A stretch of DNA of 64,000 bases from the NCBI GenBank assembly GCA_963805625.1, contig CAWDVE010000016.1:1-64000 (forward strand), in the 5' to 3' direction. The notes under the pieces were generated by a model. That model did not search any database. It saw only the letters and a list, made by a program, of their open reading frames with translations, and had not been told where the DNA came from. Below are positions 1 through 64,000 of the stretch, one piece after another. A program made the position numbers and the translations under genes. The first letter of the stretch is position 1; each line of letters opens with the position of its first letter. Source of the DNA: an uncultured Candidatus Rokubacteria bacterium (GTDB lineage Bacteria > Methylomirabilota > Methylomirabilia > Rokubacteriales > DASRDR01).

Positions 1-2
1 GA

Positions 3-458
3 GATCGTCATGAGACCATAAGTTCCACGGCCACCGTCTACTACCCTTTTCATCCGCTGCATGGTCGGGAACTCCCCGTTCTCGGCCCGCGGCGTCGCGG
101 CGAGGCGGTGACCGTGCGGGATCCGACGGGCGTGGCCCTGGTGATCCCCACCTGGATGCTCGCACCGGCGGCCGCCGCCATCCAGCTCGCCCCCCAGGCC
201 GTGGTCAGCGCTCGCGCGCTCTGTGTCGTCGCACTCCTCGTGAAGGATCACCTTCTCAGGCCGAGTGACGCTAGCCTGTCCGAAACGGGCGTGCGCCCGA
301 CATCGGGAGGTGCGCGTGACGCAGATCGAGTTCGAGCTCGGCCTGAAGCCCACGCTGGCCCCGACGATCGCCTGCGTGCCAGACGTGCAGGAGACGCTGG
401 TCCGGCTCATGGCCACGGCGATCCTCGCCGTGCACCAGGCGGGACAGGAGGCGCGTGA
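3..458 (+). CDS. Y4bD/Y4pK (DUF5372)-like accessory protein of a serine-recombinase element; open from the window edge, start not determined
   Basis: Frame 3 reads TATVYYPFHPLHGRELPV...VRDPTGVALVIPTWML, the (Y/H)PFHPLxG and IPxWM pattern typical of ORFs upstream of this recombinase class. Confidence 0.55.
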   Translation, partial: DRHETISSTATVYYPFHPLHGRELPVLGPRRRGEAVTVRDPTGVALVIPTWMLAPAAAAIQLAPQAVVSARALCVVALLVKDHLLRPSDASLSETGVRPTSGGARDADRVRARPEAHAGPDDRLRARRAGDAGPAHGHGDPRRAPGGTGGA

Positions 459-483
459 TGACACCGGCCAACGCGAATCCTAA
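316..483 (+). CDS. Small hypothetical protein directly upstream of the recombinase
   Basis: GGAGG RBS at 306-310, GTG start, overlaps the recombinase start. Confidence 0.5.
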   Translation: MTQIEFELGLKPTLAPTIACVPDVQETLVRLMATAILAVHQAGQEARDDTGQRES

Positions 484-2560
484 GCTCAGCCCGGACCGCC
501 TGGCGCGGAAAGCGATCGTCTACCTCCGGCAGTCGTCGCCGCACCAGGTGCAACACAACCTCGAGAGCCAGCACCTGCAGTATGCCCTGGTGGATCGAGC
601 CCGGGCCCTCGGTTGGACGCAGGTGGAGGTCATCGACAGCGACTTGGGCTGGAGTGCGGCGATGGGCGCGGCGCCGCGCGAGGGCTTCGCGCGGCTGCTG
701 GCCTCCGTCGCCTTGGGTGAGGTCGGCCTCGTGCTCAGTCGGGAGGTCTCACGCCTCTCCCGCACGGACAAGGACTGGTGTCACCTCCTGGAGGTCTGCC
801 AGCTGTGCGACACGCTCATCGGCGATGCCGAGCAGATCTACGACGTGAGCCTGATCGATGATCAGCTCGTCCTGGGGATCAAGGGGACGCTCAGTGTGGT
901 GGAGCTCAAGGTCCTGAAGCTGCGCCTACTGCAGGGCATGGAGGCAAAGGCCCGGCGAGGGGAGCTGATCCGCATCCTGCCCCCCGGCTACGTGACGGAT
1001 GGCACCGGGAAAGTCGTCAAGGACCCGAATGTGCGCGTGCAGGAGGCGATGACGCTCATCTTCCGGATGTTCCGCGAGACCTGGAGCATCCGGCAGACGT
1101 TCAAGTGGTTTCACGCGCAGGGCATCGAGCTGCCGGTGACCCGCAAGCGGGAGGGCCGGGTGGAGATGGTGTTCCAGCTGCCAACGCACAGCTTCATCGG
1201 GCACGTGCTACGGAACCCGATCTACGCCGGGGCGTATGTCTACGGCCGCCGGCCGATGGAACTCACGCTGGTCGACGGCCACCCGCGGAAGCGCCACGGG
1301 CGGCTGCGGCCGCCGACGGACGCCCGGGTCTTCATCCCGGATCACCACGACGGCTATATTGACTGGGCGACCTACGAAGAGCATCAGCGGATGATGCGGC
1401 GGAACAGCTTACGGCACGAGCGCGAGGAGGGGACGGGCGGGGTGCGCGCGGGGCATGGCCTGCTGGCGCGGCTGCTGCGGTGCGGGCGGTGTGGGCGGAA
1501 GCTGCACGTCTGGTACTGGGGAAAGCAGGGGACGGCGGCGCGCTACCTCTGCGTGGGGGACTTTCCGGCCGGCGGCCGGTACTGTGTGGGGTTCGGCAGC
1601 GCCACCGTCGATCGGCGGATCGGCGAGGAGGTGGTTCGGGTGCTGTCGCCGTTAGGGGTCCGCGCCAGTCTGGAGGCGCTGGAGCAACGACGGACGGCAG
1701 ATGCGGCGCGGCGGGAGGCGCTCGGGCGCCAGCTTGAGCAGGCCGCGTACGAGGAGCGTCGGGCGTTCGAGCAGTACGACGCGGTGGATGCGCGGAATCG
1801 GCTGGTGGCGGCCGAACTCGAACGGCGATGGAACAGGACGCTCGAGCACGTGGAGCGCCTCCGCAGCGCCCTCGCAGAGCTGGAGCAGGCCACGCCGGCG
1901 CTCAGCGAGGAGGAGCGGGTCACGGTGCGGGCCCTCGGAGAGCGGTTTGCCGACGTGTGGCACAGTCCCGCGTGTCCGCCGGAATTGAAGAAAAAGATCG
2001 TGCGCACAGTGCTGGACGAGATCGTCGTGACGCACGACGAGGCCACCGACATGCTGCGCTTCACCCTGCACTGGGCGGGCGGCACGCACACGGCGCTGGA
2101 GATGCCGAAGCCGCGCTCGGGCGTGGGCCAGGTGACGGCCCTGGAAGATCTCGAGCTGATCCGACGGATGGCCGGGCGGTACGGGGATGACGAGATCGCA
2201 CGGGTGCTGAACAAGCTGGGGCGGCGAACTGGGAAAGGCAAGCGGTGGAGCCAGGAGCGCGTGGCAACGGCGCGCCGGAATCACGAGATTCCCGGCCAGA
2301 GGCGCGCGACGCAGGATCCGGACATCTTGAGCCTCGGCCGCGCCGCCAAGGAATTCCAGACCAGCGACACGACGATCAAGCGGCTGGTCGGGAGCGGCCT
2401 GTTGACGGTGGAGCAAGTGGCGCCCTGGGCGCCGTGGGAGATTCGGCGCGCCGACCTCGAAGCCGAACCGATTCGCGGCATCCTGGAGCACCTGCGCCGA
2501 ACGGGCGAGCTGGTGTTGCCGGGGATGGAGTCGGCGGCGCAGCCGTCGCTGTTCCAATAA
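455..2560 (+). CDS. Large serine recombinase (resolvase + recombinase + Zn-ribbon domains)
   Basis: YLRQSS catalytic Ser motif, SRLSR, LRNPIYAG, LLRCGRCGRKL Zn ribbon, coiled coil; 701 aa. Confidence 0.93.
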   Translation: MMTPANANPKLSPDRLARKAIVYLRQSSPHQVQHNLESQHLQYALVDRARALGWTQVEVIDSDLGWSAAMGAAPREGFARLLASVALGEVGLVLSREVSRLSRTDKDWCHLLEVCQLCDTLIGDAEQIYDVSLIDDQLVLGIKGTLSVVELKVLKLRLLQGMEAKARRGELIRILPPGYVTDGTGKVVKDPNVRVQEAMTLIFRMFRETWSIRQTFKWFHAQGIELPVTRKREGRVEMVFQLPTHSFIGHVLRNPIYAGAYVYGRRPMELTLVDGHPRKRHGRLRPPTDARVFIPDHHDGYIDWATYEEHQRMMRRNSLRHEREEGTGGVRAGHGLLARLLRCGRCGRKLHVWYWGKQGTAARYLCVGDFPAGGRYCVGFGSATVDRRIGEEVVRVLSPLGVRASLEALEQRRTADAARREALGRQLEQAAYEERRAFEQYDAVDARNRLVAAELERRWNRTLEHVERLRSALAELEQATPALSEEERVTVRALGERFADVWHSPACPPELKKKIVRTVLDEIVVTHDEATDMLRFTLHWAGGTHTALEMPKPRSGVGQVTALEDLELIRRMAGRYGDDEIARVLNKLGRRTGKGKRWSQERVATARRNHEIPGQRRATQDPDILSLGRAAKEFQTSDTTIKRLVGSGLLTVEQVAPWAPWEIRRADLEAEPIRGILEHLRRTGELVLPGMESAAQPSLFQ

Positions 2561-2586
2561 CCACGCACACTTGAGAAAGGCCGGTA

Positions 2587-3144
2587 TCATGAGCCGTCGT
2601 CCGTGTTCAGGGATCCGCCAAATCTCTGGATGGCCGTAATGCTGCCGCTGCGAACCCCCACCAGGCCTCGCCGCGCCGCCCGCCGTCGCTGCCAGCCGAA
2701 GACGGTGCGCAGGAAAACGCGCAGCACCGTGCGCGTCAAGCCGGCGTCGAAGGCGAGCTGGTAGCGCACCGGCACCGGCACGGTAAAGACCCACTGGCGC
2801 ATGGGCACGGGCGGCAGGACGCGATCGACGAGGTGGGCAGCGAGCTCGCTCATGCGCCGCCCGCCGCACGACGGACAGAAACCGCGCCCACGACAGCTGA
2901 AGGCCACCACGGTCGTGTCCCCGCAGCGCTCACATTGCACGCGCAGCAGACCGTGTTCGAGCCGGCCACACTTGAGGTACGCCTCGAACTCGCGCCGCAC
3001 GAACGCCGGCCAGCCGCCTGTCCCGTCCTCCGCGGCCGTGCGCGCGAGGAATGTCGGGAGGTGCGTCGCGATCGCCCGGTAGAGCACGGTCTGCTCGGGT
3101 TGGCGGCGTTGATAGGTCGCCCGGGGACACGAGACCGGGCGCAT
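2587..3144 (-). pseudogene. IS91-family (Y2/HUH) transposase, N-terminal part only
   Basis: YLKCG...RVQCERC...FSCRGRGFCPSCG Zn-binding domain, RQWVFTVP, QRFGGSLN, then an abrupt stop just before the expected HxH motif. Confidence 0.85.
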
Positions 3145-3327
3145 GGCCCCGCGGGAGAGCAGGGTCCGTGCCGCGACGGCGCGAGGGGCCCACACGCCCA
3201 TGCGGACGCGCGGTTGCCCAGTGGCCCCGTTACGCCGCCCACGCGCGATCCTGTTCCCGAAGGGATACAGGGTGACCGCGACCGGATCCGTTTGGACGGG
3301 GCCTGTCGGCGCCGCGGACGCGTGCGT

Positions 3328-3436
3328 TCACCCCCACGCCCAGCATCGGCTCCGGAACGGGCAGTCCTTGCAGTGCCAGCCGGGGTTCGGATGGAAGACC
3401 CCCGCCTCGATCGCGTGGAGGACCTCGGCGATCCGC
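3328..3436 (-). pseudogene. C-terminal remnant of a PD-(D/E)XK (RecB/Cas4-like) nuclease
   Basis: IAEVLHAIEAGVFHPNPGWHCKDCPFRSRCWAWG-stop contains the CxxCxxxxxC Fe-S tail; sequence upstream is unrelated. Confidence 0.65.
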
Positions 3437-3738
3437 AGTTCGCCGAGGTCTTTCGTATTGTTGAATCGGTCGAGCCCACTCTGATGGATCTGATAGATGT
3501 CAGGGACGAGGAGAAGCTTCATGGGGGAACGATGCGTACCCCCGCCTGTGATCTCTCCGGAGGGGGAGAGTGCGGGCGGCGTCGTGGGGATCGACAGGTC
3601 AGCGAAAGACCTCGACTTGTGCGTGTTCGTGGACGAGAGCGACGATGCCACATTGCGGCTCGTGGGAGCGGTTCTCGACCTTCAGGGTGCGAACTCGAGG
3701 CCGGCGGGTTGATCTGCCCGCGTCTCGCCGGCGCCGGG

Positions 3739-4953
3739 ATGACGCGCGCGGGTGCCGAGTGCGCGGTGTTGCTGCCCCTGACGATGGGCGATGAGTTCGT
3801 TGCCGCGATGGTGATTTGCCGCACGAAACCGTTGCCTTTCGCACCCGACGAGGTCGCGATCCTCGAGGACGTGGCCCGGCCAGTGACCACCGCGGTCGCG
3901 AACGCGCTCGCCTTCGAGGAGATACAGAAGCTCCGATCGCAGCTCGAGGACGAGAACGTCGCCCTGCGGGAAGAGATCGCCGCAACGGCGGCGGCGGCGG
4001 GCGGGATCATCGGAACTTCCCCAGGACTGCGCCAGGTGCTGGAGCGGGTCGCGTCCGTGGCGGCGACCGACTCGACAGTGCTGATCACCGGGGAGACTGG
4101 CACCGGAAAGGAGCTCCTCGCCCGTGCGATCCACGCCGGGTCGCCCCGCGCGAATCGCGCCATGGTCAAGGTCAACTGCGCCGCGCTCCCGGAAGGACTC
4201 GTCGCTTCTGAGCTGTTTGGGCACGAAAAGGGGGCCTTCACGGGCGCTCTGGAGCGGCGGCGGGGCCGCTTCGAGCTGGCCGCCGGGGGCACAATCTTCC
4301 TCGACGAGGTCGGGGAGCTGCCGCCGCCGGTGCAGATCGCCCTGCTGCGCGTCCTCCAGGAGCACGAGTTCGAGCGCGTGGGCGGCAGCCAAACGCTGCG
4401 GACGGACGCGCGCGTGGTGGCGGCCACCAACCGGGACCTGGAGCAAGCGGCTCGCGAGGGAAAGTTTCGCTCTGACCTGTTCTTCCGGCTCAATGTCTTT
4501 CCGATCCGTGTCCCACCGCTGCGCGAGCGGGCCGAGGACATCCCGATCCTCGCCGAGTACTGGGCGAGCCGGTACTCGCGCCAACTCGGGAAGCCAGTCC
4601 GCGCGATCGATGCGGCAGCCATGGCCGCGCTCTCCGCGTATGCCTGGCCGGGTAACATCCGCGAGTTGCAGAACGTCGTCGAGCGCGCGGTCATCCTCGC
4701 TCGGGGAAACGTCCTAGGCCTTTCCGATTTCGAGCTTCCCAGCCTCGGTTCCGATGTTGTTCGTCCCAGACAGGGTGGCACCAGCGGTGAGCGCCAGCAG
4801 ATCGAAGAGGCGCTGGCGGCCAGCCGCGGCCGCGTGTACGGCGTCGAAGGCGCCGCGGAGATTCTCGGTGTCCCGCCCAGCACGCTGGAAGCGCGCATTC
4901 GTCGGCTCGGGATCGACAAGCACGCGTTCCGCCGCCGCGTGCCCCGCCGATAG
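3739..4953 (+). CDS. Sigma54-dependent enhancer-binding activator (FhlA/NifA-like: partial GAF, AAA+, Fis HTH), probably 5'-truncated
   Basis: GETGTGKE Walker A, GAFTGA loop, FLDEVG, WPGNIRELQN, C-terminal HTH. Confidence 0.88.
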   Translation: MTRAGAECAVLLPLTMGDEFVAAMVICRTKPLPFAPDEVAILEDVARPVTTAVANALAFEEIQKLRSQLEDENVALREEIAATAAAAGGIIGTSPGLRQVLERVASVAATDSTVLITGETGTGKELLARAIHAGSPRANRAMVKVNCAALPEGLVASELFGHEKGAFTGALERRRGRFELAAGGTIFLDEVGELPPPVQIALLRVLQEHEFERVGGSQTLRTDARVVAATNRDLEQAAREGKFRSDLFFRLNVFPIRVPPLRERAEDIPILAEYWASRYSRQLGKPVRAIDAAAMAALSAYAWPGNIRELQNVVERAVILARGNVLGLSDFELPSLGSDVVRPRQGGTSGERQQIEEALAASRGRVYGVEGAAEILGVPPSTLEARIRRLGIDKHAFRRRVPRR

Positions 4954-5363
4954 CGGACAAGGCGCCGGACGCTGAACGCGAACGGTCGACGGAGCTGATT
5001 CCGACTCCGCCGTCGTTGACCTCTCGGATCCATCGCTCGCTCGTCCTCTTGGCCAGCCCGCGCCGCACGCCGTGTGCGACCGCGACGCGGCTGGCCCACC
5101 CTCGGATCTCGTCGACCGCAGATCGCTGAGCGCTCAGCCGCCTGTTCGCTCAGCCGGCGCACCCTCGCGGTTCCGACTGGCACACGGAGGCAGACGGCGC
5201 GCCACATGCGCCAGAGGCGCGTGAATGCAGAGGAAATCATAGCTGGCCGAATGGCGGTGACGAGCGACAGGTACTCTGGGCGATTCCGCACGGACCGCCG
5301 TGTGGACTCACACATTGACGCACGGAATGGCACCAGAGCTCACGGTCTCGGCCCTGCCAAGGC

Positions 5364-5379
5364 GGGTGTGATCCTTGCT
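5364..5379 (+). promoter_or_regulatory. Candidate sigma54 -24/-12 promoter
   Basis: GGGTGTGATCCTTGCT has GG-N10-GC spacing with TTGCT, 23 bp before ATG 5403 and downstream of an EBP gene. Confidence 0.4.
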
Positions 5380-5402
5380 TGCTGCAAAGGCTGGGGGGCC
5401 GC

Positions 5403-5642
5403 ATGAGTCAGCGGGACATGGACCGGACGCTCGGTCGACTGCTGACGGACGCCGCGTTCCGGCAGTGTTTCTTTCAGGATCCGGCCCGGGCGTGTCTCCT
5501 TCTTGGAGTTCAGTTGGCGCCGTACGAGCTCGAAGCGCTGCTTCGAGTGCCGTGCCGACGACTGGGGACCTTATCGGAAGAGCTCGACGACCGAATCTGT
5601 CGGCTCCATATCGAGCGCTCCGACGATCGCCGAGCCTGGTGA
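5403..5642 (+). CDS. Os1348-like / NHLP-clan small protein
   Basis: MSQRDMDRTLGRLLTDAAFRQCFFQDPARAC...L...ELEAL matches the nitrile-hydratase-leader-like pattern (RxxxDxxFRxxFxxDP). Confidence 0.7.
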   Translation: MSQRDMDRTLGRLLTDAAFRQCFFQDPARACLLLGVQLAPYELEALLRVPCRRLGTLSEELDDRICRLHIERSDDRRAW

Positions 5643-5840
5643 CCACCGCGGCGGTCGAAAGGCGTAAGCGAGAAACTCGGAAAGATCTCAGTGCCCAATC
5701 CACGCCCGCTGATCCCACGGGGGTGTCGTGAAGATGGTTGAGAACGCCCCGCGAACGTTCGCCGCACCGTTTGGCACGGTCCTCGCAAACACGCCGTCAG
5801 ACTGGCTGCGGGCAAGGACCCGCGGATTGCGAGGTCATCA

Positions 5841-6452
5841 GTGAAGACGAAGTTGACGCTCGCTGGCCTGAAGCAACTCCTGCTGCCGCGACGGCCGAAC
5901 AGCGACTCGGCAGCTATCGCGGCGGTCCGGGCGCGCGCGCTGGTCCTACCGCCGGAAAGCGCCATGACAGGACCTGGCCCGAGCCTCGTGGAATTCCTGC
6001 GGCAGGTCAGCCTGTTCGAGGACCTCGGTCGCCGGGATCTCGGGCGCCTCGCCCGCATCCTCCACGAGCGTCACTACGCCGATGGCGAGTACATTTGCGA
6101 GGAAGGCAGGCCCGGCGCGGCGCTGTTCGTCGTGCGGCGAGGGGTGGTCGAGGTCGTGCGGCGTGCCGGCGCCCAGGAGGTTCCCCTCGCCTTGCTCGAG
6201 CCGCCGGCCTCCTTCGAGGAATCCGCGGCCCTCGGGACCGGGGGGATTCGCTGGTTCTCCGTCCGGGCGCGTGGCCCGGTCTCGTTGCTGGCCCTCGGCA
6301 AGGCCGACCTCGACGCGTTGACCGTGAATTTCCCGGTGCTCGCGAATAAGGTCCTCATCAGGCTGGCCGGCATCATGGCCATGCGACTGCAGATGCTCAT
6401 CGATGTTGAGACTGTCAAGACTTCCGATGAGCCTGACGAGGGCAAGCCGTGA
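5841..6452 (+). CDS. Cyclic nucleotide-binding domain protein (no HTH)
   Basis: FLRQVSLFEDL...EEGRPGAALFVVRRGVVEV cNMP fold signature. Confidence 0.85.
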   Translation: MKTKLTLAGLKQLLLPRRPNSDSAAIAAVRARALVLPPESAMTGPGPSLVEFLRQVSLFEDLGRRDLGRLARILHERHYADGEYICEEGRPGAALFVVRRGVVEVVRRAGAQEVPLALLEPPASFEESAALGTGGIRWFSVRARGPVSLLALGKADLDALTVNFPVLANKVLIRLAGIMAMRLQMLIDVETVKTSDEPDEGKP

Positions 6453-7741
6453 CTCGCAGCGCACGCCCGAAGCCTGTGGTTGTCGTCAGCAAGTGCGTCT
6501 TCATGGCGGCGGCGTTCGTGCTGACGGCCTATCTGGTCTGGGGACTGCGCAGCTTGATCGTGCCGGCAGCCGTGGGCGGTCTCCTCGCGTACATTTGTCG
6601 GCCCGTCGTCGCTCGCCTCGAGCGAGGGTGGATACCCCGCAGCCTGGCGGTCGGGCTACTGCTCGTCATGTTGGCCGTGGCCGGGCTCGTCGCCGCGAGT
6701 AGCCTCCGCGCCGCCATGCCGAGCGAGACCGATGCGCTGGACCTGCGGGTTCGCGCGCTGTACGCGCTGCACGATCGCTACCGGGCGCTGATGGGGCGCG
6801 ATCCCTCGGGGACGGGAGGCAATTCTCTCTACCGGCTGGCGCACCGCGATCTCGACCCGTTGATGGATCGCGTCAGTGAACTCCTGGCCTTAACAGCCGG
6901 GGAACGCGCGCTGTTCCTCGCGTCACACGCGCGGGGCGACGACGCGGCATCAGGTCGATCGAAGCGTCTGCTCGAGTACGAGCAAGCCAATGCACAGGGG
7001 CTCGAGATGCGCGGCCGCCGGACGGGGCAGGGTGAGCCGGACCCGACGGCGTCCGCCGACGCCCGGCAGAGCCCCCGGCCGACCGCCGGCGCGCCGGGCG
7101 GGGCGGCCGGGCTCGGCCACATCCTGTCGAGCTGGATGATCATGCCCCTGATCGTTCTGTTCCTCCTGCGCGATACTGGGGAGATCAAACGCGGCCTGCT
7201 CAGCGCCGTGCCGAATCGGCTCTTCGAGCCCGCGCTCGCCGTGCTGGCCGATGTCGACGAGACGCTGGGCGGGTACGTGCGCGGCATCTTCCTCGAATGC
7301 TGTGCGCTGGGGCTGACCGTCATGGTGATGCTCACCCTCGTCGGCGTCCCGCTCAGGTGGGCGATCGCGATCGGGATCTTTACGGGCGCCACCAACGTGA
7401 TTCCGTACATGGGCTTCGCCGCGGCATTGCTGGGTAGCCTCGGCTATGCGCTGCTGGCCGAGGAGCTCCATCCGCTGCTGCCGTTCGTGACGGCGGACAC
7501 CTTCGCCCTCTGGGTCGTCGTGGCCGTGGCCGTCGCGGAGCTGCTGAAGAACATCGTCTACGAGCCCATCGTGCTCGGCGGAGCCGTCAACATTCATCCG
7601 GTCGTGGTGGTGATCGGGGTCGTGGGCGGCGGCATCCTGTTCGGTCCCGCCGGGATGTTCCTGGCGATTCCGACGATCACGATCGCCAACGTCATCGTCG
7701 CCAGCACGGCCAGAAACCTCAAAGCATACGGGGTGATCTAG
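6449..7741 (+). CDS. AI-2E family transporter
   Basis: Hydrophobic segments, FLLRD, GYVRG, NVIPYMG, EPIVLGGAVNIHPVVV, GMFLAIP; GTGA overlap with the upstream gene. Confidence 0.88.
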   Translation: MTRSARPKPVVVVSKCVFMAAAFVLTAYLVWGLRSLIVPAAVGGLLAYICRPVVARLERGWIPRSLAVGLLLVMLAVAGLVAASSLRAAMPSETDALDLRVRALYALHDRYRALMGRDPSGTGGNSLYRLAHRDLDPLMDRVSELLALTAGERALFLASHARGDDAASGRSKRLLEYEQANAQGLEMRGRRTGQGEPDPTASADARQSPRPTAGAPGGAAGLGHILSSWMIMPLIVLFLLRDTGEIKRGLLSAVPNRLFEPALAVLADVDETLGGYVRGIFLECCALGLTVMVMLTLVGVPLRWAIAIGIFTGATNVIPYMGFAAALLGSLGYALLAEELHPLLPFVTADTFALWVVVAVAVAELLKNIVYEPIVLGGAVNIHPVVVVIGVVGGGILFGPAGMFLAIPTITIANVIVASTARNLKAYGVI

Positions 7742-7841
7742 CCAGGAGACCAACGACGCATGTTGCTGGCTGAAAATCCCTGGCTGAAAGGCCAGTGTGC
7801 ATGTTGGGTATAGCTGATTACATTTCCACGTCGGTTCGTCC

Positions 7842-7870
7842 TTGACCGGTGTCCGCTAAGTAGCTAATCT
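7842..7870 (+). promoter_or_regulatory. Sigma70 promoter (copy 1)
   Basis: TTGACC (7842-7847), 17 bp, TAATCT (7865-7870); conserved in all three copies. Confidence 0.75.
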
Positions 7871-7878
7871 GTAAGCGC

Positions 7879-7920
7879 GGGGTCGTGGTGGAGCCTGGTT
7901 ACCACACTGGCCTGTCAAGC
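7879..7920 (+). tRNA. Partial tRNA-Asp(GTC), 5' half only (fragment, not a complete tRNA)
   Basis: GGGGTCG-TG-GTGG-AGCCTGGTTA-CCAC-A-CTGGC-CTGTCAA-GC; no T-arm (TTCRA) follows. Confidence 0.8.
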
Positions 7921-7937
7921 AGGCGGGCAGATCGCAG

Positions 7938-7977
7938 CCCCTCGGTAAGTCGCGGACTTGCCGAGGGGTTTTTCTTT
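7938..7977 (+). terminator. Intrinsic terminator (copy 1)
   Basis: CCCCTCGGTAAGTC-GCG-GACTTGCCGAGGGG followed by TTTTTCTTT. Confidence 0.88.
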
Positions 7978-8288
7978 CAGTGCTTGGCTGGTGTGGGGTG
8001 ATTTAGGCTCACCGGGGGCGGTCGCGGGCATAGTTTCGCGCATAGAAAGATCGGCCCGTCCGACGAAGCGGATTGAGAGACGATAGCGGGCCGAAACATT
8101 CGGGGATCACGAATCGGCAGATCTTCGCCTCTGTGGCTGGACGTGGGCTCGTCCGATATGATGCCGACAGAGGGGGTTGTTATTGTGGATCGAGGTCGTG
8201 TCGCGGCGTGTAGGCCGATCGTGACCCTCACGCGCCACGATCCTCTCACTGAAGCCGGAGCGCGACGCGACGCATGACCGGGGGAGAC

Positions 8289-9350
8289 ATGGGTCACGAA
8301 CACTCGGATCACCATTACTCGCATGACCAGGACTCGATCGGCGGGCACGACCACGGACCCCAGGCCTCCGGTCCGGGTGGCGACGGGCACGGTCATACGC
8401 ACGGGTTCGTCGATCCGTCGATCGCCTCCACGAGTCGGGGGCTGTGGGCGCTCAAGTGGTCGTTCGTCGGCCTGCTGGCGACCGCGTTTTTCCAGATGGT
8501 CATCGTGGCGCTCTCGGGGAGCGTCGCGCTCCTCGCGGACACCATCCACAACTTCGCCGATGCGGCGACGGCGATCCCGCTCGGCATCGCGTTCTGGCTG
8601 GCCCGCCGGGCGGCGACCCGGCGCTTCACGTATGGCCTAGGGCGTGTCGAGGACCTCGCGGGGATCGCGATCGTTGCCACGATCCTGGCCAGCGCCCTGG
8701 TGGCGGCGTACGAGGCCGTGGGCCGGCTGCTACATCCCCAGCCGGTCACGATGCTCGGCGCGGTCATGGTGGCCGCCGTCATCGGGTTCCTGGGGAACGA
8801 GGCCGTCGCCGTGTTCCGGATCCGGGTGGGTCGCCAGATCGGAAGTGCGGCGCTGGTCGCCGACGGCTATCACGCGCGGGTCGACGGCTGGACCAGCCTC
8901 GCGGTCCTGGTCGGGGCGCTCGGGGTCTGGGCCGGGTATCCGATCGCCGACCCGGTCGTCGGGCTTCTGATCTCGGCCGCGATCGTCTGGCTCGGGGCCC
9001 AGGCGGGCCGCACCGTCCTCATGCGGATCCTCGATGGCGTCGACACCGAGACCGTGGAGGCGGTCACGCACGCGGCCGGACACGTGCCGGAGGTCCGCGA
9101 GGTGACCGACGTGCGGGCTCGTTGGATCGGTCACCGGCTCCATACCGAGCTGAGCGTGAGCGTGGCGCCTGAGCTGTCCGTCGCCGACGCGCACGCGGTC
9201 GCGAAGGCGGTACGCCACCGGCTTCTCCATGACGTGCCGCATCTCGGGAGCGTCACCGTGCACGTGGACCCGCTCGGGGAGGGGGGCGATGCCCATCACC
9301 GCATCCTGGAGCACGCGCACGACGGGCTGCCCGCGCACTCCCATCCCTGA
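8289..9350 (+). CDS. Cation diffusion facilitator (CDF) metal transporter
   Basis: His-rich N-terminus, SGSVALLADTIHNFAD, FTYGLGRVEDL, SAALVADGYHARVD, C-terminal dimerization domain. Confidence 0.92.
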   Translation: MGHEHSDHHYSHDQDSIGGHDHGPQASGPGGDGHGHTHGFVDPSIASTSRGLWALKWSFVGLLATAFFQMVIVALSGSVALLADTIHNFADAATAIPLGIAFWLARRAATRRFTYGLGRVEDLAGIAIVATILASALVAAYEAVGRLLHPQPVTMLGAVMVAAVIGFLGNEAVAVFRIRVGRQIGSAALVADGYHARVDGWTSLAVLVGALGVWAGYPIADPVVGLLISAAIVWLGAQAGRTVLMRILDGVDTETVEAVTHAAGHVPEVREVTDVRARWIGHRLHTELSVSVAPELSVADAHAVAKAVRHRLLHDVPHLGSVTVHVDPLGEGGDAHHRILEHAHDGLPAHSHP

Positions 9351-9436
9351 GGGCGGCGGCCGCTACCCGTCGTCTGGGCGGGGCCGCGCGGTGAGTTTCG
9401 ACGCATCCGTTCTGGTGTGCCGGGCCGGTGCGCCAA

Positions 9437-9800
9437 TTAGAGCGTGATGAGGCGCCGCCGGACCGCCTGATCGAGCACCAGGCCTGTGAGGTACGCGGCG
9501 CCCATGTTCCAGAGGGCGAGCCCCGCCGTCAGCACGAGGATGGCCCGATCCTCAGGGGACGCTTCCTCGGGGTTCCCGGCCGCCGCGAGCTCCAGCCCGC
9601 CGAAGAGGAGGATCACGCCCAGAACGGGCAGCGGAAACAGACGGAGCAGCGTGCGGGTCGAGTCGGCGAAGAAGAGGGCCACGCCGAGAAGGAGCATGTC
9701 GAGGATGACCAGGCGCCCCCGGCGAGCGCCCCGAAGCATACGTGCCCGGCGAGGCCGCCGGCGTCGCGGCACATCGGCACGCCGCCCAGCGCCGCGGCCG
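9437..9800 (-). pseudogene. C-terminal remnant of a sulfate/molybdate (MOT1-like) transporter, frameshifted
   Basis: GGVPMCRDAGGLAGHVCFGA in one frame, then LLRLFPLPVLGVILLFGGLELA in another. Confidence 0.65.
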
Positions 9801-9814
9801 CCTCCGGCCAGCGG

Positions 9815-10822
9815 TCACGCCGGCGGTGACCCGCCGACGCCACTGGGCGGCTCCCCGGGTCGGCGACGCCACCATGGGCGCATCGGACCGAGCCGGCGGA
9901 GCGCGATCTCCGGCACCAGCGCGAGCGTGACGAGCCCAACCAGCCTGGGCCAGAGATCGGCGGGCACGCGGGATCGGCGCCGGTGCTGCGTGAACACCTC
10001 CTTGGGCTCGCCGAGCCGCGTGCCGCCGGTCAGATCGGCGAGCTCCTGGAGGAACACCTCATCCGCCTCGAGCCGCCGGAACTCCTCTGCGTAGGGGACG
10101 ACCAACCCCACGAGCTGAGAGCCGACGAGCTGCTGGTCGCGCCGCTGGGAGAGCCCTGCGACGTACACGCCTTCCTGCCGGGCCGGGAACGTGCCGCGAT
10201 ATCGGCCGGGCGCCACCTGCTCGAGTTCGACGACCGTCTGGCGCTTGTCGGGGGTGACCACCCCGAGCTGCGTGTCGAGGAAGTTGATGAACCCGCCCGC
10301 CGGGTCGATCGCGTCCACCGTGACCACCCCGCGCGCGCTCTCGCACTGGACGGTGACCGCCATGTCTGTCCGGGCATCGGCGCGCAGCGTCCAGCGCACC
10401 GCCTGAGCCCAGAACTTGTTGAACTCGCGCCACGGGAGCCAGCGGAGCGCCCACTTCCCCTTGGCGTCCGCGGTGAACGCCACCGCCCGACCCAGCCCAT
10501 AGCGCCACGCGGCCAGGAGCGGATCCTCCTGGTGCGTCATGAGGACCTGGTCGGCCGTCGGCTTCGCGGTGGTCGCGACGTACCCGCCGAGGGGCGGCGC
10601 CTTGGCCCAGTCGACGTCCTGGATGGTCTCGTGGGACGGCTGCGTCACGAGGGGGCAGAATGGCTGCTCGACGAGCGTGGCCTTGGAGGCGAGCGGGGTC
10701 TCGAGCGTGAAGATGCGCGGGACCGTGGCGGTCTCGTCGGTGAAGTAGAACCGACCGCGCCCCCACTTCGCCACATTGGCCAGGAAGCGCAGCTCCGCTT
10801 CCGAGCCGATCGCAACGCTCGT
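9815..10822 (-). pseudogene. C-terminal fragment of a large VWA / glutamine amidotransferase-like membrane protein
   Basis: SVAIGSEAELRFLANVAKWGRGRFYF, DPLLAAWRYGLGRAVAFTAD, LEQVAPGRYRGTF; no N-terminus. Confidence 0.7.
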
Positions 10823-10839
10823 GAAGGTCAGCGTCATGG

Positions 10840-11512
10840 TCGTCGCGGAGGCCGAGCCGGTACCCGTACCCACGCATGGTGTGGATGAGCGCGGGGGCCC
10901 GATCCCGGTCGATTTTCCGGCGGAGGTGACTCACGTGGACGTCAACCGTATTGGTGAAGCCGTCGGGCTCATCGTCCCAGGCGTGCTCACCCAGCTGCCC
11001 ACGGCTGACGACGGCGCCCGCGTGACGCATCAGCACCTCGAGGATCGCGTACTCCTTCGGGGTGAGCGAAACGGGCTCCCGCTCCGCGCGACCCGATGGG
11101 TCGCGGGATCGAGGGTGAGGTCGGCCACCTCGAGGACCACAGGCCGGGTCAAGGCGGACCGGCGAAGCACCGCGGAGAGCCGGGCGAGCAGCTCCGCGAA
11201 CTCGAACGGCTTCGTGACGTAGTCGTCCGCGCCCGTGTTGAGCCCGGTCACGCGATCGTCCAGGCCCCGTCGGGCGGTGAGCATGAGGATCGGCGTCGCG
11301 ATGCGCCGGGCGCGAAGATCTCGGCAGACCCGGAGCCCATCCTTGTCCGGCAACATCCAGTCGAGCACGATGGCGTCGTAGGCGTTGGCGGTCGCGATCT
11401 CCTCCCCGGCCTCGCCCGCGACGGCCAGGTCGACGACCCAGCCCTCCTCTCGCAGGCCCTTGGCGAGGAGCCGCGCGCCTTTCTGGTCGTCTTCGATCAG
11501 CAGTAGCCGCAT
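10840..11512 (-). pseudogene. OmpR-family response regulator with a frameshift near 11071
   Basis: MRLLLIEDD...LDWMLP...GADDYVTKPF receiver; winged helix (LTPKEYAIL...VDVHVSHLRRKID...IHTMRGYGY) continues in another frame. Confidence 0.85.
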
Positions 11513-11567
11513 GAGCCTGACCTGCGTCGCGTGCTGTGATTCTACGCCCGGTCCGTGTGGCGTCGCC

Positions 11568-11584
11568 CTTCAGGATTCCTTAAG
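11568..11584. promoter_or_regulatory. Candidate OmpR-family (PmrA/QseB-type) direct-repeat box
   Basis: CTTCAG-GATTC-CTTAAG, 11-bp periodicity, between the divergent regulator and mgtE. Confidence 0.5.
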
Positions 11585-11767
11585 GTCGGATGCGCTAGAT
11601 TCGACGGGTTTCGCGGGGCCTGCGACCTAGACTGTGTCCCATACGGCGCCATCGGACCGACTGGGTCGCCAGAGCCGCTCGAGTGGACTGGAGAGTCCAC
11701 TCATCCACGCGAAGACGTGGCTGGGGTCACCGGGCCGCATGGGTCATGTCCTCGAGGAGGTGAGGGA

Positions 11768-13126
<1,359 letters not shown>

Positions 13127-13340
13127 CCGGGCAGCCCGTGTGCCGGCTTATCGACTCATGCTCCAGCGTGTCTGCCACCGGGCGCGGTGACACGCGGCCG
13201 CTGGCCTCGTTCTGCCTCGCCAGGTGTTCCCCGCACCGCCGCAGCCTGCCGATCCTTGTGGCCCCGCCCATCGGGAGTCGAGGCGTCTGGAATGGCACGG
13301 ATCCCACACGGTGGCACTGTCCAAGAGACGGGAGGCGCGT

Positions 13341-13661
13341 ATGAGCCAGCCGGACGAAATGTCCGTTCCGAGAGCGCAGGTCGGGCACCCAGGGTTGCTC
13401 CGCCACGCAGAGGAACGGGCAGCCAACCTTCAGAATCGTATCGCAGATGCGATCACGCATGCTGCGGGATCGATGTGGTTCGTCTATATCCACGTCGTCT
13501 GGTTTCTTCTCTGGCTCAGGACCGAGCCATTCAAGGACGTGTTTCCCTATGGACTGCTGACGATGTTCAGTGCGAGCCCAACGGGCGCGCCGGCCCTCGG
13601 CATGCAGATGGCGTACGTCACGTCGACGCGTCTCGACGCTCTCATCGAGCACACGGAGTAA
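13341..13661 (+). pseudogene. DUF1003-like membrane protein, internally deleted
   Basis: RIADAITHAAGSMWFVYIH...FPYGLLTM, then the conserved SLEAIFL...SQNR segment is missing. Confidence 0.6.
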
Positions 13662-13715
13662 TATCGCCCCACACGGCGACGACATGCCGGTGATGCGCGA
13701 CTGGACATCAGAGTG

Positions 13716-16298
13716 ATGAGCCATGCCGGAACGCCGTTCGCCGTGACAGCGCTTCACGGCCCCGTCGATGGGCTCCTCGCGGAGCTCCATGCCTCACGCG
13801 GAGGCTTGACGGCGGACGAAGCGCGTCGGAGGCTCGGCGAGGTCGGCCCGAACGAGCCCGCGCGAGCGCCCCGCACGGCCGGTCTCGTTCAAATCCTCCT
13901 GCTCCTGGCGAATCCGCTGGTCATCATCTTGCTGATCGCGAGCGCCGCCTCCGCGATCCTCGGCGAACGGGTCAACGCCTCCATCATCGTCCTCATGGTG
14001 GCGCTGAGTGTGGTGCTCAACTTCGTTCAGACCTATCGCTCCCATCGCGTGGCGGAGCGACTGCGCGACGTCGTGGCGCCGACGGCGACCGCGCTCCGCG
14101 CGGGCACCTGGATCGAGATTCGGCGGCGCGACCTGGTCCCCGGTGACATCGTCCGGGTGGCCGCCGGGGATCGCGTGCCGGCCGACGCGCGCCTCCTCGA
14201 GACGCGAGACCTCCACGTCCAGCAGGCCGCCCTGACGGGCGAGTCGATGCCGGCCGAGAAGGACGCGGGCGACCTCGCCGCCCCGCCGCGTCAACCGGCA
14301 GATGCCCGCAACGTCATTTTCCTCGGCACGTCGGTCGTGAGCGGAACGGCGACGGCACTGGTCGTCGCGACGGGGCCGGCGACTGCCTTCGGCGACATTG
14401 CCGCACGCTTGTCGACGCGTCCGCCCGAAACGGAGTTCGAGCGCGGCACCCGCCGGTTCGCACTCCTCATCATGCGCACGGTGTTCTTCCTCGTGCTCTT
14501 CGTGTTGCTGGCCGGCGCGCTCATGCATCACGCGTTTCTCGAGTCGCTCCTCTTCGCGGTGGCGCTCGCCGTGGGTCTGACGCCCGAGTTCCTGCCCATG
14601 ATCAGCGCCGTCACCCTCTCTCGCGGCGCCGCGCACATGGCGCGCCAGAAGGTGATCGTCAAGCATCTCGAAGCCATCGAGAACTTCGGCAGCATGGATG
14701 TCCTCTGCAGCGACAAGACCGGCACGCTCACGAGCGGCGACATGGTGCTCGACCGGCACCTCGACCCATTCGGCCAAGTATCGGAGCGGCCCGTGATCCT
14801 CGCCTCTCTGAACAGCACCCACCAGACTGGCATCAAGAGCCCCCTGGACGAGGCGATTCTGAAGCACGGCGGGGTTGCCATCAGCGGTTGCCGAAAGCTC
14901 GACGAGATCCCGTTCGACTTCGAGCGCCGCCGGCTCTCCGTCGTCGTCGAGAACGAGGGCGGGCGCTTACTGATCACGAAGGGGGCTCCCGAGGGCGTCC
15001 TCGCCTGCTGCACGGCCTACGAGATCGACGGGTGCCAGGCCGCGCTCGATGCGCCGACGCGGGCGCGCTGTGAAGCAACGTACCGAGAGCTGAGCGCTCA
15101 GGGATCGCGGGTCCTGGCCGTCGCCTACGCAGAGGTGCCCCTCCAGGCCGTGTATTCGGCTCGCGACGAGCGTGAGCTGGTACTCGCCGGCTTCGTCACC
15201 TTCTTTGATCCGCCGATGGAGGGCGTCGCCGAAGCGATCCGCGCGCTTCTCCGTGACGGTGTCGTGGTGAAGATTCTCACCGGCGACAACGAGCTGGTCG
15301 CCCAGCACGTCTGCGGTCAGGTCGGCCTCGATAATACCCGTATCGTCGGGGGCGAGGAGATCGAGCGCATGACCGACGGCGCGCTCGCGGCGGTGGCCGA
15401 GCAGGCCACCGTCTTTACTCGTGTCTCCCCCGCGCAGAAGAACCGCATCATCCTCGCGCTCAAGAGCCGCAACCACGTCGTCGGCTTCCTGGGCGACGGC
15501 ATCAACGATGCGCCCTCCATCCACACGGCGGACGTCGGGGTGTCCGTCGCGACCGCGGTCGATGTCGCGAAGGATGCCGCCGACATCATCCTGCTCGAGC
15601 GTAACCTGGACGTCCTGCACGCCGGCATCCTCGAGGGCCGCCGGGCTTTCGGCAACGTGATGAAGTATCTGCTGATGGGGACCAGCTCGAACTTCGGCAA
15701 CATGTTCAGCATGGCGGGCGCGTTCCTCTTTCTCCCGTTCCTGCCGATGTTGCCGACTCAGATCCTGCTCAACAATTTCCTCTACGATCTCGCCCAGATC
15801 ACGATTCCCACCGACAATGTCGACGACGCATTCATCCGGACCCCGCAGCGGTGGAACATCGGAGTTATCCAGCGGTTCATGATGGTGATCGGGCCGATCA
15901 GCTCGATCTACGACTTCTTGACGTTTGGCGTGCTGCTGTGGGTCTTCCGCGCCTCTGAGGCGCTGTTCCAGACGGGCTGGTTCGTCGAGTCGCTCGCGAC
16001 GCAGACCCTCGTCCTCTTCGTCATCCGGACCGTCGGCACTCCGTGGCGCAGTCGGCCGAGCCTTCCGCTGGCGGTGACCACGGTGCTCGTGGTGCTGGTC
16101 GGCTTGATCTTACCCTTCACGCCGGTTGCCGCGACGCTTGGCTTCGTGCCACTTCCGGGCGCGTACTTCGTGTTTCTCGGCGGGGCCACCCTGACCTATC
16201 TCGCCCTCGTCGAGGTGGTCAAACGCCGACTGATGCGGCAGCTGCTCGGCCTGGGCCCCGCATCGCCGGTGGCGAGGTCTGTGGCGCCGGTATCATAG
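13716..16298 (+). CDS. mgtA: Magnesium-translocating P-type ATPase
   Basis: TGES, GLTPEFLPMI, SDKTGTLT, GDGINDAP, SSNFGNMFS, FQTGWFVES. Confidence 0.95.
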   Translation: MSHAGTPFAVTALHGPVDGLLAELHASRGGLTADEARRRLGEVGPNEPARAPRTAGLVQILLLLANPLVIILLIASAASAILGERVNASIIVLMVALSVVLNFVQTYRSHRVAERLRDVVAPTATALRAGTWIEIRRRDLVPGDIVRVAAGDRVPADARLLETRDLHVQQAALTGESMPAEKDAGDLAAPPRQPADARNVIFLGTSVVSGTATALVVATGPATAFGDIAARLSTRPPETEFERGTRRFALLIMRTVFFLVLFVLLAGALMHHAFLESLLFAVALAVGLTPEFLPMISAVTLSRGAAHMARQKVIVKHLEAIENFGSMDVLCSDKTGTLTSGDMVLDRHLDPFGQVSERPVILASLNSTHQTGIKSPLDEAILKHGGVAISGCRKLDEIPFDFERRRLSVVVENEGGRLLITKGAPEGVLACCTAYEIDGCQAALDAPTRARCEATYRELSAQGSRVLAVAYAEVPLQAVYSARDERELVLAGFVTFFDPPMEGVAEAIRALLRDGVVVKILTGDNELVAQHVCGQVGLDNTRIVGGEEIERMTDGALAAVAEQATVFTRVSPAQKNRIILALKSRNHVVGFLGDGINDAPSIHTADVGVSVATAVDVAKDAADIILLERNLDVLHAGILEGRRAFGNVMKYLLMGTSSNFGNMFSMAGAFLFLPFLPMLPTQILLNNFLYDLAQITIPTDNVDDAFIRTPQRWNIGVIQRFMMVIGPISSIYDFLTFGVLLWVFRASEALFQTGWFVESLATQTLVLFVIRTVGTPWRSRPSLPLAVTTVLVVLVGLILPFTPVAATLGFVPLPGAYFVFLGGATLTYLALVEVVKRRLMRQLLGLGPASPVARSVAPVS

Positions 16299-16369
16299 GC
16301 CGCTTCATGGAGGAAGGTACGAGGTTCCCCCGGACGGGCGCGGGGCGGAGGGGCAGGACGACGAGGAGA

Positions 16370-17623
16370 ATGGTGCGAATCGAGGGGAGGCCCGCGCTGG
16401 TCGCGAGCGCGGTGTGTGCCCTCGCCATCATGGCGACCATCAGCCCGACCTGGGCCCAGTCGGTCGTCGACGCGACACCGCCGAGTTGGGTGCAGGGCCC
16501 CTCCTTGACCGGCGACTGGGGAGGCTTGCGCAGTCGGCTCGCCGAGCGCGCCGTCGCTCCGTACGCGACGTACAACGTCGAGGCGTTCGGCACAGTGAGC
16601 GGAGGCAGTTTCGATGGGGCGGACTGGACCAGCGAGCTCGAGTTCGGCCTCGACGTCGACATGGAGAGGCTCGTCGGACTGCGGGGCGGATCCGTTCACG
16701 CGAGCTTCCTCTGGATCGAGGGCACCGATCCGAGCGAACGCGTGGGCAATGTCAATGCCATCAGTAGCCTGAGCGCGCCTGCGGCGGCCCGCGTCTACCA
16801 GCTCTGGTACAAGCACACCTTCCCGCTGGTCACCGTGAAGCTCGGCCAGGTCGTCGCGAGCGATGACTTCATGGTGTCGTCGACCGCCGCACTCTACCTC
16901 AATGCCGGCTTCGGCACCTATCCCACCTTCACGGCGAACATCAACGCGCCCACGTACCCGCTGGGCGGTCCCGGCGCCGTCGTGACGTGGTCGGCGATGG
17001 AGTCCGTCTCGCTCCAGTCTGGCGTGTACGTCGCCGACGCGGGCCCCAACGACGGAGGCAACCACGGCTTCGGCTGGAGCACGGACCACGGGTGGGTCGT
17101 CTTCTCCGAGGTCGCCTACAAAACGAGTCTCGGGGGGCGGTCCGGTGTTTACAAGCTTGGTGGCTACTACGATACCGCTCGCTTCACCGATCTCGTGACC
17201 GGGGCCTCGGATCGGGGGAATTGGAGCGTCTATGTCCTCGGGGACCAGACGCTCTACACGGGAGCAGACAGCGTGCCGACGGTGACGGTCTTTGCGGGCG
17301 TCGGGCTCAGCCCGCAGCAGGACCGCAACACGGTGTACTACTACGGGCAGGCCGGCGTGAACGTCATCGGCCTCGTGCCGTCCCGCCCGAAGGACGTGCT
17401 GGGCTTGGGCGCCTCGTACACGCACTTCAGCGACGATTTCGTCCAGGCGAACCGAGTGGCCGGCACGCCGGTGACATCCCAGGAGACCATCGTCGAGCTC
17501 ACCTACCAGGCCGTGATCACGCCGTTCCTCACGCTTCAGCCGGACCTCCAACTGGTCTTTGACGCGAACCAGAGTGGCCGTGACGCCGTGGTGTTCGGGG
17601 TCCGACTGGTCGCGACCTTCTAA
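16370..17623 (+). CDS. OprB-family carbohydrate-selective porin
   Basis: Signal peptide, [20 protein letters not shown]-terminal Phe; AGGAG RBS. Confidence 0.85.
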
Positions 17624-17689
17624 TCACTCGGAGTCACGAACGCGTAGGCGACGCTCGCAACTCATTGCCGCACCAGGTCGATCCACGAC

Positions 17690-18045
17690 TGGAGGCCTCG
17701 AGGATCGGGAGTCCCTGGCTCGCAAGATCGCGAAGTACAACCTTCTGGCGGCGCCGTTCCTCGAGCAGCACGGGAGCGTCGCCGGCTTCGTGACGGTGGA
17801 CGACGTGAGTGACGTCCTCATCGAGGAACAGCCCGAGGACCTTCTGCAGATGACGACGGTCGTGCCCTGTGGCGCTCGACCGTTCATACTTCGAGACCTT
17901 GATCTGTCACGTTGTCCAGAAGCGGATCGGCTGACTGCTCGTGACGGTCACGGTCACGGTGCTCGTGAGCTGTGCCTGGTCGACAACGATCGGCTCGGCC
18001 ATTGCCATGGCCACCAGGCGCTTCGGGCTGGATCCGGCCGTGTCC
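17690..18045 (+). pseudogene. Degenerate, internally deleted second copy of mgtE
   Basis: [23 protein letters not shown]...GFVTVDDV resembles 12400-12645, then jumps to a match with about 12940-13040; contains stops and frameshifts. Confidence 0.8.
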
Positions 18046-18239
18046 ACCTGCGCGTTCCGCATCAGGTGTCGCAGCAGGCCCGGTTTGAGCGTGCGGTGAT
18101 CGGGGATCAGCGGCTTTCTGGAGGTATCGGTCGCATGGCGCAGCCGGATATGGCTGCCGCGCTGTCGCACGACGCTGTAGCCGAGGTGCTCGAAGACGCG
18201 GATGGCCTCCCGTCCCGAGACAACGGGAAGCCCGGCCGT
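18045..18239 (-). pseudogene. hicA: HicA mRNA interferase toxin; start codon is ACG and the 3' end is truncated
   Basis: (ACG)[32 protein letters not shown]...[19 protein letters not shown]; GSH motif. Confidence 0.75.
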
Positions 18240-18466
18240 TATCGGGTAACGACGACGCTCCCGACAAGGACGCGCGAGGGATTCGGGATGACCTCTCCGT
18301 GGGCCTGTATGTCCTCCAGACAGAGCTCGATGGCTTCACGAATGTTGTCCAGCGCCCCGTCGATCGTGTCACCCTGGCTGTAGCAGCCTGGAAGAGAGGG
18401 GCACGTCGCGACGTACCCGCCGGTCTCATCCGGTTCCCAGAGCACCTTGAAGTCGTAGGCCTTCAT
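18239..18466 (-). CDS. hicB: HicB antitoxin (short form)
   Basis: [36 protein letters not shown]. Confidence 0.9.
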
Positions 18467-18651
18467 TCGCCGTATCCCCCCGGTAGCGGACATTACAGGA
18501 CGGGAGGCCGGTAGGGTAAGGGTCGGCTCTCGATGCGGGCCGGAGAAACGTGGGCGACGTGACAGGCTCCGAGCCTCGTCTGCGTAGGGTGCAAGACGGG
18601 GCGGAGTCCGGCAATGAAGCGGTGACCTACGGGTGGAATGCGGTCGTGTAT

Positions 18652-18700
18652 CGGCTCTCTCAAGGCTGAAACAGGATTCGAATCCCTTGTGCTCGCAATC
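18652..18700 (+). tRNA. Degenerate 3' fragment of tRNA-Glu(CTC), probable att scar
   Basis: CGGCT-CTCTCAA-GGCTG anticodon arm, then AAAC-AGGA-TTCGAAT-CCCT T-arm-like; no D-arm or acceptor stem. Confidence 0.5.
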
Positions 18701-18822
18701 CCCAAGATCCTCGAAGTGCCCCGAAGCGGCGAGCAGGTGGCACTCTCGGCTCGATAGGCGCGACCTCTTGCTCACGGAGCGTATGACGCGGACGCACAGG
18801 CTCAGGCGGAGACGGAGTGGCC

Positions 18823-18949
18823 TGATGTTCAGGAACCGTGTGACTTGCTGCGCGGGGGTGACAGGCCGACACGTGCTTTGGAGTTCTTAGCCTCCTCCCG
18901 GGTTGTGTTGGCGAAGTGCCGGCGCCATCGATCGAGCCGCCAGACGACC
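18823..18949 (+). repeat. Bipartite repeat copy A (copy B at 19732-19869)
   Basis: Two exact 19-mers are shared: GTTCAGGAACCGTGTGACT and AGTGCCGGCGCCATCGATC. Confidence 0.75.
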
Positions 18950-18950
18950 C

Positions 18951-19745
18951 TGTCAAGCCATCTAAGAAAGATACCGAGGGGTGAATCGTCGAGCCATCTA
19001 ACATGTAACCCTCGGAGACCGAGCCTGGGGCCGGCGTAGGTGGTTGGCAAAGGTGAAGTCCGGGGTGCCGGGCGGGCGGCCCGGGTGCGGCTTCGGCGGT
19101 GCCGGGATGATGGGCGGGAAGTTCGCCGCCGTGGGGATGGGCACGCCCGCCACCCGCGCGGGCGTGGCCAAGGCGACGAGCCGCTCGATCTTCCGATCGA
19201 TGGCCTCGGCCAGGGCGAAGGGATCCAGCTGATCGCGTAGGCGGACGAGTTCGCGCACCGCCTGGGAATCCGCCTCGGGGCAGCTCTGGACCCGCTCGAG
19301 GGGCGTGCGCGGAGCATCGTAGTGACGGCGCAACCGCGCGCCGACCCGTTCCTTGCTGAGGAGTTTGACCGACGGCAGGAAGAGGTTGTGCAAGAGCCGG
19401 AGCTCGTGCCGATAGAGCGCATTCAGCGCGGTCACCGCCGCCGGCGTGTCGTAGCGCCAGTAGCCTACGAGCTTCCGGACGTGCGTCCAGTTCTTCTGCT
19501 CGATGTGGGCGTTGTCGTCCTTCTTGTACGGTCGGCCGCGTGTGAACTGGATCTCCTGCGCCTGGCAGTAGCGGTAGAGATGATGGTTGATGAACTCGGA
19601 CCCGTTGTCGGAGTCGATCCCCCGGAGGCGGAAGGGCAGGACCTGCCGGATCTCGTCCAAGGCCGTCTGGACGCCGCGTTCGCCGCGGCCGAGGACCGCC
19701 CGGGTCTCCACCCAGGTGGTGTGGATGTCCGTGACGTTCAGGAAC
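18951..19745 (-). mobile_element. Truncated IS with a DDE (rve-like) transposase C-terminal part and one intact end
   Basis: GIDSDNGSEFIN, FTRGRPYKKDDNAHIEQKN; TGT terminus at 18951 with two subterminal repeats GTC(A/G)AGCCATCTAA. Confidence 0.8.
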
Positions 19746-19869
19746 CGTGTGACTCGCATGCGCGACGTCGCTCGGTGAAGCCCGGCACGTCACATCCCAG
19801 TGATCGGTCTTCAGCGGAGTGGTGCTTGGGGAGAGTGCCGGCGCCATCGATCTGGCCGCGAACGACGAC
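19732..19869 (+). repeat. Bipartite repeat copy B
   Basis: See copy A. Confidence 0.75.
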
Positions 19870-19898
19870 TAGCGGCGCGGGTCACGGTGGGGCTATGC

Positions 19899-20870
19899 TC
19901 ACTGGCGCTCGGTACGCGGCACGGCGATCACGTGGCGAGGCCGTCGGCCCCGCGCTGCGTGCAGGACCGCCGACGCCACGGCGAGCGCCGTCATCTCGAG
20001 CGCGCGGTCCGAGGCGCCCGCCACGTGTGGCGACAGGACCACGTTCGACAGCGTCAGCAGCGGGTCGTCGGCCGGCACGGGCTCCTGCGGAAACACGTCC
20101 AAACCGGCTCCGCCGAGCCGCCCGCTCGTCAGCGCCTCCACGAGTGCCTCGTGGTCGACGAGCGCCCCGCGCGCCGTGTTGATGAGTAAGGATCCCGGCT
20201 TCATGCGGCCGAGCTCGACCCGTCCGATGAGACCGCGAGTCTCCGGGCGGAGCGGCAGGTGGAGCGACAGCGCGTCCGCACGCTCCAGGAGCTCGCCGAG
20301 GCTCGCGCACGGCTCGATGCCGAGTCGCCGCAGGCGTTCGGGCTCTGCCGACGGCGAGTAGCCGCACACGCGCATGCCGAGTCCCGCGCGTGCGATCCGG
20401 GCGGTGGCGCGCCCGATCCGCCCGCACCCCACGACCCCAAGGGTCCGGCCGCGGAGCTCGGTGAGCCGCAGCGTGTACCGGGCGTCGAACGCCCCCGCGC
20501 GGACCGCGTGGTCGGCAGCCAGCGTCTCCTTGGCGAGCGCGAGCAAGAGCGCGATCGCATGCTCGGCGACCGACCATGCGTTGGCGACTGGCGTGTTGCA
20601 GACGACGATCCCCTTCCCCGCCGCGTGCGCCACGTCCACGGGGTCGTGGCCGACCCCGTGGATCACGATGAGCTTGAGCCGGGACGCGGCGTCGATCGCG
20701 ACCGCGCTCAGGCCAGCGTTGCGGGTGACGACGGCGTCGGCGGCCCCGACCTCCGCCGCCACCGTCGCCATGTCCGCTCGCGACGCCTGGCGGACGCCGA
20801 GCCCGGCCGCCCGGAGCCGGGCGATCCCGGCACCGTGGATTGGCTGGACCAGGAAGACGTCCCGGATCAC
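19899..20870 (-). CDS. D-isomer-specific 2-hydroxyacid dehydrogenase (SerA-like)
   Basis: GVVGCGRIG, INTARG, LDVFPQEP, SPHVAG; GTGA overlap. Confidence 0.9.
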   Translation of the reverse strand: MIRDVFLVQPIHGAGIARLRAAGLGVRQASRADMATVAAEVGAADAVVTRNAGLSAVAIDAASRLKLIVIHGVGHDPVDVAHAAGKGIVVCNTPVANAWSVAEHAIALLLALAKETLAADHAVRAGAFDARYTLRLTELRGRTLGVVGCGRIGRATARIARAGLGMRVCGYSPSAEPERLRRLGIEPCASLGELLERADALSLHLPLRPETRGLIGRVELGRMKPGSLLINTARGALVDHEALVEALTSGRLGGAGLDVFPQEPVPADDPLLTLSNVVLSPHVAGASDRALEMTALAVASAVLHAARGRRPRHVIAVPRTERQ

Positions 20871-22054
20871 CGCTCCAGGAGGCCGCCCGGAAGCGCGCTC
20901 AGCCGTCGAGCGCCCTCGGGCGTGACCAAGACGGTCTCGCTCACCGCCACGGTCCACTGCGCGTACTCGCGAAGGGTGATCGGCACGTGGAAGACCATGC
21001 CGGGCGCGAGCACCACGTCGACACCCCGATAGAGGCTCAGAATGTTCCCCTCGCCCCAGTCCGGGGCGAAGGAGATCCCGATGCTGTAGCCGGTCCGCTT
21101 GCGGTAGCCGAAGGTGTAGCCGTGCCGGTCGATGACGGCCTGGACCGCCTGATGGACGTCGGCACAGGTGCGGCCTGGCTTGAGCTGGGCCATGGCCGCG
21201 GCCAGCCCCTCCTCGCAGACGCGGTACATGTCGCGCGCCCGGTCGGGAATCTTACCGATGGCGACCGTCCGGTAGAGCGCCGCATGGTAGCGGTTGTAGC
21301 AGGCGGAGGTCTCCAGGATCACGACATCGCCGGGCTCGATCCGCCGACGGCGCCACGTCGTGTGCGGGATGCCCGAGCGCGGGCCGGAGGTGACGAACGG
21401 CTCCATGCCGACGTACTCACTCCCCGCCCTCACGGCGGCGGCCATGATGGCCGCGGCGACGTCGTTCTCCGAGGCGCCCGCGCGGGTGGCCTCGAGGCCG
21501 GCCTGCATCCCGGCGTCGTTCGCCCGCGCGGCCTCCTCCATCTGCCGGAGCTCGAGCGGCGACTTCACGCGCCGCAGCTCCTCCACGAGCCCCGAGGCGT
21601 CGAACAGCGGGCCGAACTCCTTCACCAAGCGCTGGTGGAGATTGACGGTCAGGAACCAGGCGTTCTGGTCGATGGCCACCCGCTTGCCCTTCCAGCCGCG
21701 GGCGGCCAGGACCTGGGCCACCGCCGCCGCCGGGTTCGCGTCGTCCGGGTAGCCGCTGATGTCGGTGAGGTAGGTGTTGGCCCGCGCGTTCATCGACTCG
21801 AGCCCGCGCAGCACGTGAAACGGCTCGCCCGTCGCCGGAATGGCCAGGCACTGGAACGTGTAGTACCCGGGAGTCTGCTGCCCGCTCAGGTAGAACACGT
21901 TCTCCGGGCCCGAGGTGAGGTAGAGGTCGATGCCGCGGGCCGCCATGCGCTCCCGCAGCGCGGCCTGCCGGCGCGCGAACTCCTCCCGGGGAAACGCGGC
22001 TTCCGAGCCCGAGGGCACGAGGTCGAGCAGCTTCTGGATGTCGGGGTCGAGCAT
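20867..22054 (-). CDS. M24-fold hydrolase, creatinase / ectoine hydrolase (DoeA)-like
   Basis: Creatinase N-domain (PENVFYLSG), VKSPLEL, GIPHTTW, RTGYSIG, PGMVFH. Confidence 0.85.
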   Translation of the reverse strand: MLDPDIQKLLDLVPSGSEAAFPREEFARRQAALRERMAARGIDLYLTSGPENVFYLSGQQTPGYYTFQCLAIPATGEPFHVLRGLESMNARANTYLTDISGYPDDANPAAAVAQVLAARGWKGKRVAIDQNAWFLTVNLHQRLVKEFGPLFDASGLVEELRRVKSPLELRQMEEAARANDAGMQAGLEATRAGASENDVAAAIMAAAVRAGSEYVGMEPFVTSGPRSGIPHTTWRRRRIEPGDVVILETSACYNRYHAALYRTVAIGKIPDRARDMYRVCEEGLAAAMAQLKPGRTCADVHQAVQAVIDRHGYTFGYRKRTGYSIGISFAPDWGEGNILSLYRGVDVVLAPGMVFHVPITLREYAQWTVAVSETVLVTPEGARRLSALPGGLLER

Positions 22055-22071
22055 CTGGGGGCCTCCTGGCA

Positions 22072-23349
22072 CTAGGGGGTCGATGAGGGTGGAGCGAGCA
22101 CCGCGTCGAGGCGCAGGACCAGCTCCAGCAGCACGCGGCTGCCGGCCGCCAGGTGCGCGGGCTCTGCCCACTCCTCGGGACAGTGGCTGCGCCCGTCGCG
22201 GCACGCGATGAACAGCATGCCGATCGGGCACAGCCGGGCGATGTGATTCGCGTCGTGGCTGGCTCCGCTCGTGAGCCGCGCGAACGGCACCCGGACGCTC
22301 TCGGCCGCCGCCGCCGCGTGCTGGATCATCTCGGCGTCGATGTGGAGCGGCTCCTCGTGGACGATGGGAATGATGTCGATCGCTACGTTGCGGCTCCGCG
22401 CGACCTCGGCGACACCGGCCTCGAACCGCGCGAGCGTGTCGGCGATCGCCGCGGGGTGGATCCCGCGAAAGTCGGCGAGGAGTTCGACCTCGCCCGGCAC
22501 GATGTTCACCATGTTCGGATGGACGGTCAGCGCGCCGACGGTGCCGACTATGCCGCGGCCCGCCTCGCGCGCGAGCCGCTCGACGAGGAGGACGAGCTCG
22601 GCCGCCGGGACGAGCGCGTCCTTCCGCACGGCCATGGGCGTCCCGCCCGCGTGGTCCTGCCGCCCCCGGACGGTGACGCGGAACCGGCTCGGCGCCGCGA
22701 TCGCCGTGACGACACCCACGGGCAGGCCGGCGCGGTCCAGCGAGGCCGATTGCTCGATGTGAAGCTCCAGGTAGCGCGCGATGCTGCCGGGCTCGCGGCG
22801 GGCCTCGCCGAGGCTGGCGGCGCGGCCGCCGACCGTGTCGATGGCGTCGCCGAGGCTCGCGCCGCGCCGGTCGCGGAGCGCGGCGACCGTCTCGGCGCCG
22901 ATCCGGCCGCTCATGGCGCGGCTGCCGATCGTCGAGAGTCCGAAGTCGGACGGTTCTTCGCACGTGAAGTTCACGACCTCGAGGGGGCGCCCGAGCCGAT
23001 GCCCCGCCTCGTGGAGACAGCGCGCCACCTCGAGCCCGGCCAGGACGCCGGCGATCCCGTCGAACCGCCCGCCGGCCTGGACGGTGTCGAGATGCGAGCC
23101 CGTCATGATCGACGGGCCGTCCTGGCGGCCCGGCAGGCGGCCGATCACGTTGGCGGCGGCGTCCACCGTCACCGCGAGCCCCGCCGCCCGCATCTCGGCC
23201 GCGACCCAGGCGCGCGCGGCGCGATCCTCGTCGGAGAAGGCGCGGCGCGTGTACGGGACGTCGGGGCGCGTCATCCGCGTCAGCGCGTCGATGTCGGCCT
23301 GGAGCCGCTCGGCGCTCGGCTGCGGAAGGTCCTGCGACAGGGCGCTCAT
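22072..23349 (-). CDS. M20 Zn-dependent amidohydrolase (N-carbamoyl amino acid / allantoate amidohydrolase family)
   Basis: GSHLDTV, GRFDGIAG, EE, ELHIEQ, HAGGTPM, SGASHDA, SHCPEE. Confidence 0.92.
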   Translation of the reverse strand: MSALSQDLPQPSAERLQADIDALTRMTRPDVPYTRRAFSDEDRAARAWVAAEMRAAGLAVTVDAAANVIGRLPGRQDGPSIMTGSHLDTVQAGGRFDGIAGVLAGLEVARCLHEAGHRLGRPLEVVNFTCEEPSDFGLSTIGSRAMSGRIGAETVAALRDRRGASLGDAIDTVGGRAASLGEARREPGSIARYLELHIEQSASLDRAGLPVGVVTAIAAPSRFRVTVRGRQDHAGGTPMAVRKDALVPAAELVLLVERLAREAGRGIVGTVGALTVHPNMVNIVPGEVELLADFRGIHPAAIADTLARFEAGVAEVARSRNVAIDIIPIVHEEPLHIDAEMIQHAAAAAESVRVPFARLTSGASHDANHIARLCPIGMLFIACRDGRSHCPEEWAEPAHLAAGSRVLLELVLRLDAVLAPPSSTP

Positions 23350-23389
23350 GCCGTCCTCCTTCCGTCGCGCGCCGACTCTGCGAATCGGG

Positions 23390-24424
23390 TCAGGAGAGCC
23401 CCTCCACGAAGGCTCGCGCCTCTCGGAACCGCGAGCGAAGCTTTCCCCGCGCGGGGTCGCCTTCGATCAGCGGATTCACCACCGTGTACCACGGCACGAC
23501 GTCCCGTGCGTACTCGGGCAGCGCGAGCACGGCGGCCTCGACATCGACCCAGCTCGTGCCGACGTCGGCGGGCTGGATCGGCACGCCGGCAGCCCGGATG
23601 GTTGCGGCCGCGCGCTCCGGCGCGTTGCCTTGAAGGTGCGCCATGATCAGCACGCCCAGGCTCACGATCTCCCCGTGCAACAGGCGGCGGCCCGTCCGCT
23701 CCTCGAGACACCACGCCAGAAGGTGCTCGGACGCGGCGTTGAAACGCGCCTGGGGTAGCCGGAGGAACGTCGGCGCGAATCGCTCGCCCATGGCGAGGAG
23801 CCCGACGAACGCGTCGAGCCGCTCGGCGCCGACGTCCGGAGCGAGCCTCGCCAGCCGATCGAGCTCCTGCCGCGTCCGGTCCCGCACGGCCGGATCCCAG
23901 TCGACCACGCGGCCCGCCCGGTGGGCGAGCTCCCAGTCCACCAGCGCCGAGTGGCTCGACAGGAGGTCGCCGATCCCGGCCCGGTTCAGCCGGCCGGGCG
24001 CCCAGGCGATCAGGTCGTGGTCGACGATGACGGCCTCCGGCACCGGCCCGTCGCGCATCGGCGCGCGCCGGCCGTGCTCCAGGCACCCGCTGGTGCACGT
24101 GAAGCACGCATTGTTGGACGCGCTGGACGGCACCTGGACCAGCGGCACGCCGAGCCGCCACGCGACGAACTTGGCGGCGTCGAGCGCGAGGCCGCCGCCG
24201 AGACCGACGGCACGGTCCACGCCGCGGAGCTCGGCCGCCACCCCGTCCAGGTCGGCGCGCTCCAGGGACGCCACGCGGGCGACCCGCGCCGGCGCCACGG
24301 CGAGCATCGGCTCCGCGAGCGTCCACGGCGATCGCGTGGTCACGACGCCGAACCCGCCCCATCCCGCGCTCGCCGCGCGGAGGGCGCCGGGACCTGCAGT
24401 CATCGGGGGCCAGGCGGCCGTCAT
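23390..24424 (-). CDS. Glycerol-1-phosphate dehydrogenase-like (DHQS / Fe-ADH superfamily) oxidoreductase
   Basis: GLGGGLALDAAKF, AGIGDLLS, SEH, LLHGEIV. Confidence 0.75.
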   Translation of the reverse strand: MTAAWPPMTAGPGALRAASAGWGGFGVVTTRSPWTLAEPMLAVAPARVARVASLERADLDGVAAELRGVDRAVGLGGGLALDAAKFVAWRLGVPLVQVPSSASNNACFTCTSGCLEHGRRAPMRDGPVPEAVIVDHDLIAWAPGRLNRAGIGDLLSSHSALVDWELAHRAGRVVDWDPAVRDRTRQELDRLARLAPDVGAERLDAFVGLLAMGERFAPTFLRLPQARFNAASEHLLAWCLEERTGRRLLHGEIVSLGVLIMAHLQGNAPERAAATIRAAGVPIQPADVGTSWVDVEAAVLALPEYARDVVPWYTVVNPLIEGDPARGKLRSRFREARAFVEGLS

Positions 24425-25644
24425 GCGTGCGGGGAGCGCCGCCCGAGGACCGCGATCGCGACCAGGATGGCGGCGGCGAAGAGGACAGCCATCGCGAGCC
24501 CCGTTGCGCGGAAGCCGTGACGGCCGATCAGCCAGCCCACGCTCCCGGGCGCGATGATGTACGCGAAGTCCGACACGAGACGATAGACGCCGGCCGCGGG
24601 TCCCCGGAATCCGCCCGGCAGCCGCTCGGCCAGCAGGACGGGTGGGACCATCCACGCCGTGAGACCCAGGATCAGGAGCGTGGCGGCGGCGCCGAAGCCG
24701 GCCACGCTTGCCGTCGCCGGGATGGACGCCGCCCCTGCGAGCATCAGCAGAAAGCCCGCGACGAGCACGCGCACGCGTCCGAGCGCGTCCGCCGCCCAGC
24801 CCACCGGCACGAGGACCGCCGCCTCGATCGCGTAGGCGATTGACAGCGTGCGGCCCAGCACGTCGGTCGAGAGTCCCAGGGCGCGCCCGCCATACAGCGG
24901 GAGGAGCGTTCCGATGCCGCCAGCCCAGGCCACCGCCAGGGTGAAGGAGGCGAGGTAGATGGCGAGCACCGCCCCCCACGGGAATCGCCCGCCAGGTGCG
25001 GCGGACGCGCGAACCACCGGGGCCGGGCGACCGAGTTCGCGGAGCGCCGGCCCCAGCCGGAGGATGGTGAGAGTCCACGCGGCCAGGATGGCGAGGGCGG
25101 CCAGCCCGAACCCCCACCGCCAGCCGAGCTGCGCCGCCGCGTGGCCTCCCAACCACGCGCTCAGCGCCGTCCCGCCGATCACCCCGATCTCGTAGACGTT
25201 ACCGCGCCGGGTGCGCGAGGCGGCCGGCCCTCGACGCATCACGAAGAGGATCGACACCACGATCGTCAGGCCGGACCCGATGCCGACCAGGGCCCGCGCG
25301 AGCAGCATGAACGGGAGCGAGGGCGCCCACGCCGACAGGAGGGTGCCGCCGAAGAGGCACGCGATCCCCGCGTGAAGGATCGGAAGCGGGCCCCGACGCT
25401 CCGTCAGGAGGCCAGCTGGCAGGTCGGTCACGAACCGGGCCAGGCCGAACGCGGAGCCTAGGAGCCCGACGGTCGCGAACTCGAGCCCCAGTCCATCCAT
25501 GATCTGCGGGAGGAGCGGGGGGAACACGCCCTGGCCGAAGTTCAGGAGACCGTACGCGACGGTGAACCAGACGAACGCCCCGTCCCGCGTCCGGACGGCC
25601 GGTGCGGCGGTCGCGGCGTGGACGAGCGCAGGCTTGTCCGCCAC
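24421..25644 (-). CDS. MFS transporter
   Basis: About 12 TM segments, GLLTERRG / GWAADALGR motif A variants. Confidence 0.88.
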   Translation of the reverse strand: MADKPALVHAATAAPAVRTRDGAFVWFTVAYGLLNFGQGVFPPLLPQIMDGLGLEFATVGLLGSAFGLARFVTDLPAGLLTERRGPLPILHAGIACLFGGTLLSAWAPSLPFMLLARALVGIGSGLTIVVSILFVMRRGPAASRTRRGNVYEIGVIGGTALSAWLGGHAAAQLGWRWGFGLAALAILAAWTLTILRLGPALRELGRPAPVVRASAAPGGRFPWGAVLAIYLASFTLAVAWAGGIGTLLPLYGGRALGLSTDVLGRTLSIAYAIEAAVLVPVGWAADALGRVRVLVAGFLLMLAGAASIPATASVAGFGAAATLLILGLTAWMVPPVLLAERLPGGFRGPAAGVYRLVSDFAYIIAPGSVGWLIGRHGFRATGLAMAVLFAAAILVAIAVLGRRSPHA

Positions 25645-25650
25645 GGAGGA

Positions 25651-26802
25651 TCAGGCCAGGAGCCGCCGCAAGAGAGCCGCGTACACCTGGCGGCCCGCCT
25701 CGAGCTCGGCGAGCTCGATGTACTCGTCGGCCTTGTGCGCGCGGTCGATGTCGCCCGGCCCCAGGATGACCGCCTCGGCGCCGAGACCGCGGAAGTGCGT
25801 CATGTCGCAGCCGAATCCCGCGCCGTAGACCGCGCCCGGCGCGCCGGTGACCTCACCCACGGCCTCCACCGCGAGCCCGACCAGGCGCGCGCCGCGCGGC
25901 GTTTCCGATGGCGGGCCGCTCGTGGGCAAGTACCCCTCGATCGCCACCTGGAGCGCGGGATCCTCGGCGCGCAGCCGGGCCAGCAGCGCCTCGAGGTCGG
26001 CCACGACTTCGTCCTGGCGCTCGCCCGGGACCATGCGGCGATCGAGCACGATCTCGCAGCGGTCCGGCACCGCGCTCTCCTTGTGGCCGCCCGTGATGAG
26101 GGTCACGGCGCCGCTCGGCGGGCCGATGAGGGGATGCGCGCGCCCGTCGAGTCCCTCGCAGTACGCCTCCAGCGCCGCGAGAACCTTCCGCATCTTGAAG
26201 ATGGCGTTCACCCCGAGCTGCGGGGTCGACGAGTGGGCCGAACGGCCGCGGACCATGATCCGGGGCCGCAGGCTCCCGCGGTGCGCGATGCCGACCCGCA
26301 GCCGGGTCGGCTCGCCGATCACCGCGTAGTCCACCGACAGCCCCTTCACGACCGCCCGCGCGCCGAGGCTCCCGAGCTCCTCGTCGGCGACCGCGGTGAA
26401 GACGAGATCACCCTGGATCGGCGTGCCCGTCCGGACGAGCCCCTCGATGGCGCCCAGCATGGCGACGATCTGACCCTTCGCGTCGCCGGCGCCGATTCCC
26501 CACACGCATCCGTCACGGATCTCGCCGCCAAACGGGTCCACGGTCCAGCCGTCGCTGATCGGCACCGTGTCCAGATGCGTGTTGAGGGCGACGACGGGCC
26601 GACGCTCGCGACCCCGGAGCCAGGCAACGACGTTCGGGCGCCCCGGGGCCGCGTCGGGCGTCTCCACCTCGAGACCGAGCTCGCGACAGCGCTCCGCCAC
26701 GTAGGCGGCGACCCGCGTCTCGCCGTCGCCAGGGTTCTGGCTGGGCAGCCGGATCAGGTCGACGAGCTGCTGAACGAGGGGTTGCTGCACAGCGGTGGTC
26801 AT
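25651..26802 (-). CDS. M20 ArgE/DapE-family deacylase
   Basis: NTHLDTVP, GIGAGDAKG, DEE, GEPT, AHKADE. Confidence 0.9.
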   Translation of the reverse strand: MTTAVQQPLVQQLVDLIRLPSQNPGDGETRVAAYVAERCRELGLEVETPDAAPGRPNVVAWLRGRERRPVVALNTHLDTVPISDGWTVDPFGGEIRDGCVWGIGAGDAKGQIVAMLGAIEGLVRTGTPIQGDLVFTAVADEELGSLGARAVVKGLSVDYAVIGEPTRLRVGIAHRGSLRPRIMVRGRSAHSSTPQLGVNAIFKMRKVLAALEAYCEGLDGRAHPLIGPPSGAVTLITGGHKESAVPDRCEIVLDRRMVPGERQDEVVADLEALLARLRAEDPALQVAIEGYLPTSGPPSETPRGARLVGLAVEAVGEVTGAPGAVYGAGFGCDMTHFRGLGAEAVILGPGDIDRAHKADEYIELAELEAGRQVYAALLRRLLA

Positions 26803-27917
26803 CTCGTGACCCTGCCGGTGACGGCGCCAGCCGGCTTGAGCCTCGACACGTCGAGGGTGACACCGAGCCCGGGCCCCTCGGCGATCGTGGCGACGCCGTG
26901 CCGGAGCGCGAACCCGCTGGCCGGATCCTCCACGAGCCCCTCCGATCCGTAGAGCTCGAGATACCGGGCCTTCACGGCGAGCCCGCAGTGCGCGGCCGCC
27001 GCCGTGGCGAGCCCGCCCTCGTTCGTCTGGCCGATCATCAGCTCGAGGCCTCCCGTCTCCGCGACTGCCGCCGCCCGCCACAGCCCGGCGATTCCCCCCA
27101 GCTTGATCAGCTTCAGGTGCAGGAGGTCGACGACGCGGTCGCGCGCGAGCACGAGGACGTCGTCGAGCGATTGCACGCTCTCGTCCGCCATGATCGGGAT
27201 GTCCGTGTGCTGCGTGACGTGGCGAAGGCCGGCCAGGTCCCGATAGTGCACCGGCTGCTCCACGTATGCGAGATCGAACGGCTCGAGCTGGCGAAGGTGC
27301 GCCACCGCCTCGCGCGCCGTCCACGCCATGTTGAGGTCGATCGCCAGTGAGATGTCGGGCCCGATCGCCTCCCGGACCGCCCGGAGGCGGTCGACATCCC
27401 GCTGGAACGGCCGGAGTCCCGCGCGCACCTTGAGGTAACGGAATCCCTCGGCGACGAACGACGCGGCCTGAAGCGCGGCGGCGTCGGGCGGCCCGTAGAA
27501 GATGGACTGATTGCTCGGCAGGCTCTCGCGAACGGCGCCGCCGAGGAGCTCGAAAACGGGCACCCCATAGAGCCGGCCGACCAGGTCGTGGAGCGCCATG
27601 TCGAGGGCCGACCGCGCCCCATGGGCACCGACGACCGTCCGATCCAGGTCCGCGAGCAGGGCATGCCAGTCGCGAGGGTCGCGCCCCACGAGCTTCGGAC
27701 CCAGGTGCTGGAGGACCTCCGCGACCACCCGATCGGGCGTGTCGCCGGTGAGGTAGTGGGAGTTCCCGCGCGCTTCTCCGTGCCCCGATGGCCCCTCGTC
27801 GGTCAGGAGGCGGACGTAGACCTCCTCGAGCGCTCGCACCGAGCCCGACGCGAAGTGCTCGAACGGGGTCTCGAGCGGCAGGTCCGTCCGGTACACCTCG
27901 ACCGTGGTGATCTTCAC
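26799..27917 (-). CDS. Enolase superfamily enzyme, muconate cycloisomerase (MLE) subgroup
   Basis: LKVRAG, DLNM, EQP, DES, LKLIK, ELYG. Confidence 0.88.
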   Translation of the reverse strand: MKITTVEVYRTDLPLETPFEHFASGSVRALEEVYVRLLTDEGPSGHGEARGNSHYLTGDTPDRVVAEVLQHLGPKLVGRDPRDWHALLADLDRTVVGAHGARSALDMALHDLVGRLYGVPVFELLGGAVRESLPSNQSIFYGPPDAAALQAASFVAEGFRYLKVRAGLRPFQRDVDRLRAVREAIGPDISLAIDLNMAWTAREAVAHLRQLEPFDLAYVEQPVHYRDLAGLRHVTQHTDIPIMADESVQSLDDVLVLARDRVVDLLHLKLIKLGGIAGLWRAAAVAETGGLELMIGQTNEGGLATAAAAHCGLAVKARYLELYGSEGLVEDPASGFALRHGVATIAEGPGLGVTLDVSRLKPAGAVTGRVTR

Positions 27918-29017
27918 GCGGCTCGCTCGAACGCCGGCTCGAGCCTGCGTTCGTCCGGCACGACGCCGAGGCCCGGCCCCTCGGGCACGACGAGGGCGCC
28001 CGACTCGTAGATGTGGCCCGGGGTGGGATCGGCGACGATGCCATCGGTCCCGTAGAGCTCCGTGTACTTCGGCGCCGAGGCGAGCGCCAGGTGCGCGGCC
28101 GCCGCCGTCGCCAGCATCCCCTCGTTCATCTGGCCGAGCACGTAGCCGAGCCGGGCCGCCTCTGCCAGCGCGATCAGCTGCCGCGCGCGGTGGAGCCCCC
28201 CCGCCTTCACCAGCTTCACGTGGAAGTAGCCGACGGCGCCGAGCCGGACCAGCGTCATGGCGTCCTCCAGCGAGTACAGGCTCTCGTCGGCCATGAGCGG
28301 CGTGTCCACGGCGCGCGCGACCTCGGCCATGCCGGTCAGGTCACGGGCCGCCACCGGCTGCTCCACGCAGTCGAGCCCGAAGCGCTCCAGCGCGTGGATC
28401 CGGCCGATGGCCTGCTTGACCGTCCACGCCTGGTTGGCGTCGACGGCGAGGCTGATCTCGTCGCCCACCGCCTCGCGCACCGCGCGGACCCGGGCGACGT
28501 CCAGCGCGAACGGCTCGAGCCCCACGCGAACCTTGAGGATGCGGAAGCCCTGCGCCACGTACGCCTGCGCCTGGGCCGCCGCCTCCCCGACCGGCCCGTA
28601 GAATAGGCATTCCGAGCCCGCCACCCGCTCGGCTCGGCGCCCACCGAGCCAGCGGTAGAGCGGGACGCCCGCCCTTCGGGCGGCGAGGTCGTGGAGCGCG
28701 ATGTCCAGGACGGCCTTGGCGGCGGCGTTCCCGGCGAGTGCCCGATCGAACTGGGCGATCGCCCCGCCCCGCTCGCGGAGCGGGCGGCCGACGACGAGCG
28801 GCGCGAGATAGTCGCGGAGGGCGGCGACGATGCCGGCCGGGCTCTCGCCGGAGAAGTACGACATGTTGCCCCGGACCTCGCCCCAGCCCACCTGCCCGTC
28901 ATCGGCGGTGAGCCGGACGAAGACCTCCTCCAGCGCCGTCACCCGGCCGGTGAAGTGGCTGAAGCCGGGCTCGAGCGGCAGCCGGGCCGTGAAAACCTCC
29001 AGGCGCCGGATCCTCAT
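27914..29017 (-). CDS. Enolase superfamily enzyme, MLE subgroup (paralog)
   Basis: LKVRVG, DANQ, EQP, DES, VKLVK, ELYG. Confidence 0.88.
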   Translation of the reverse strand: MRIRRLEVFTARLPLEPGFSHFTGRVTALEEVFVRLTADDGQVGWGEVRGNMSYFSGESPAGIVAALRDYLAPLVVGRPLRERGGAIAQFDRALAGNAAAKAVLDIALHDLAARRAGVPLYRWLGGRRAERVAGSECLFYGPVGEAAAQAQAYVAQGFRILKVRVGLEPFALDVARVRAVREAVGDEISLAVDANQAWTVKQAIGRIHALERFGLDCVEQPVAARDLTGMAEVARAVDTPLMADESLYSLEDAMTLVRLGAVGYFHVKLVKAGGLHRARQLIALAEAARLGYVLGQMNEGMLATAAAAHLALASAPKYTELYGTDGIVADPTPGHIYESGALVVPEGPGLGVVPDERRLEPAFERAA

Positions 29018-29799
29018 CGCGCGCCTGCCACACCGAAGAGCCCGCGCACCGACACCGCGCGCTCGACGATGGCGATGAGGACCACCGTCCACAGGATGAT
29101 CAGCGAGCAGATCGCGATGAGCCACGGATACATCGGCTGATCCCAGAGGTTGTAGATCCGGACGGGGAGCGTCACCATCCGCGGCGTCGCGAGGAAGATC
29201 GAGATCGTCACGTTGTCGAATGATGTGATGAAGGCAAACACCGCACCCGCCATGAGGCCGGGCCGGATCAGGGGCAGCGTGGCCAGCCGGAAGGCGCGCA
29301 GCGGCGGCGCCCCCAGATTGCGGGCCGCGCGCTCGATGGCCGGGTCGAGGCCGGTGAGACTGGCGGCAATCAGCCGGATGGCGTACGGCGTGGTCACGAT
29401 GACGTGTCCGAGCACGAGGCTCGTCGACGTCGACCCGATCCGGAGCTGGTTGTAGAACTGCAGCAGCGCGATTCCGATGACTACCGTCGGCAGGATCAGC
29501 GGGGACATGAAAAACGCGTTGACCAGCTCGCGCCCGGGAAACCGGTACCGAACCAGGGCGACCGCCACCGGGGCGCCGAGGACCGTCGCGAGGACGGCGG
29601 TGACGAGGGCAATCCCCAGGCTCAGCACGAACGAGTCGAGGAATTCCTGCTTGTGGAGCGCCTCCCCGTACCAGCGGAGCGTGAAGCCCTGCGGGGGGAA
29701 GGTCACGTAGCTGAGCGTGGTGAACGACGTCGTGACAATCGCCGCCAGCGGGACCAGCAGCAGGACGATCAGTGCGTAGGTGGCGACGCGAAGGACCAT
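29014..29799 (-). CDS. ABC transporter permease (PotC-like)
   Basis: FPPQGFTLRWY, EAA-like loop ERAARNLGA, FITSFD. Confidence 0.9.
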   Translation of the reverse strand: MVLRVATYALIVLLLVPLAAIVTTSFTTLSYVTFPPQGFTLRWYGEALHKQEFLDSFVLSLGIALVTAVLATVLGAPVAVALVRYRFPGRELVNAFFMSPLILPTVVIGIALLQFYNQLRIGSTSTSLVLGHVIVTTPYAIRLIAASLTGLDPAIERAARNLGAPPLRAFRLATLPLIRPGLMAGAVFAFITSFDNVTISIFLATPRMVTLPVRIYNLWDQPMYPWLIAICSLIILWTVVLIAIVERAVSVRGLFGVAGAR

Positions 29800-29806
29800 G
29801 GCCAGT

Positions 29807-30673
29807 CTACTGGAACACGCCCGCGAACCAGCCCCGTTCCACGAGGCGGTTGTACGCGTACATGACGACGGCAGTGAGGACCAGGAGGACCACCGAGATC
29901 GCCGCGGCAAACGGCCAGTCCAGGACGACGAGGTTCTGCTCCCATACGAGGTACGCGACGACCTTCACCCACGGGCCGCCGAGGAGCGTGGGTGTCACGA
30001 ACGAGCTGACGCTCAGGGCGAACACGATCAGCGACCCCGCCACGATGCCGGGCACCGAGAGCGGCAGCGTCACCCGCCAGAACGCCATGCGCGGGCTCGC
30101 GCCCAGATTCTGCGCGGCCCGCACCACCGCGGGATCGATCGTCTGCAGCGAGCTGTAGATGGCCAGCACCATGAACGGATAGAACACGTGGGTGAGGCCG
30201 ACCACGACCGCCGTCTCCGTGTAGATGAGCTTGAGCGGCGCGGAGACGAGATGAAGCCCGGTGAGGACGCCGTTGATCAGGCCCCTCGGGCCGAGCACGA
30301 TGACCCAGCCGTAGCTCCGGATCACCAGGCTCACCAGCAGCGGCGACACGATCAGCAGCATGAGCGCGGCCCGCTCCCGCGGCCCCGTCCGCTGGAGGTA
30401 GCTCGCCACCGGGTAGCCGGCCACGAGGGCGGCGAGCGTCACCAGGACGCTGATGCGGAGCGTCGTGCCCAGCACCCCGAGGTAGAAGCGGTCGAACAGG
30501 AACTTCCGGTAGTTGTGCAGCGTGAACCGCTCCACCACCTGGAACGTCGCGGTGTCGACTCGCTCCACGCTGCCGGCGAAGAGCAGCAGGATGGGGACCG
30601 CGAAGAAGACGACGAAGATGAGCACGACGGGCCCGACCAGGAGCCAGGGAGCGAGGCGCTCGCTGACCCGCAT
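29807..30673 (-). CDS. ABC transporter permease (PotB-like)
   Basis: GYPVA, IRSYGW, AAQNLGA, FVTPTLLGG. Confidence 0.9.
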   Translation of the reverse strand: MRVSERLAPWLLVGPVVLIFVVFFAVPILLLFAGSVERVDTATFQVVERFTLHNYRKFLFDRFYLGVLGTTLRISVLVTLAALVAGYPVASYLQRTGPRERAALMLLIVSPLLVSLVIRSYGWVIVLGPRGLINGVLTGLHLVSAPLKLIYTETAVVVGLTHVFYPFMVLAIYSSLQTIDPAVVRAAQNLGASPRMAFWRVTLPLSVPGIVAGSLIVFALSVSSFVTPTLLGGPWVKVVAYLVWEQNLVVLDWPFAAAISVVLLVLTAVVMYAYNRLVERGWFAGVFQ

Positions 30674-31755
30674 CAGGCTTCCGGCCCGGCAGCGGCCACC
30701 AGCGACTCCCGGGCCGCCCATTCCACGTGCAGCGTCTGCCCCGCCACCGGGACGTCGCCGTCCCCGCGGTTCTTCTCCACCGCGATCAGCCGATGGGGGC
30801 CGAACTGGACCAGGTACCGGAGGTCGCCGCCGAGGTACATCACGTGCTCGAGACGGGCCGGGAACGAGTTCGGGAGCCCGGAGGGCGCCCGCGCCAGACG
30901 AACGCGCTCCGCCCTGACGATCACCTCGACGCGGTCGCCGGCCTGCACCGGCGCCTTCCGCTCGGAGACGACGCGATAGCCGCCCTCCAGCTCGCACGCG
31001 ATCTCGCCGCCCGCAACGCTCGCCACGCGGGCAACCAGCACGTTCGGCTCCCCGAGGAACTTCGCGACGAAGGCAGTGGCCGGCTCCTCGTAGACCTCTA
31101 CCGGCGTGCCTACCTGCTCGATTCGACCCACGTTCATGACGACCACCCGGTCGGCCAGCGAGAGCGCCTCGTCCTGGTCGTGCGTGACGAAGATCGTCGT
31201 GATGCCGACCGCCTTGAGGATCCCGACGAGCTCCATGCGCATTTCCTGCCGCAGCTTGGCGTCGAGGTTCGACAGGGGCTCGTCGAGCAGCAGGATCTCC
31301 GGATGGATCACCAGCGCCCGGGCCAGGGCCACCCGCTGCTGCTGACCGCCGGAGAGCTGGCGGGGGTAACGGTCGCCCAGGCGGTCCAGGCGCACCAGCG
31401 CGAGGGCCTCGGCCACGCGCCGGGCGATCACCGGCCGCTCGACCCGTCGCATGCGCAGGCCGAAGGCGACGTTCTCGGCGACCGGCAGATGAGGGAACAG
31501 AGCGTAGCTCTGGAACACCATGCCGGTGTTCCGCTTGTGCGGGGGCAGGCGCGCGACGTCGCGGCCCGCGATGCGGATCTCGCCCGCGTCGAGCGTCAGG
31601 AAGCCCGCGACGAGGTTCAGGGTCGTGGTCTTCCCACAGCCCGACGGGCCGAGGAGGGCCAGGCGCTCGCCCTGCGCGATCGCGAGCGAGATGCGGTCCA
31701 CGGCCCGGATGGAGCCGTAGTGCTTCTCGACGCCGATCAGCTCGAGGTGCGCCAC
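30673..31755 (-). CDS. ABC transporter ATP-binding protein (PotA-like)
   Basis: [25 protein letters not shown] domain. Confidence 0.93.
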   Translation of the reverse strand: MAHLELIGVEKHYGSIRAVDRISLAIAQGERLALLGPSGCGKTTTLNLVAGFLTLDAGEIRIAGRDVARLPPHKRNTGMVFQSYALFPHLPVAENVAFGLRMRRVERPVIARRVAEALALVRLDRLGDRYPRQLSGGQQQRVALARALVIHPEILLLDEPLSNLDAKLRQEMRMELVGILKAVGITTIFVTHDQDEALSLADRVVVMNVGRIEQVGTPVEVYEEPATAFVAKFLGEPNVLVARVASVAGGEIACELEGGYRVVSERKAPVQAGDRVEVIVRAERVRLARAPSGLPNSFPARLEHVMYLGGDLRYLVQFGPHRLIAVEKNRGDGDVPVAGQTLHVEWAARESLVAAAGPEA

Positions 31756-31781
31756 GCCTGGCCCGGACCGGCCGGTGCCCG

Positions 31782-32840
31782 TTACCGGACCTCGACCTCC
31801 TTGTTCCAGCGCTCGGTCCACTCGGGGCGCTTCTGGTTGATGACCTCCCAGTTCGCCACCGTCAGCTGGGCCATGGCCTCGGGGCCGTAGACCACGCTCT
31901 TCGCGGTCTCGGGATCGAGCTTGGCCATCTTGTTGACGGGCCCGTAGAAGATGAACTTGGCGGTGTTCACCTGCTCCTCGGCGCTCAGCATCAGGTCCAC
32001 GAACTTGTGGGCGAGGTCGATGTTCGGCCGCCCCTTGACCACGGTGATGACGGCCTTCTGGCCCCAGGCGACTTCCTTCGGGTAGACGAACTGGACCGGC
32101 ACGCCGGTGGCGGCCAGGTTCGCGACCCGGTCGATGTTCCAGGTCCCGATGACCGCCTGGCCCTGCTGGATGAGCGTCGGCGTCTCGCCGAACTTGTCGA
32201 ACGTCACCACGTTCGGCGCCAGCTCCTTCATCCGGGCGAAGCCGGGATCCAGGTTCGTGTCGGTGCCGCCGGCGATCTTGTTCAGAGCGAGCAGGAGGTA
32301 CAGGCCGTTGGCGTTACCGATGTTGTGGACGGTCACCTTGCCCTTGAGCTCGGGCCGGGCCAGGTCCGTCCAGGACGTGGGCGGTGCCCACTTGTTGTCG
32401 GCGAAGGCCTTGGTGTTGTAGTAGAGCCCGTACACGGCCAGCCCGAAGCTGATGCCCATGTCGTTGGGCTCGAACGCCATGTCGTACAGCTCCTTGGCGC
32501 TCGTGAGCTTGGAGCGATCCAGCTTCTCGACGAGCCCGAGGGCCACCGCCTGGCGGTGGGGCCCGTCGTCCATCATCGCGACGTCGATCTGTGGGTTGTC
32601 CTTCTGCGCGCGGAGCTTCGCCAGGGTCTGCGTGGAGAAGCCCTGCACCCACACGACCTTCACGCCGTGCTTCTTCTCGAACGCCGGCACCAGCGACTTC
32701 CGCCAGCCCGCCTCGTAGGGATCGCCCCACGCGGCGACCACGAACTCCTTCGTCTGACTCTGCCCCGCGCTCTGCCAGCCAATGACCAGCGTCAGGGTTA
32801 GCAACGCCACGGATACGGGCACGAGTGCAATGCGCTTCAT
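31782..32840 (-). CDS. ABC substrate-binding protein (PotD/AfuA-like)
   Basis: Signal peptide, GAGGAGGT RBS, PTSWTDL, W..RWN C-terminus. Confidence 0.9.
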   Translation of the reverse strand: MKRIALVPVSVALLTLTLVIGWQSAGQSQTKEFVVAAWGDPYEAGWRKSLVPAFEKKHGVKVVWVQGFSTQTLAKLRAQKDNPQIDVAMMDDGPHRQAVALGLVEKLDRSKLTSAKELYDMAFEPNDMGISFGLAVYGLYYNTKAFADNKWAPPTSWTDLARPELKGKVTVHNIGNANGLYLLLALNKIAGGTDTNLDPGFARMKELAPNVVTFDKFGETPTLIQQGQAVIGTWNIDRVANLAATGVPVQFVYPKEVAWGQKAVITVVKGRPNIDLAHKFVDLMLSAEEQVNTAKFIFYGPVNKMAKLDPETAKSVVYGPEAMAQLTVANWEVINQKRPEWTERWNKEVEVR

Positions 32841-32971
32841 GACGACCTCCTCGCGTGTCGCGCGATGTGGCCCAGCGGCGCTGTCAGCCGGGCACGCGCG
32901 CAGGGCCGGGAATGCCGCGGGTCCGGTGGATCGAGGGCACCGGTGACCTCGGGGACGGGAACTTTGCACTG

Positions 32972-33089
32972 TCTCTATAATCTTCACGCCGGAGCACTGT
33001 CAACGGGGCCTGCCGCCGCCTGTCGGGAGCACGCGATGACGGCGCGATTCGGGGCCGTTGACACCCGTCAGCCCGCCGATTATACAGAG
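32972..33089. promoter_or_regulatory. Back-to-back sigma70 promoters with mirror-repeated motifs
   Basis: TTGACA on - (33003-32998) and on + (33058-33063), each followed by GATTATA(C/G)AGA at the -10 position. Confidence 0.6.
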
Positions 33090-33097
33090 AAAACACA

Positions 33098-33787
33098 ATG
33101 CGTGCCCTCCGGTCCTCCGTTTCCGCTGACCGCCGTCCGGGCGGTCGCTCGGAGCTCCCGAATGGATACCGCGTCGAAGAGGCGTACCGGTACCTGAAGA
33201 CGCGGATCATGTCGGCCGACCTTTCCCCGGGGGCCTCGCTCAACGAACTGGAGATCGCGGCCGCGCTGGGAACCAGCCGGACTCCGGTCCGGGAGGCCAT
33301 CCGCAAGCTCGAGCAGGAAGGGCTGGCGATGCGCTACCCGAACCGGGGAGCGATCGTCACCAAGCTCTCGATGACGGATGTCCTCGAGATCTGGCAGCTC
33401 CGGGAGATCCTCGAGCCGGCCGCGTGCCGGCTCGCCGCGGACCGCGTCGACCGCGATGCGCTCGCCCGGATCGAGCGCGCCTTCCTCGACCTCCGGGGGC
33501 GGGAGATGGGCCCGGAGGCGTACGACGCATTCCTCCGGGCGGACGTGGGTCTTCATGGCCTCATCGTCGACTCCACGGGAAACGGGACCCTCCGGCACGT
33601 GCTGGCGCTGCTCAACGAGCGCATCGTGCAAGTCCGGGTCGTCACGTCCCCGGCTCGATTCCGGCACGCGGTGGACGAGCACCTCGCGATCATCGCCGCG
33701 CTGAAGGTCCGCGACGCGCAGGAGGCGATGGAGGCCATGCGGCGGCACCTCGAGAGCGCGCGGCAGAGCCTCGTCCTGCTCACATGA
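33098..33787 (+). CDS. GntR/FCD-family transcriptional regulator
   Basis: LGTSRTPVREAIRKLEQEG HTH; FCD domain with EHLAII. Confidence 0.93.
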   Translation: MRALRSSVSADRRPGGRSELPNGYRVEEAYRYLKTRIMSADLSPGASLNELEIAAALGTSRTPVREAIRKLEQEGLAMRYPNRGAIVTKLSMTDVLEIWQLREILEPAACRLAADRVDRDALARIERAFLDLRGREMGPEAYDAFLRADVGLHGLIVDSTGNGTLRHVLALLNERIVQVRVVTSPARFRHAVDEHLAIIAALKVRDAQEAMEAMRRHLESARQSLVLLT

Positions 33788-34842
33788 CGTCCGGCCTGGG
33801 GTCGGCGGACCTTCGATTCGGTGCGGGCCTCCTGGGTCACTACTCCCGCGCCTACCCGGTCCGCCGGGTCGCCGAGCTGGGCGTGCTCTGCGAGCGGCTC
33901 GGGTTCGACTCCTACTGGATCGCCGACCAGCGCTGGATGCGTGACGTGTGGGTCAGTCTGACCGCGACGGCTATGCAGACCTCGCGCATCCAGCTCGGCA
34001 CCCGCGTCACCGATCCCTACGTCCGCCATCCCGCGCTCACGGCGGTGGCCGTCGCGTCGCTCGACGAGCTTTCCGGCGGGCGCGCCATCCTCGGCCTCGG
34101 CGCCGGCGGCTCGGGCTTCCGTGAGATGGCGATCGAGCGGAAGAAGCCGGTGACGGCCCTGCGGGAAGCGATCGAGCTGATCCGACGCCTCCTGGCAGGC
34201 GAGGAGGTCGACTACATGGGCGAGCTCGTGCGATTCCGGCGGGGCGCGCTCGAGTTCGCCACCCGGCGCGATATCCCGGTGGTCGTGGTGGCCCGGGGCC
34301 CCAAGATCCTGGAGCTGGGGGGGCGGATGGCCGACGGGGTCATGATCGCCAGCATGGCCTCGCCGGCCGCCGTCACCTGGGGTATCCAGCACGTCCGGGC
34401 CGGCATGCGACAGGCCGCACGGCCGGCGGGGGCGGTCGAACTGTCGTCGATGCTCTACACGTCCATCTCCGAGGATGGCCCCGCCGCGCGCTGGATCGTC
34501 CGGCGCGGTATCGCCGCCGCGCTCATGGGCAGCTTCCCGAACTACGACTTCCTGGCGGCCAGCGGCCTCACGGTGCCCCCCGAGCTCTGGACGCTCCTGG
34601 AGACGGGCAAGCCGGATTACCCGCGGCTCATGGCCGCTATACCCGACGTGTTCGTCGACCACCTGGGTCTGGCGGGCACCCCGGCCCAGTGCGCCACGCA
34701 GATCGAGCGGATCGTGGCGAGCGGGATCCGTCACGTGGTGCTCGCGCCGCTGCCGGTCGACGAGCTGCACGTGGAGTCGGTCATCGAGCCCTTTGCCCGA
34801 GAGGTCGTTCCCCGGGTGCGCGCCGCCGGCATCGTCGTCTAG
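33784..34842 (+). CDS. LLM-class flavin/F420-dependent oxidoreductase (Mer-like)
   Basis: GFDSYWIAD, VTDPYVRHP, SGGRAILGLGAG, GPKILELGGRMADG. Confidence 0.88.
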   Translation: MTSGLGSADLRFGAGLLGHYSRAYPVRRVAELGVLCERLGFDSYWIADQRWMRDVWVSLTATAMQTSRIQLGTRVTDPYVRHPALTAVAVASLDELSGGRAILGLGAGGSGFREMAIERKKPVTALREAIELIRRLLAGEEVDYMGELVRFRRGALEFATRRDIPVVVVARGPKILELGGRMADGVMIASMASPAAVTWGIQHVRAGMRQAARPAGAVELSSMLYTSISEDGPAARWIVRRGIAAALMGSFPNYDFLAASGLTVPPELWTLLETGKPDYPRLMAAIPDVFVDHLGLAGTPAQCATQIERIVASGIRHVVLAPLPVDELHVESVIEPFAREVVPRVRAAGIVV

Positions 34843-34869
34843 CCCAGAAGGGAGAGAGGGGACCTCGCC

Positions 34870-35892
34870 ATGTCGAGACATCTGAGCCGTTGCCGTTTTC
34901 TCCTGGCGTCCGTCGTTCTCGTGCTCCTCGTCCCGGCGATCAGCGTCCTTGCCCAGTCTCGCCACAAGCTCACCCAGGCGGGGTTCCGCGTCCTTTACAT
35001 GGCGCCCGCGTTCATCGCGCTGGAGAAGGGCTTCTTCGCGCAGGAGGGCGTCGACTTCACCTTCACCGAGCTGGACAGTGGCGCGCTTGGCGCGGCCGCC
35101 GTCATCTCGGGCAACGCGCAGATCTCGGACCTCGACCCTCTGGGCGTGGCGCGACTCCAGCAGGAAGGCAAGCCGATTCTGCTCTTCTACAACCTGGTCG
35201 GCCGGGTCACCCTGGACCTGATCCTGCGCACGCCGGTCGCCCAGCGCCTCGGGCTCACGGCGGAGACGCCGCTGCCCACGCGCTACGCGGCCCTCAAGGG
35301 CCTGACGATCGGCATTACCCGGCCGGGGGCTCCCACCGACGTCTTCGCGCGCTATTTCCTGGTGCGAGCGGGCCTCAACCCCGATCGCGACGCGACCCTG
35401 GTCCAGGTCGGCGGCGTGCCGGCCCTGGCTGCGGCCTTCAAGAGCGAGCGCATCGACGCGTTCCTCCTCTCGCCGCCCTTGCCGCAGACGCTCGAGCGTG
35501 AGGGGGTGGGGCGCATCGTGATCCGGAACACGGCCGGGGAGGTCCCGGAGCTCAGAGACACCACGTATGCCGCCATGTTCACCACGGCGGAGTACGCCCG
35601 ACGGAACGGCACCGCCCTCCAGGCGTACGCGCGGGCGCTCCGGCGGGCGACCGAGTGGCTTCAGGCGAACAAGGCGGAAGCCCTACGCATCCTGGGGGAG
35701 AAGTACTTCCGGGACACGCCGGCCGAGAGCCTGGCCATCTCGCTGGACGCGACCCTGCCCGCGATCAGCGTCGACGGGCGCTTCAGTCAGACCGGGGTCC
35801 AGAGATACCTCGACATCTTCAAGACCGTCGGCGAGAGCGTGAGCGCGAGCGCGGCCGAAGGGGTGCTGTGGACGAACGAGTTCGTCCGGTAG
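34870..35892 (+). CDS. ABC substrate-binding protein (SsuA/TauA/NMT1-like)
   Basis: Signal peptide, IALEKGFFAQEG, LKGLTIGITRPG. Confidence 0.88.
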   Translation: MSRHLSRCRFLLASVVLVLLVPAISVLAQSRHKLTQAGFRVLYMAPAFIALEKGFFAQEGVDFTFTELDSGALGAAAVISGNAQISDLDPLGVARLQQEGKPILLFYNLVGRVTLDLILRTPVAQRLGLTAETPLPTRYAALKGLTIGITRPGAPTDVFARYFLVRAGLNPDRDATLVQVGGVPALAAAFKSERIDAFLLSPPLPQTLEREGVGRIVIRNTAGEVPELRDTTYAAMFTTAEYARRNGTALQAYARALRRATEWLQANKAEALRILGEKYFRDTPAESLAISLDATLPAISVDGRFSQTGVQRYLDIFKTVGESVSASAAEGVLWTNEFVR

Positions 35893-35921
35893 GACTGGCC
35901 ACGGTCGGTCCGGAGTCGCAC

Positions 35922-36740
35922 GTGCCGGCCGGGCGTGGACCGGCGCTCGAGGCCCGAGGGGTCTACAAGATCTTCGTCCCCCGCGGAGGCTCGAGGGCGC
36001 TGCCGATGACCGCGCTCCGCGACATCAACCTGGACGTGCGTCCGGGAGAGTTCCTCTCGCTGATCGGGCCCTCGGGCTGCGGCAAGTCGACCGTGCTCAA
36101 CATGTTCGCCGGGCTCACGGCGCCCACCGAGGGCCGGATCCTGCACGACGGCCGCGCCGTCGAGGACGTGAACACCCGCGTCGGCTACGTCACCCAGGAC
36201 GACAACCTCCTGCCGTGGCGCACGACGCTGGCCAACGTGGAGATCGCCCTCGAGCTGAAGCGCGTGCCCCGCGAGTCCCGGCGCGCCCGGGCGCTCGAGT
36301 ATCTGGGCCGGGTCGGGCTCCGGGGGTTCGAGCACCATTATCCCCACGAGCTGTCGGGGGGGATGCGCAAGCGCGCGTCGATCGTCCGGACGCTGATGGA
36401 CGAGAGCGTGAACGTCATCCTGATGGACGAGCCGCTGGGCCCGCTCGATGCCCAGACGCGGCTCCTCCTGCAGGACGAGCTGCTCCAGCTCTGGCAAGGC
36501 AGCGGCCGCACGGTGGTGTTCGTCACCCACGATCTGGTGGAGGCCATCGCCCTCTCGGACCGGATCGCCATCTTCACGAGCGCGCCCGGCCGCATCAAGG
36601 AGATCCGGGAGGTGAGGATCCCTCGGCCCCGCGACGTCTTCCACATCCACGAATCGCCAGGCTTCTCTGACATCTACGACGCCATCTGGAACGACCTGCG
36701 GGACGAGATCCGCAGGGCCCGCGAGGCCGGCCGTGTCTGA
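35922..36740 (+). CDS. ABC ATP-binding protein (SsuB/TauB-like)
   Basis: GPSGCGKS, LLPWRT, LSGGMRKR, MDEP. Confidence 0.9.
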   Translation: MPAGRGPALEARGVYKIFVPRGGSRALPMTALRDINLDVRPGEFLSLIGPSGCGKSTVLNMFAGLTAPTEGRILHDGRAVEDVNTRVGYVTQDDNLLPWRTTLANVEIALELKRVPRESRRARALEYLGRVGLRGFEHHYPHELSGGMRKRASIVRTLMDESVNVILMDEPLGPLDAQTRLLLQDELLQLWQGSGRTVVFVTHDLVEAIALSDRIAIFTSAPGRIKEIREVRIPRPRDVFHIHESPGFSDIYDAIWNDLRDEIRRAREAGRV

Positions 36741-37572
36741 GCCCGATCGCGAGCGGGCGCTGCTGGTGCGGGAGGCCGACCGCGCGCGCCGGGCGGCGCG
36801 GACGGACCGGGTGCGCATTCTCGCCGGGCAGGCGCTGCTCCTCGCGCTCCTGCTAGGGGGCTGGACGTGGGCGTCCGGGCGCATCGTCGACCGCCTCTTC
36901 CTGAGCGACCCGGTGAGCATCGCCCAGGCCTTCTGGGCGATCCTCCTGAAGGGCACCCTCTGGTACCACCTGCGCTTCACCCTGACCGAGACACTGCTGG
37001 GCTACGTGATCGGCGCCGGCCTCGGCCTCGCCGGCGCGCTCGCAGTCTCGATGATCCCGGCCGGCGAGCCCGTCCTCCGCCCCTTCGTCCTGCTGGCCTA
37101 CGCCACGCCGAAGATCGCGCTGGCGCCGCTCATGATCATCTGGTTCGGCATCGGGATGCTGCCGAAGGTCCTCCTGGCCGCCACCTTCGTGTTCTTCGTC
37201 GTCTTCCTCAGCACGCTGGCCGGGGTGGGGACGGTGCCACCGCAGCTGGTCTCGGTGGTGCGCGTCATGGGCGCCGCCCCCCTGGCCGTCTTCCGGAAGG
37301 TGGTGCTGCCGAGCGCCCTGCCCTTCATCGTGACCGCGCTCCGCCTCACCATCCCGGCCGCCCTCATCGGCGCGATCATCGGCGAGTTCATCAGCAGCAA
37401 CCGCGGGGTAGGCTACCTCATCAATGCCGCCAGCTCCCGCTACAAGACCGCCGAGGTGTTCGCCGGCATCGGGAGCCTGCTGGTGCTCGTCCTGTGCATG
37501 AATGCGGGACTGTCTCTGCTCGAACGCAGCTGGTTCCGGTGGGCGCCCCGCGACGCGCCCGGGTCCCGGTAG
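36733..37572 (+). CDS. ABC permease (SsuC/TauC-like)
   Basis: PKIALAPLMIIWFGIG, GAIIGEF. Confidence 0.9.
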   Translation: MSEPDRERALLVREADRARRAARTDRVRILAGQALLLALLLGGWTWASGRIVDRLFLSDPVSIAQAFWAILLKGTLWYHLRFTLTETLLGYVIGAGLGLAGALAVSMIPAGEPVLRPFVLLAYATPKIALAPLMIIWFGIGMLPKVLLAATFVFFVVFLSTLAGVGTVPPQLVSVVRVMGAAPLAVFRKVVLPSALPFIVTALRLTIPAALIGAIIGEFISSNRGVGYLINAASSRYKTAEVFAGIGSLLVLVLCMNAGLSLLERSWFRWAPRDAPGSR

Positions 37573-37580
37573 GCGGCGGC

Positions 37581-38243
37581 ATGACGGAGGTGCTGACCTC
37601 TCTCGAGACGATCCTGGCGCCGGCGCGCTCGGCGCTCCTGGTGATCGACGTCCAGCACGACTTCATCCATCCCGACGGCTGGGCCGCGCGCCATCATCCG
37701 GGAGGCCCGTCGCTCCGTCACGTGATCCCGCCGATCAACCGGCTGATCCAGGCGGCCCGGGCCGCCCGGGTTCCGGTCGTCTACATCCTGATGGAGCATG
37801 GGCCCGCCATCGACCTCCCCAACTACCGGGCGCGCTACGTGGCGCGGGGGATGGAGGACGACATCCTGTGCGCCGCCGGGACCTGGGGGGCCCGCCTCGA
37901 CGGGGAGGTGACGGCGCCCGCTCCCGGGGATATCACGATCGTCCGCCACTCGTACGACGCGTTCGAGGGCACCCCGCTCCACGGTCTCCTCCGCGAGCGG
38001 GGCATCGAGTCCGTGGTGGGCACGGGCGTGGTCACGAACCTGTGCGTCCAGACCAGCGTCCAGCACGCGTTTGCCCTCGGCTACTACGTGGTGGTGGCGG
38101 AGGACGCGACGGCCGCCGCCGACCCCACCGTGCAGGCCGTCACCCTGGCCAACTTCCGTCAATATTTCGGACCGGTGGTGCCGAGCGAGACGATCGGCCA
38201 TCACTGGCATGACTCCCGATCCCGGGGCGCGGCCCCGGCCTGA
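37581..38243 (+). CDS. Isochorismatase-family cysteine hydrolase (RutB-like)
   Basis: ALLVIDVQHDF, YDAF, GVVTNLCV. Confidence 0.88.
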   Translation: MTEVLTSLETILAPARSALLVIDVQHDFIHPDGWAARHHPGGPSLRHVIPPINRLIQAARAARVPVVYILMEHGPAIDLPNYRARYVARGMEDDILCAAGTWGARLDGEVTAPAPGDITIVRHSYDAFEGTPLHGLLRERGIESVVGTGVVTNLCVQTSVQHAFALGYYVVVAEDATAAADPTVQAVTLANFRQYFGPVVPSETIGHHWHDSRSRGAAPA

Positions 38244-38259
38244 CCCTCTGGAGGACCTC

Positions 38260-39417
38260 ATGACCCGTCCCATGCCGCTCGCGTTCAGCGACGCCGAGTT
38301 CGCCAGCCGCCTCCGCGACCTCCGCGCCCGGATGCGGACCGCCTCCCTCGATGCCCTTCTGGTGGTCGCGGCCGAAAACATCACGTACCTGAGCGGGTAC
38401 GAATCGATCGGCTACTCGAACTTCGGGGTGCTCGTCGTACGCCATGACGCGGAGCCGCTCCTGTTTGTCCGGGAGATGGAGCGCACGGTCGCGGAGACGA
38501 CGACCTGGCTCCGCGACTTCGAGACCTTCGCGGACGATCAGGATCCGCTCGAGCAGGCGGTGGCCGTGCTGCGGAAGCGCGGGTGGCTGGACGGGCGGGT
38601 CGGCGTGGAGCTCGGGGAGTCCTTCGTCTCGCCGGCGGTCATGGATCGGTTCCGGCGCCTCCTGGGTCAGCCGGCCGACGGCACGGGCCTCGTCGAGGCG
38701 GGACGCGCGATCAAGTCGGCGGAGGAGATCGCGCTCATCCGGCAAGCGTGCCGCATCACCGAGGCGGGCGCGACCGCCGCCCTCGAGGCGGTCCGGCCCG
38801 GGGTCACCGAGAACGCGGTGTCCAGCGCCGCCTACGCCGCGATGATGGCGGCCGGGTCCGACTTCTTCGCGGGCGACCCCATCGTGACCTCGGGGTGGCG
38901 GTCGGGAGTGGCGCACCTCACGTTCGGCAACCGGCGCCTCGAGGCCGGCGACACGATCCTCCTCGAGCTGAGCGGCTGCCGCCGCCGGTACTTCGGCCCC
39001 CTCATGCGGGGCGCCGTCATCGCGCCGGTACGCGACGAGGTCCGGCGGATGGCCGACGTCATCATCGGCGCGCTGCAGTCGGCCATCGGGGCCATCCGGC
39101 CGGGCGTGACCAGCGGCGCGGTGGACGCGGCGTGCCGGGAGCCGATCGAGCGTGCCGGGTTCGAGCCGAACTTCCGGAAACGCACGGGGTACTCGGTCGG
39201 CGTCGGCTACGCGCCGAGCTGGGGCGAGGGGCACATCGTGAGCCTCCGCCGGGACGACCCGACGCACCTCGAGCCGGGGATGGTGTTCCACATGCCGCCG
39301 GCCCTCCGCGTGCCGCGCCAGTACGGTCTCGGATTCAGTGAGACGGTTCTGGTGACGCCCACCGGCTGCGAGGTGCTCACGAATCACCCCCTTCGCCTCC
39401 ACGTGGTGGGGGGCTAG
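38260..39417 (+). CDS. Second M24-fold creatinase/DoeA-like hydrolase
   Basis: ENITYLSG, IKSAEEI, GVAHLTF, RTGYSVG, PGMVFHMP. Confidence 0.85.
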   Translation: MTRPMPLAFSDAEFASRLRDLRARMRTASLDALLVVAAENITYLSGYESIGYSNFGVLVVRHDAEPLLFVREMERTVAETTTWLRDFETFADDQDPLEQAVAVLRKRGWLDGRVGVELGESFVSPAVMDRFRRLLGQPADGTGLVEAGRAIKSAEEIALIRQACRITEAGATAALEAVRPGVTENAVSSAAYAAMMAAGSDFFAGDPIVTSGWRSGVAHLTFGNRRLEAGDTILLELSGCRRRYFGPLMRGAVIAPVRDEVRRMADVIIGALQSAIGAIRPGVTSGAVDAACREPIERAGFEPNFRKRTGYSVGVGYAPSWGEGHIVSLRRDDPTHLEPGMVFHMPPALRVPRQYGLGFSETVLVTPTGCEVLTNHPLRLHVVGG

Positions 39418-39444
39418 CCCGGCGGGCAGGGAGCCCGGCACGTC

Positions 39445-41172
39445 GTGACGGTCCGCCCGAGCGCGTCGACGGAGCTTGCCACCGATGTCTTGGTGGTCGG
39501 CGGCGGCCTGGCCGCCCTCCGCGCGGCGTGGAGCGCCCGCCAGGCCGGCGCGCGCGTGCTGGTGCTGGTCAAGCGCAAGCTCGGCCAGAGCGGCTCCTCC
39601 GCCAACACGTCAGGCGGTTTCGCCGCGGCCTGTGACGATCTCGATCCCGCCGACGACCCGCGCCAGCACTACGCGGACACCGTCGTCGGCGGCGGGTTCG
39701 TCAACGAGCGCGTCCTGGCCCGGGCCCTCACCGAGGAGGCGCCGGCGCGGCTTCGCGAGCTGATCGCGATTGGCGCCCGGTTCCAGCGGCGGAACGGCGG
39801 CTACTATCTCTCGCCGAGCGGGGATCACCGCCATCCGCGGGTCCTTGTCCCGGAACACATCCGCGGTACCGATCTCACGTTCCCCCTCCGGGCCGCCGTC
39901 CTGGCCGCTGGTGTCGACGTGCTCGAGAACGTGCTGGTGATCGAGCTGCTGGTCGACGACGGCCGGGTCGTCGGGGCGCTCGGATATCGGCGAGACCGCG
40001 CCGAGCTGGTGCTGGTCCGGGCGGGGGCGACGGTCCTCGCCGCCGGCGGAGCCGGCCGCCTCTTCAGCGTGACCAGCAATCCGGTGGACGTGACGGGCGG
40101 CGGCTACGCGCTCGCGCTCCAGGCCGGCGCGGTTCTCCGCGACATGGAGTTCATCCAGTTCTACCCATGGCGTCTCATCCGTCCCTTCGGCTCGAGCCGC
40201 GTCCCCGTGCAGCCGTCGACGTTCGTGTCGGGCGCCCGGCTCTACAACGCGGCGGGCGAGCGGTTCATGGAGGCTTACGACCCCGTCCGGAAGGAAGCGG
40301 CCACGCGGGACGTCTCCGCCCGGGGTATCTTCGACCAGATCCGGTTCGGCAAGGCCGTGGACGGGGGCGTCGTCCTCGACGTGTCGGCCGTCCCCGACGA
40401 GGTGTTCCGCCACGAGAACAGCAAGGTGGTCGACCGCCTCGACCCGCACGGCATCGACTACCGCACGATTCCGCTGATCATCGCGCCCGAGGCCCACTTC
40501 GTCATGGGTGGGGTGCTGATCGACGAGTGGGGTGGCTCGAGCCGCCCTGGCCTCTACGCGTGCGGCGAGACGGCGGGCGGTGTTCACGGGGGCAATCGCC
40601 TGAACAGCAATGCGGTGCCGGAGACGCAGGTCTTTGGGCACCGCGCGGGCCAGGCCGCGGCGCGCCACGCCGGAACCGCGGCCCCCGGGATGGTCGACGA
40701 CGGGAGCCTCCGGCGATGGACGCGCCGGCTCGCCGCGCTCCGCGAGGAGAGCTCGGAGGTCTCGCCCGAGCTCAAGGCGGCGCTGACCGCCTTCCGGGAC
40801 GCCATGTGGCTCGGGCTCGGGATCGTCCGCACCGAGGCCGGGCTCAGCAAGGCGGCGGCGCAAGCCGGGGCGACCGAGGAGCACGCGGCCGGCATACGGC
40901 CCGAGACGCTGGGGGACCTGGTGGCCGCAGCCGAGCTCGGCCACCTCGCCGCTGCGGCTCGAGCGTCCGCGGCGAGTGCGCTGTTCCGGACCGAGAGCCG
41001 GGCCGCTCACTACCGGGAGGATCACCCCGACACCGATCCCGCCTGGGTCGCGACCGTCGTCTACGCGGGGGGGCAGGTGTGGCGGCGCTCCCTTGCCGTC
41101 GACCCCGGCGAGGCCCGCGAGCTGGCCCGGCCCGCCGCCCGGGCTCCCGGCGCCGACGAGTTCGTCGAATGA
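39445..41172 (+). CDS. SdhA/FrdA/NadB-family flavoprotein
   Basis: VVGGGLAA, DMEFIQFYP, TRDVSAR, HFVMGG, HGGNRL, RTESRAAHYRED. Confidence 0.88.
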   Translation: MTVRPSASTELATDVLVVGGGLAALRAAWSARQAGARVLVLVKRKLGQSGSSANTSGGFAAACDDLDPADDPRQHYADTVVGGGFVNERVLARALTEEAPARLRELIAIGARFQRRNGGYYLSPSGDHRHPRVLVPEHIRGTDLTFPLRAAVLAAGVDVLENVLVIELLVDDGRVVGALGYRRDRAELVLVRAGATVLAAGGAGRLFSVTSNPVDVTGGGYALALQAGAVLRDMEFIQFYPWRLIRPFGSSRVPVQPSTFVSGARLYNAAGERFMEAYDPVRKEAATRDVSARGIFDQIRFGKAVDGGVVLDVSAVPDEVFRHENSKVVDRLDPHGIDYRTIPLIIAPEAHFVMGGVLIDEWGGSSRPGLYACGETAGGVHGGNRLNSNAVPETQVFGHRAGQAAARHAGTAAPGMVDDGSLRRWTRRLAALREESSEVSPELKAALTAFRDAMWLGLGIVRTEAGLSKAAAQAGATEEHAAGIRPETLGDLVAAAELGHLAAAARASAASALFRTESRAAHYREDHPDTDPAWVATVVYAGGQVWRRSLAVDPGEARELARPAARAPGADEFVE

Positions 41173-42038
41173 ACGCTGCCGTCCCCGCCTCGCTCGGACC
41201 GACCACGCACGAGGCCGACCTGCTCGCGCGGACCGGCGCCGCCGAGACCGCGCGGGACCGGACTCGCCGCGTCGGGATCGCCGTCGGCCGCGCCGTGGTC
41301 CTCGTCGTCTTCCTCGGAGGCTGGGGCTTCGTCTCCGGCCGGCTCGTCGACGCCGAGTTCCTCAGCGATCCTGGTGGCGTCGCGGCGGCCTTCATCGCCC
41401 TGGTGACGTCCGGCCGCCTCTTTCCCCATCTCGGCCAGACGGTGATGGAAGTGCTGGGCGGGTACGCGATCGGCGTCCTCCTGGGCGTGGCGCTGACCGT
41501 CCTCGTCGCTGCGGTCGAGGCCGCCCACCGGGTGTTGCGCCCGTTTCTGATCGCCTTCTACTCCATCCCGAAGATCGCCCTCGCGCCCCTCATCGTCATG
41601 TGGTTCGGCCTCGCCACCGCGCCCAAGATCATCCTGGCTGCGGCGTTCGTCTTCTTCGTCGTGTTCATGAACATGGTGGCCGGGGTCTACACCGTGAACC
41701 CGCACCAGGCCAACGCACTTCGGGTCATGGGTGCCGGCCGCTTCGAGCTCCTCACGAAGCTGATCCTGCCCGGCACGGTGCCGTACCTGATGACCGGCCT
41801 CCGCCTTGCCGTGCCCGAGGCCCTGATCGGGGCCGTCGTGGGTGAGTTCATCTCGGCCAACCGCGGTCTGGGATACCTGGTCACCTCGGCCGCTGCGCAG
41901 TTCAACACCGCAGGGACGATGGCCGCCATCCTGGCGCTGCTCGTGATCGTGGCCGTCATGGACCTGGCCCTGAGCCTCGCCGAGCGGCGCCTCCTCCGGT
42001 GGTGTCCCCGCCCGGCAGCGTCGGTCGTGAGGGGGTGA
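41169..42038 (+). CDS. ABC permease (SsuC/TauC-like), second
   Basis: PKIALAPLIVMWFGL, GAVVGEF; ATGA overlap. Confidence 0.9.
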   Translation: MNAAVPASLGPTTHEADLLARTGAAETARDRTRRVGIAVGRAVVLVVFLGGWGFVSGRLVDAEFLSDPGGVAAAFIALVTSGRLFPHLGQTVMEVLGGYAIGVLLGVALTVLVAAVEAAHRVLRPFLIAFYSIPKIALAPLIVMWFGLATAPKIILAAAFVFFVVFMNMVAGVYTVNPHQANALRVMGAGRFELLTKLILPGTVPYLMTGLRLAVPEALIGAVVGEFISANRGLGYLVTSAAAQFNTAGTMAAILALLVIVAVMDLALSLAERRLLRWCPRPAASVVRG

Positions 42039-42128
42039 GACACCACCCGTCCGCTGGCGGAGGAGTCCCCGGACATTCATCCAGCGGTCCCGGAGGTCCC
42101 GGGACCCACACAGAGGGAGAGTCAGCCG

Positions 42129-43145
42129 ATGAGAACGTGGAAGGTATTCGCGGCCGTGGCCGCGCTGCTGGCCAGCCTGACCGGCGCGCCCCCGTCGGAG
42201 GCCCAGACACCGGTCAAGGTGAAGCAAGCCGGCTTCAAGGTCATCGACCTAGCGGTGCCGTTCATCGCCAAGTCCGAGGGATTCTTCGGGAAGAACGGCC
42301 TCGACTGGGAGTACGTGGAGATCGACAGCGGCAAGCTGGGGGTGGCCGCGCTTCTGTCAGGGAACGCCCAGTTCACCGACTTCGCCGTGGATGACGTGGC
42401 CGCGCTCCAGAAGGAGGGCAAGGACCCGATTCTCGTCTACAGCATGGTCAACGCCCTGACCATGGACATGGTGGTGCGGAACGACGTCCTGGACCAGCTC
42501 AAGCTCACGCCGGCCTCGCCCCTGGGCGACAAGCTCAAGGCGCTCAAGGGGATGACGTTCGGGATCACGCGGCCGGGCGCGGTGACCCAGCTCTTCCCGT
42601 CCTACCTCCTGCGCAAGGGCGGGTTCGACCCGGAGAAGGACGCCACCTTCGTGCAGATCGGCGGCGGGCAGGCCCTGGTCGCGGCCATGAAGGCCAAACG
42701 GATCGACGCCTTCATGCTGTCGGCGCCGGCGCCGTACCTCCTCGAGCGGGACAAGGTGGGCACGGTCATGCTCAAGAACTCGGCCGGCGAGGGGCCGCCG
42801 GAGTTCGGCGACTTCGCGTTCGAGTGCATCGCCGTCCTCAAGTCCTGGGCGGAGAAGAATCCCCGGCTCGTCGAGGCGTACATCCGGTCGCTGAATCAGG
42901 CCTATGACTGGATGCTATCGAACCGCCCGGCGGCCCTGGCGCACCTGAAGAAGTACTTCGCGGAGACCGACGAGGCGACGCTCAAGATCTCGTTCGACGC
43001 CCTCATCCCCGCCATCCGGAAGGGTGGCCGGCTGACCCAGGCCGCGGTCACGAACCAGCTGAACGTCATGAAGGCGATCGGCGCGGTCGAGGGGACGCCG
43101 GACACGACGGAGGGCGTGCTCTGGACGAACGCGTATAATAAGTAG
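42129..43145 (+). CDS. ABC substrate-binding protein (SsuA/NMT1-like), second
   Basis: Signal peptide; paralog of 34870-35892 (QAGF, GITRPGA, EGVLWTN). Confidence 0.9.
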   Translation: MRTWKVFAAVAALLASLTGAPPSEAQTPVKVKQAGFKVIDLAVPFIAKSEGFFGKNGLDWEYVEIDSGKLGVAALLSGNAQFTDFAVDDVAALQKEGKDPILVYSMVNALTMDMVVRNDVLDQLKLTPASPLGDKLKALKGMTFGITRPGAVTQLFPSYLLRKGGFDPEKDATFVQIGGGQALVAAMKAKRIDAFMLSAPAPYLLERDKVGTVMLKNSAGEGPPEFGDFAFECIAVLKSWAEKNPRLVEAYIRSLNQAYDWMLSNRPAALAHLKKYFAETDEATLKISFDALIPAIRKGGRLTQAAVTNQLNVMKAIGAVEGTPDTTEGVLWTNAYNK

Positions 43146-43348
43146 CGACCGGCACCGCGGGCAGGCGCCCGTAGTGTCCGAATATTCGGCCGGGGTACCC
43201 GATACGGACGGGCTCAGGCCAACGACGCATGTTGCTGACTGAAAATCCCTGGCCGAAAGGCCAGTGTGCACGTTGGGTGTATTTGATATCATCTCCAACG
43301 TCGTTTCGCCCTTGACCGGTATCCGCTAAGTAGCTAATCTGTAAGGAC

Positions 43349-43390
43349 GAGGTCGTGGTGCAGCCTGGTTAGCACACTGGCCTGTCAAGC
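43349..43390 (+). tRNA. Partial tRNA-Asp(GTC), 5' half only (copy 2)
   Basis: GAGGTCG-TG-GTGC-AGCCTGGTTA-GCAC-A-CTGGC-CTGTCAA-GC. Confidence 0.8.
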
Positions 43391-43407
43391 AGGCGGGCAG
43401 ATCAAGG

Positions 43408-43447
43408 CCCCTCGGTAAGTCGCGGACTTGCCGAGGGGTTTTTCTTT
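43408..43447 (+). terminator. Intrinsic terminator (copy 2)
   Basis: Same 14-bp hairpin plus T-tract as copy 1. Confidence 0.88.
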
Positions 43448-43564
43448 GGCTGCTTGGCTGGTGGTGGGTGATTTGGGGCCCGCCGAGGGCGGTCGCGGGC
43501 ATAGTTTCGAGCATACCGAAATCGACCGGGCAAGACTCGTTCGTCAGGAGTCTCGCGCTACCGA

Positions 43565-44641
43565 TCAAAACGCCGAGGCGGTTCCTCGGTGCAACCGGTC
43601 TCCGGCGGCGAGGCACCGCGGACAGGCGATGCCGCCGCCGTGAAGGCCCACCTCGTAAGTGAGGCCGTTGCAGCGGCCGCACCGAGCTGGCTCCCCCGTG
43701 CGCTCGACCGGATCCCAGGTCAGCGCGAGTGGCACCTCACGGCGTTTGTCAGCAAGCGTGCCGGCAAATACGACGCGCGGCAGATAGAGTCGGAGGACGC
43801 TCAGCAGCGAGAGCTCCGCCGACAGCCGATACTTCGCCCCCAGCTCGCCCAGCCGCCCGTCGCGCTCGCGCTCGATTGCCAGGCGCTTCGATCCGAGGGC
43901 GGCCTGCTCCGAGTTGTCGGGCGGCAGTGCGGCCCGCCGTCTCTCGAGCTCCCGGATCAGCTCGGTGTAGTAGGCCCGGGCTCGCCCGCTCTCGCGGGCC
44001 AGTCGTGCCTCGAACTCTCGCCGCCGGGATCCCAGCGGGGCGGAGAGACGCTGCTCGATCTCGCGCCGCGCCACCGCGTAGGCCTCGGCGGTGGGCCGTT
44101 CCGCCATCATGGGCCACGCCTCTACGGGGTCGCCAGCGACACCGTGGCGGTCGAGCGCATCTTGGAGGCGGCGCAGGAGGCGACCGTCGGTGAGGTTCAC
44201 CGCGACCTCTAGGAGGTCCTCCTCCCGCTCGTCCGAGAGATACCGCACCCGGAAAAGGAAGAGCCCGGTCGGGACCCACCAGGGTCGCCCGCCCTGCGGG
44301 GTCCAGGCGCTCTCGAAGAAGCGATAGGCACGCCGCAGCTGGTCAGCTGTGCTCGGCGTTGCGGTCACCGCACTGTCCAGGAACGCGCGTGCCACGCGCC
44401 CGGACGCCGTAGTGTCCCGAAGCAGACGCTCCAGGGTAGGGCTGGCGAACGACACCAGCTCGGCGTCGGGCATCTCGTCGAGCAGCTCGGGGTCGAAGGC
44501 GAGCTGGCGCACCGTCAGGTCCCCGGACCCGGGTTCCGGCCACAGGACCGTGTGGAGCCCGTCGGCCCTTCGCTCCACGACACCACCCGCCTGCTCGATC
44601 GCCGTGACGGCGAACGCCTCGACTCCGCCCGGCACCTTCAC
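43565..44641 (-). CDS. YqhG-like hypothetical protein with coiled coil and C-terminal Zn ribbon
   Basis: Coupled to the SNF2 gene by a GTGA overlap; CGRC...CPRC at the C-terminus. Confidence 0.7.
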   Translation of the reverse strand: MKVPGGVEAFAVTAIEQAGGVVERRADGLHTVLWPEPGSGDLTVRQLAFDPELLDEMPDAELVSFASPTLERLLRDTTASGRVARAFLDSAVTATPSTADQLRRAYRFFESAWTPQGGRPWWVPTGLFLFRVRYLSDEREEDLLEVAVNLTDGRLLRRLQDALDRHGVAGDPVEAWPMMAERPTAEAYAVARREIEQRLSAPLGSRRREFEARLARESGRARAYYTELIRELERRRAALPPDNSEQAALGSKRLAIERERDGRLGELGAKYRLSAELSLLSVLRLYLPRVVFAGTLADKRREVPLALTWDPVERTGEPARCGRCNGLTYEVGLHGGGIACPRCLAAGDRLHRGTASAF

Positions 44642-46722
44642 GACGGGCCCCCGGCGGCGAGTACGTCGCCAAATAGCCGGTCATCGAGCGCCTTGGCCTC
44701 GAGGTAGGCGGTCTTGGCCGCGAGCAGCTGATCACCGAGGGCCTGCATCTCGGCCCGGAGGGCCGAGGGGTTCGCGGACGCGAGCCACAGGTCGGTCACG
44801 AGCTCCTCGAAGTCCTGGTCGCTGGCGAGCTGGCCCAGGATCATGTCGATCTCGCCAATCACGAGTTCGAACATGTTGATCTTGGCGTCCAGCACGTCTA
44901 GCAGCATCTCCTCGATGGTGCCCGCGGCGACCAGGTTGAACACGTGGACGTCGCGCGTCTGGCCGACCCGGGATAGCCGCCCGATCCGCTGCTCGATCCG
45001 CATCGGATTCCACGGGAGGTCGTAGTTCACGAGCCCGTGCGCGAACTGAAGATTGCGACCCTCGCCGCCGGCTTCCGTCGAGAGCAGGATCCGGGCGGGG
45101 CCTTCGAACGCGCGAACGGCGGCGTCCTTCTCGACGCGGCGCAGCGCACCGTGATAGAGGGCGAGCGGCTCACCCGCCTCGCGCAGCATCCCGGCCAGAT
45201 ACTCCTGGGTCGCACGGAAGCGGGTGAAGACCAAAAGCTTGTCCGGCCATGTGCGCACCAGGCTGAGGAGGGCGCGGCTCTTGGCGTCGTCGCCGACCGC
45301 CCGCGCCTGCTCGTCGAACCGCCGCAACTCCTGGAGGAGGGGTCCCGGACGCGTCCCGTTGACGAGGCGCTCCAGCGTCGCGGCGGCGGCCCGGGGGCTC
45401 GAACCCAACTCCATCTGGAGGGTCTGTGCCATCATCCGGGTGACCTCGCCACCCGACCGGCAGCTCTGACGGAGGAACTCCGACAGCTCGGTGTACAGCG
45501 CCTGCTCGGCTGATGTTGGCGTCACGGTCACCGTCCTGGCCACCCGGCGCGTGAGCGCCACCGCGGTGGTCGCGCGACGGTTTCGGACCATGACGTCGGT
45601 GAGGAGGCGGCGGAGGCCCTCGGGGTCCCGGGGCTGTCGGCGGTCCCCCCGGGCCACGTGATCGCGGTGGAACGCCCGGAGTGTGCTGAGCTGACCGGGC
45701 TGGAGCAGCGTGACCAGGTTGAACAGCTCGTCCAGATCGTTCTGGACCGGCGTCGCCGTAAGGAGCAGGAGGTAGGTCCGGCGGAGCCGGTTCACGAACT
45801 GCCAGAGAACGGTGCGGGCGTTCCGCAGGTGATGGGCCTCGTCCACGATCACGAGGTCGTACGCGATTTCCTCGATCACGCGGGCATGCTCCGGCCGCTT
45901 GGCCGTGTGGAAGGAGGCGACCACGCGCTCGAAGCGCTGCCAGGCCTCCCGCCCCGCTTGCCGGAACGGCTCCGCGTCGTGGCTCACGAAGTCGAGGCAG
46001 GCTTTCCGCCGCAGCTCCTCTTGCCACTGAGTCACCAGCCCGGGCGGCGCCAGGACCAGCACGCGTCGCACCAGCCGCCGCCGCCAGAGCTCGGCCAGGA
46101 TGATCGTTGCCTCTACGGTCTTGCCGAGCCCGACCTCGTCGGCCAGCAGTGCGCGTCCCCGCATCCGGTTGAGCACCGTCCTGACCGCGGTGATCTGATG
46201 CTCGTACGGGATCACGTCCCGCAGGAAGGGGAGCGAGACCAGCTCGTCGAATCCCGGGGTCAGGGCGAGCGCGTGGCCCCAGCGGTTGAGCTGGTAGGCG
46301 GACAGCGGCTCCTCGTGCCCCTCGGCGAACGCCGCGAGCACCTCGGCATCGGCGGGATCGGTGCGGACGGGGACGGCCGCGATCTCGCGCGAGGCTTCTC
46401 CCCAGGCGAGGTTGAGCGACCGCTGGCCCAGCGGTCCCACGCGAAACCGAGGAGGATCCGCCGTCTCCACGTGCAGCTCCAGCCGCTGGCCAGGCCCGGC
46501 CGTCGGGCGGAGGTCCTGCAGGCGTGGCACCTCGAGCGCGCCATGTTCTCCGTCCCACCTACCCGCCACGACGCGCCCGGATTCCTCCAGGAACTCGACC
46601 GTGGTGGGCTCTCCGGTCGGCGACACGAGGTGGCGGAATCCCCCGTTCAGAGGGATGAGCCCCGCCTCCCACGCCTCGCGCGGAACGGGGAGCTCGAACC
46701 GGTCGCCGCGTCGTATCGGCAT
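44638..46722 (-). CDS. SNF2-family helicase/ATPase (YqhH/RapA-like)
   Basis: LADEVGLGKT, DEAH, TATPVQN, STEAGGEGRNLQ, YDLPWNPMRIEQRIGR. Confidence 0.93.
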   Translation of the reverse strand: MPIRRGDRFELPVPREAWEAGLIPLNGGFRHLVSPTGEPTTVEFLEESGRVVAGRWDGEHGALEVPRLQDLRPTAGPGQRLELHVETADPPRFRVGPLGQRSLNLAWGEASREIAAVPVRTDPADAEVLAAFAEGHEEPLSAYQLNRWGHALALTPGFDELVSLPFLRDVIPYEHQITAVRTVLNRMRGRALLADEVGLGKTVEATIILAELWRRRLVRRVLVLAPPGLVTQWQEELRRKACLDFVSHDAEPFRQAGREAWQRFERVVASFHTAKRPEHARVIEEIAYDLVIVDEAHHLRNARTVLWQFVNRLRRTYLLLLTATPVQNDLDELFNLVTLLQPGQLSTLRAFHRDHVARGDRRQPRDPEGLRRLLTDVMVRNRRATTAVALTRRVARTVTVTPTSAEQALYTELSEFLRQSCRSGGEVTRMMAQTLQMELGSSPRAAAATLERLVNGTRPGPLLQELRRFDEQARAVGDDAKSRALLSLVRTWPDKLLVFTRFRATQEYLAGMLREAGEPLALYHGALRRVEKDAAVRAFEGPARILLSTEAGGEGRNLQFAHGLVNYDLPWNPMRIEQRIGRLSRVGQTRDVHVFNLVAAGTIEEMLLDVLDAKINMFELVIGEIDMILGQLASDQDFEELVTDLWLASANPSALRAEMQALGDQLLAAKTAYLEAKALDDRLFGDVLAAGGPS

Positions 46723-46852
46723 GGCTCAGTGTCGGACGGACCCCCCGCTTCGCGCAATGTGTCGGGACCGTGTCGCTCGAGAGGTCGGGCGTCAGAGGGG
46801 AATGCGGCCCCCTCGACCGGGGCGCACTGGGTTGCTCCTGTTTGCCGCGCCC

Positions 46853-47146
46853 TCAGAGGCGCGACCGCCAGTAGCCTGGCCGCCGATGGAGGTGTGCGAC
46901 CGCGACGATGAGAATCCGTGACGGCTCGACGCGGTAGAGGAGGCCGTAGGGAAACCCTCGGACGAGGGTACGCCTGAGTCGACGGCCGAAAGGGCGACCG
47001 CTGTCCGGGAACTCGAGGATCTGTTCGTAGGCTCGCCGGACCGCAAGGATGAAGTCCAGACCTAAACTCTCGACGTGGCTCTCGAAGTACCGCGCGGCTG
47101 AGACGAGCTCGGCGTCCGCCTCAGGATGAAACTCGACCCTTCTCAC
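46853..47146 (-). CDS. RelE/ParE-family toxin
   Basis: FHPEADAEL...FPYGLLYR...IVAVAHLHRRPGYW. Confidence 0.9.
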   Translation of the reverse strand: MRRVEFHPEADAELVSAARYFESHVESLGLDFILAVRRAYEQILEFPDSGRPFGRRLRRTLVRGFPYGLLYRVEPSRILIVAVAHLHRRPGYWRSRL

Positions 47147-47370
47147 CGAAGCGTCGAACGGACCTTGTCGAGCACCTGCTCCGCAGGGATGCCGGCGACC
47201 TTGCCGGATTCGAGCTCGTCGAGTCTACGCTCGGCCTCCTCAAGCCAGGCCTGCTCCGCGTCGCGGTCGGACTCCGGGTCGAGGCTGGAGATGAGGCGTT
47301 GGGCGAGTTGAGCGCGCTCCTTGGGCGGAAGCTGCAGAGCCTTTGACTCGATCTCGCGCGGGTCACCCAT
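47143..47370 (-). CDS. Addiction-module antitoxin
   Basis: ALQLPPKERAQLAQRLISSL...AWLEEAERR; GTGA overlap with the toxin. Confidence 0.88.
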   Translation of the reverse strand: MGDPREIESKALQLPPKERAQLAQRLISSLDPESDRDAEQAWLEEAERRLDELESGKVAGIPAEQVLDKVRSTLR

Positions 47371-47499
47371 GCCCGAACGATATCACATCTGGGTGCCCCT
47401 TGAACCCCCGCCGGGAGGTGGTGGGGCGGCGAGGGCCGTATGCAGGACGACGTCGCGTCAACTGTCCGTTTCTTGTCCGTGATGGCGTCGGTTCCGGGT

Positions 47500-47797
47500 C
47501 GATCCCGGCGATGAGGTTGTCGCCCATGCCGAGGCCCACGCCGTCCCGTTCCAGGGTTCGATGGATCTCGGCCGCCGCATCGGCACCCGGCTCGTCGGGT
47601 GGAAGACACGGCAAGGCGGCGAGGAGTTCACCGACGAGCTTCAGCTGGCGCGCAGTCTTCGCCCCGGCGAGCAGCTCGAAGCGCGTGATGACGGTGGTCC
47701 GGAGCTGACCACGGTCGAGCTCCAGGGAGACCCGATTCGCCGCCGGAGCTCGGCCCTCCAGGAAGTCGATGAGCACGTCGCTGTCGGCGACCATCAT
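47500..47797 (-). pseudogene. vapC: VapC/PIN toxin with a disrupted C-terminus
   Basis: MMVADSDVLID...ITRFEL...DNLIAGI; similarity degrades afterwards. Confidence 0.7.
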
Positions 47798-48026
47798 CGC
47801 CAGGACCTCCGGAGCGCCTCGGCCGCATCTCGCAGCGATTTGCCCTCCTGGGACGGCATGGCCCCCTTCAGGAGCACGGCGCGCTTCCGTTGCGCCCGGC
47901 CTCCGCGCGCAGGTAGGCGTCGAGGGCCTCACTCACGAACTGCGAGAACCCCTTGGCACCACGGTGGGCCGCGAGTTCGAGCAGCTTGGCGCGATGCTCC
48001 GGTTTCATCTCGATCGTCGTGCGCAT
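47794..48026 (-). pseudogene. VapB-like RHH antitoxin, frameshift near 47892
   Basis: MRTTIEMKPEHRAKLLELAAHRGAKGFSQFVSEAL; second frame ends LRRSWR-stop with an ATGA overlap to vapC. Confidence 0.7.
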
Positions 48027-48050
48027 CAGCAGTCCTCCGGGGACCATTGT

Positions 48051-48064
48051 CATGCACGTGCATG
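48051..48064. promoter_or_regulatory. Perfect 14-bp palindrome, probable vapBC operator
   Basis: CATGCACGTGCATG, 24 bp upstream of the antitoxin start. Confidence 0.5.
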
Positions 48065-48170
48065 CATGAGTAAATCCGAAGGGCACTGGCCAAAGAGGCC
48101 AATGATCACCCGGGCATAGTTTGGCAGGGGCGCCCTTGACCCATGTGCGCTAAGTAGCTAATCTGCAATG

Positions 48171-48212
48171 GGGGTCGTGGTGCAGCCTGGTTAGCACACT
48201 GGCCTGTCAAGC
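48171..48212 (+). tRNA. Partial tRNA-Asp(GTC), 5' half only (copy 3)
   Basis: GGGGTCG-TG-GTGC-AGCCTGGTTA-GCAC-A-CTGGC-CTGTCAA-GC. Confidence 0.8.
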
Positions 48213-48229
48213 AGGTGGGCGAAATAGAA

Positions 48230-48269
48230 CCCCTCGGTAAGTCGCGGACTTACCGAGGGGTTTTTCTTT
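48230..48269 (+). terminator. Intrinsic terminator (copy 3)
   Basis: CCCCTCGGTAAGTC-GCG-GACTTACCGAGGGG-TTTTTCTTT (perfect stem). Confidence 0.88.
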
Positions 48270-48419
48270 GGGTGCTTGGCTGGCGGTGGGTGATTTCGGG
48301 CCTGGGGAGGGCGGTCGCGGGCATAGTTTCGGGCATAGCGAGAATCGGCCGTCCAGACTGACTCGCGAGACGTTCGCGCGACCGATCGATCCACAGCAAC
48401 GCCTGGCGCATCGGCCGGT

Positions 48420-48950
48420 TTACCCGAAGTACGCCTCGAGCCAGAGCGCGAGCGTCTGGTCGTGACGGGCGAGGTCCCCGATGATGATCGGTCGCAGCTC
48501 CGTCTCGTAGCGCTCGCGCAGGAGGACCGGGTCGAGCGGAACGGTGCGGGCCAGGCGGGCGACATCCTCACGGTCGATCGGACTGTTCCGGGCCAGCTTC
48601 GAGAGCGCCAGATCGTGCGCCTCCAGGGTGAGGAGGGCAAGGCGCGCGAACCGGCCGGGCCAGAGCGGGGTGAGCCGCTCCTCGTACCGATCAGGCAGGC
48701 TCGCGACGGTCACGTGCTGGAGGTGCACCCGGTGAGCGCGGGCCAGCGCGCTGCCCGGACCGGCGAGTCCTGGAGGCGCGCGGCGTGCCTCGCGGGGATC
48801 ACCTCGAGATAGTCGAGGTCGGCCGTCGGGCGCGAGAGGCCGTAGCGCACCGCGACGACGAATCCCCCAAGACAGTGGCGCCACGACCTCCGGCAGGCGG
48901 CGTCGAGCGCCGCCAGGAACTCGCGCCACGGGGACGGCGGCTCAGGCGCG
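48420..48950 (-). pseudogene. DUF6036-like nucleotidyltransferase, frameshifted
   Basis: PWREFL...HCLGGFVVAVRYGLSRPTADLD in one frame; HDLALSKLARNSPIDREDV in another. Confidence 0.7.
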
Positions 48951-49623
48951 ATGGCGCAGCGCCTCCGCCGTCCAGTCGGTCAGGAGATTCCAGTGGCGCG
49001 CGGCGGCCGACCGGTGCGTGTCGAGCCACCGTCGCTCGGCCTCCGTGAGCGTGGCGCGGCCCGAGGGTGTCCTCGCGCGCCAGCCGGCTCCGGTCGAGGG
49101 CGGCCTCGAGCGCGCGCAGGGCCCCGAGGCGCGACCCGTCGCCCTCGCGCTCGGCCACCTCGCGCGCCAGGCTCACGACGAAGCCGAGGCGGTTCTGGAG
49201 GTCGCGCACCTTGGCCTCGCGCACGAGCCACGCCGGGTCGAGGTTCCAGTAGCGGAGGAGCAACCAGGGCAGGGCCTCGACCACGCGCGCCTCGAGCTCG
49301 GGCTGGGCGAGGGCGGTGAGCAGCACCGCGCCGGGATGCTTCGCGACACCGGGCCGGCGCGCGAGGTGGGCGAAACCCGGATAGCCGAGGGCCGCGAGGT
49401 CCTGGGCAAGCGTCGCGGCGCCGACCCGCGGCGCCACCCGGGTGGGGGGCAGGACAGTCGGCGCCAGGCTGTAGATCCGCATCGCCCGCCGCGCCACGGC
49501 GGGTGTGAGCGGCCGCTGCCCAGTCTCGAGCATGGCGAGGTAGGGCTGGGAGACCCCGAGCCGGGCGGCGGCCCGGGCCTGGGTCCACCCCCGAGACTGC
49601 CGGGCGGTTCGCAGCTGGTTCAT
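48942..49623 (-). pseudogene. XRE-HTH protein (probable partner of the nucleotidyltransferase), frameshift near 49060
   Basis: LRTARQSRGWTQARAAARLGVSQPYLAMLETG HTH; LQNRLGF; C-terminal ERRWL...HWNLLTD in a shifted frame. Confidence 0.7.
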
Positions 49624-49878
49624 CGTGGCCTGAGTCTATCACAGAGCATGTAATATCATCGTCGTGGACTCGACCAGCGGACCGGGACGCGGCTCCGTCG
49701 GGACTTCGCACGGACCGATCGAGTTCCACCTGTCTGTTCTGTTTAACCATCCGGTTGCTCATGGATGTGTCCCGGTCAAGAACTCCATCTGCTGGTCGCG
49801 GCTGAACTTGCCTGACCACCTCCGCCCCTCATCCGATAGAGTCGGGCCTTAGCCGCCATACCTGATGCGGAGGGCCTG

Positions 49879-50834
49879 ATGATTCTGCTGATACTGGGGA
49901 TCGGTCTCTGGACGTTCCTGCGCGCCGTCTCTACCGGTGCGGCCGCTGTCACGCTCGAGAATCTCGCGCTCCGCCATTAACTCCTAGACTAGTCCTCCAG
50001 CGATCCATTGGCCGACCACGCCTGGCGCGGCGGGATCGGATCCTGTGGGTCTGGCTGTCAGCTCCCCTGGCGGTGGAAGTCCAGCCCGAACCCGGTCGGG
50101 CGCCCAAAGCTCGCCGCCGAGCTTCGCCGTCTGATTCATCGGATGGCGCGGGACAATCCGACGTGGGGCCGGCGGCGGATCCAGGCGGAACTCGCCCTGC
50201 TCGGCGACGTGGTCGCCGAGCTGACCGTCAGCAAATACATGCACCGACCGTTCCCTCGATCCTCGCCGACTTGGCGCGCCTTTCTGGCCGCACATGCCCG
50301 GGAAATCGTGGGCGTGGACTTCTTCCTCGTGCCGACCCTGACCTTTCGCCTTCTGTTCGTGTTCGTCGTGCTCCGCCACGACCGCCGCGAACTCCTCCAC
50401 GTCAACGTCACGGAGCACCCCACGGCCAGCTGGACCGCCCGGCAACTCGTCGAGGCGTTCCGGGACGATTCCGCTCCACGGTTTCTGCTCCGGGATCGAG
50501 ACGCGATCTACGGCGAGGCGTTCGGGCGGGGAGTCACGGGTATGGGGATCCGCGAGATCCTCACCGCCCCACGCGCACCCTGGCCGAACCCCTTCGTGGA
50601 GCGGGTGATCGGCTCCATTCGCCGCGAGTGCCTGGATCACTTCCTCATTCTGAGCGACGCCCGTCTGCGCCGCCTCCTGCGCGCCTACCTCGCCTACTAC
50701 AACAGGTGCGGCCCCATCAGGCGCTCGACAACAACAGTCCATGGCCCCGCTCGGTGCAGCCCTCAACGCGCGGGCGTGTAGTGGCGATCCCGCAGGTCGG
50801 CGGGCTCCATCACCTTTACCAGCGTGCGTCCTGA
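49879..50834 (+). pseudogene. Integrase-core (rve) transposase pseudogene
   Basis: LENLALRH-stop, NPTWGRRRIQAEL, DFF, LLRDRDAIYG, PWPNPFVERVIGSIRRECLDH, GGLHHLY; stops and frameshifts. Confidence 0.85.
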
Positions 50835-51188
50835 TCGCGGTCGATCGCCCGGCCCGGCACGCCGCGTGTGCCGGCGGGGCCGTGTTCCCGCGCGGCGGGC
50901 GTGGTCGGCGATCCGGATCGCAGCCGCCCCGGGCGCTCGCGCAAGCCTATGGCCATTACCGCACGCGGCGGAATCGAGACAGTCTGGCCGATGCGGTTTC
51001 TGACCGGGACAGGTGTCCGCCGCCTGACCCGCGCACGATCGCGCCCCCCACCGGGCGCCGCCGTCTCCGTCTGTTCGCGGACCCCAGAGGGGAGGGTTCC
51101 GGGCCCTCCGCTCCAAGCTCCCGATGCACTTGGCGGCCCCGGCGGTTGTCGGCGCCTCGGGCCGGGGTCTATGCTCGGGGACGGCGCG

Positions 51189-52355
51189 ATGCGGACACCG
51201 GTCGAGATCCTGATCGTGGGCGGCGGCGTGGTCGGCTGCAGCATCGCCTATCACCTGGCCCGGCGCGGCGCGCGCGGCGTCGTCGTGCTCGAGCAGGGAA
51301 CGGTCGGCTCCGGCTCCTCCGGCAAGGCCGTCGGCGGCGTGCGCCAGCAGTTCTCGACGCCGGTGTGCGTCCGGATGAGTCAGGTGAGCCTCGAGGTCTT
51401 CCGGCGCTTCGAGGCCGAGCTGGGCGCCGACCCGCTCTTCGACCCCTGCGGGTATCTCCTCGTCACGCGCGAGACGGACGAGATGGCGGCGTTCGAGCGC
51501 AACGTCCGGATGCAACAGGGCCTCGGGGTCGACGTGCGGCTCGTCACGCCGGCCGAGATCGGGCGGATCCACCCGTGGGTTGCCGTGGGCGATCTGGTCG
51601 GCGGGGCCTTCTGTCCGACGGACGGGGTCGCCGGGCCCGCCGAGGTCACGGCCGCCTTCGGACGCCGCGCCGCCGAACTGGGGGTCCGGATCCGCGAGGG
51701 CTGCCCGGTCACGGGGATCCGCATGCGTGACGGCCGGGTGGAGGCCGTGGAGACGCCCGCGGCCACGCTCGCCCCCGGCACGCTGGTCGTCGCCGCCGGC
51801 GCGTGGTCCGGCCGAGTCGGCGAGTGGCTCGGCGTGGACATTCCCGTCCGGCCGCTCAAGCGCGAGGTCTTCGTGAGCGAGGCGCTGCCGGACCACCCGC
51901 CGGCGACGCCGATGGTGATCGAGCCGGCGCGGTCGTGGTACTGCCGCCGGGAGGGGCCCGGCGTTCTCATGGCCGGCGGGCTCGGTCCCGGGTCGACGTT
52001 CGACACCGCGGTGGACTGGGCGAACCTCGCCACCTCCGCCGAGTGGGCGGTCCACCGCATGCCCCCGCTGGAGCACGCCGCGTTCACGCGGGCCTGGGCC
52101 GGCTCGCTCGACATGACGCCCGACGGCAACGCCATCCTCGGGCCCGTGCCGAATCTCTCGGGCGTGTACGTCGCCGCGGGGTTTAGCGGACACGGGTTCA
52201 TGCACAGTCCCGCCACCGGCCAGCTCATGGCCGAGCTGATCCTCGACGGGGCGGCGCGGACGGCAGACATCGCGCCGCTCGGGCTCGAGCGCTTCGCGCG
52301 CGGCGCGTGGCTGAGCGAGGCGCTGGTGTTCAGCCGGCCGCCGGAGGAGGGCTGA
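51189..52355 (+). CDS. FAD-dependent amine oxidoreductase (DadA / sarcosine oxidase beta family)
   Basis: IVGGGVVG, GGVRQQF, AAGAWS, TPDGNAILG, GFSGHGFM. Confidence 0.9.
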   Translation: MRTPVEILIVGGGVVGCSIAYHLARRGARGVVVLEQGTVGSGSSGKAVGGVRQQFSTPVCVRMSQVSLEVFRRFEAELGADPLFDPCGYLLVTRETDEMAAFERNVRMQQGLGVDVRLVTPAEIGRIHPWVAVGDLVGGAFCPTDGVAGPAEVTAAFGRRAAELGVRIREGCPVTGIRMRDGRVEAVETPAATLAPGTLVVAAGAWSGRVGEWLGVDIPVRPLKREVFVSEALPDHPPATPMVIEPARSWYCRREGPGVLMAGGLGPGSTFDTAVDWANLATSAEWAVHRMPPLEHAAFTRAWAGSLDMTPDGNAILGPVPNLSGVYVAAGFSGHGFMHSPATGQLMAELILDGAARTADIAPLGLERFARGAWLSEALVFSRPPEEG

Positions 52356-54063
52356 CCGCGCGGAGCGCGGCGGTCGCATCGGCGTCGACGCGGCCGGCCA
52401 GGTCCACCGCCACCCGGTACACGTCCCGAGCGGCCGCCACCGAGATCTTCCCGTCGAGCGCGTCGCGCAGCACCGCATCCGGCTCGCGCTCGGCCGGTGG
52501 CCCCCAGCCGCCGCCGCCGGGGGTCTCCAGGCGCACGAGGTCCCCAGCCGCGATCGTGAGGTTCGTCGCCTTCGAGGGAAGCCGGACCTCCGTTCCGTCC
52601 GCGCGGACGAGCCAGTGGCGCGAGGGCGCGCCGTCGGCGCCGCCGAGGACCCCGCCCGGCGGGACCGTCTGGGCGTCGGAGCGGTTCGTGAAGTACCCGT
52701 CGCCGGACAGGTAGCGCACGTCGCGCCGGAGCCCGAGCCCGCCCCGGTGCCGGCCGGCCCCCGCGGAGTCCGCCAGGAACTCGTATCGCTCGACCCGGAG
52801 CGGGTACTCGAGCTCGAGCGCCTCGATCGGGACGTCGAGGCAGTTGGCCATCAGGCCGAAGGTCGCATCGAGGCCGTCGCCGGCCGGGGTCGCACCCCAG
52901 CCGCCGCCCAGGATCTCGAAGAAGACGTACGGCGTGTCGACGTCGGGCCGCCGTCCGGAGACCGAGAACGAGGTGAGGTGCGCGTGCCCGCTGCCGACCG
53001 CCCGGGTGCCGCGCGCCTGGTTGAACGCCATCACGATCGTGTTCGCGATCCGTTCGAGGGTGTGAAAGCGGCCGGAGAGCGGCGCCGGCGGCACCGGCTT
53101 GACGATGCTCCGCTCGGGGAGGACGACACGGATCGGGCGGTAGCATCCCTCGTTCTGCAGGATTAGCGGGTTCACCATGTAGCGGACGGCGCAGTACACG
53201 GAGGCGTACGCCGAGGAGAGGGCGCAGTTGAACGGGCCGCGGACCTGGGGGCTCGACCCGGTGAAGTCGACGGTCACGTCGCCGTCCTCCACCGTTACCG
53301 TCACCGCGATCCGGACCGGCGTGTCCGAGATGCCGTCGCCGTCCATGAATCCCTCGGCGGCATAGCGGCCGTTCGGATAGGCGCGGAGGTCCTCCCGCAT
53401 GAGCCGCTCGGAGTTGTCGAGGCTGGCCGCGACGATGGCGGCCAGCGGCTCCGCCCCGTGGCGCTCCGCCAGCTCGAGATAGCGGCGCTCGCCGACGGTG
53501 ACCGCCGCCACCTGGGCCCTCAGGTCCCCGAGCGTCTTCCGCGGCTCGCGGATGTTGCTGGCGATCAGGTCGAAGATCTCCTCGAAGAGGACGCCCCGCC
53601 GGTAGAGCTTCAGCGGCGGGATCATCAGCCCCTCCTCGAAGATGTCCCGGGCGTCGGTCGAGATGCTACCCGCCGCCCGCCCGCCGACGTCCAGGTGATG
53701 GCCGAGGGAGCCTGCTAGGGCGACCAGCCGGTCCCCGTGGAAGACCGGCTTGAAGATCATGATGTCCGGGTGGTGCGTGCCGCCCCGGTAGGGGTGATTG
53801 AGGATCACCACGTCGCCGGGCTCGAGGGGCACGGTCTGGAGGAGCGTCTTGGCGGCCAGGCTGAGCGTGCCCTGGTGGGACGGCACGTGGTCCGCCTGGG
53901 CGATGAGCTGGCCGGCGGGATCGAACAGCGCCGTCGAGCAGTCCATCTCCTCCCGGATCAGGGTCGAGTACGCCGTCCGCATGAGGGTGGTGCCCATCTC
54001 GCGGACGGCCGAGACCAGGTAGTTGCCGACCACCTCCAGCGTGACCGGATCCACCGCCGCCAT
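52330..54063 (-). CDS. Hydantoinase B / 5-oxoprolinase family protein
   Basis: DPVTLEV, TAYSTLIRE, NHPYRGGTHHPD, GAGRHRGG, TPGGGGWG. Confidence 0.93.
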   Translation of the reverse strand: MAAVDPVTLEVVGNYLVSAVREMGTTLMRTAYSTLIREEMDCSTALFDPAGQLIAQADHVPSHQGTLSLAAKTLLQTVPLEPGDVVILNHPYRGGTHHPDIMIFKPVFHGDRLVALAGSLGHHLDVGGRAAGSISTDARDIFEEGLMIPPLKLYRRGVLFEEIFDLIASNIREPRKTLGDLRAQVAAVTVGERRYLELAERHGAEPLAAIVAASLDNSERLMREDLRAYPNGRYAAEGFMDGDGISDTPVRIAVTVTVEDGDVTVDFTGSSPQVRGPFNCALSSAYASVYCAVRYMVNPLILQNEGCYRPIRVVLPERSIVKPVPPAPLSGRFHTLERIANTIVMAFNQARGTRAVGSGHAHLTSFSVSGRRPDVDTPYVFFEILGGGWGATPAGDGLDATFGLMANCLDVPIEALELEYPLRVERYEFLADSAGAGRHRGGLGLRRDVRYLSGDGYFTNRSDAQTVPPGGVLGGADGAPSRHWLVRADGTEVRLPSKATNLTIAAGDLVRLETPGGGGWGPPAEREPDAVLRDALDGKISVAAARDVYRVAVDLAGRVDADATAALRAVSPPPAAG

Positions 54064-54065
54064 CC

Positions 54066-56129
54066 TCAGCGCTCCACCACGACTAGGAGGTTCCCCATGG
54101 CGTCGACGGTGCCGCGATGCCCGGGATACACGACCACGGTCGCCCCCGGCTCCTCCACGAATGCAGGGCCGGCCACCACCGCTCCCGCGCCCAGGCCGTG
54201 GCGCTCGAAGACGGGGCAGGGGAGCCACCCCGCGGCCCCGAAGTAGGCGTGGCGTTCGCCCTTGCGCACCGGGACGTCGCCGCTCGCTCCGCCCGTCAGC
54301 GGCGCGAGCTCGGCCTTCCGCACGATGCCGATGCCGGTCACCCGGAAGTTGACGAGCTCCACCGGCTCCCGCTCGTCCGCCTGGCCGTAGCTCCGCCGGT
54401 GCGCGGCGTGGAAGCCGGCCACCAGGGCGCCGACGTCCACGATGCTCCCCGGGCGGGATGGCGGCACGGGCACGCTCACCTCGTAGGCCTGCCCGTGATA
54501 GCGCATATCGCAGGCGCGCTCGAGCAGCATGCGGGCGGGCGGGATGCCCTCGTCCCGCAGCGTGGCGAGGAGCCGCGTCTCGAGCCCGCCGAAGAGGGTC
54601 TCGATGGCGGCGCCGTCCGCCGACGTGGCGGCGACCAGGCGCGTCACCACCCGGGTGTGCTTCACGTCGGTCATCAGCAAGCCGAGCGCCGACAGCACGC
54701 TCGGATGCACGGGGACGAGGATGCGGCCGATGCCCATCTCCTCGGCCACGCGCCCGGCGTAGAGCGCGCCCGCCCCCCCGAAGGGGAGGAGCGCGAACGC
54801 GCGCGGGTCGATGCCCTGCTCGACCGAGACCGCGCGGATGCCGCTCACCATGTTGGCAACCTGGACGCGGACGATCGCCTCCGCAGCGTCGGCCAGGTCG
54901 AGGCCGAGCGGTCGCGCGATGCGGTCGGCGATGCTCGCACGGGCGGCATCCGGCGCCAGGGCGAGGTCGCCGCCCAGGAAGTAGCTCGGGTCGATCAGCC
55001 CCAGCACGACGGCCGCATCCGTGCTGGTCGGCTCCGTGCCCCCGCGGCCATAGCAGGCGGGGCCCGGGTCCGCGCCCGCGCTCTCCGGGCCGACCTTCAA
55101 CGTGCCGCGGAAGAACCGGGCAACGCTCCCGCCGCCGGCGCCGATCGTGTGCGTGTCCACCTGCGGGATCTTCACGGGGAAGCCGCCGACGCGCCCCTCG
55201 GCGGCGAGTCCCACCCGACCGTCCCGGACCAGGCTCACGTCGAGGCTCGTCCCGCCCATGTCCATGGTGATGACGTCGCGGAGGCCGGCGGCGCCGGCGA
55301 CCGCGACGGCGCCGCCGACGCCGCCCGCCGGCCCCGAGAGCAGCGTCCGCACGGGCTCGGTCCGGGCCTGGACGCTCGACATCACCCCGCCGTTGGACTG
55401 CATGATCCGGAGGGGCGCGCGGAGGCCGGCCGCGGCCAGCTCCGCCTCGAGCCGCGCCGCCAGGTGGCGGACCTTCGGCATCACGTACGCGTTGAGCGCC
55501 GTGGTACAGGTCCGCTCGTACTCGCGGAACTCGGGGCAGACCTCCGACGAGAGCGAGACGTCGAGGCCCGGTGCCGCGCGCTCGATGGCGGCGCGCAGCC
55601 GCCGCTCGTGCTCGGGGCGGAGGAACGAGAAGAGGAGGGCGACCGCCACCGCCTCGACGCCGAGGATCGCCACCTCAGCGGCCACGCGCTCCGCCTCGGC
55701 GTCGGTCAGCGGCACCACGGTCGACCCGTCCGCCGCGATTCGCTCGTCCACCTCCCGCCGCCACCGGCGGGGGACGAGCGGCTCCGGCCGCTGCAGGGCG
55801 AGGTCGAACAGCCGGTGGCGCCACTGCCGCTGGATCTCCAGCACGTCCCGCGTGCCGCGCGTGGCGACGAGGGCGGTGCGCCCGCCCTTTCGCTCGAGCA
55901 CAGCGTTGGTCGCGACCGTGGTCCCGAAGATGAAGCGCTCGATCGCCGCGGGGCGGATCCCGTGCCGCTCCTCGAGCCGCGCCAGCCCGCGGGCGATCGC
56001 GCGCGCCGGATCGGCAGGCTCGGAGGCGACCTTGAGGGTGTGGATCGCCCCCGTCTGGACGTCCAGGGCCACGAAGTCGGTGAAGGTCCCGCCGGTGTCG
56101 ACCCCCACGTGGTGCGTGCGGCGCTCCAT
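54066..56129 (-). CDS. Hydantoinase A / 5-oxoprolinase family protein
   Basis: GVDTGGTFTD, GTTVATNA, REYER, SGPAGG, DMGGTS, GAGGGS. Confidence 0.93.
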   Translation of the reverse strand: MERRTHHVGVDTGGTFTDFVALDVQTGAIHTLKVASEPADPARAIARGLARLEERHGIRPAAIERFIFGTTVATNAVLERKGGRTALVATRGTRDVLEIQRQWRHRLFDLALQRPEPLVPRRWRREVDERIAADGSTVVPLTDAEAERVAAEVAILGVEAVAVALLFSFLRPEHERRLRAAIERAAPGLDVSLSSEVCPEFREYERTCTTALNAYVMPKVRHLAARLEAELAAAGLRAPLRIMQSNGGVMSSVQARTEPVRTLLSGPAGGVGGAVAVAGAAGLRDVITMDMGGTSLDVSLVRDGRVGLAAEGRVGGFPVKIPQVDTHTIGAGGGSVARFFRGTLKVGPESAGADPGPACYGRGGTEPTSTDAAVVLGLIDPSYFLGGDLALAPDAARASIADRIARPLGLDLADAAEAIVRVQVANMVSGIRAVSVEQGIDPRAFALLPFGGAGALYAGRVAEEMGIGRILVPVHPSVLSALGLLMTDVKHTRVVTRLVAATSADGAAIETLFGGLETRLLATLRDEGIPPARMLLERACDMRYHGQAYEVSVPVPPSRPGSIVDVGALVAGFHAAHRRSYGQADEREPVELVNFRVTGIGIVRKAELAPLTGGASGDVPVRKGERHAYFGAAGWLPCPVFERHGLGAGAVVAGPAFVEEPGATVVVYPGHRGTVDAMGNLLVVVER

Positions 56130-56239
56130 GACCCCCCTTGCGTGCGGTGGCCTGCCTATACTACCTATCCTCCATACGCCCGTCGATCCGCCGGGCGGTC
56201 CCTCTCCAGGTGAGTGGCACACGCCACAAGGAGGCGAAC

Positions 56240-57316
56240 ATGGCGAAGGTGGATGGGGTCTCGCGACGTACCGTGCTGCGGGGTGCCGCCGGCGCAGTGC
56301 TGGGGGCGCCCCTGGTTCTCGTGTCGCGGAAGTCGGTCGCCCAGGGCAAGCGGATCGTCATCCGGGATCCGGGCGGGCCGTTCACGGTGGCGTTCGCCGA
56401 GGCGTACTACAAGCCGTTCCGCGAGGCCACGGGGATCGAGGCCGTGGGGGTGGCGTCCGCCCACGAGCCGACCAGCCAGATCAAGAGCATGGTCGACACG
56501 AAGACGTACACGTGGGACATGGCACTCCTGAGCCAGGCTGCCTCCGACCAGCTACTCAAGGAGGGCGACTACCTCGAGAAGATCGGGCTCGACCACCTGC
56601 CCGGGGTCCAGGAGCTCCGGCCCGAGTTCCGGGACGCCCACAACTACGGCAACGACGTGTACACGGCCGTCATCGGCTACCGGACCGACGCCTTCAAGGG
56701 CCGGAAGGTACCGGTCTCGTGGAAGGACCTCTGGGACGTCTCAGGCATCCCCGGGCGGCGGTCCATCCGCAAGCACCCCTTCGACACCATCGAGGAGGCG
56801 CTCCTGGCTGACGGCGTGCCGAAGGACAAGCTGTACCCCTGCGACATCGACCGGGCGTTTAAGAGCCTCGATCGCATCAAGAAGGACGTTGCCGTGTGGT
56901 GGACTGGCGGAGCGCAGGCCACCCAGATGATCAAGAGCGGCGAGGTCGACATGGTGCCAACCTGGAACGCACGCATCCAGGCCGCGATCGACGAGGGTGC
57001 GCCGGCCGCCATCTCCTGGGAGCAGGGCCTGTGGGCGGTGGAGGGCTGGTCCATCCTGAAGGGGACGCCCAACGCCGACCTCTGCCGGAAGTTCGTCGAG
57101 TTCTGCGCCGACCCGAAGCGGCAGGCGGCCTACACCCGGCACCTCTCCTACGGCCCGACGAACCCGAGCGCCTACAAGTTCGTGGACCCCAAGCGGGCGC
57201 CTGTGCTCCCGACGCACCCGGACAACTATGCCCGGACGATCAAGGTCGACTACAAGTACTGGGGAAGCAACAAGGACAAGGTCACCGAGCGGTTCAACGC
57301 CTGGCTGATCTCCTGA
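56240..57316 (+). CDS. ABC substrate-binding protein (PotD-like), Tat-exported
   Basis: SRRTVLRG twin-arginine signal, AGGAGG RBS, SWKDLWD, ALLADGV, WNAR. Confidence 0.9.
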   Translation: MAKVDGVSRRTVLRGAAGAVLGAPLVLVSRKSVAQGKRIVIRDPGGPFTVAFAEAYYKPFREATGIEAVGVASAHEPTSQIKSMVDTKTYTWDMALLSQAASDQLLKEGDYLEKIGLDHLPGVQELRPEFRDAHNYGNDVYTAVIGYRTDAFKGRKVPVSWKDLWDVSGIPGRRSIRKHPFDTIEEALLADGVPKDKLYPCDIDRAFKSLDRIKKDVAVWWTGGAQATQMIKSGEVDMVPTWNARIQAAIDEGAPAAISWEQGLWAVEGWSILKGTPNADLCRKFVEFCADPKRQAAYTRHLSYGPTNPSAYKFVDPKRAPVLPTHPDNYARTIKVDYKYWGSNKDKVTERFNAWLIS

Positions 57317-57440
57317 TCGCCACTCCGCGGTCCCTAATCCTCGCGACCCACGACGTGCGCTCGGGGGGACGGTCCAGCGCCCCGTCTCCCCGGGACGCTC
57401 CCGGTGTCCGGGGAGCGGGACGCGCGGGACTCGCCGCCTG

Positions 57441-58520
57441 ATGCCGGACTCCAAGCTCGAGGTGCGCGACCTCCGGAAGGCCTACGGCGCCGTCGTCGCG
57501 GTCGCCGAGGCGAACCTGGACGTCCGCGAGGGCGAGTTCGTCACGCTCCTGGGCCCCTCCGGATCCGGCAAGACGACGCTCCTCATGATCGTCGCCGGCC
57601 TGATCCAACCCGACCGCGGTGAGGTGTGGATCGATGGGCGGCTTGCCACCTACGTCCCGAGCTTCAAGCGCGACATCGGGATGGTGTTCCAGAGCTACGC
57701 CTTGTTTCCCCACCTCACCGTGTTCGAGAACATCGCGTTCCCCCTCCGCATGCGCCGGATGTCGGAAGCGACCATCGCCCAGGAGGTGCGGCGCGTCCTC
57801 GAGATCGTGCGGCTCCCCGACGTCGGGGACCGCCTGCCCCGGGCGCTCTCGGGCGGGCAGCAACAGCGGGTGGCGCTGGCCCGCTGCATCGTGTACCGCC
57901 CCTCGATCGTGCTCATGGACGAGCCGCTGGGGGCGCTCGACAAGAAGCTCCGCGACCAGATGCAGCTCGAGATCAAGCACCTGCACACCGCGCTCGGGAT
58001 CACGGTCCTCTACGTCACGCACGACCAGGAAGAGGCCATGATCATGTCCGACCGGATCTGCCTGATGAACGACGGGCGCATCGAGCAGATCGGGTCGCCC
58101 CAGGAGCTGTACTTCAGGCCGCGGACGCTCTTCGCCGCCGACTTCCTCGGGGAGTCGAACATGTTGGACGCCACCGTTCTCGCGGTCGAGGGCGGCCTCC
58201 TCGTCCTCGGCGGGACCGCGGGCGCGGGTCTCCGCGCCCGGGCGGCGCCGAGCGTCCGGCTGGGCGATCGCGTCAAGCTGGTGGTCCGGCCGGAGCGCCT
58301 CGCCCTCCTCGGTCCCGGCGAGGAGGCGGAGAACGTGCTGGACGGTGTGCTCCGCGAGGTGATCCTGGTCGGCGGCGTGACGAAGTACTACGTCGTCGTC
58401 GGGGACGGGCGGACGGTGTCGGCGGCGCAGCTCACAGCCGGGCCGCCCGGGCGGATCGCCGCCGACGCCAAGGTGCGGGTGGGCTGGGCCACGGACAGCG
58501 GCGTGGTGCTGCCGGCGTGA
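57441..58520 (+). CDS. ABC ATP-binding protein (PotA-like)
   Basis: [25 protein letters not shown]. Confidence 0.93.
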
Positions 58521-58575
58521 TCCCCCGGGCCGAAGGCCGTCCGATCAGTTCCTCGAGCGGGGCCAGGGCCGCCTG

Positions 58576-60384
58576 ATGAGCTCGGGCGAGGCTGCGGTGT
58601 CGCGGCGGGCCCGCCGGCCGCCCCTCCGGCTGCCGTGGGCCCCGCTCCTGCCGGCGCTCGGCTTCCTGGCGGTCGTCTTCGTCTACCCGGTGCTCCAACT
58701 CCTGTGGCTCTCCGTTGTGGACCGGAGCGGCGCGCTGACCGGGGCCCACTACGCGCGCCTGGCGGCGACGCCGGTGTACGCCCAGGTGCTCCTCATCACG
58801 TTCAAGATCGCGGCCTGGACCACCGGGCTCTGCATCCTGGGCGGCTACCCGGTGGCCTACGTCCTGGCCACCGCCGGAGCCCGCTGGCGCGGCGTACTGA
58901 CCCTCTGCGTGCTGCTCCCCTTCTGGACGAGCTTCCTCGTCCGGACGTTTGCCTGGATCGTGCTCCTCGGGCGCAACGGCGCGGTGAACGGCCTACTTCA
59001 GGCGATGGGCGTGATCGACGCTCCGACCGAGCTGATCTACAACTTCACCGGCGTGATGATCGGGATGACGCACGCCCTCATGCCGCTCGGCGTGCTGACG
59101 ATGGTGGCGGTGATGGAGAGCATCGATCCGAACCTGGGCCGGGCGGCGGCGACGCTCGGTGCGCGCGGCGGGCAGGCGTTCTGGCGCGTCTATTTTCCCC
59201 TGTCGCTGCCCGGAGTGGCCGCGGCCGGCCTGCTGGTCTTCATTACCGCGCTCGGCTTCTTCATCACGCCCGCACTCCTGGGTGGCCGCCGCGAGACGAT
59301 GATCACGCAGATCATCATCGAGCAGGTCCAGGACCTCCTGAACTGGGCGTTCGCGGGAGCGATCTCACTCCTCCTGCTGGTCTCGGCGATGATCGTCTTC
59401 TACCTCTACGACCGGGCGCTCGGCATGTCGACGCTCGCCGGTGAGGCCCCGCCCGATCGCCGGAGCGGCCGCGGCAACTCCATCGGCCGGGTCGCCGCGT
59501 GGGCTGGCTGGCGCGTGGCGGGAGGGATCGGCTGGCTCGCCGATCGCCTGGCAGACGCCCGCGAGCGAGTGTTCCCGGCGCGCGCCGACCGTCCCGGCCG
59601 GCGGTGGGGGCGCGGCCTCCAGTGGGTCACGGCGCTCCTGGTCATCGCCTTCCTCGTGCTCCCGGCATTCTTCATCGTGCCCGTCTCGTTCACGACCGAG
59701 GCGTTCATCGAGTGGCCGCCGCGGGGCTTCACGCTCCGGTGGTACGAGGTCTACCTCGGGTCCCGGCAGTGGATCGGGGCGACCGTCCGATCGTTCGGGG
59801 TGGGGGTCGCCACCGCAGCCCTGGCGATGCTGATCGGCACGCCGGCCGCGTTCGTCCTCGCCCGGCGGAGCATCCCGGGGCGGACGGCGGCCCTGGCACT
59901 CGTCCTGTCCCCGCTCATCATCCCGCGCATGATCATCGCCGTCGCCCTGTTCTACCTTTACGCCCGCGTGGGGCTGGTCGGCTCGCCGCTCGGCCTGGTG
60001 CTCGGCCACACGGTGCTGGCCGTGCCCTACGTGATCGTCACCGTGATGGCGGTGCTGAAGACGTACGACGAGCGGCTCGATCACGCCGCCTGGAGCCTGG
60101 GCGCCAGTCGCCCGCGCACGATCTGGCACGTGACCTTTCCCCTGATCCGCGCCGGGCTGATCGCCGCCTTCCTGTTCGCGTTCGTCACGTCCTTCGACGA
60201 GCTGACGATCGCCCTGTTCGTGACCGGTGGGCTGGCCACCACGCTCCCGAAGCAGATGTGGGACGAGGCGCTCTTCAAGGTCACGCCGACCCTCGCGGCG
60301 GTGTCCGCTATCCTGCTCGTCTTCGTCACGGTGATGATCGTGCTCGCGGAGTACTTTCGCCAGCGCGCCGTCCGCGCGACCTGA
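58576..60384 (+). CDS. Fused PotB-PotC ABC permease
   Basis: Two consecutive permease domains (PFWTSFLVR; WPPRGFTLRWY...TSFDE). Confidence 0.92.
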   Translation: MSSGEAAVSRRARRPPLRLPWAPLLPALGFLAVVFVYPVLQLLWLSVVDRSGALTGAHYARLAATPVYAQVLLITFKIAAWTTGLCILGGYPVAYVLATAGARWRGVLTLCVLLPFWTSFLVRTFAWIVLLGRNGAVNGLLQAMGVIDAPTELIYNFTGVMIGMTHALMPLGVLTMVAVMESIDPNLGRAAATLGARGGQAFWRVYFPLSLPGVAAAGLLVFITALGFFITPALLGGRRETMITQIIIEQVQDLLNWAFAGAISLLLLVSAMIVFYLYDRALGMSTLAGEAPPDRRSGRGNSIGRVAAWAGWRVAGGIGWLADRLADARERVFPARADRPGRRWGRGLQWVTALLVIAFLVLPAFFIVPVSFTTEAFIEWPPRGFTLRWYEVYLGSRQWIGATVRSFGVGVATAALAMLIGTPAAFVLARRSIPGRTAALALVLSPLIIPRMIIAVALFYLYARVGLVGSPLGLVLGHTVLAVPYVIVTVMAVLKTYDERLDHAAWSLGASRPRTIWHVTFPLIRAGLIAAFLFAFVTSFDELTIALFVTGGLATTLPKQMWDEALFKVTPTLAAVSAILLVFVTVMIVLAEYFRQRAVRAT

Positions 60385-60394
60385 GGAGGTGCCC

Positions 60395-61471
60395 ATGCCC
60401 CCGCTCCTCTCCGACGACGCCTGGCCGCTCGCGCGCCGGTCCACGACCATCGCGGGCCTGTGGGCGCTTCAGTACGCGGCCCTCCAGCTCACGCTCCTCC
60501 GGGAGAAGGGCGAACCCGCGCTGACCGAGTTCAAGTACCGGATCCTCCACATGCACCACAAAGCGCACTTCGTGGACGGCCTCCGGAAGCTCGGGATCGC
60601 CCGCGACCTGCCGCCGGCGGTGATCGCCGGGCGCTACCACTACCTGTCCAATCAGGTGGGTGGCCTCGGCATGGAGTACGTGGAGGAGTCGCCGCGGAAG
60701 GTCTGGATTCGCTACCTGGCGCCGTCCTGGGGATTCCCGGGCGCCGGGCTGTTCGCGGTGCCGGCGCGCTCCGCCCGCGCAGTGTTCGCCGGCTGGCACG
60801 CCCACAACGGGGCGTCGCTCGGGTGCCCCCGGCTCGGCTTCGTCCTGACCAAGCTCTACCAGGAAGGCGAGCCGTACGACGAGGGCTACTTCGAGGAGCA
60901 CGACCGCGACCTGGCGTCCGACGAGCGGCTCCAGTTCCGGACGGTCACGAGGTCGCCGGATTTCGATCCGGCCCGGGCGCCGAGGCTCGATCCAGCGGCC
61001 TGGCCGGAGGAGCGGCGCCACCGGGCCAACCGGAACTTCGCCCGGGGCTACGTCGAGGACGGCATCCGGACCCTGGTCGAAATGCTGGGCGTCCATGCTG
61101 GTTGCGCGATCGTTGCCCAGGCGCTCCGGGCCGTCGCCATCCAGACCCACCACGAGCTGATTGCCACGCTCGGGGCCGCGGGCGAGGGCGCTCGGGGGCT
61201 CGCCCGCTTCCTCGCGTGCCTCGCCGAACTGGCCGGCGAGGAGGTCGACTGCCGCGAGGAGCGACCGGGGCGCTGGGTGATCGAGCGCACCTCGCGGCTC
61301 CTCGCCGGCGGCGACGTCCCGGCCGAGGTCCATCACGCCCTCTTCGCCTTCCCAGCGATGTGCGCCAGGCTCCAGGGTGCCCGGGTCCGGCTCGCCGTGG
61401 CGGCGCTCCGGGCAGAGGGCGCGCCGCGCGACACGTGGATCGTGGAGGACGTCCGGGAGCGGCTCTTCTGA
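60395..61471 (+). CDS. Conserved hypothetical protein
   Basis: GAGGAGG RBS, operonic position, motif RYHYLSNQVGG...EYVEESPRKVWIRY. Confidence 0.75.
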   Translation: MPPLLSDDAWPLARRSTTIAGLWALQYAALQLTLLREKGEPALTEFKYRILHMHHKAHFVDGLRKLGIARDLPPAVIAGRYHYLSNQVGGLGMEYVEESPRKVWIRYLAPSWGFPGAGLFAVPARSARAVFAGWHAHNGASLGCPRLGFVLTKLYQEGEPYDEGYFEEHDRDLASDERLQFRTVTRSPDFDPARAPRLDPAAWPEERRHRANRNFARGYVEDGIRTLVEMLGVHAGCAIVAQALRAVAIQTHHELIATLGAAGEGARGLARFLACLAELAGEEVDCREERPGRWVIERTSRLLAGGDVPAEVHHALFAFPAMCARLQGARVRLAVAALRAEGAPRDTWIVEDVRERLF

Positions 61472-62553
61472 TGTTCCTCCTCGAGCACGAGGCGAAGACG
61501 CTCCTGGCGCGGTTCGGGATGCCGGTCCCGCGCGGGGTGGTGATGGTCGACCCGGCGGCGCCGCTTCCGCTGTCGCCGCCAGTCGCCGTGAAGGCCCAGG
61601 TGCCCACCGGCGGCCGCGGGAAAGCCGGCGGGGTGCGCCTCGCGGACTCCGCGGCGGAGGCGCGGGCGCACGTGACGGCCCTGCTCGGCTCAACGCTGCT
61701 GGGGCACCATGTTCAGAGCGTGCTAGTCGAGGAGCGCGTGCCGGCCGAGCGCGAGGGCTATCTCGCGATCGTCCTCGATCGCGCGGCTCGCGGGCCGGTG
61801 CTGGTCGCGAGCGACGCCGGGGGCGTGGACGTCGAGACGAGCGGCGACGCGCTGCGGCTCGCGATCCATCCGTTCCTGGGCGTGCAGTCCTACGCCGTGC
61901 GACGGGTGTCGACCCGGCTCGGCGCCCCGATGGGGCCCGTGCTCGAGGCGCTCTGGCGCTGCTTCACCGGGCTCGAGTGCGAGCTGGTGGAGGTGAACCC
62001 CCTGGCCCTCGGCCCCGGCGGGCGCGGGGTGGCGCTCGACGCGAAGATCGTCGTCGACGACCGCGCGCGGGCGCGGCACCCGGAGCTGCCGGCGGGTCGG
62101 GCGGGGCCCGACCCGTTGGAGGCGGCGGGCGTCCGGCTCGGCGTGTACCCCGTCCGGATGGACGGCGCCATCGCGGTGGCCACCACGGGGGCAGGACAGC
62201 TCATGGCTACGCTCGACTACGTGCAGGCGCTCGGGGGGACGCTCGCCGGCGGCCTCGATCTCGGCGGGATCGTCGGCCATCGCCCGGCCGAGCTCGCGGA
62301 GGCGCTCGGGCTCGTGCGCGAGTTTTCCCCGCGGGCGGTCCTGCTGAACTCCTACGTGCGGACCTGGAAGAACGACGTCATCGCCGAGGCCCTGGTGAAG
62401 GCGATCGGCGACCTCCATCCCGGGTGCCCGATCGTGGCCCGGCTGGGCGGCAACCGGGCCGCCGAGGGCGAGGCGATCCTCGGGGCCGCCGGAATCGCGG
62501 TGACCCGCTCATTGGTCGAGGCGTGCCGGCTGGTCGTCGACGCGGTGCGGTAG
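61471..62553 (+). CDS. sucC: Succinyl-CoA synthetase beta-like (ATP-grasp) subunit, divergent
   Basis: LLEHEAK, KAQVPTGGRGKAGGV, EVNPL, LDAK, GAGQLMATLD, RLGGN. Confidence 0.8.
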   Translation: MFLLEHEAKTLLARFGMPVPRGVVMVDPAAPLPLSPPVAVKAQVPTGGRGKAGGVRLADSAAEARAHVTALLGSTLLGHHVQSVLVEERVPAEREGYLAIVLDRAARGPVLVASDAGGVDVETSGDALRLAIHPFLGVQSYAVRRVSTRLGAPMGPVLEALWRCFTGLECELVEVNPLALGPGGRGVALDAKIVVDDRARARHPELPAGRAGPDPLEAAGVRLGVYPVRMDGAIAVATTGAGQLMATLDYVQALGGTLAGGLDLGGIVGHRPAELAEALGLVREFSPRAVLLNSYVRTWKNDVIAEALVKAIGDLHPGCPIVARLGGNRAAEGEAILGAAGIAVTRSLVEACRLVVDAVR

Positions 62554-63434
62554 TGGCGATCCTCCTCGACGGCCGGTCGCGGATCGTCATCCAGGGGATC
62601 ACCGGGAACATCGGCACCAACTTCGCCCGCGAGACCAAGCGCCTGTACCCGGACGTCTTGGTCGCCGGCGTGACGCCGGGCCGCGGGGGCCAGAGCGTGG
62701 CCGGCGTCCCGGTCTACGACGTGGTGGCCGACGCGGTCAGCCGCCACGGCGCCGATGCCGCGCTCATCTGCGTCCCGCCCGCCGCGGTGAAGGACTCCGT
62801 CATCGAGGCGCTCGACGCGAGCATCCGGCTCGTCGCCGTCTATGCGGAGGGCGTGCCGCTCCACGACGCGGTCCAGCTGGTCGCCTACGCGCGCGCGGCG
62901 GGCGCGCGCCTCCTCGGGCCCAACGCCGCCGGCGTCCTCTCGCCGGGCAAGGCCGGAATGGGCGAGATCACGGAGGGCTACTTCCCGACCCGCCCGGGGC
63001 GGCTCGGCATCGTGTCGAAGAGCGGGAGCATCATGTACGAGACGGTGGCGCTGACCACCGACATCGAGGGGCAGAGCACGATGGTGTGCCTGGGGGGCGA
63101 CCCGATCCTCGGGACGACGTTCGCGGACGTGCTCCCGTTGTTCGAGGCCGATCCCGAGACCCACGCCGTGATCCTGGTCGGGGAGATCGGCGGCCCCGAC
63201 GAGCTGGCCGCCGCGGACTACGTCCGCGGGATGCGGACGCCGGTGGTGGCCTACGTGTGCGGTCACGCGGCGCCCCCCGCCCGTAAGATGGGCCACGCGG
63301 GGGCGATCGTGAGCGGCGGACGCGACACCGCGGCCGCGAAGAGCGAGGCACTCCGGGCGGCCGGGGTGCGGGTCGCGCGGACCTTGCCGGAGGTGCCGGC
63401 GCTCGTGCAGGCCGCGCTCGCCGGGGCCTGCTGA
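62553..63434 (+). CDS. sucD: Succinyl-CoA synthetase alpha-like subunit
   Basis: [37 protein letters not shown] phospho-His. Confidence 0.85.
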
Positions 63435-63443
63435 GGAGGGACC

Positions 63444-64000
63444 ATGTACCAGCACATCCTGTTCGAGCGAAAGGGCCGCATCGCGGTCGTCGCCCTGAAC
63501 CGCCCCCGGGTGCTCAACGCGCTGAGCGTCGCGCTCAAGACCGAGCTGTCCGACGCGCTCGGCCGGATCCGCGCCGACGACGGGATCCGCGCGCTGGTCG
63601 TCACCGGGGCGGGGGACCGCGCGTTCAGCGCCGGCCAGGACCTCAACGAGGCCAAGGACCTGGACGGCCCCGGCGCGGAGGAGTGGGTACGGGAGTACGA
63701 GCGCCTCTACGACGACTTCCGGGCGCTCGACATCCCGATCATTGCCGCGGTGAACGGGTGGTGCATGGGGGCGGGCTGTCAGCTCGCCCTCCTGGCGGAC
63801 ATCCGGATCTCGTCGGAGACGGCCCGGTTCGGGATGCCCGAGGTCCGCGACGGCATCCCCGCCATCTTCGGCCTCGGCCTCCTCTGGAACCTGATCGGGA
63901 TGAGCCGGAGCCTCTACCTCGTGCTGAGCGGTGACACGCTCGATGCCGAGCAGGCCCTGGCGGCCGGGCTCACCGTGAAGGTCGTGCCCCAGGCGCGGCT
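63444..64000 (+). CDS. Enoyl-CoA hydratase/isomerase family protein (runs off the window)
   Basis: LNRPRVLNAL, RAFSAGQDL, IAAVNGWCMGAG, FGMPEV. Confidence 0.9.
   Translation, partial: MYQHILFERKGRIAVVALNRPRVLNALSVALKTELSDALGRIRADDGIRALVVTGAGDRAFSAGQDLNEAKDLDGPGAEEWVREYERLYDDFRALDIPIIAAVNGWCMGAGCQLALLADIRISSETARFGMPEVRDGIPAIFGLGLLWNLIGMSRSLYLVLSGDTLDAEQALAAGLTVKVVPQAR

What the first reader, a model, noticed from the sequence alone, without database searches (positions are those of the whole stretch)
7750..48354. Three promoter / tRNA-Asp 5'-half / terminator modules delimit tandem integrase-less cargo islands
Seen: three direct copies (about 7750-8060, 43219-43530, 48131-48354) of TTGACC-N17-TAATCT, the first 42 nt of tRNA-Asp(GTC) breaking at the same point just after the anticodon loop, a 14-bp terminator and GGCATAG repeats. 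Gene content changes abruptly at each copy: about 35.5 kb of metal and catabolic cargo between copies 1 and 2, about 4.8 kb of helicase and TA cargo between copies 2 and 3. No tyrosine integrase is in the window. Known: most tRNA-targeting elements duplicate the 3' part of the tRNA; use of the 5' half has been described for cyanobacterial tycheposons. Inference: this is a family of elements that supply their own promoter and 5' half to rebuild tRNA-Asp, insulate their cargo with a terminator, and stack as a cassette-like array mobilised in trans.
Basis: partly seen in the sequence, partly recalled or inferred. Interest (0 to 1): 0.88.

Follow-up and report, generated by a model that had tools for sequence, protein, structure and literature searches.

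The report
Promoter-carrying tRNA-half integration junctions
Three repeats, each holding a promoter-like motif, the first half of an aspartate tRNA gene and a hairpin, are likely the joints left where mobile DNA blocks stacked up in front of the intact aspartate tRNA gene, a rare mirror-image form of a known way of building gene islands, likely driven by an integrase found intact only in relatives.

Summary
The three modules are real. The genome holds three more, and its one called tRNA-Asp lies 29.6 kb past copy 3 on the same strand. No integrase lies in the array. In two relatives (Ca. Rokubacteria) an intact tyrosine integrase ends 19 nt before tRNA-Asp and carries the same GGGCATAG pair, so the modules are very likely its attachment junctions. 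The same terminator arm follows 5' halves of Met, Val, Lys and Arg tRNAs in the order. Of 60 tRNA-Asp junctions, 47 have no integrase sequence upstream; 35 of these carry a palindrome resembling the anticodon stem, against 0 of 13 integrase-derived arms. Upstream and downstream sides reassort freely. 5'-fragment islands (159 of 3919 in Islander) and integrase-less tandem islands are known. This scan noted a like array at tRNA-Ala in another genome (e1-7430115, unchecked). Verdict: new variant of a known kind, interest 0.48.

The parts
7747..8056 (+). Junction module 1 (arm type A)
7778..7797 (.). Palindrome resembling the tRNA-Asp anticodon stem, 6-nt spacer; role unexplained
7842..7870 (+). 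Promoter-like TTGACC-N17-TAATCT, 8 nt before the tRNA half
   Evidence: not listed by the scan in the other two copies
7879..7920 (+). tRNA-Asp nt 1-42, D-stem variant GTGG/CCAC; inferred crossover in the anticodon loop
7938..7973 (+). Predicted intrinsic terminator
8026..8045 (+). GGGCATAG pair, inferred integrase arm-binding sites
   Evidence: same pair in the 3' end of the integrase gene
8070..43210 (.). Block 1, a mosaic: cation efflux gene, Mg/cation transport cluster, HicAB remnant, IS, 23 kb catabolic cluster; no tyrosine integrase
10822..18042 (.). MgtE / P-type ATPase / porin cluster, 93% to the region beside the module array of G013
18042..18573 (-). HicAB remnant; the same HicAB directly follows the terminator arm at 11 other junctions, so likely the trace of a lost junction
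19906..43210 (.). Catabolic cluster found at module-free loci in relatives; likely captured chromosomal DNA whose similarity to G004 runs up to the edge of module 2
43216..43527 (+). Junction module 2 (arm type A): palindrome 43247-43266, promoter-like 43312-43340, half 43349-43390, terminator 43408-43443, arm site 43497-43504
43565..48047 (-). Block 2: unknown ORF, SNF2 helicase, ParE and antitoxin, PIN toxin and small partner; starts at a module in G011 too
48084..48349 (+). Junction module 3 (arm type B): palindrome 48084-48104, arm site 48112-48119 at -51, promoter-like 48136-48164, half 48171-48212, terminator 48230-48265, arm sites 48319-48338
48420..49623 (-). DUF6036 nucleotidyltransferase plus XRE-HTH pair opening block 3; the same pair follows 6 junctions

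Best explanation
The three modules are likely attachment junctions of a tandem island array that grows on the upstream side of the intact tRNA-Asp gene, made by a tyrosine integrase that likely crosses over in the anticodon loop. Shown: the anatomy, the co-oriented intact tRNA, the integrase gene abutting tRNA-Asp in two relatives with the same GGGCATAG pair, and the reassortment of left and right sides. Inferred mechanism: a circle carries arm sites, a promoter, tRNA nt 1-42, the core, a terminator and more arm sites. On insertion the resident promoter and 5' half are pushed upstream and capped by the newcomer's terminator, while the newcomer's promoter and 5' half rebuild the tRNA. Each round leaves one module. 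Most right ends in this genus carry no integrase and have their own promoter, so they would depend on a visiting integrase element (int, xis and, in G044, a Prim-Pol replication gene). Toxin-antitoxin pairs at the block starts would stabilise them. The DNA between the ends is captured chromosomal DNA, further reshuffled by deletion, IS insertion and likely homologous recombination between modules. In this genome the array is likely orphaned: only a 65-nt integrase remnant is left, and it likely serves as the tRNA's promoter. My odds: junction identity about 0.9; integrase-less ends still usable by the integrase about 0.55.
For: Intact tRNA-Asp at C16:77971-78048, same strand; 5 of 6 full copies co-oriented upstream of it, one of them (C22) placed there by synteny only. 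361-aa PF00589/phrog_1 integrase with an xis-like ORF, ending 19 nt before tRNA-Asp in G004 and G008. Arm sites at -51/-63 in the integrase gene and at -51/-62 in type B arms; at +105/106 in 19 of 21 halves. 12 of 35 distinct integrase loci end just before a same-strand tRNA 5' end (Asp, Met, Arg, Pro, Val), several with TTGAC-N17-TAnnnT in their 3' end. The same terminator arm follows 5' halves of Met, Val, Lys, Arg. A complete 9.2 kb example in G044. Of 60 junctions, 47 lack integrase sequence upstream; palindrome in 35 of 47 against 0 of 13. Same block start behind different arms and the reverse. The tRNA half tracks the upstream side (mean identity 0.974 same-upstream, 0.936 same-downstream, 0.950 neither) and the arm-site segment tracks the downstream side (0.975, 0.917, 0.886) (pairs are not independent).
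Against: No excision, circle or empty site was seen; no reads were laid; the terminator pattern had 0 matches in viral contigs. The spacer between core and terminator does not track the downstream block (0.848 vs 0.871 and 0.832) and one half is a D-stem chimera, so crossover at the loop is not singled out from homologous recombination. The GTGG/CCAC half, common in junctions, was found in an intact-like tRNA in only 1 of 183 genomes, and that copy has an altered T arm. Type A and D arms have only degenerate upstream arm sites. One copy in this genome is inverted and 500 kb away; the G013 array runs into a tRNA-Ala 3' fragment, not tRNA-Asp. The promoter motif fails the consensus scan. The metagenome junctions were found with a pattern from the module and many look like close kin.
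Confidence: 0.7

Rival explanations
1. The modules are inert scars of decayed elements (CIME-like relics). The integrase made them once; today's arrays are shuffled only by homologous recombination between the 85-90% identical modules, and the integrase-less arms are not a functional class.
For: Mosaic, IS-ridden blocks; truncated arms that start inside the terminator; spacer unlinked to the downstream block and a chimeric D stem; frameshifted integrase remnants beside junctions; variant halves almost never in a working tRNA.
Against: Arm-site spacing and terminator pairing are kept across many junctions; integrase-less arms share a palindrome and promoter that integrase-derived arms lack, which independent deletions of an integrase gene would not give.
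Confidence: 0.18
2. Each module is a donor's left junction (a host promoter plus host 5' half joined to the element's terminator arm) carried along as flanking DNA, so the promoter is not part of the mobile unit.
For: Promoter type C precedes intact tRNA-Asp in G007 and G014 with no other module match, and resembles the one in another genus; tycheposon islands are proposed to grow by flanking capture (10.1101/2020.12.28.424599, passages).
Against: Type B arms hold GGGCATAG at the integrase spacing between palindrome and promoter; in Val, Met and Pro elements the promoter lies inside the integrase gene's own 3' end; the arms join many unrelated upstream genes.
Confidence: 0.08
3. The unit is kept as a small RNA gene: promoter, tRNA half and terminator give an RNA of about 95 nt with its own role, for example as a decoy for tRNA-cutting toxins.
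For: Promoter motif, half and terminator are all conserved; D-stem changes are compensatory; toxin-antitoxin pairs flank most junctions. Rfam has no match.
Against: The break point, arm sites and integrase link explain the conservation without an RNA role; the same terminator follows halves of five different tRNAs. No RNA data were examined.
Confidence: 0.04

Closest known systems
tDNA islands with a displaced 5' fragment and anticodon-centred site (Islander, PMC4383910; passages read)
   Same: Intact tRNA plus co-oriented 5' fragment upstream; tyrosine integrase; 159 of 3919 islands there are of this 5' kind.
   Different: Islander requires an integrase in each island and lists only 4 tandems of three or more; here most blocks have none, so the array would be filtered out. 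The passages I saw do not describe a carried promoter or terminator.
CIMEs and tandem accretion (review PMC5704250, passages); Dehalococcoides ssrA islands (PMC3146451, passages)
   Same: Tandem blocks bounded by att sites, many without integration genes (15 such ssrA islands), growing by integration at the gene-proximal site.
   Different: Those use the 3' end of the target; ssrA islands use a serine recombinase; here a tyrosine integrase, the 5' side, and a recurrent integrase-less end with its own promoter.
Tycheposons (bioRxiv 10.1101/2020.12.28.424599, passages)
   Same: tRNA-specific tyrosine integrases, xis and primase modules, partial tRNAs between stacked elements, islands made mostly of non-element DNA.
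   Different: Different phylum; relation of the integrases not tested; use of the 5' half not stated in the passages seen (supplements closed).
Integron cassette arrays and CALINs (recalled)
   Same: Integrase-less units in one orientation that reassort.
   Different: Blocks are 5-35 kb multi-gene mosaics, bounded by tRNA-derived double-stranded att sites rather than attC.
Myxococcus phage Mx9 (recalled only; paper not held)
   Same: Recalled as integrating at the 5' part of a tRNA-Gly gene.
   Different: A single phage, not an array of integrase-less blocks; not checked here.

Membership tests
tDNA island, 5'-fragment type (Islander) | Intact tRNA with a co-oriented 5' fragment upstream in the same replicon | tested here: met
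   four fragments upstream of C16:77971 on the same contig and strand
tDNA island, 5'-fragment type (Islander) | Fragment is an end fragment with the crossover at the anticodon loop | tested here: met
   nt 1-42, identity ends 2 nt after the loop; the exact crossover is inferred
tDNA island, 5'-fragment type (Islander) | Each island encodes a tyrosine integrase | tested here: not met
   none in the window or on C22; met for elements at the same site in G004 and G008
CIME | Bounded by att sites, without integration genes | tested here: met
CIME | Derived by deletion from an ICE or IME | tested here: inconclusive
   13 of 60 arms are integrase-derived, 47 are not; no conjugation or relaxase family among the 70 proteins; the autonomous example has Prim-Pol
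CIME | Mobilised in cis by an adjacent element | not testable with these tools
   needs excision or transfer assays
Tycheposon | Integrase of the tycheposon clade | not tested
   no tycheposon integrase was compared
Tycheposon | Integration plus replication module on the element | tested here: not met
   absent from the window's blocks; present in G044 and G036 elements
Integron / CALIN | Short, mostly single-gene promoterless cassettes | tested here: not met
   blocks of 4.8 and 35.5 kb with many operons
Integron / CALIN | attC sites | not tested
   no attC model was run; Rfam scan empty

The most novel reading that the evidence does not exclude
The integrase-less ends are a dedicated non-autonomous family: a palindrome mimicking the integrase core site lets the end capture chromosomal gene blocks, and visiting integrase elements then stack and swap the blocks at tRNA-Asp. 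This would be a tRNA-anchored, integron-like system for multi-gene cargo that also replaces the promoter of a single-copy tRNA at every insertion.
Probability: 0.3. Interest if true: 0.75.

Novelty: new variant of a known kind. Interest (0 to 1): 0.48.

Why it matters
It gives the full anatomy of the rare 5'-side kind of tRNA island (promoter, half, terminator, arm sites, integrase) in an uncultured lineage, and shows arrays that integrase-requiring island finders would drop. If the integrase-less ends are active, they are a route for moving 5-35 kb metabolic blocks. The sequence in front of tRNA-Asp differs among at least five types within one genus, one of them a piece of the integrase's own catalytic-motif coding sequence, which makes promoter turnover on an essential gene testable. 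Close integrase relatives face either end of a tRNA, a natural series for studying how site orientation switches.

Tried and rejected
Rfam scan of the window: 0 matches. Promoter and terminator consensus scan: missed both motifs. GC profile: no step at the modules. Viral contigs: 0 matches to the terminator pattern. Phage records: best integrase matches about 28%. Sequencing runs holding part of the stretch were listed but no reads were laid, so nothing is drawn from them. I first read the sequence upstream of the intact tRNA as the native host promoter; rejected because it matches the integrase gene (81.5% over 65 nt). The large serine recombinase at 458-2560 was not taken as the driver: serine enzyme, no link to the arm sites seen. 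An integrase downstream of a junction (L150) could have made the blocks autonomous; it is a frameshifted fragment. The palindrome as a crossover site: homology often runs past it and the one clean break (G003) falls just after it, not in the spacer; unresolved. One search had a script error and was redone. Eight paper searches listed no paper on these elements in Rokubacteria; Williams 2002, Julien 2003 and the TIGER paper were not held, so prior description there is not excluded. Place and sequence look-ups in earlier scan notes were empty.
Full report
Observation. Each has a TTGACC-N17-TAATCT motif 6-8 nt before tRNA-Asp nt 1-42, a 15-17 bp hairpin with a T run, and GGGCATAG repeats. The hairpin is supported by pairing and covariation over 18 sequences. 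The promoter is a conserved motif only; the consensus scan missed it. Pfam confirms the cargo labels. None of the 24 PF00589 matches in the genome lies in the window or on C22.

The locus. The window is the start of contig C16 of a 7.27 Mb assembly (99.9% complete, 6.3% contaminated by the tool's figures). Six full modules exist: three in the window, C16:68317, C22:52748 and C16:579841, plus remnants on C22. One tRNA-Asp is among the 63 tRNAs called, at C16:77971-78048, same strand, downstream. In G003, G009 and G011 the genes upstream of the array match C22:17.6-27.5 kb, and in G012 and G008 the genes downstream of tRNA-Asp match C16:98-110 kb. I infer that C22 precedes C16 and that the variable region exceeds 130 kb; the assembly does not show this join. 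The copy at 579841 is inverted and outside the array. Record titles for two relatives read Candidatus Rokubacteria.

The integrase. In G004 and G008 a tyrosine integrase gene (361 aa in G004; PF00589, phrog_1) with an xis-like ORF upstream ends 19 nt before an intact tRNA-Asp, and its last codons hold the GGGCATAG pair at -51 and -63. Type B integrase-less arms, such as copy 3, have the repeat at -51 (and -62). On the other side it lies at +105/106 in 19 of 21 halves. Reading these as arm-binding sites follows from established knowledge of lambda-type integrases and from the fact that related integrases carry their own repeat variant at both ends; binding was not tested. Among 61 genomes only these two hold a near-identical integrase; the best match in the window's genome is 54-56%. 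Upstream of this genome's intact tRNA lies a 65-nt piece 81.5% identical to the integrase's catalytic-motif coding region. The same piece is what remains in G002, G003, G004, G008, G019 and three metagenome loci. It contains an extended -10-like motif, so I infer that it was kept as the promoter.

A wider family. Of 35 distinct integrase loci examined, 12 end just before a same-strand tRNA 5' end (Asp, Met, Arg, Pro, Val); many others face a tRNA 3' end. In a tree of 32 rows the 5' label needs 5 changes, at least 3 forced by well-supported branches (labels are my reading; four short rows dropped; six loci, three of them duplicates, not used). The same terminator arm follows 5' halves of Met, Val, Lys and Arg tRNAs. 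The exact terminator pattern occurs in 15 of 251 genomes of the phylum, in several copies only in this genus. G044 holds a complete 9.2 kb element: half tRNA-Met, terminator, HicAB, Prim-Pol, xis-like, HTH, integrase, intact tRNA-Met.

Integrase-less ends. With 46 metagenome matches (40 distinct) and the genome loci, 60 distinct tRNA-Asp junctions had at least 110 nt upstream. Thirteen have integrase-derived sequence there and 47 do not. A palindrome CACTGGC-N6/7-GCCAGTG lies upstream in 35 of the 47 and 0 of the 13; a TTGAC-type promoter motif in 39 of the 47 and 1 of the 13. The palindrome resembles the anticodon stem itself. At one mismatch there are 10 such sites in the genome: 6 in module arms, 1 the tRNA, 3 elsewhere (the pattern was read off the modules, so this count is partly circular). 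Its role is unexplained. Many of the metagenome loci look like close kin, so these counts overstate independence.

Reassortment. Of 63 downstream sequences, 13 clusters have two or more members: a HicAB start at 11 junctions, the HTH/DUF6036 start at 6, and a pair that I label BrnT/BrnA-like from recall at 4. The same start follows different arms, including an integrase-coded arm and an integrase-less one (L175, L159). The end that precedes copy 3 drives an intact tRNA-Asp in G005, and the helicase block begins at a module with another arm in G011. Over 44 distinct junctions the tRNA half tracks the upstream side and the arm-site segment the downstream side, but the spacer just after the core tracks neither. 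The switch zone is thus about 70 nt wide, and homologous recombination likely contributes.

Against the cassette reading. The 35.5 kb block is a mosaic. Its 19.9-43.2 kb catabolic cluster occurs, whole or in large pieces, at 79-93% in 6 of 14 genus relatives; 8 flank stretches from five of them held no module. The 10.8-18.0 kb cluster occurs at 93% beside the G013 array; an IS and a HicAB remnant lie between. No relative shows an empty site with both flanks. The variant half GTGG/CCAC was in an intact-like tRNA in 1 of 183 genomes. The G013 array ends at a tRNA-Ala 3' fragment. No reads were laid, so excision is untested. What is conserved is the pair of ends, not the cargo.

Known context. 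Islander reports 159 of 3919 islands with a 5' fragment and demands an integrase per island (PMC4383910, passages). Integrase-less tandem islands and accretion are described (PMC5704250; PMC3146451; passages). The tycheposon preprint describes stacked elements, partial tRNAs and captured flanking DNA, but the passages seen do not say which half (supplements closed). PMC10872708, PMC11610982, PMC10111431 and PMC11476347 were read in passages and added nothing decisive. Eight searches found no account of this family; three key papers were not held.

Verdict. A new variant of a known kind. The junction identity is well supported. The new parts are the dominant integrase-less end with promoter and core-like palindrome, the terminator arm shared across tRNA targets, and the turnover of the tRNA's promoter. 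Whether the ends are active is open. Interest 0.48.

Noticed in passing
window 458-2560 (+): Large serine recombinase (Resolvase + Recombinase, 700 aa) next to an IS91 zinc-binding remnant at 2587-3201; likely a separate mobile element.
   Followed up: no
window 18652-18686; G000 C16:579966-579994: 3' fragments of tRNA-Glu(CTC) inside the blocks and just upstream of a type A arm; pieces of other tRNA islands have been mixed in.
   Followed up: partly
window 43236-43254: The sequence at the left edge of the type A palindrome resembles the tRNA-Phe anticodon loop and 3' stem over about 15 nt; may be a scar of a Phe-targeting element or chance.
   Followed up: no
G000 C10:522427-535510: A second 5'-type island in this genome, at tRNA-Leu(TAA), with 5' fragment nt 1-39 and an integrase about 46% identical to the Asp one.
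   Followed up: partly
G000 C2, C7, C20, C10, C12, C17: Long arrays of classic 3' fragments at tRNA-Lys(CTT) (16 fragments listed), Gly, Arg and Glu.
   Followed up: no
L040:1-1350 (G003), L062:2800-3300 (G004), L052 (G009): The same tRNA-Asp is also used from its 3' side by classic elements; the G009 integrase is 66% identical to the 5'-type one.
   Followed up: partly
L128 (G016), L101 (G055): tRNA-Val(TAC) and tRNA-Asp are about 1.2 kb apart in other genera and 40 kb apart in G019; the variable region seems to grow between them from both sides.
   Followed up: partly
L041:9951-10539 (G003): 589 nt at 99.7% identity to window 7210-7798, breaking just after the palindrome into a helicase gene; a very recent transfer.
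   Followed up: partly
G000 C22:66551-68869: SSB, Rad52-like and PD-(D/E)XK genes inside the inferred array, a phage-like recombination set that could drive shuffling between modules.
   Followed up: no
G000 C15 and C21; C13 and C25: Duplicated tRNA clusters and integrase regions on different contigs suggest strain mixture in the assembly.
   Followed up: no
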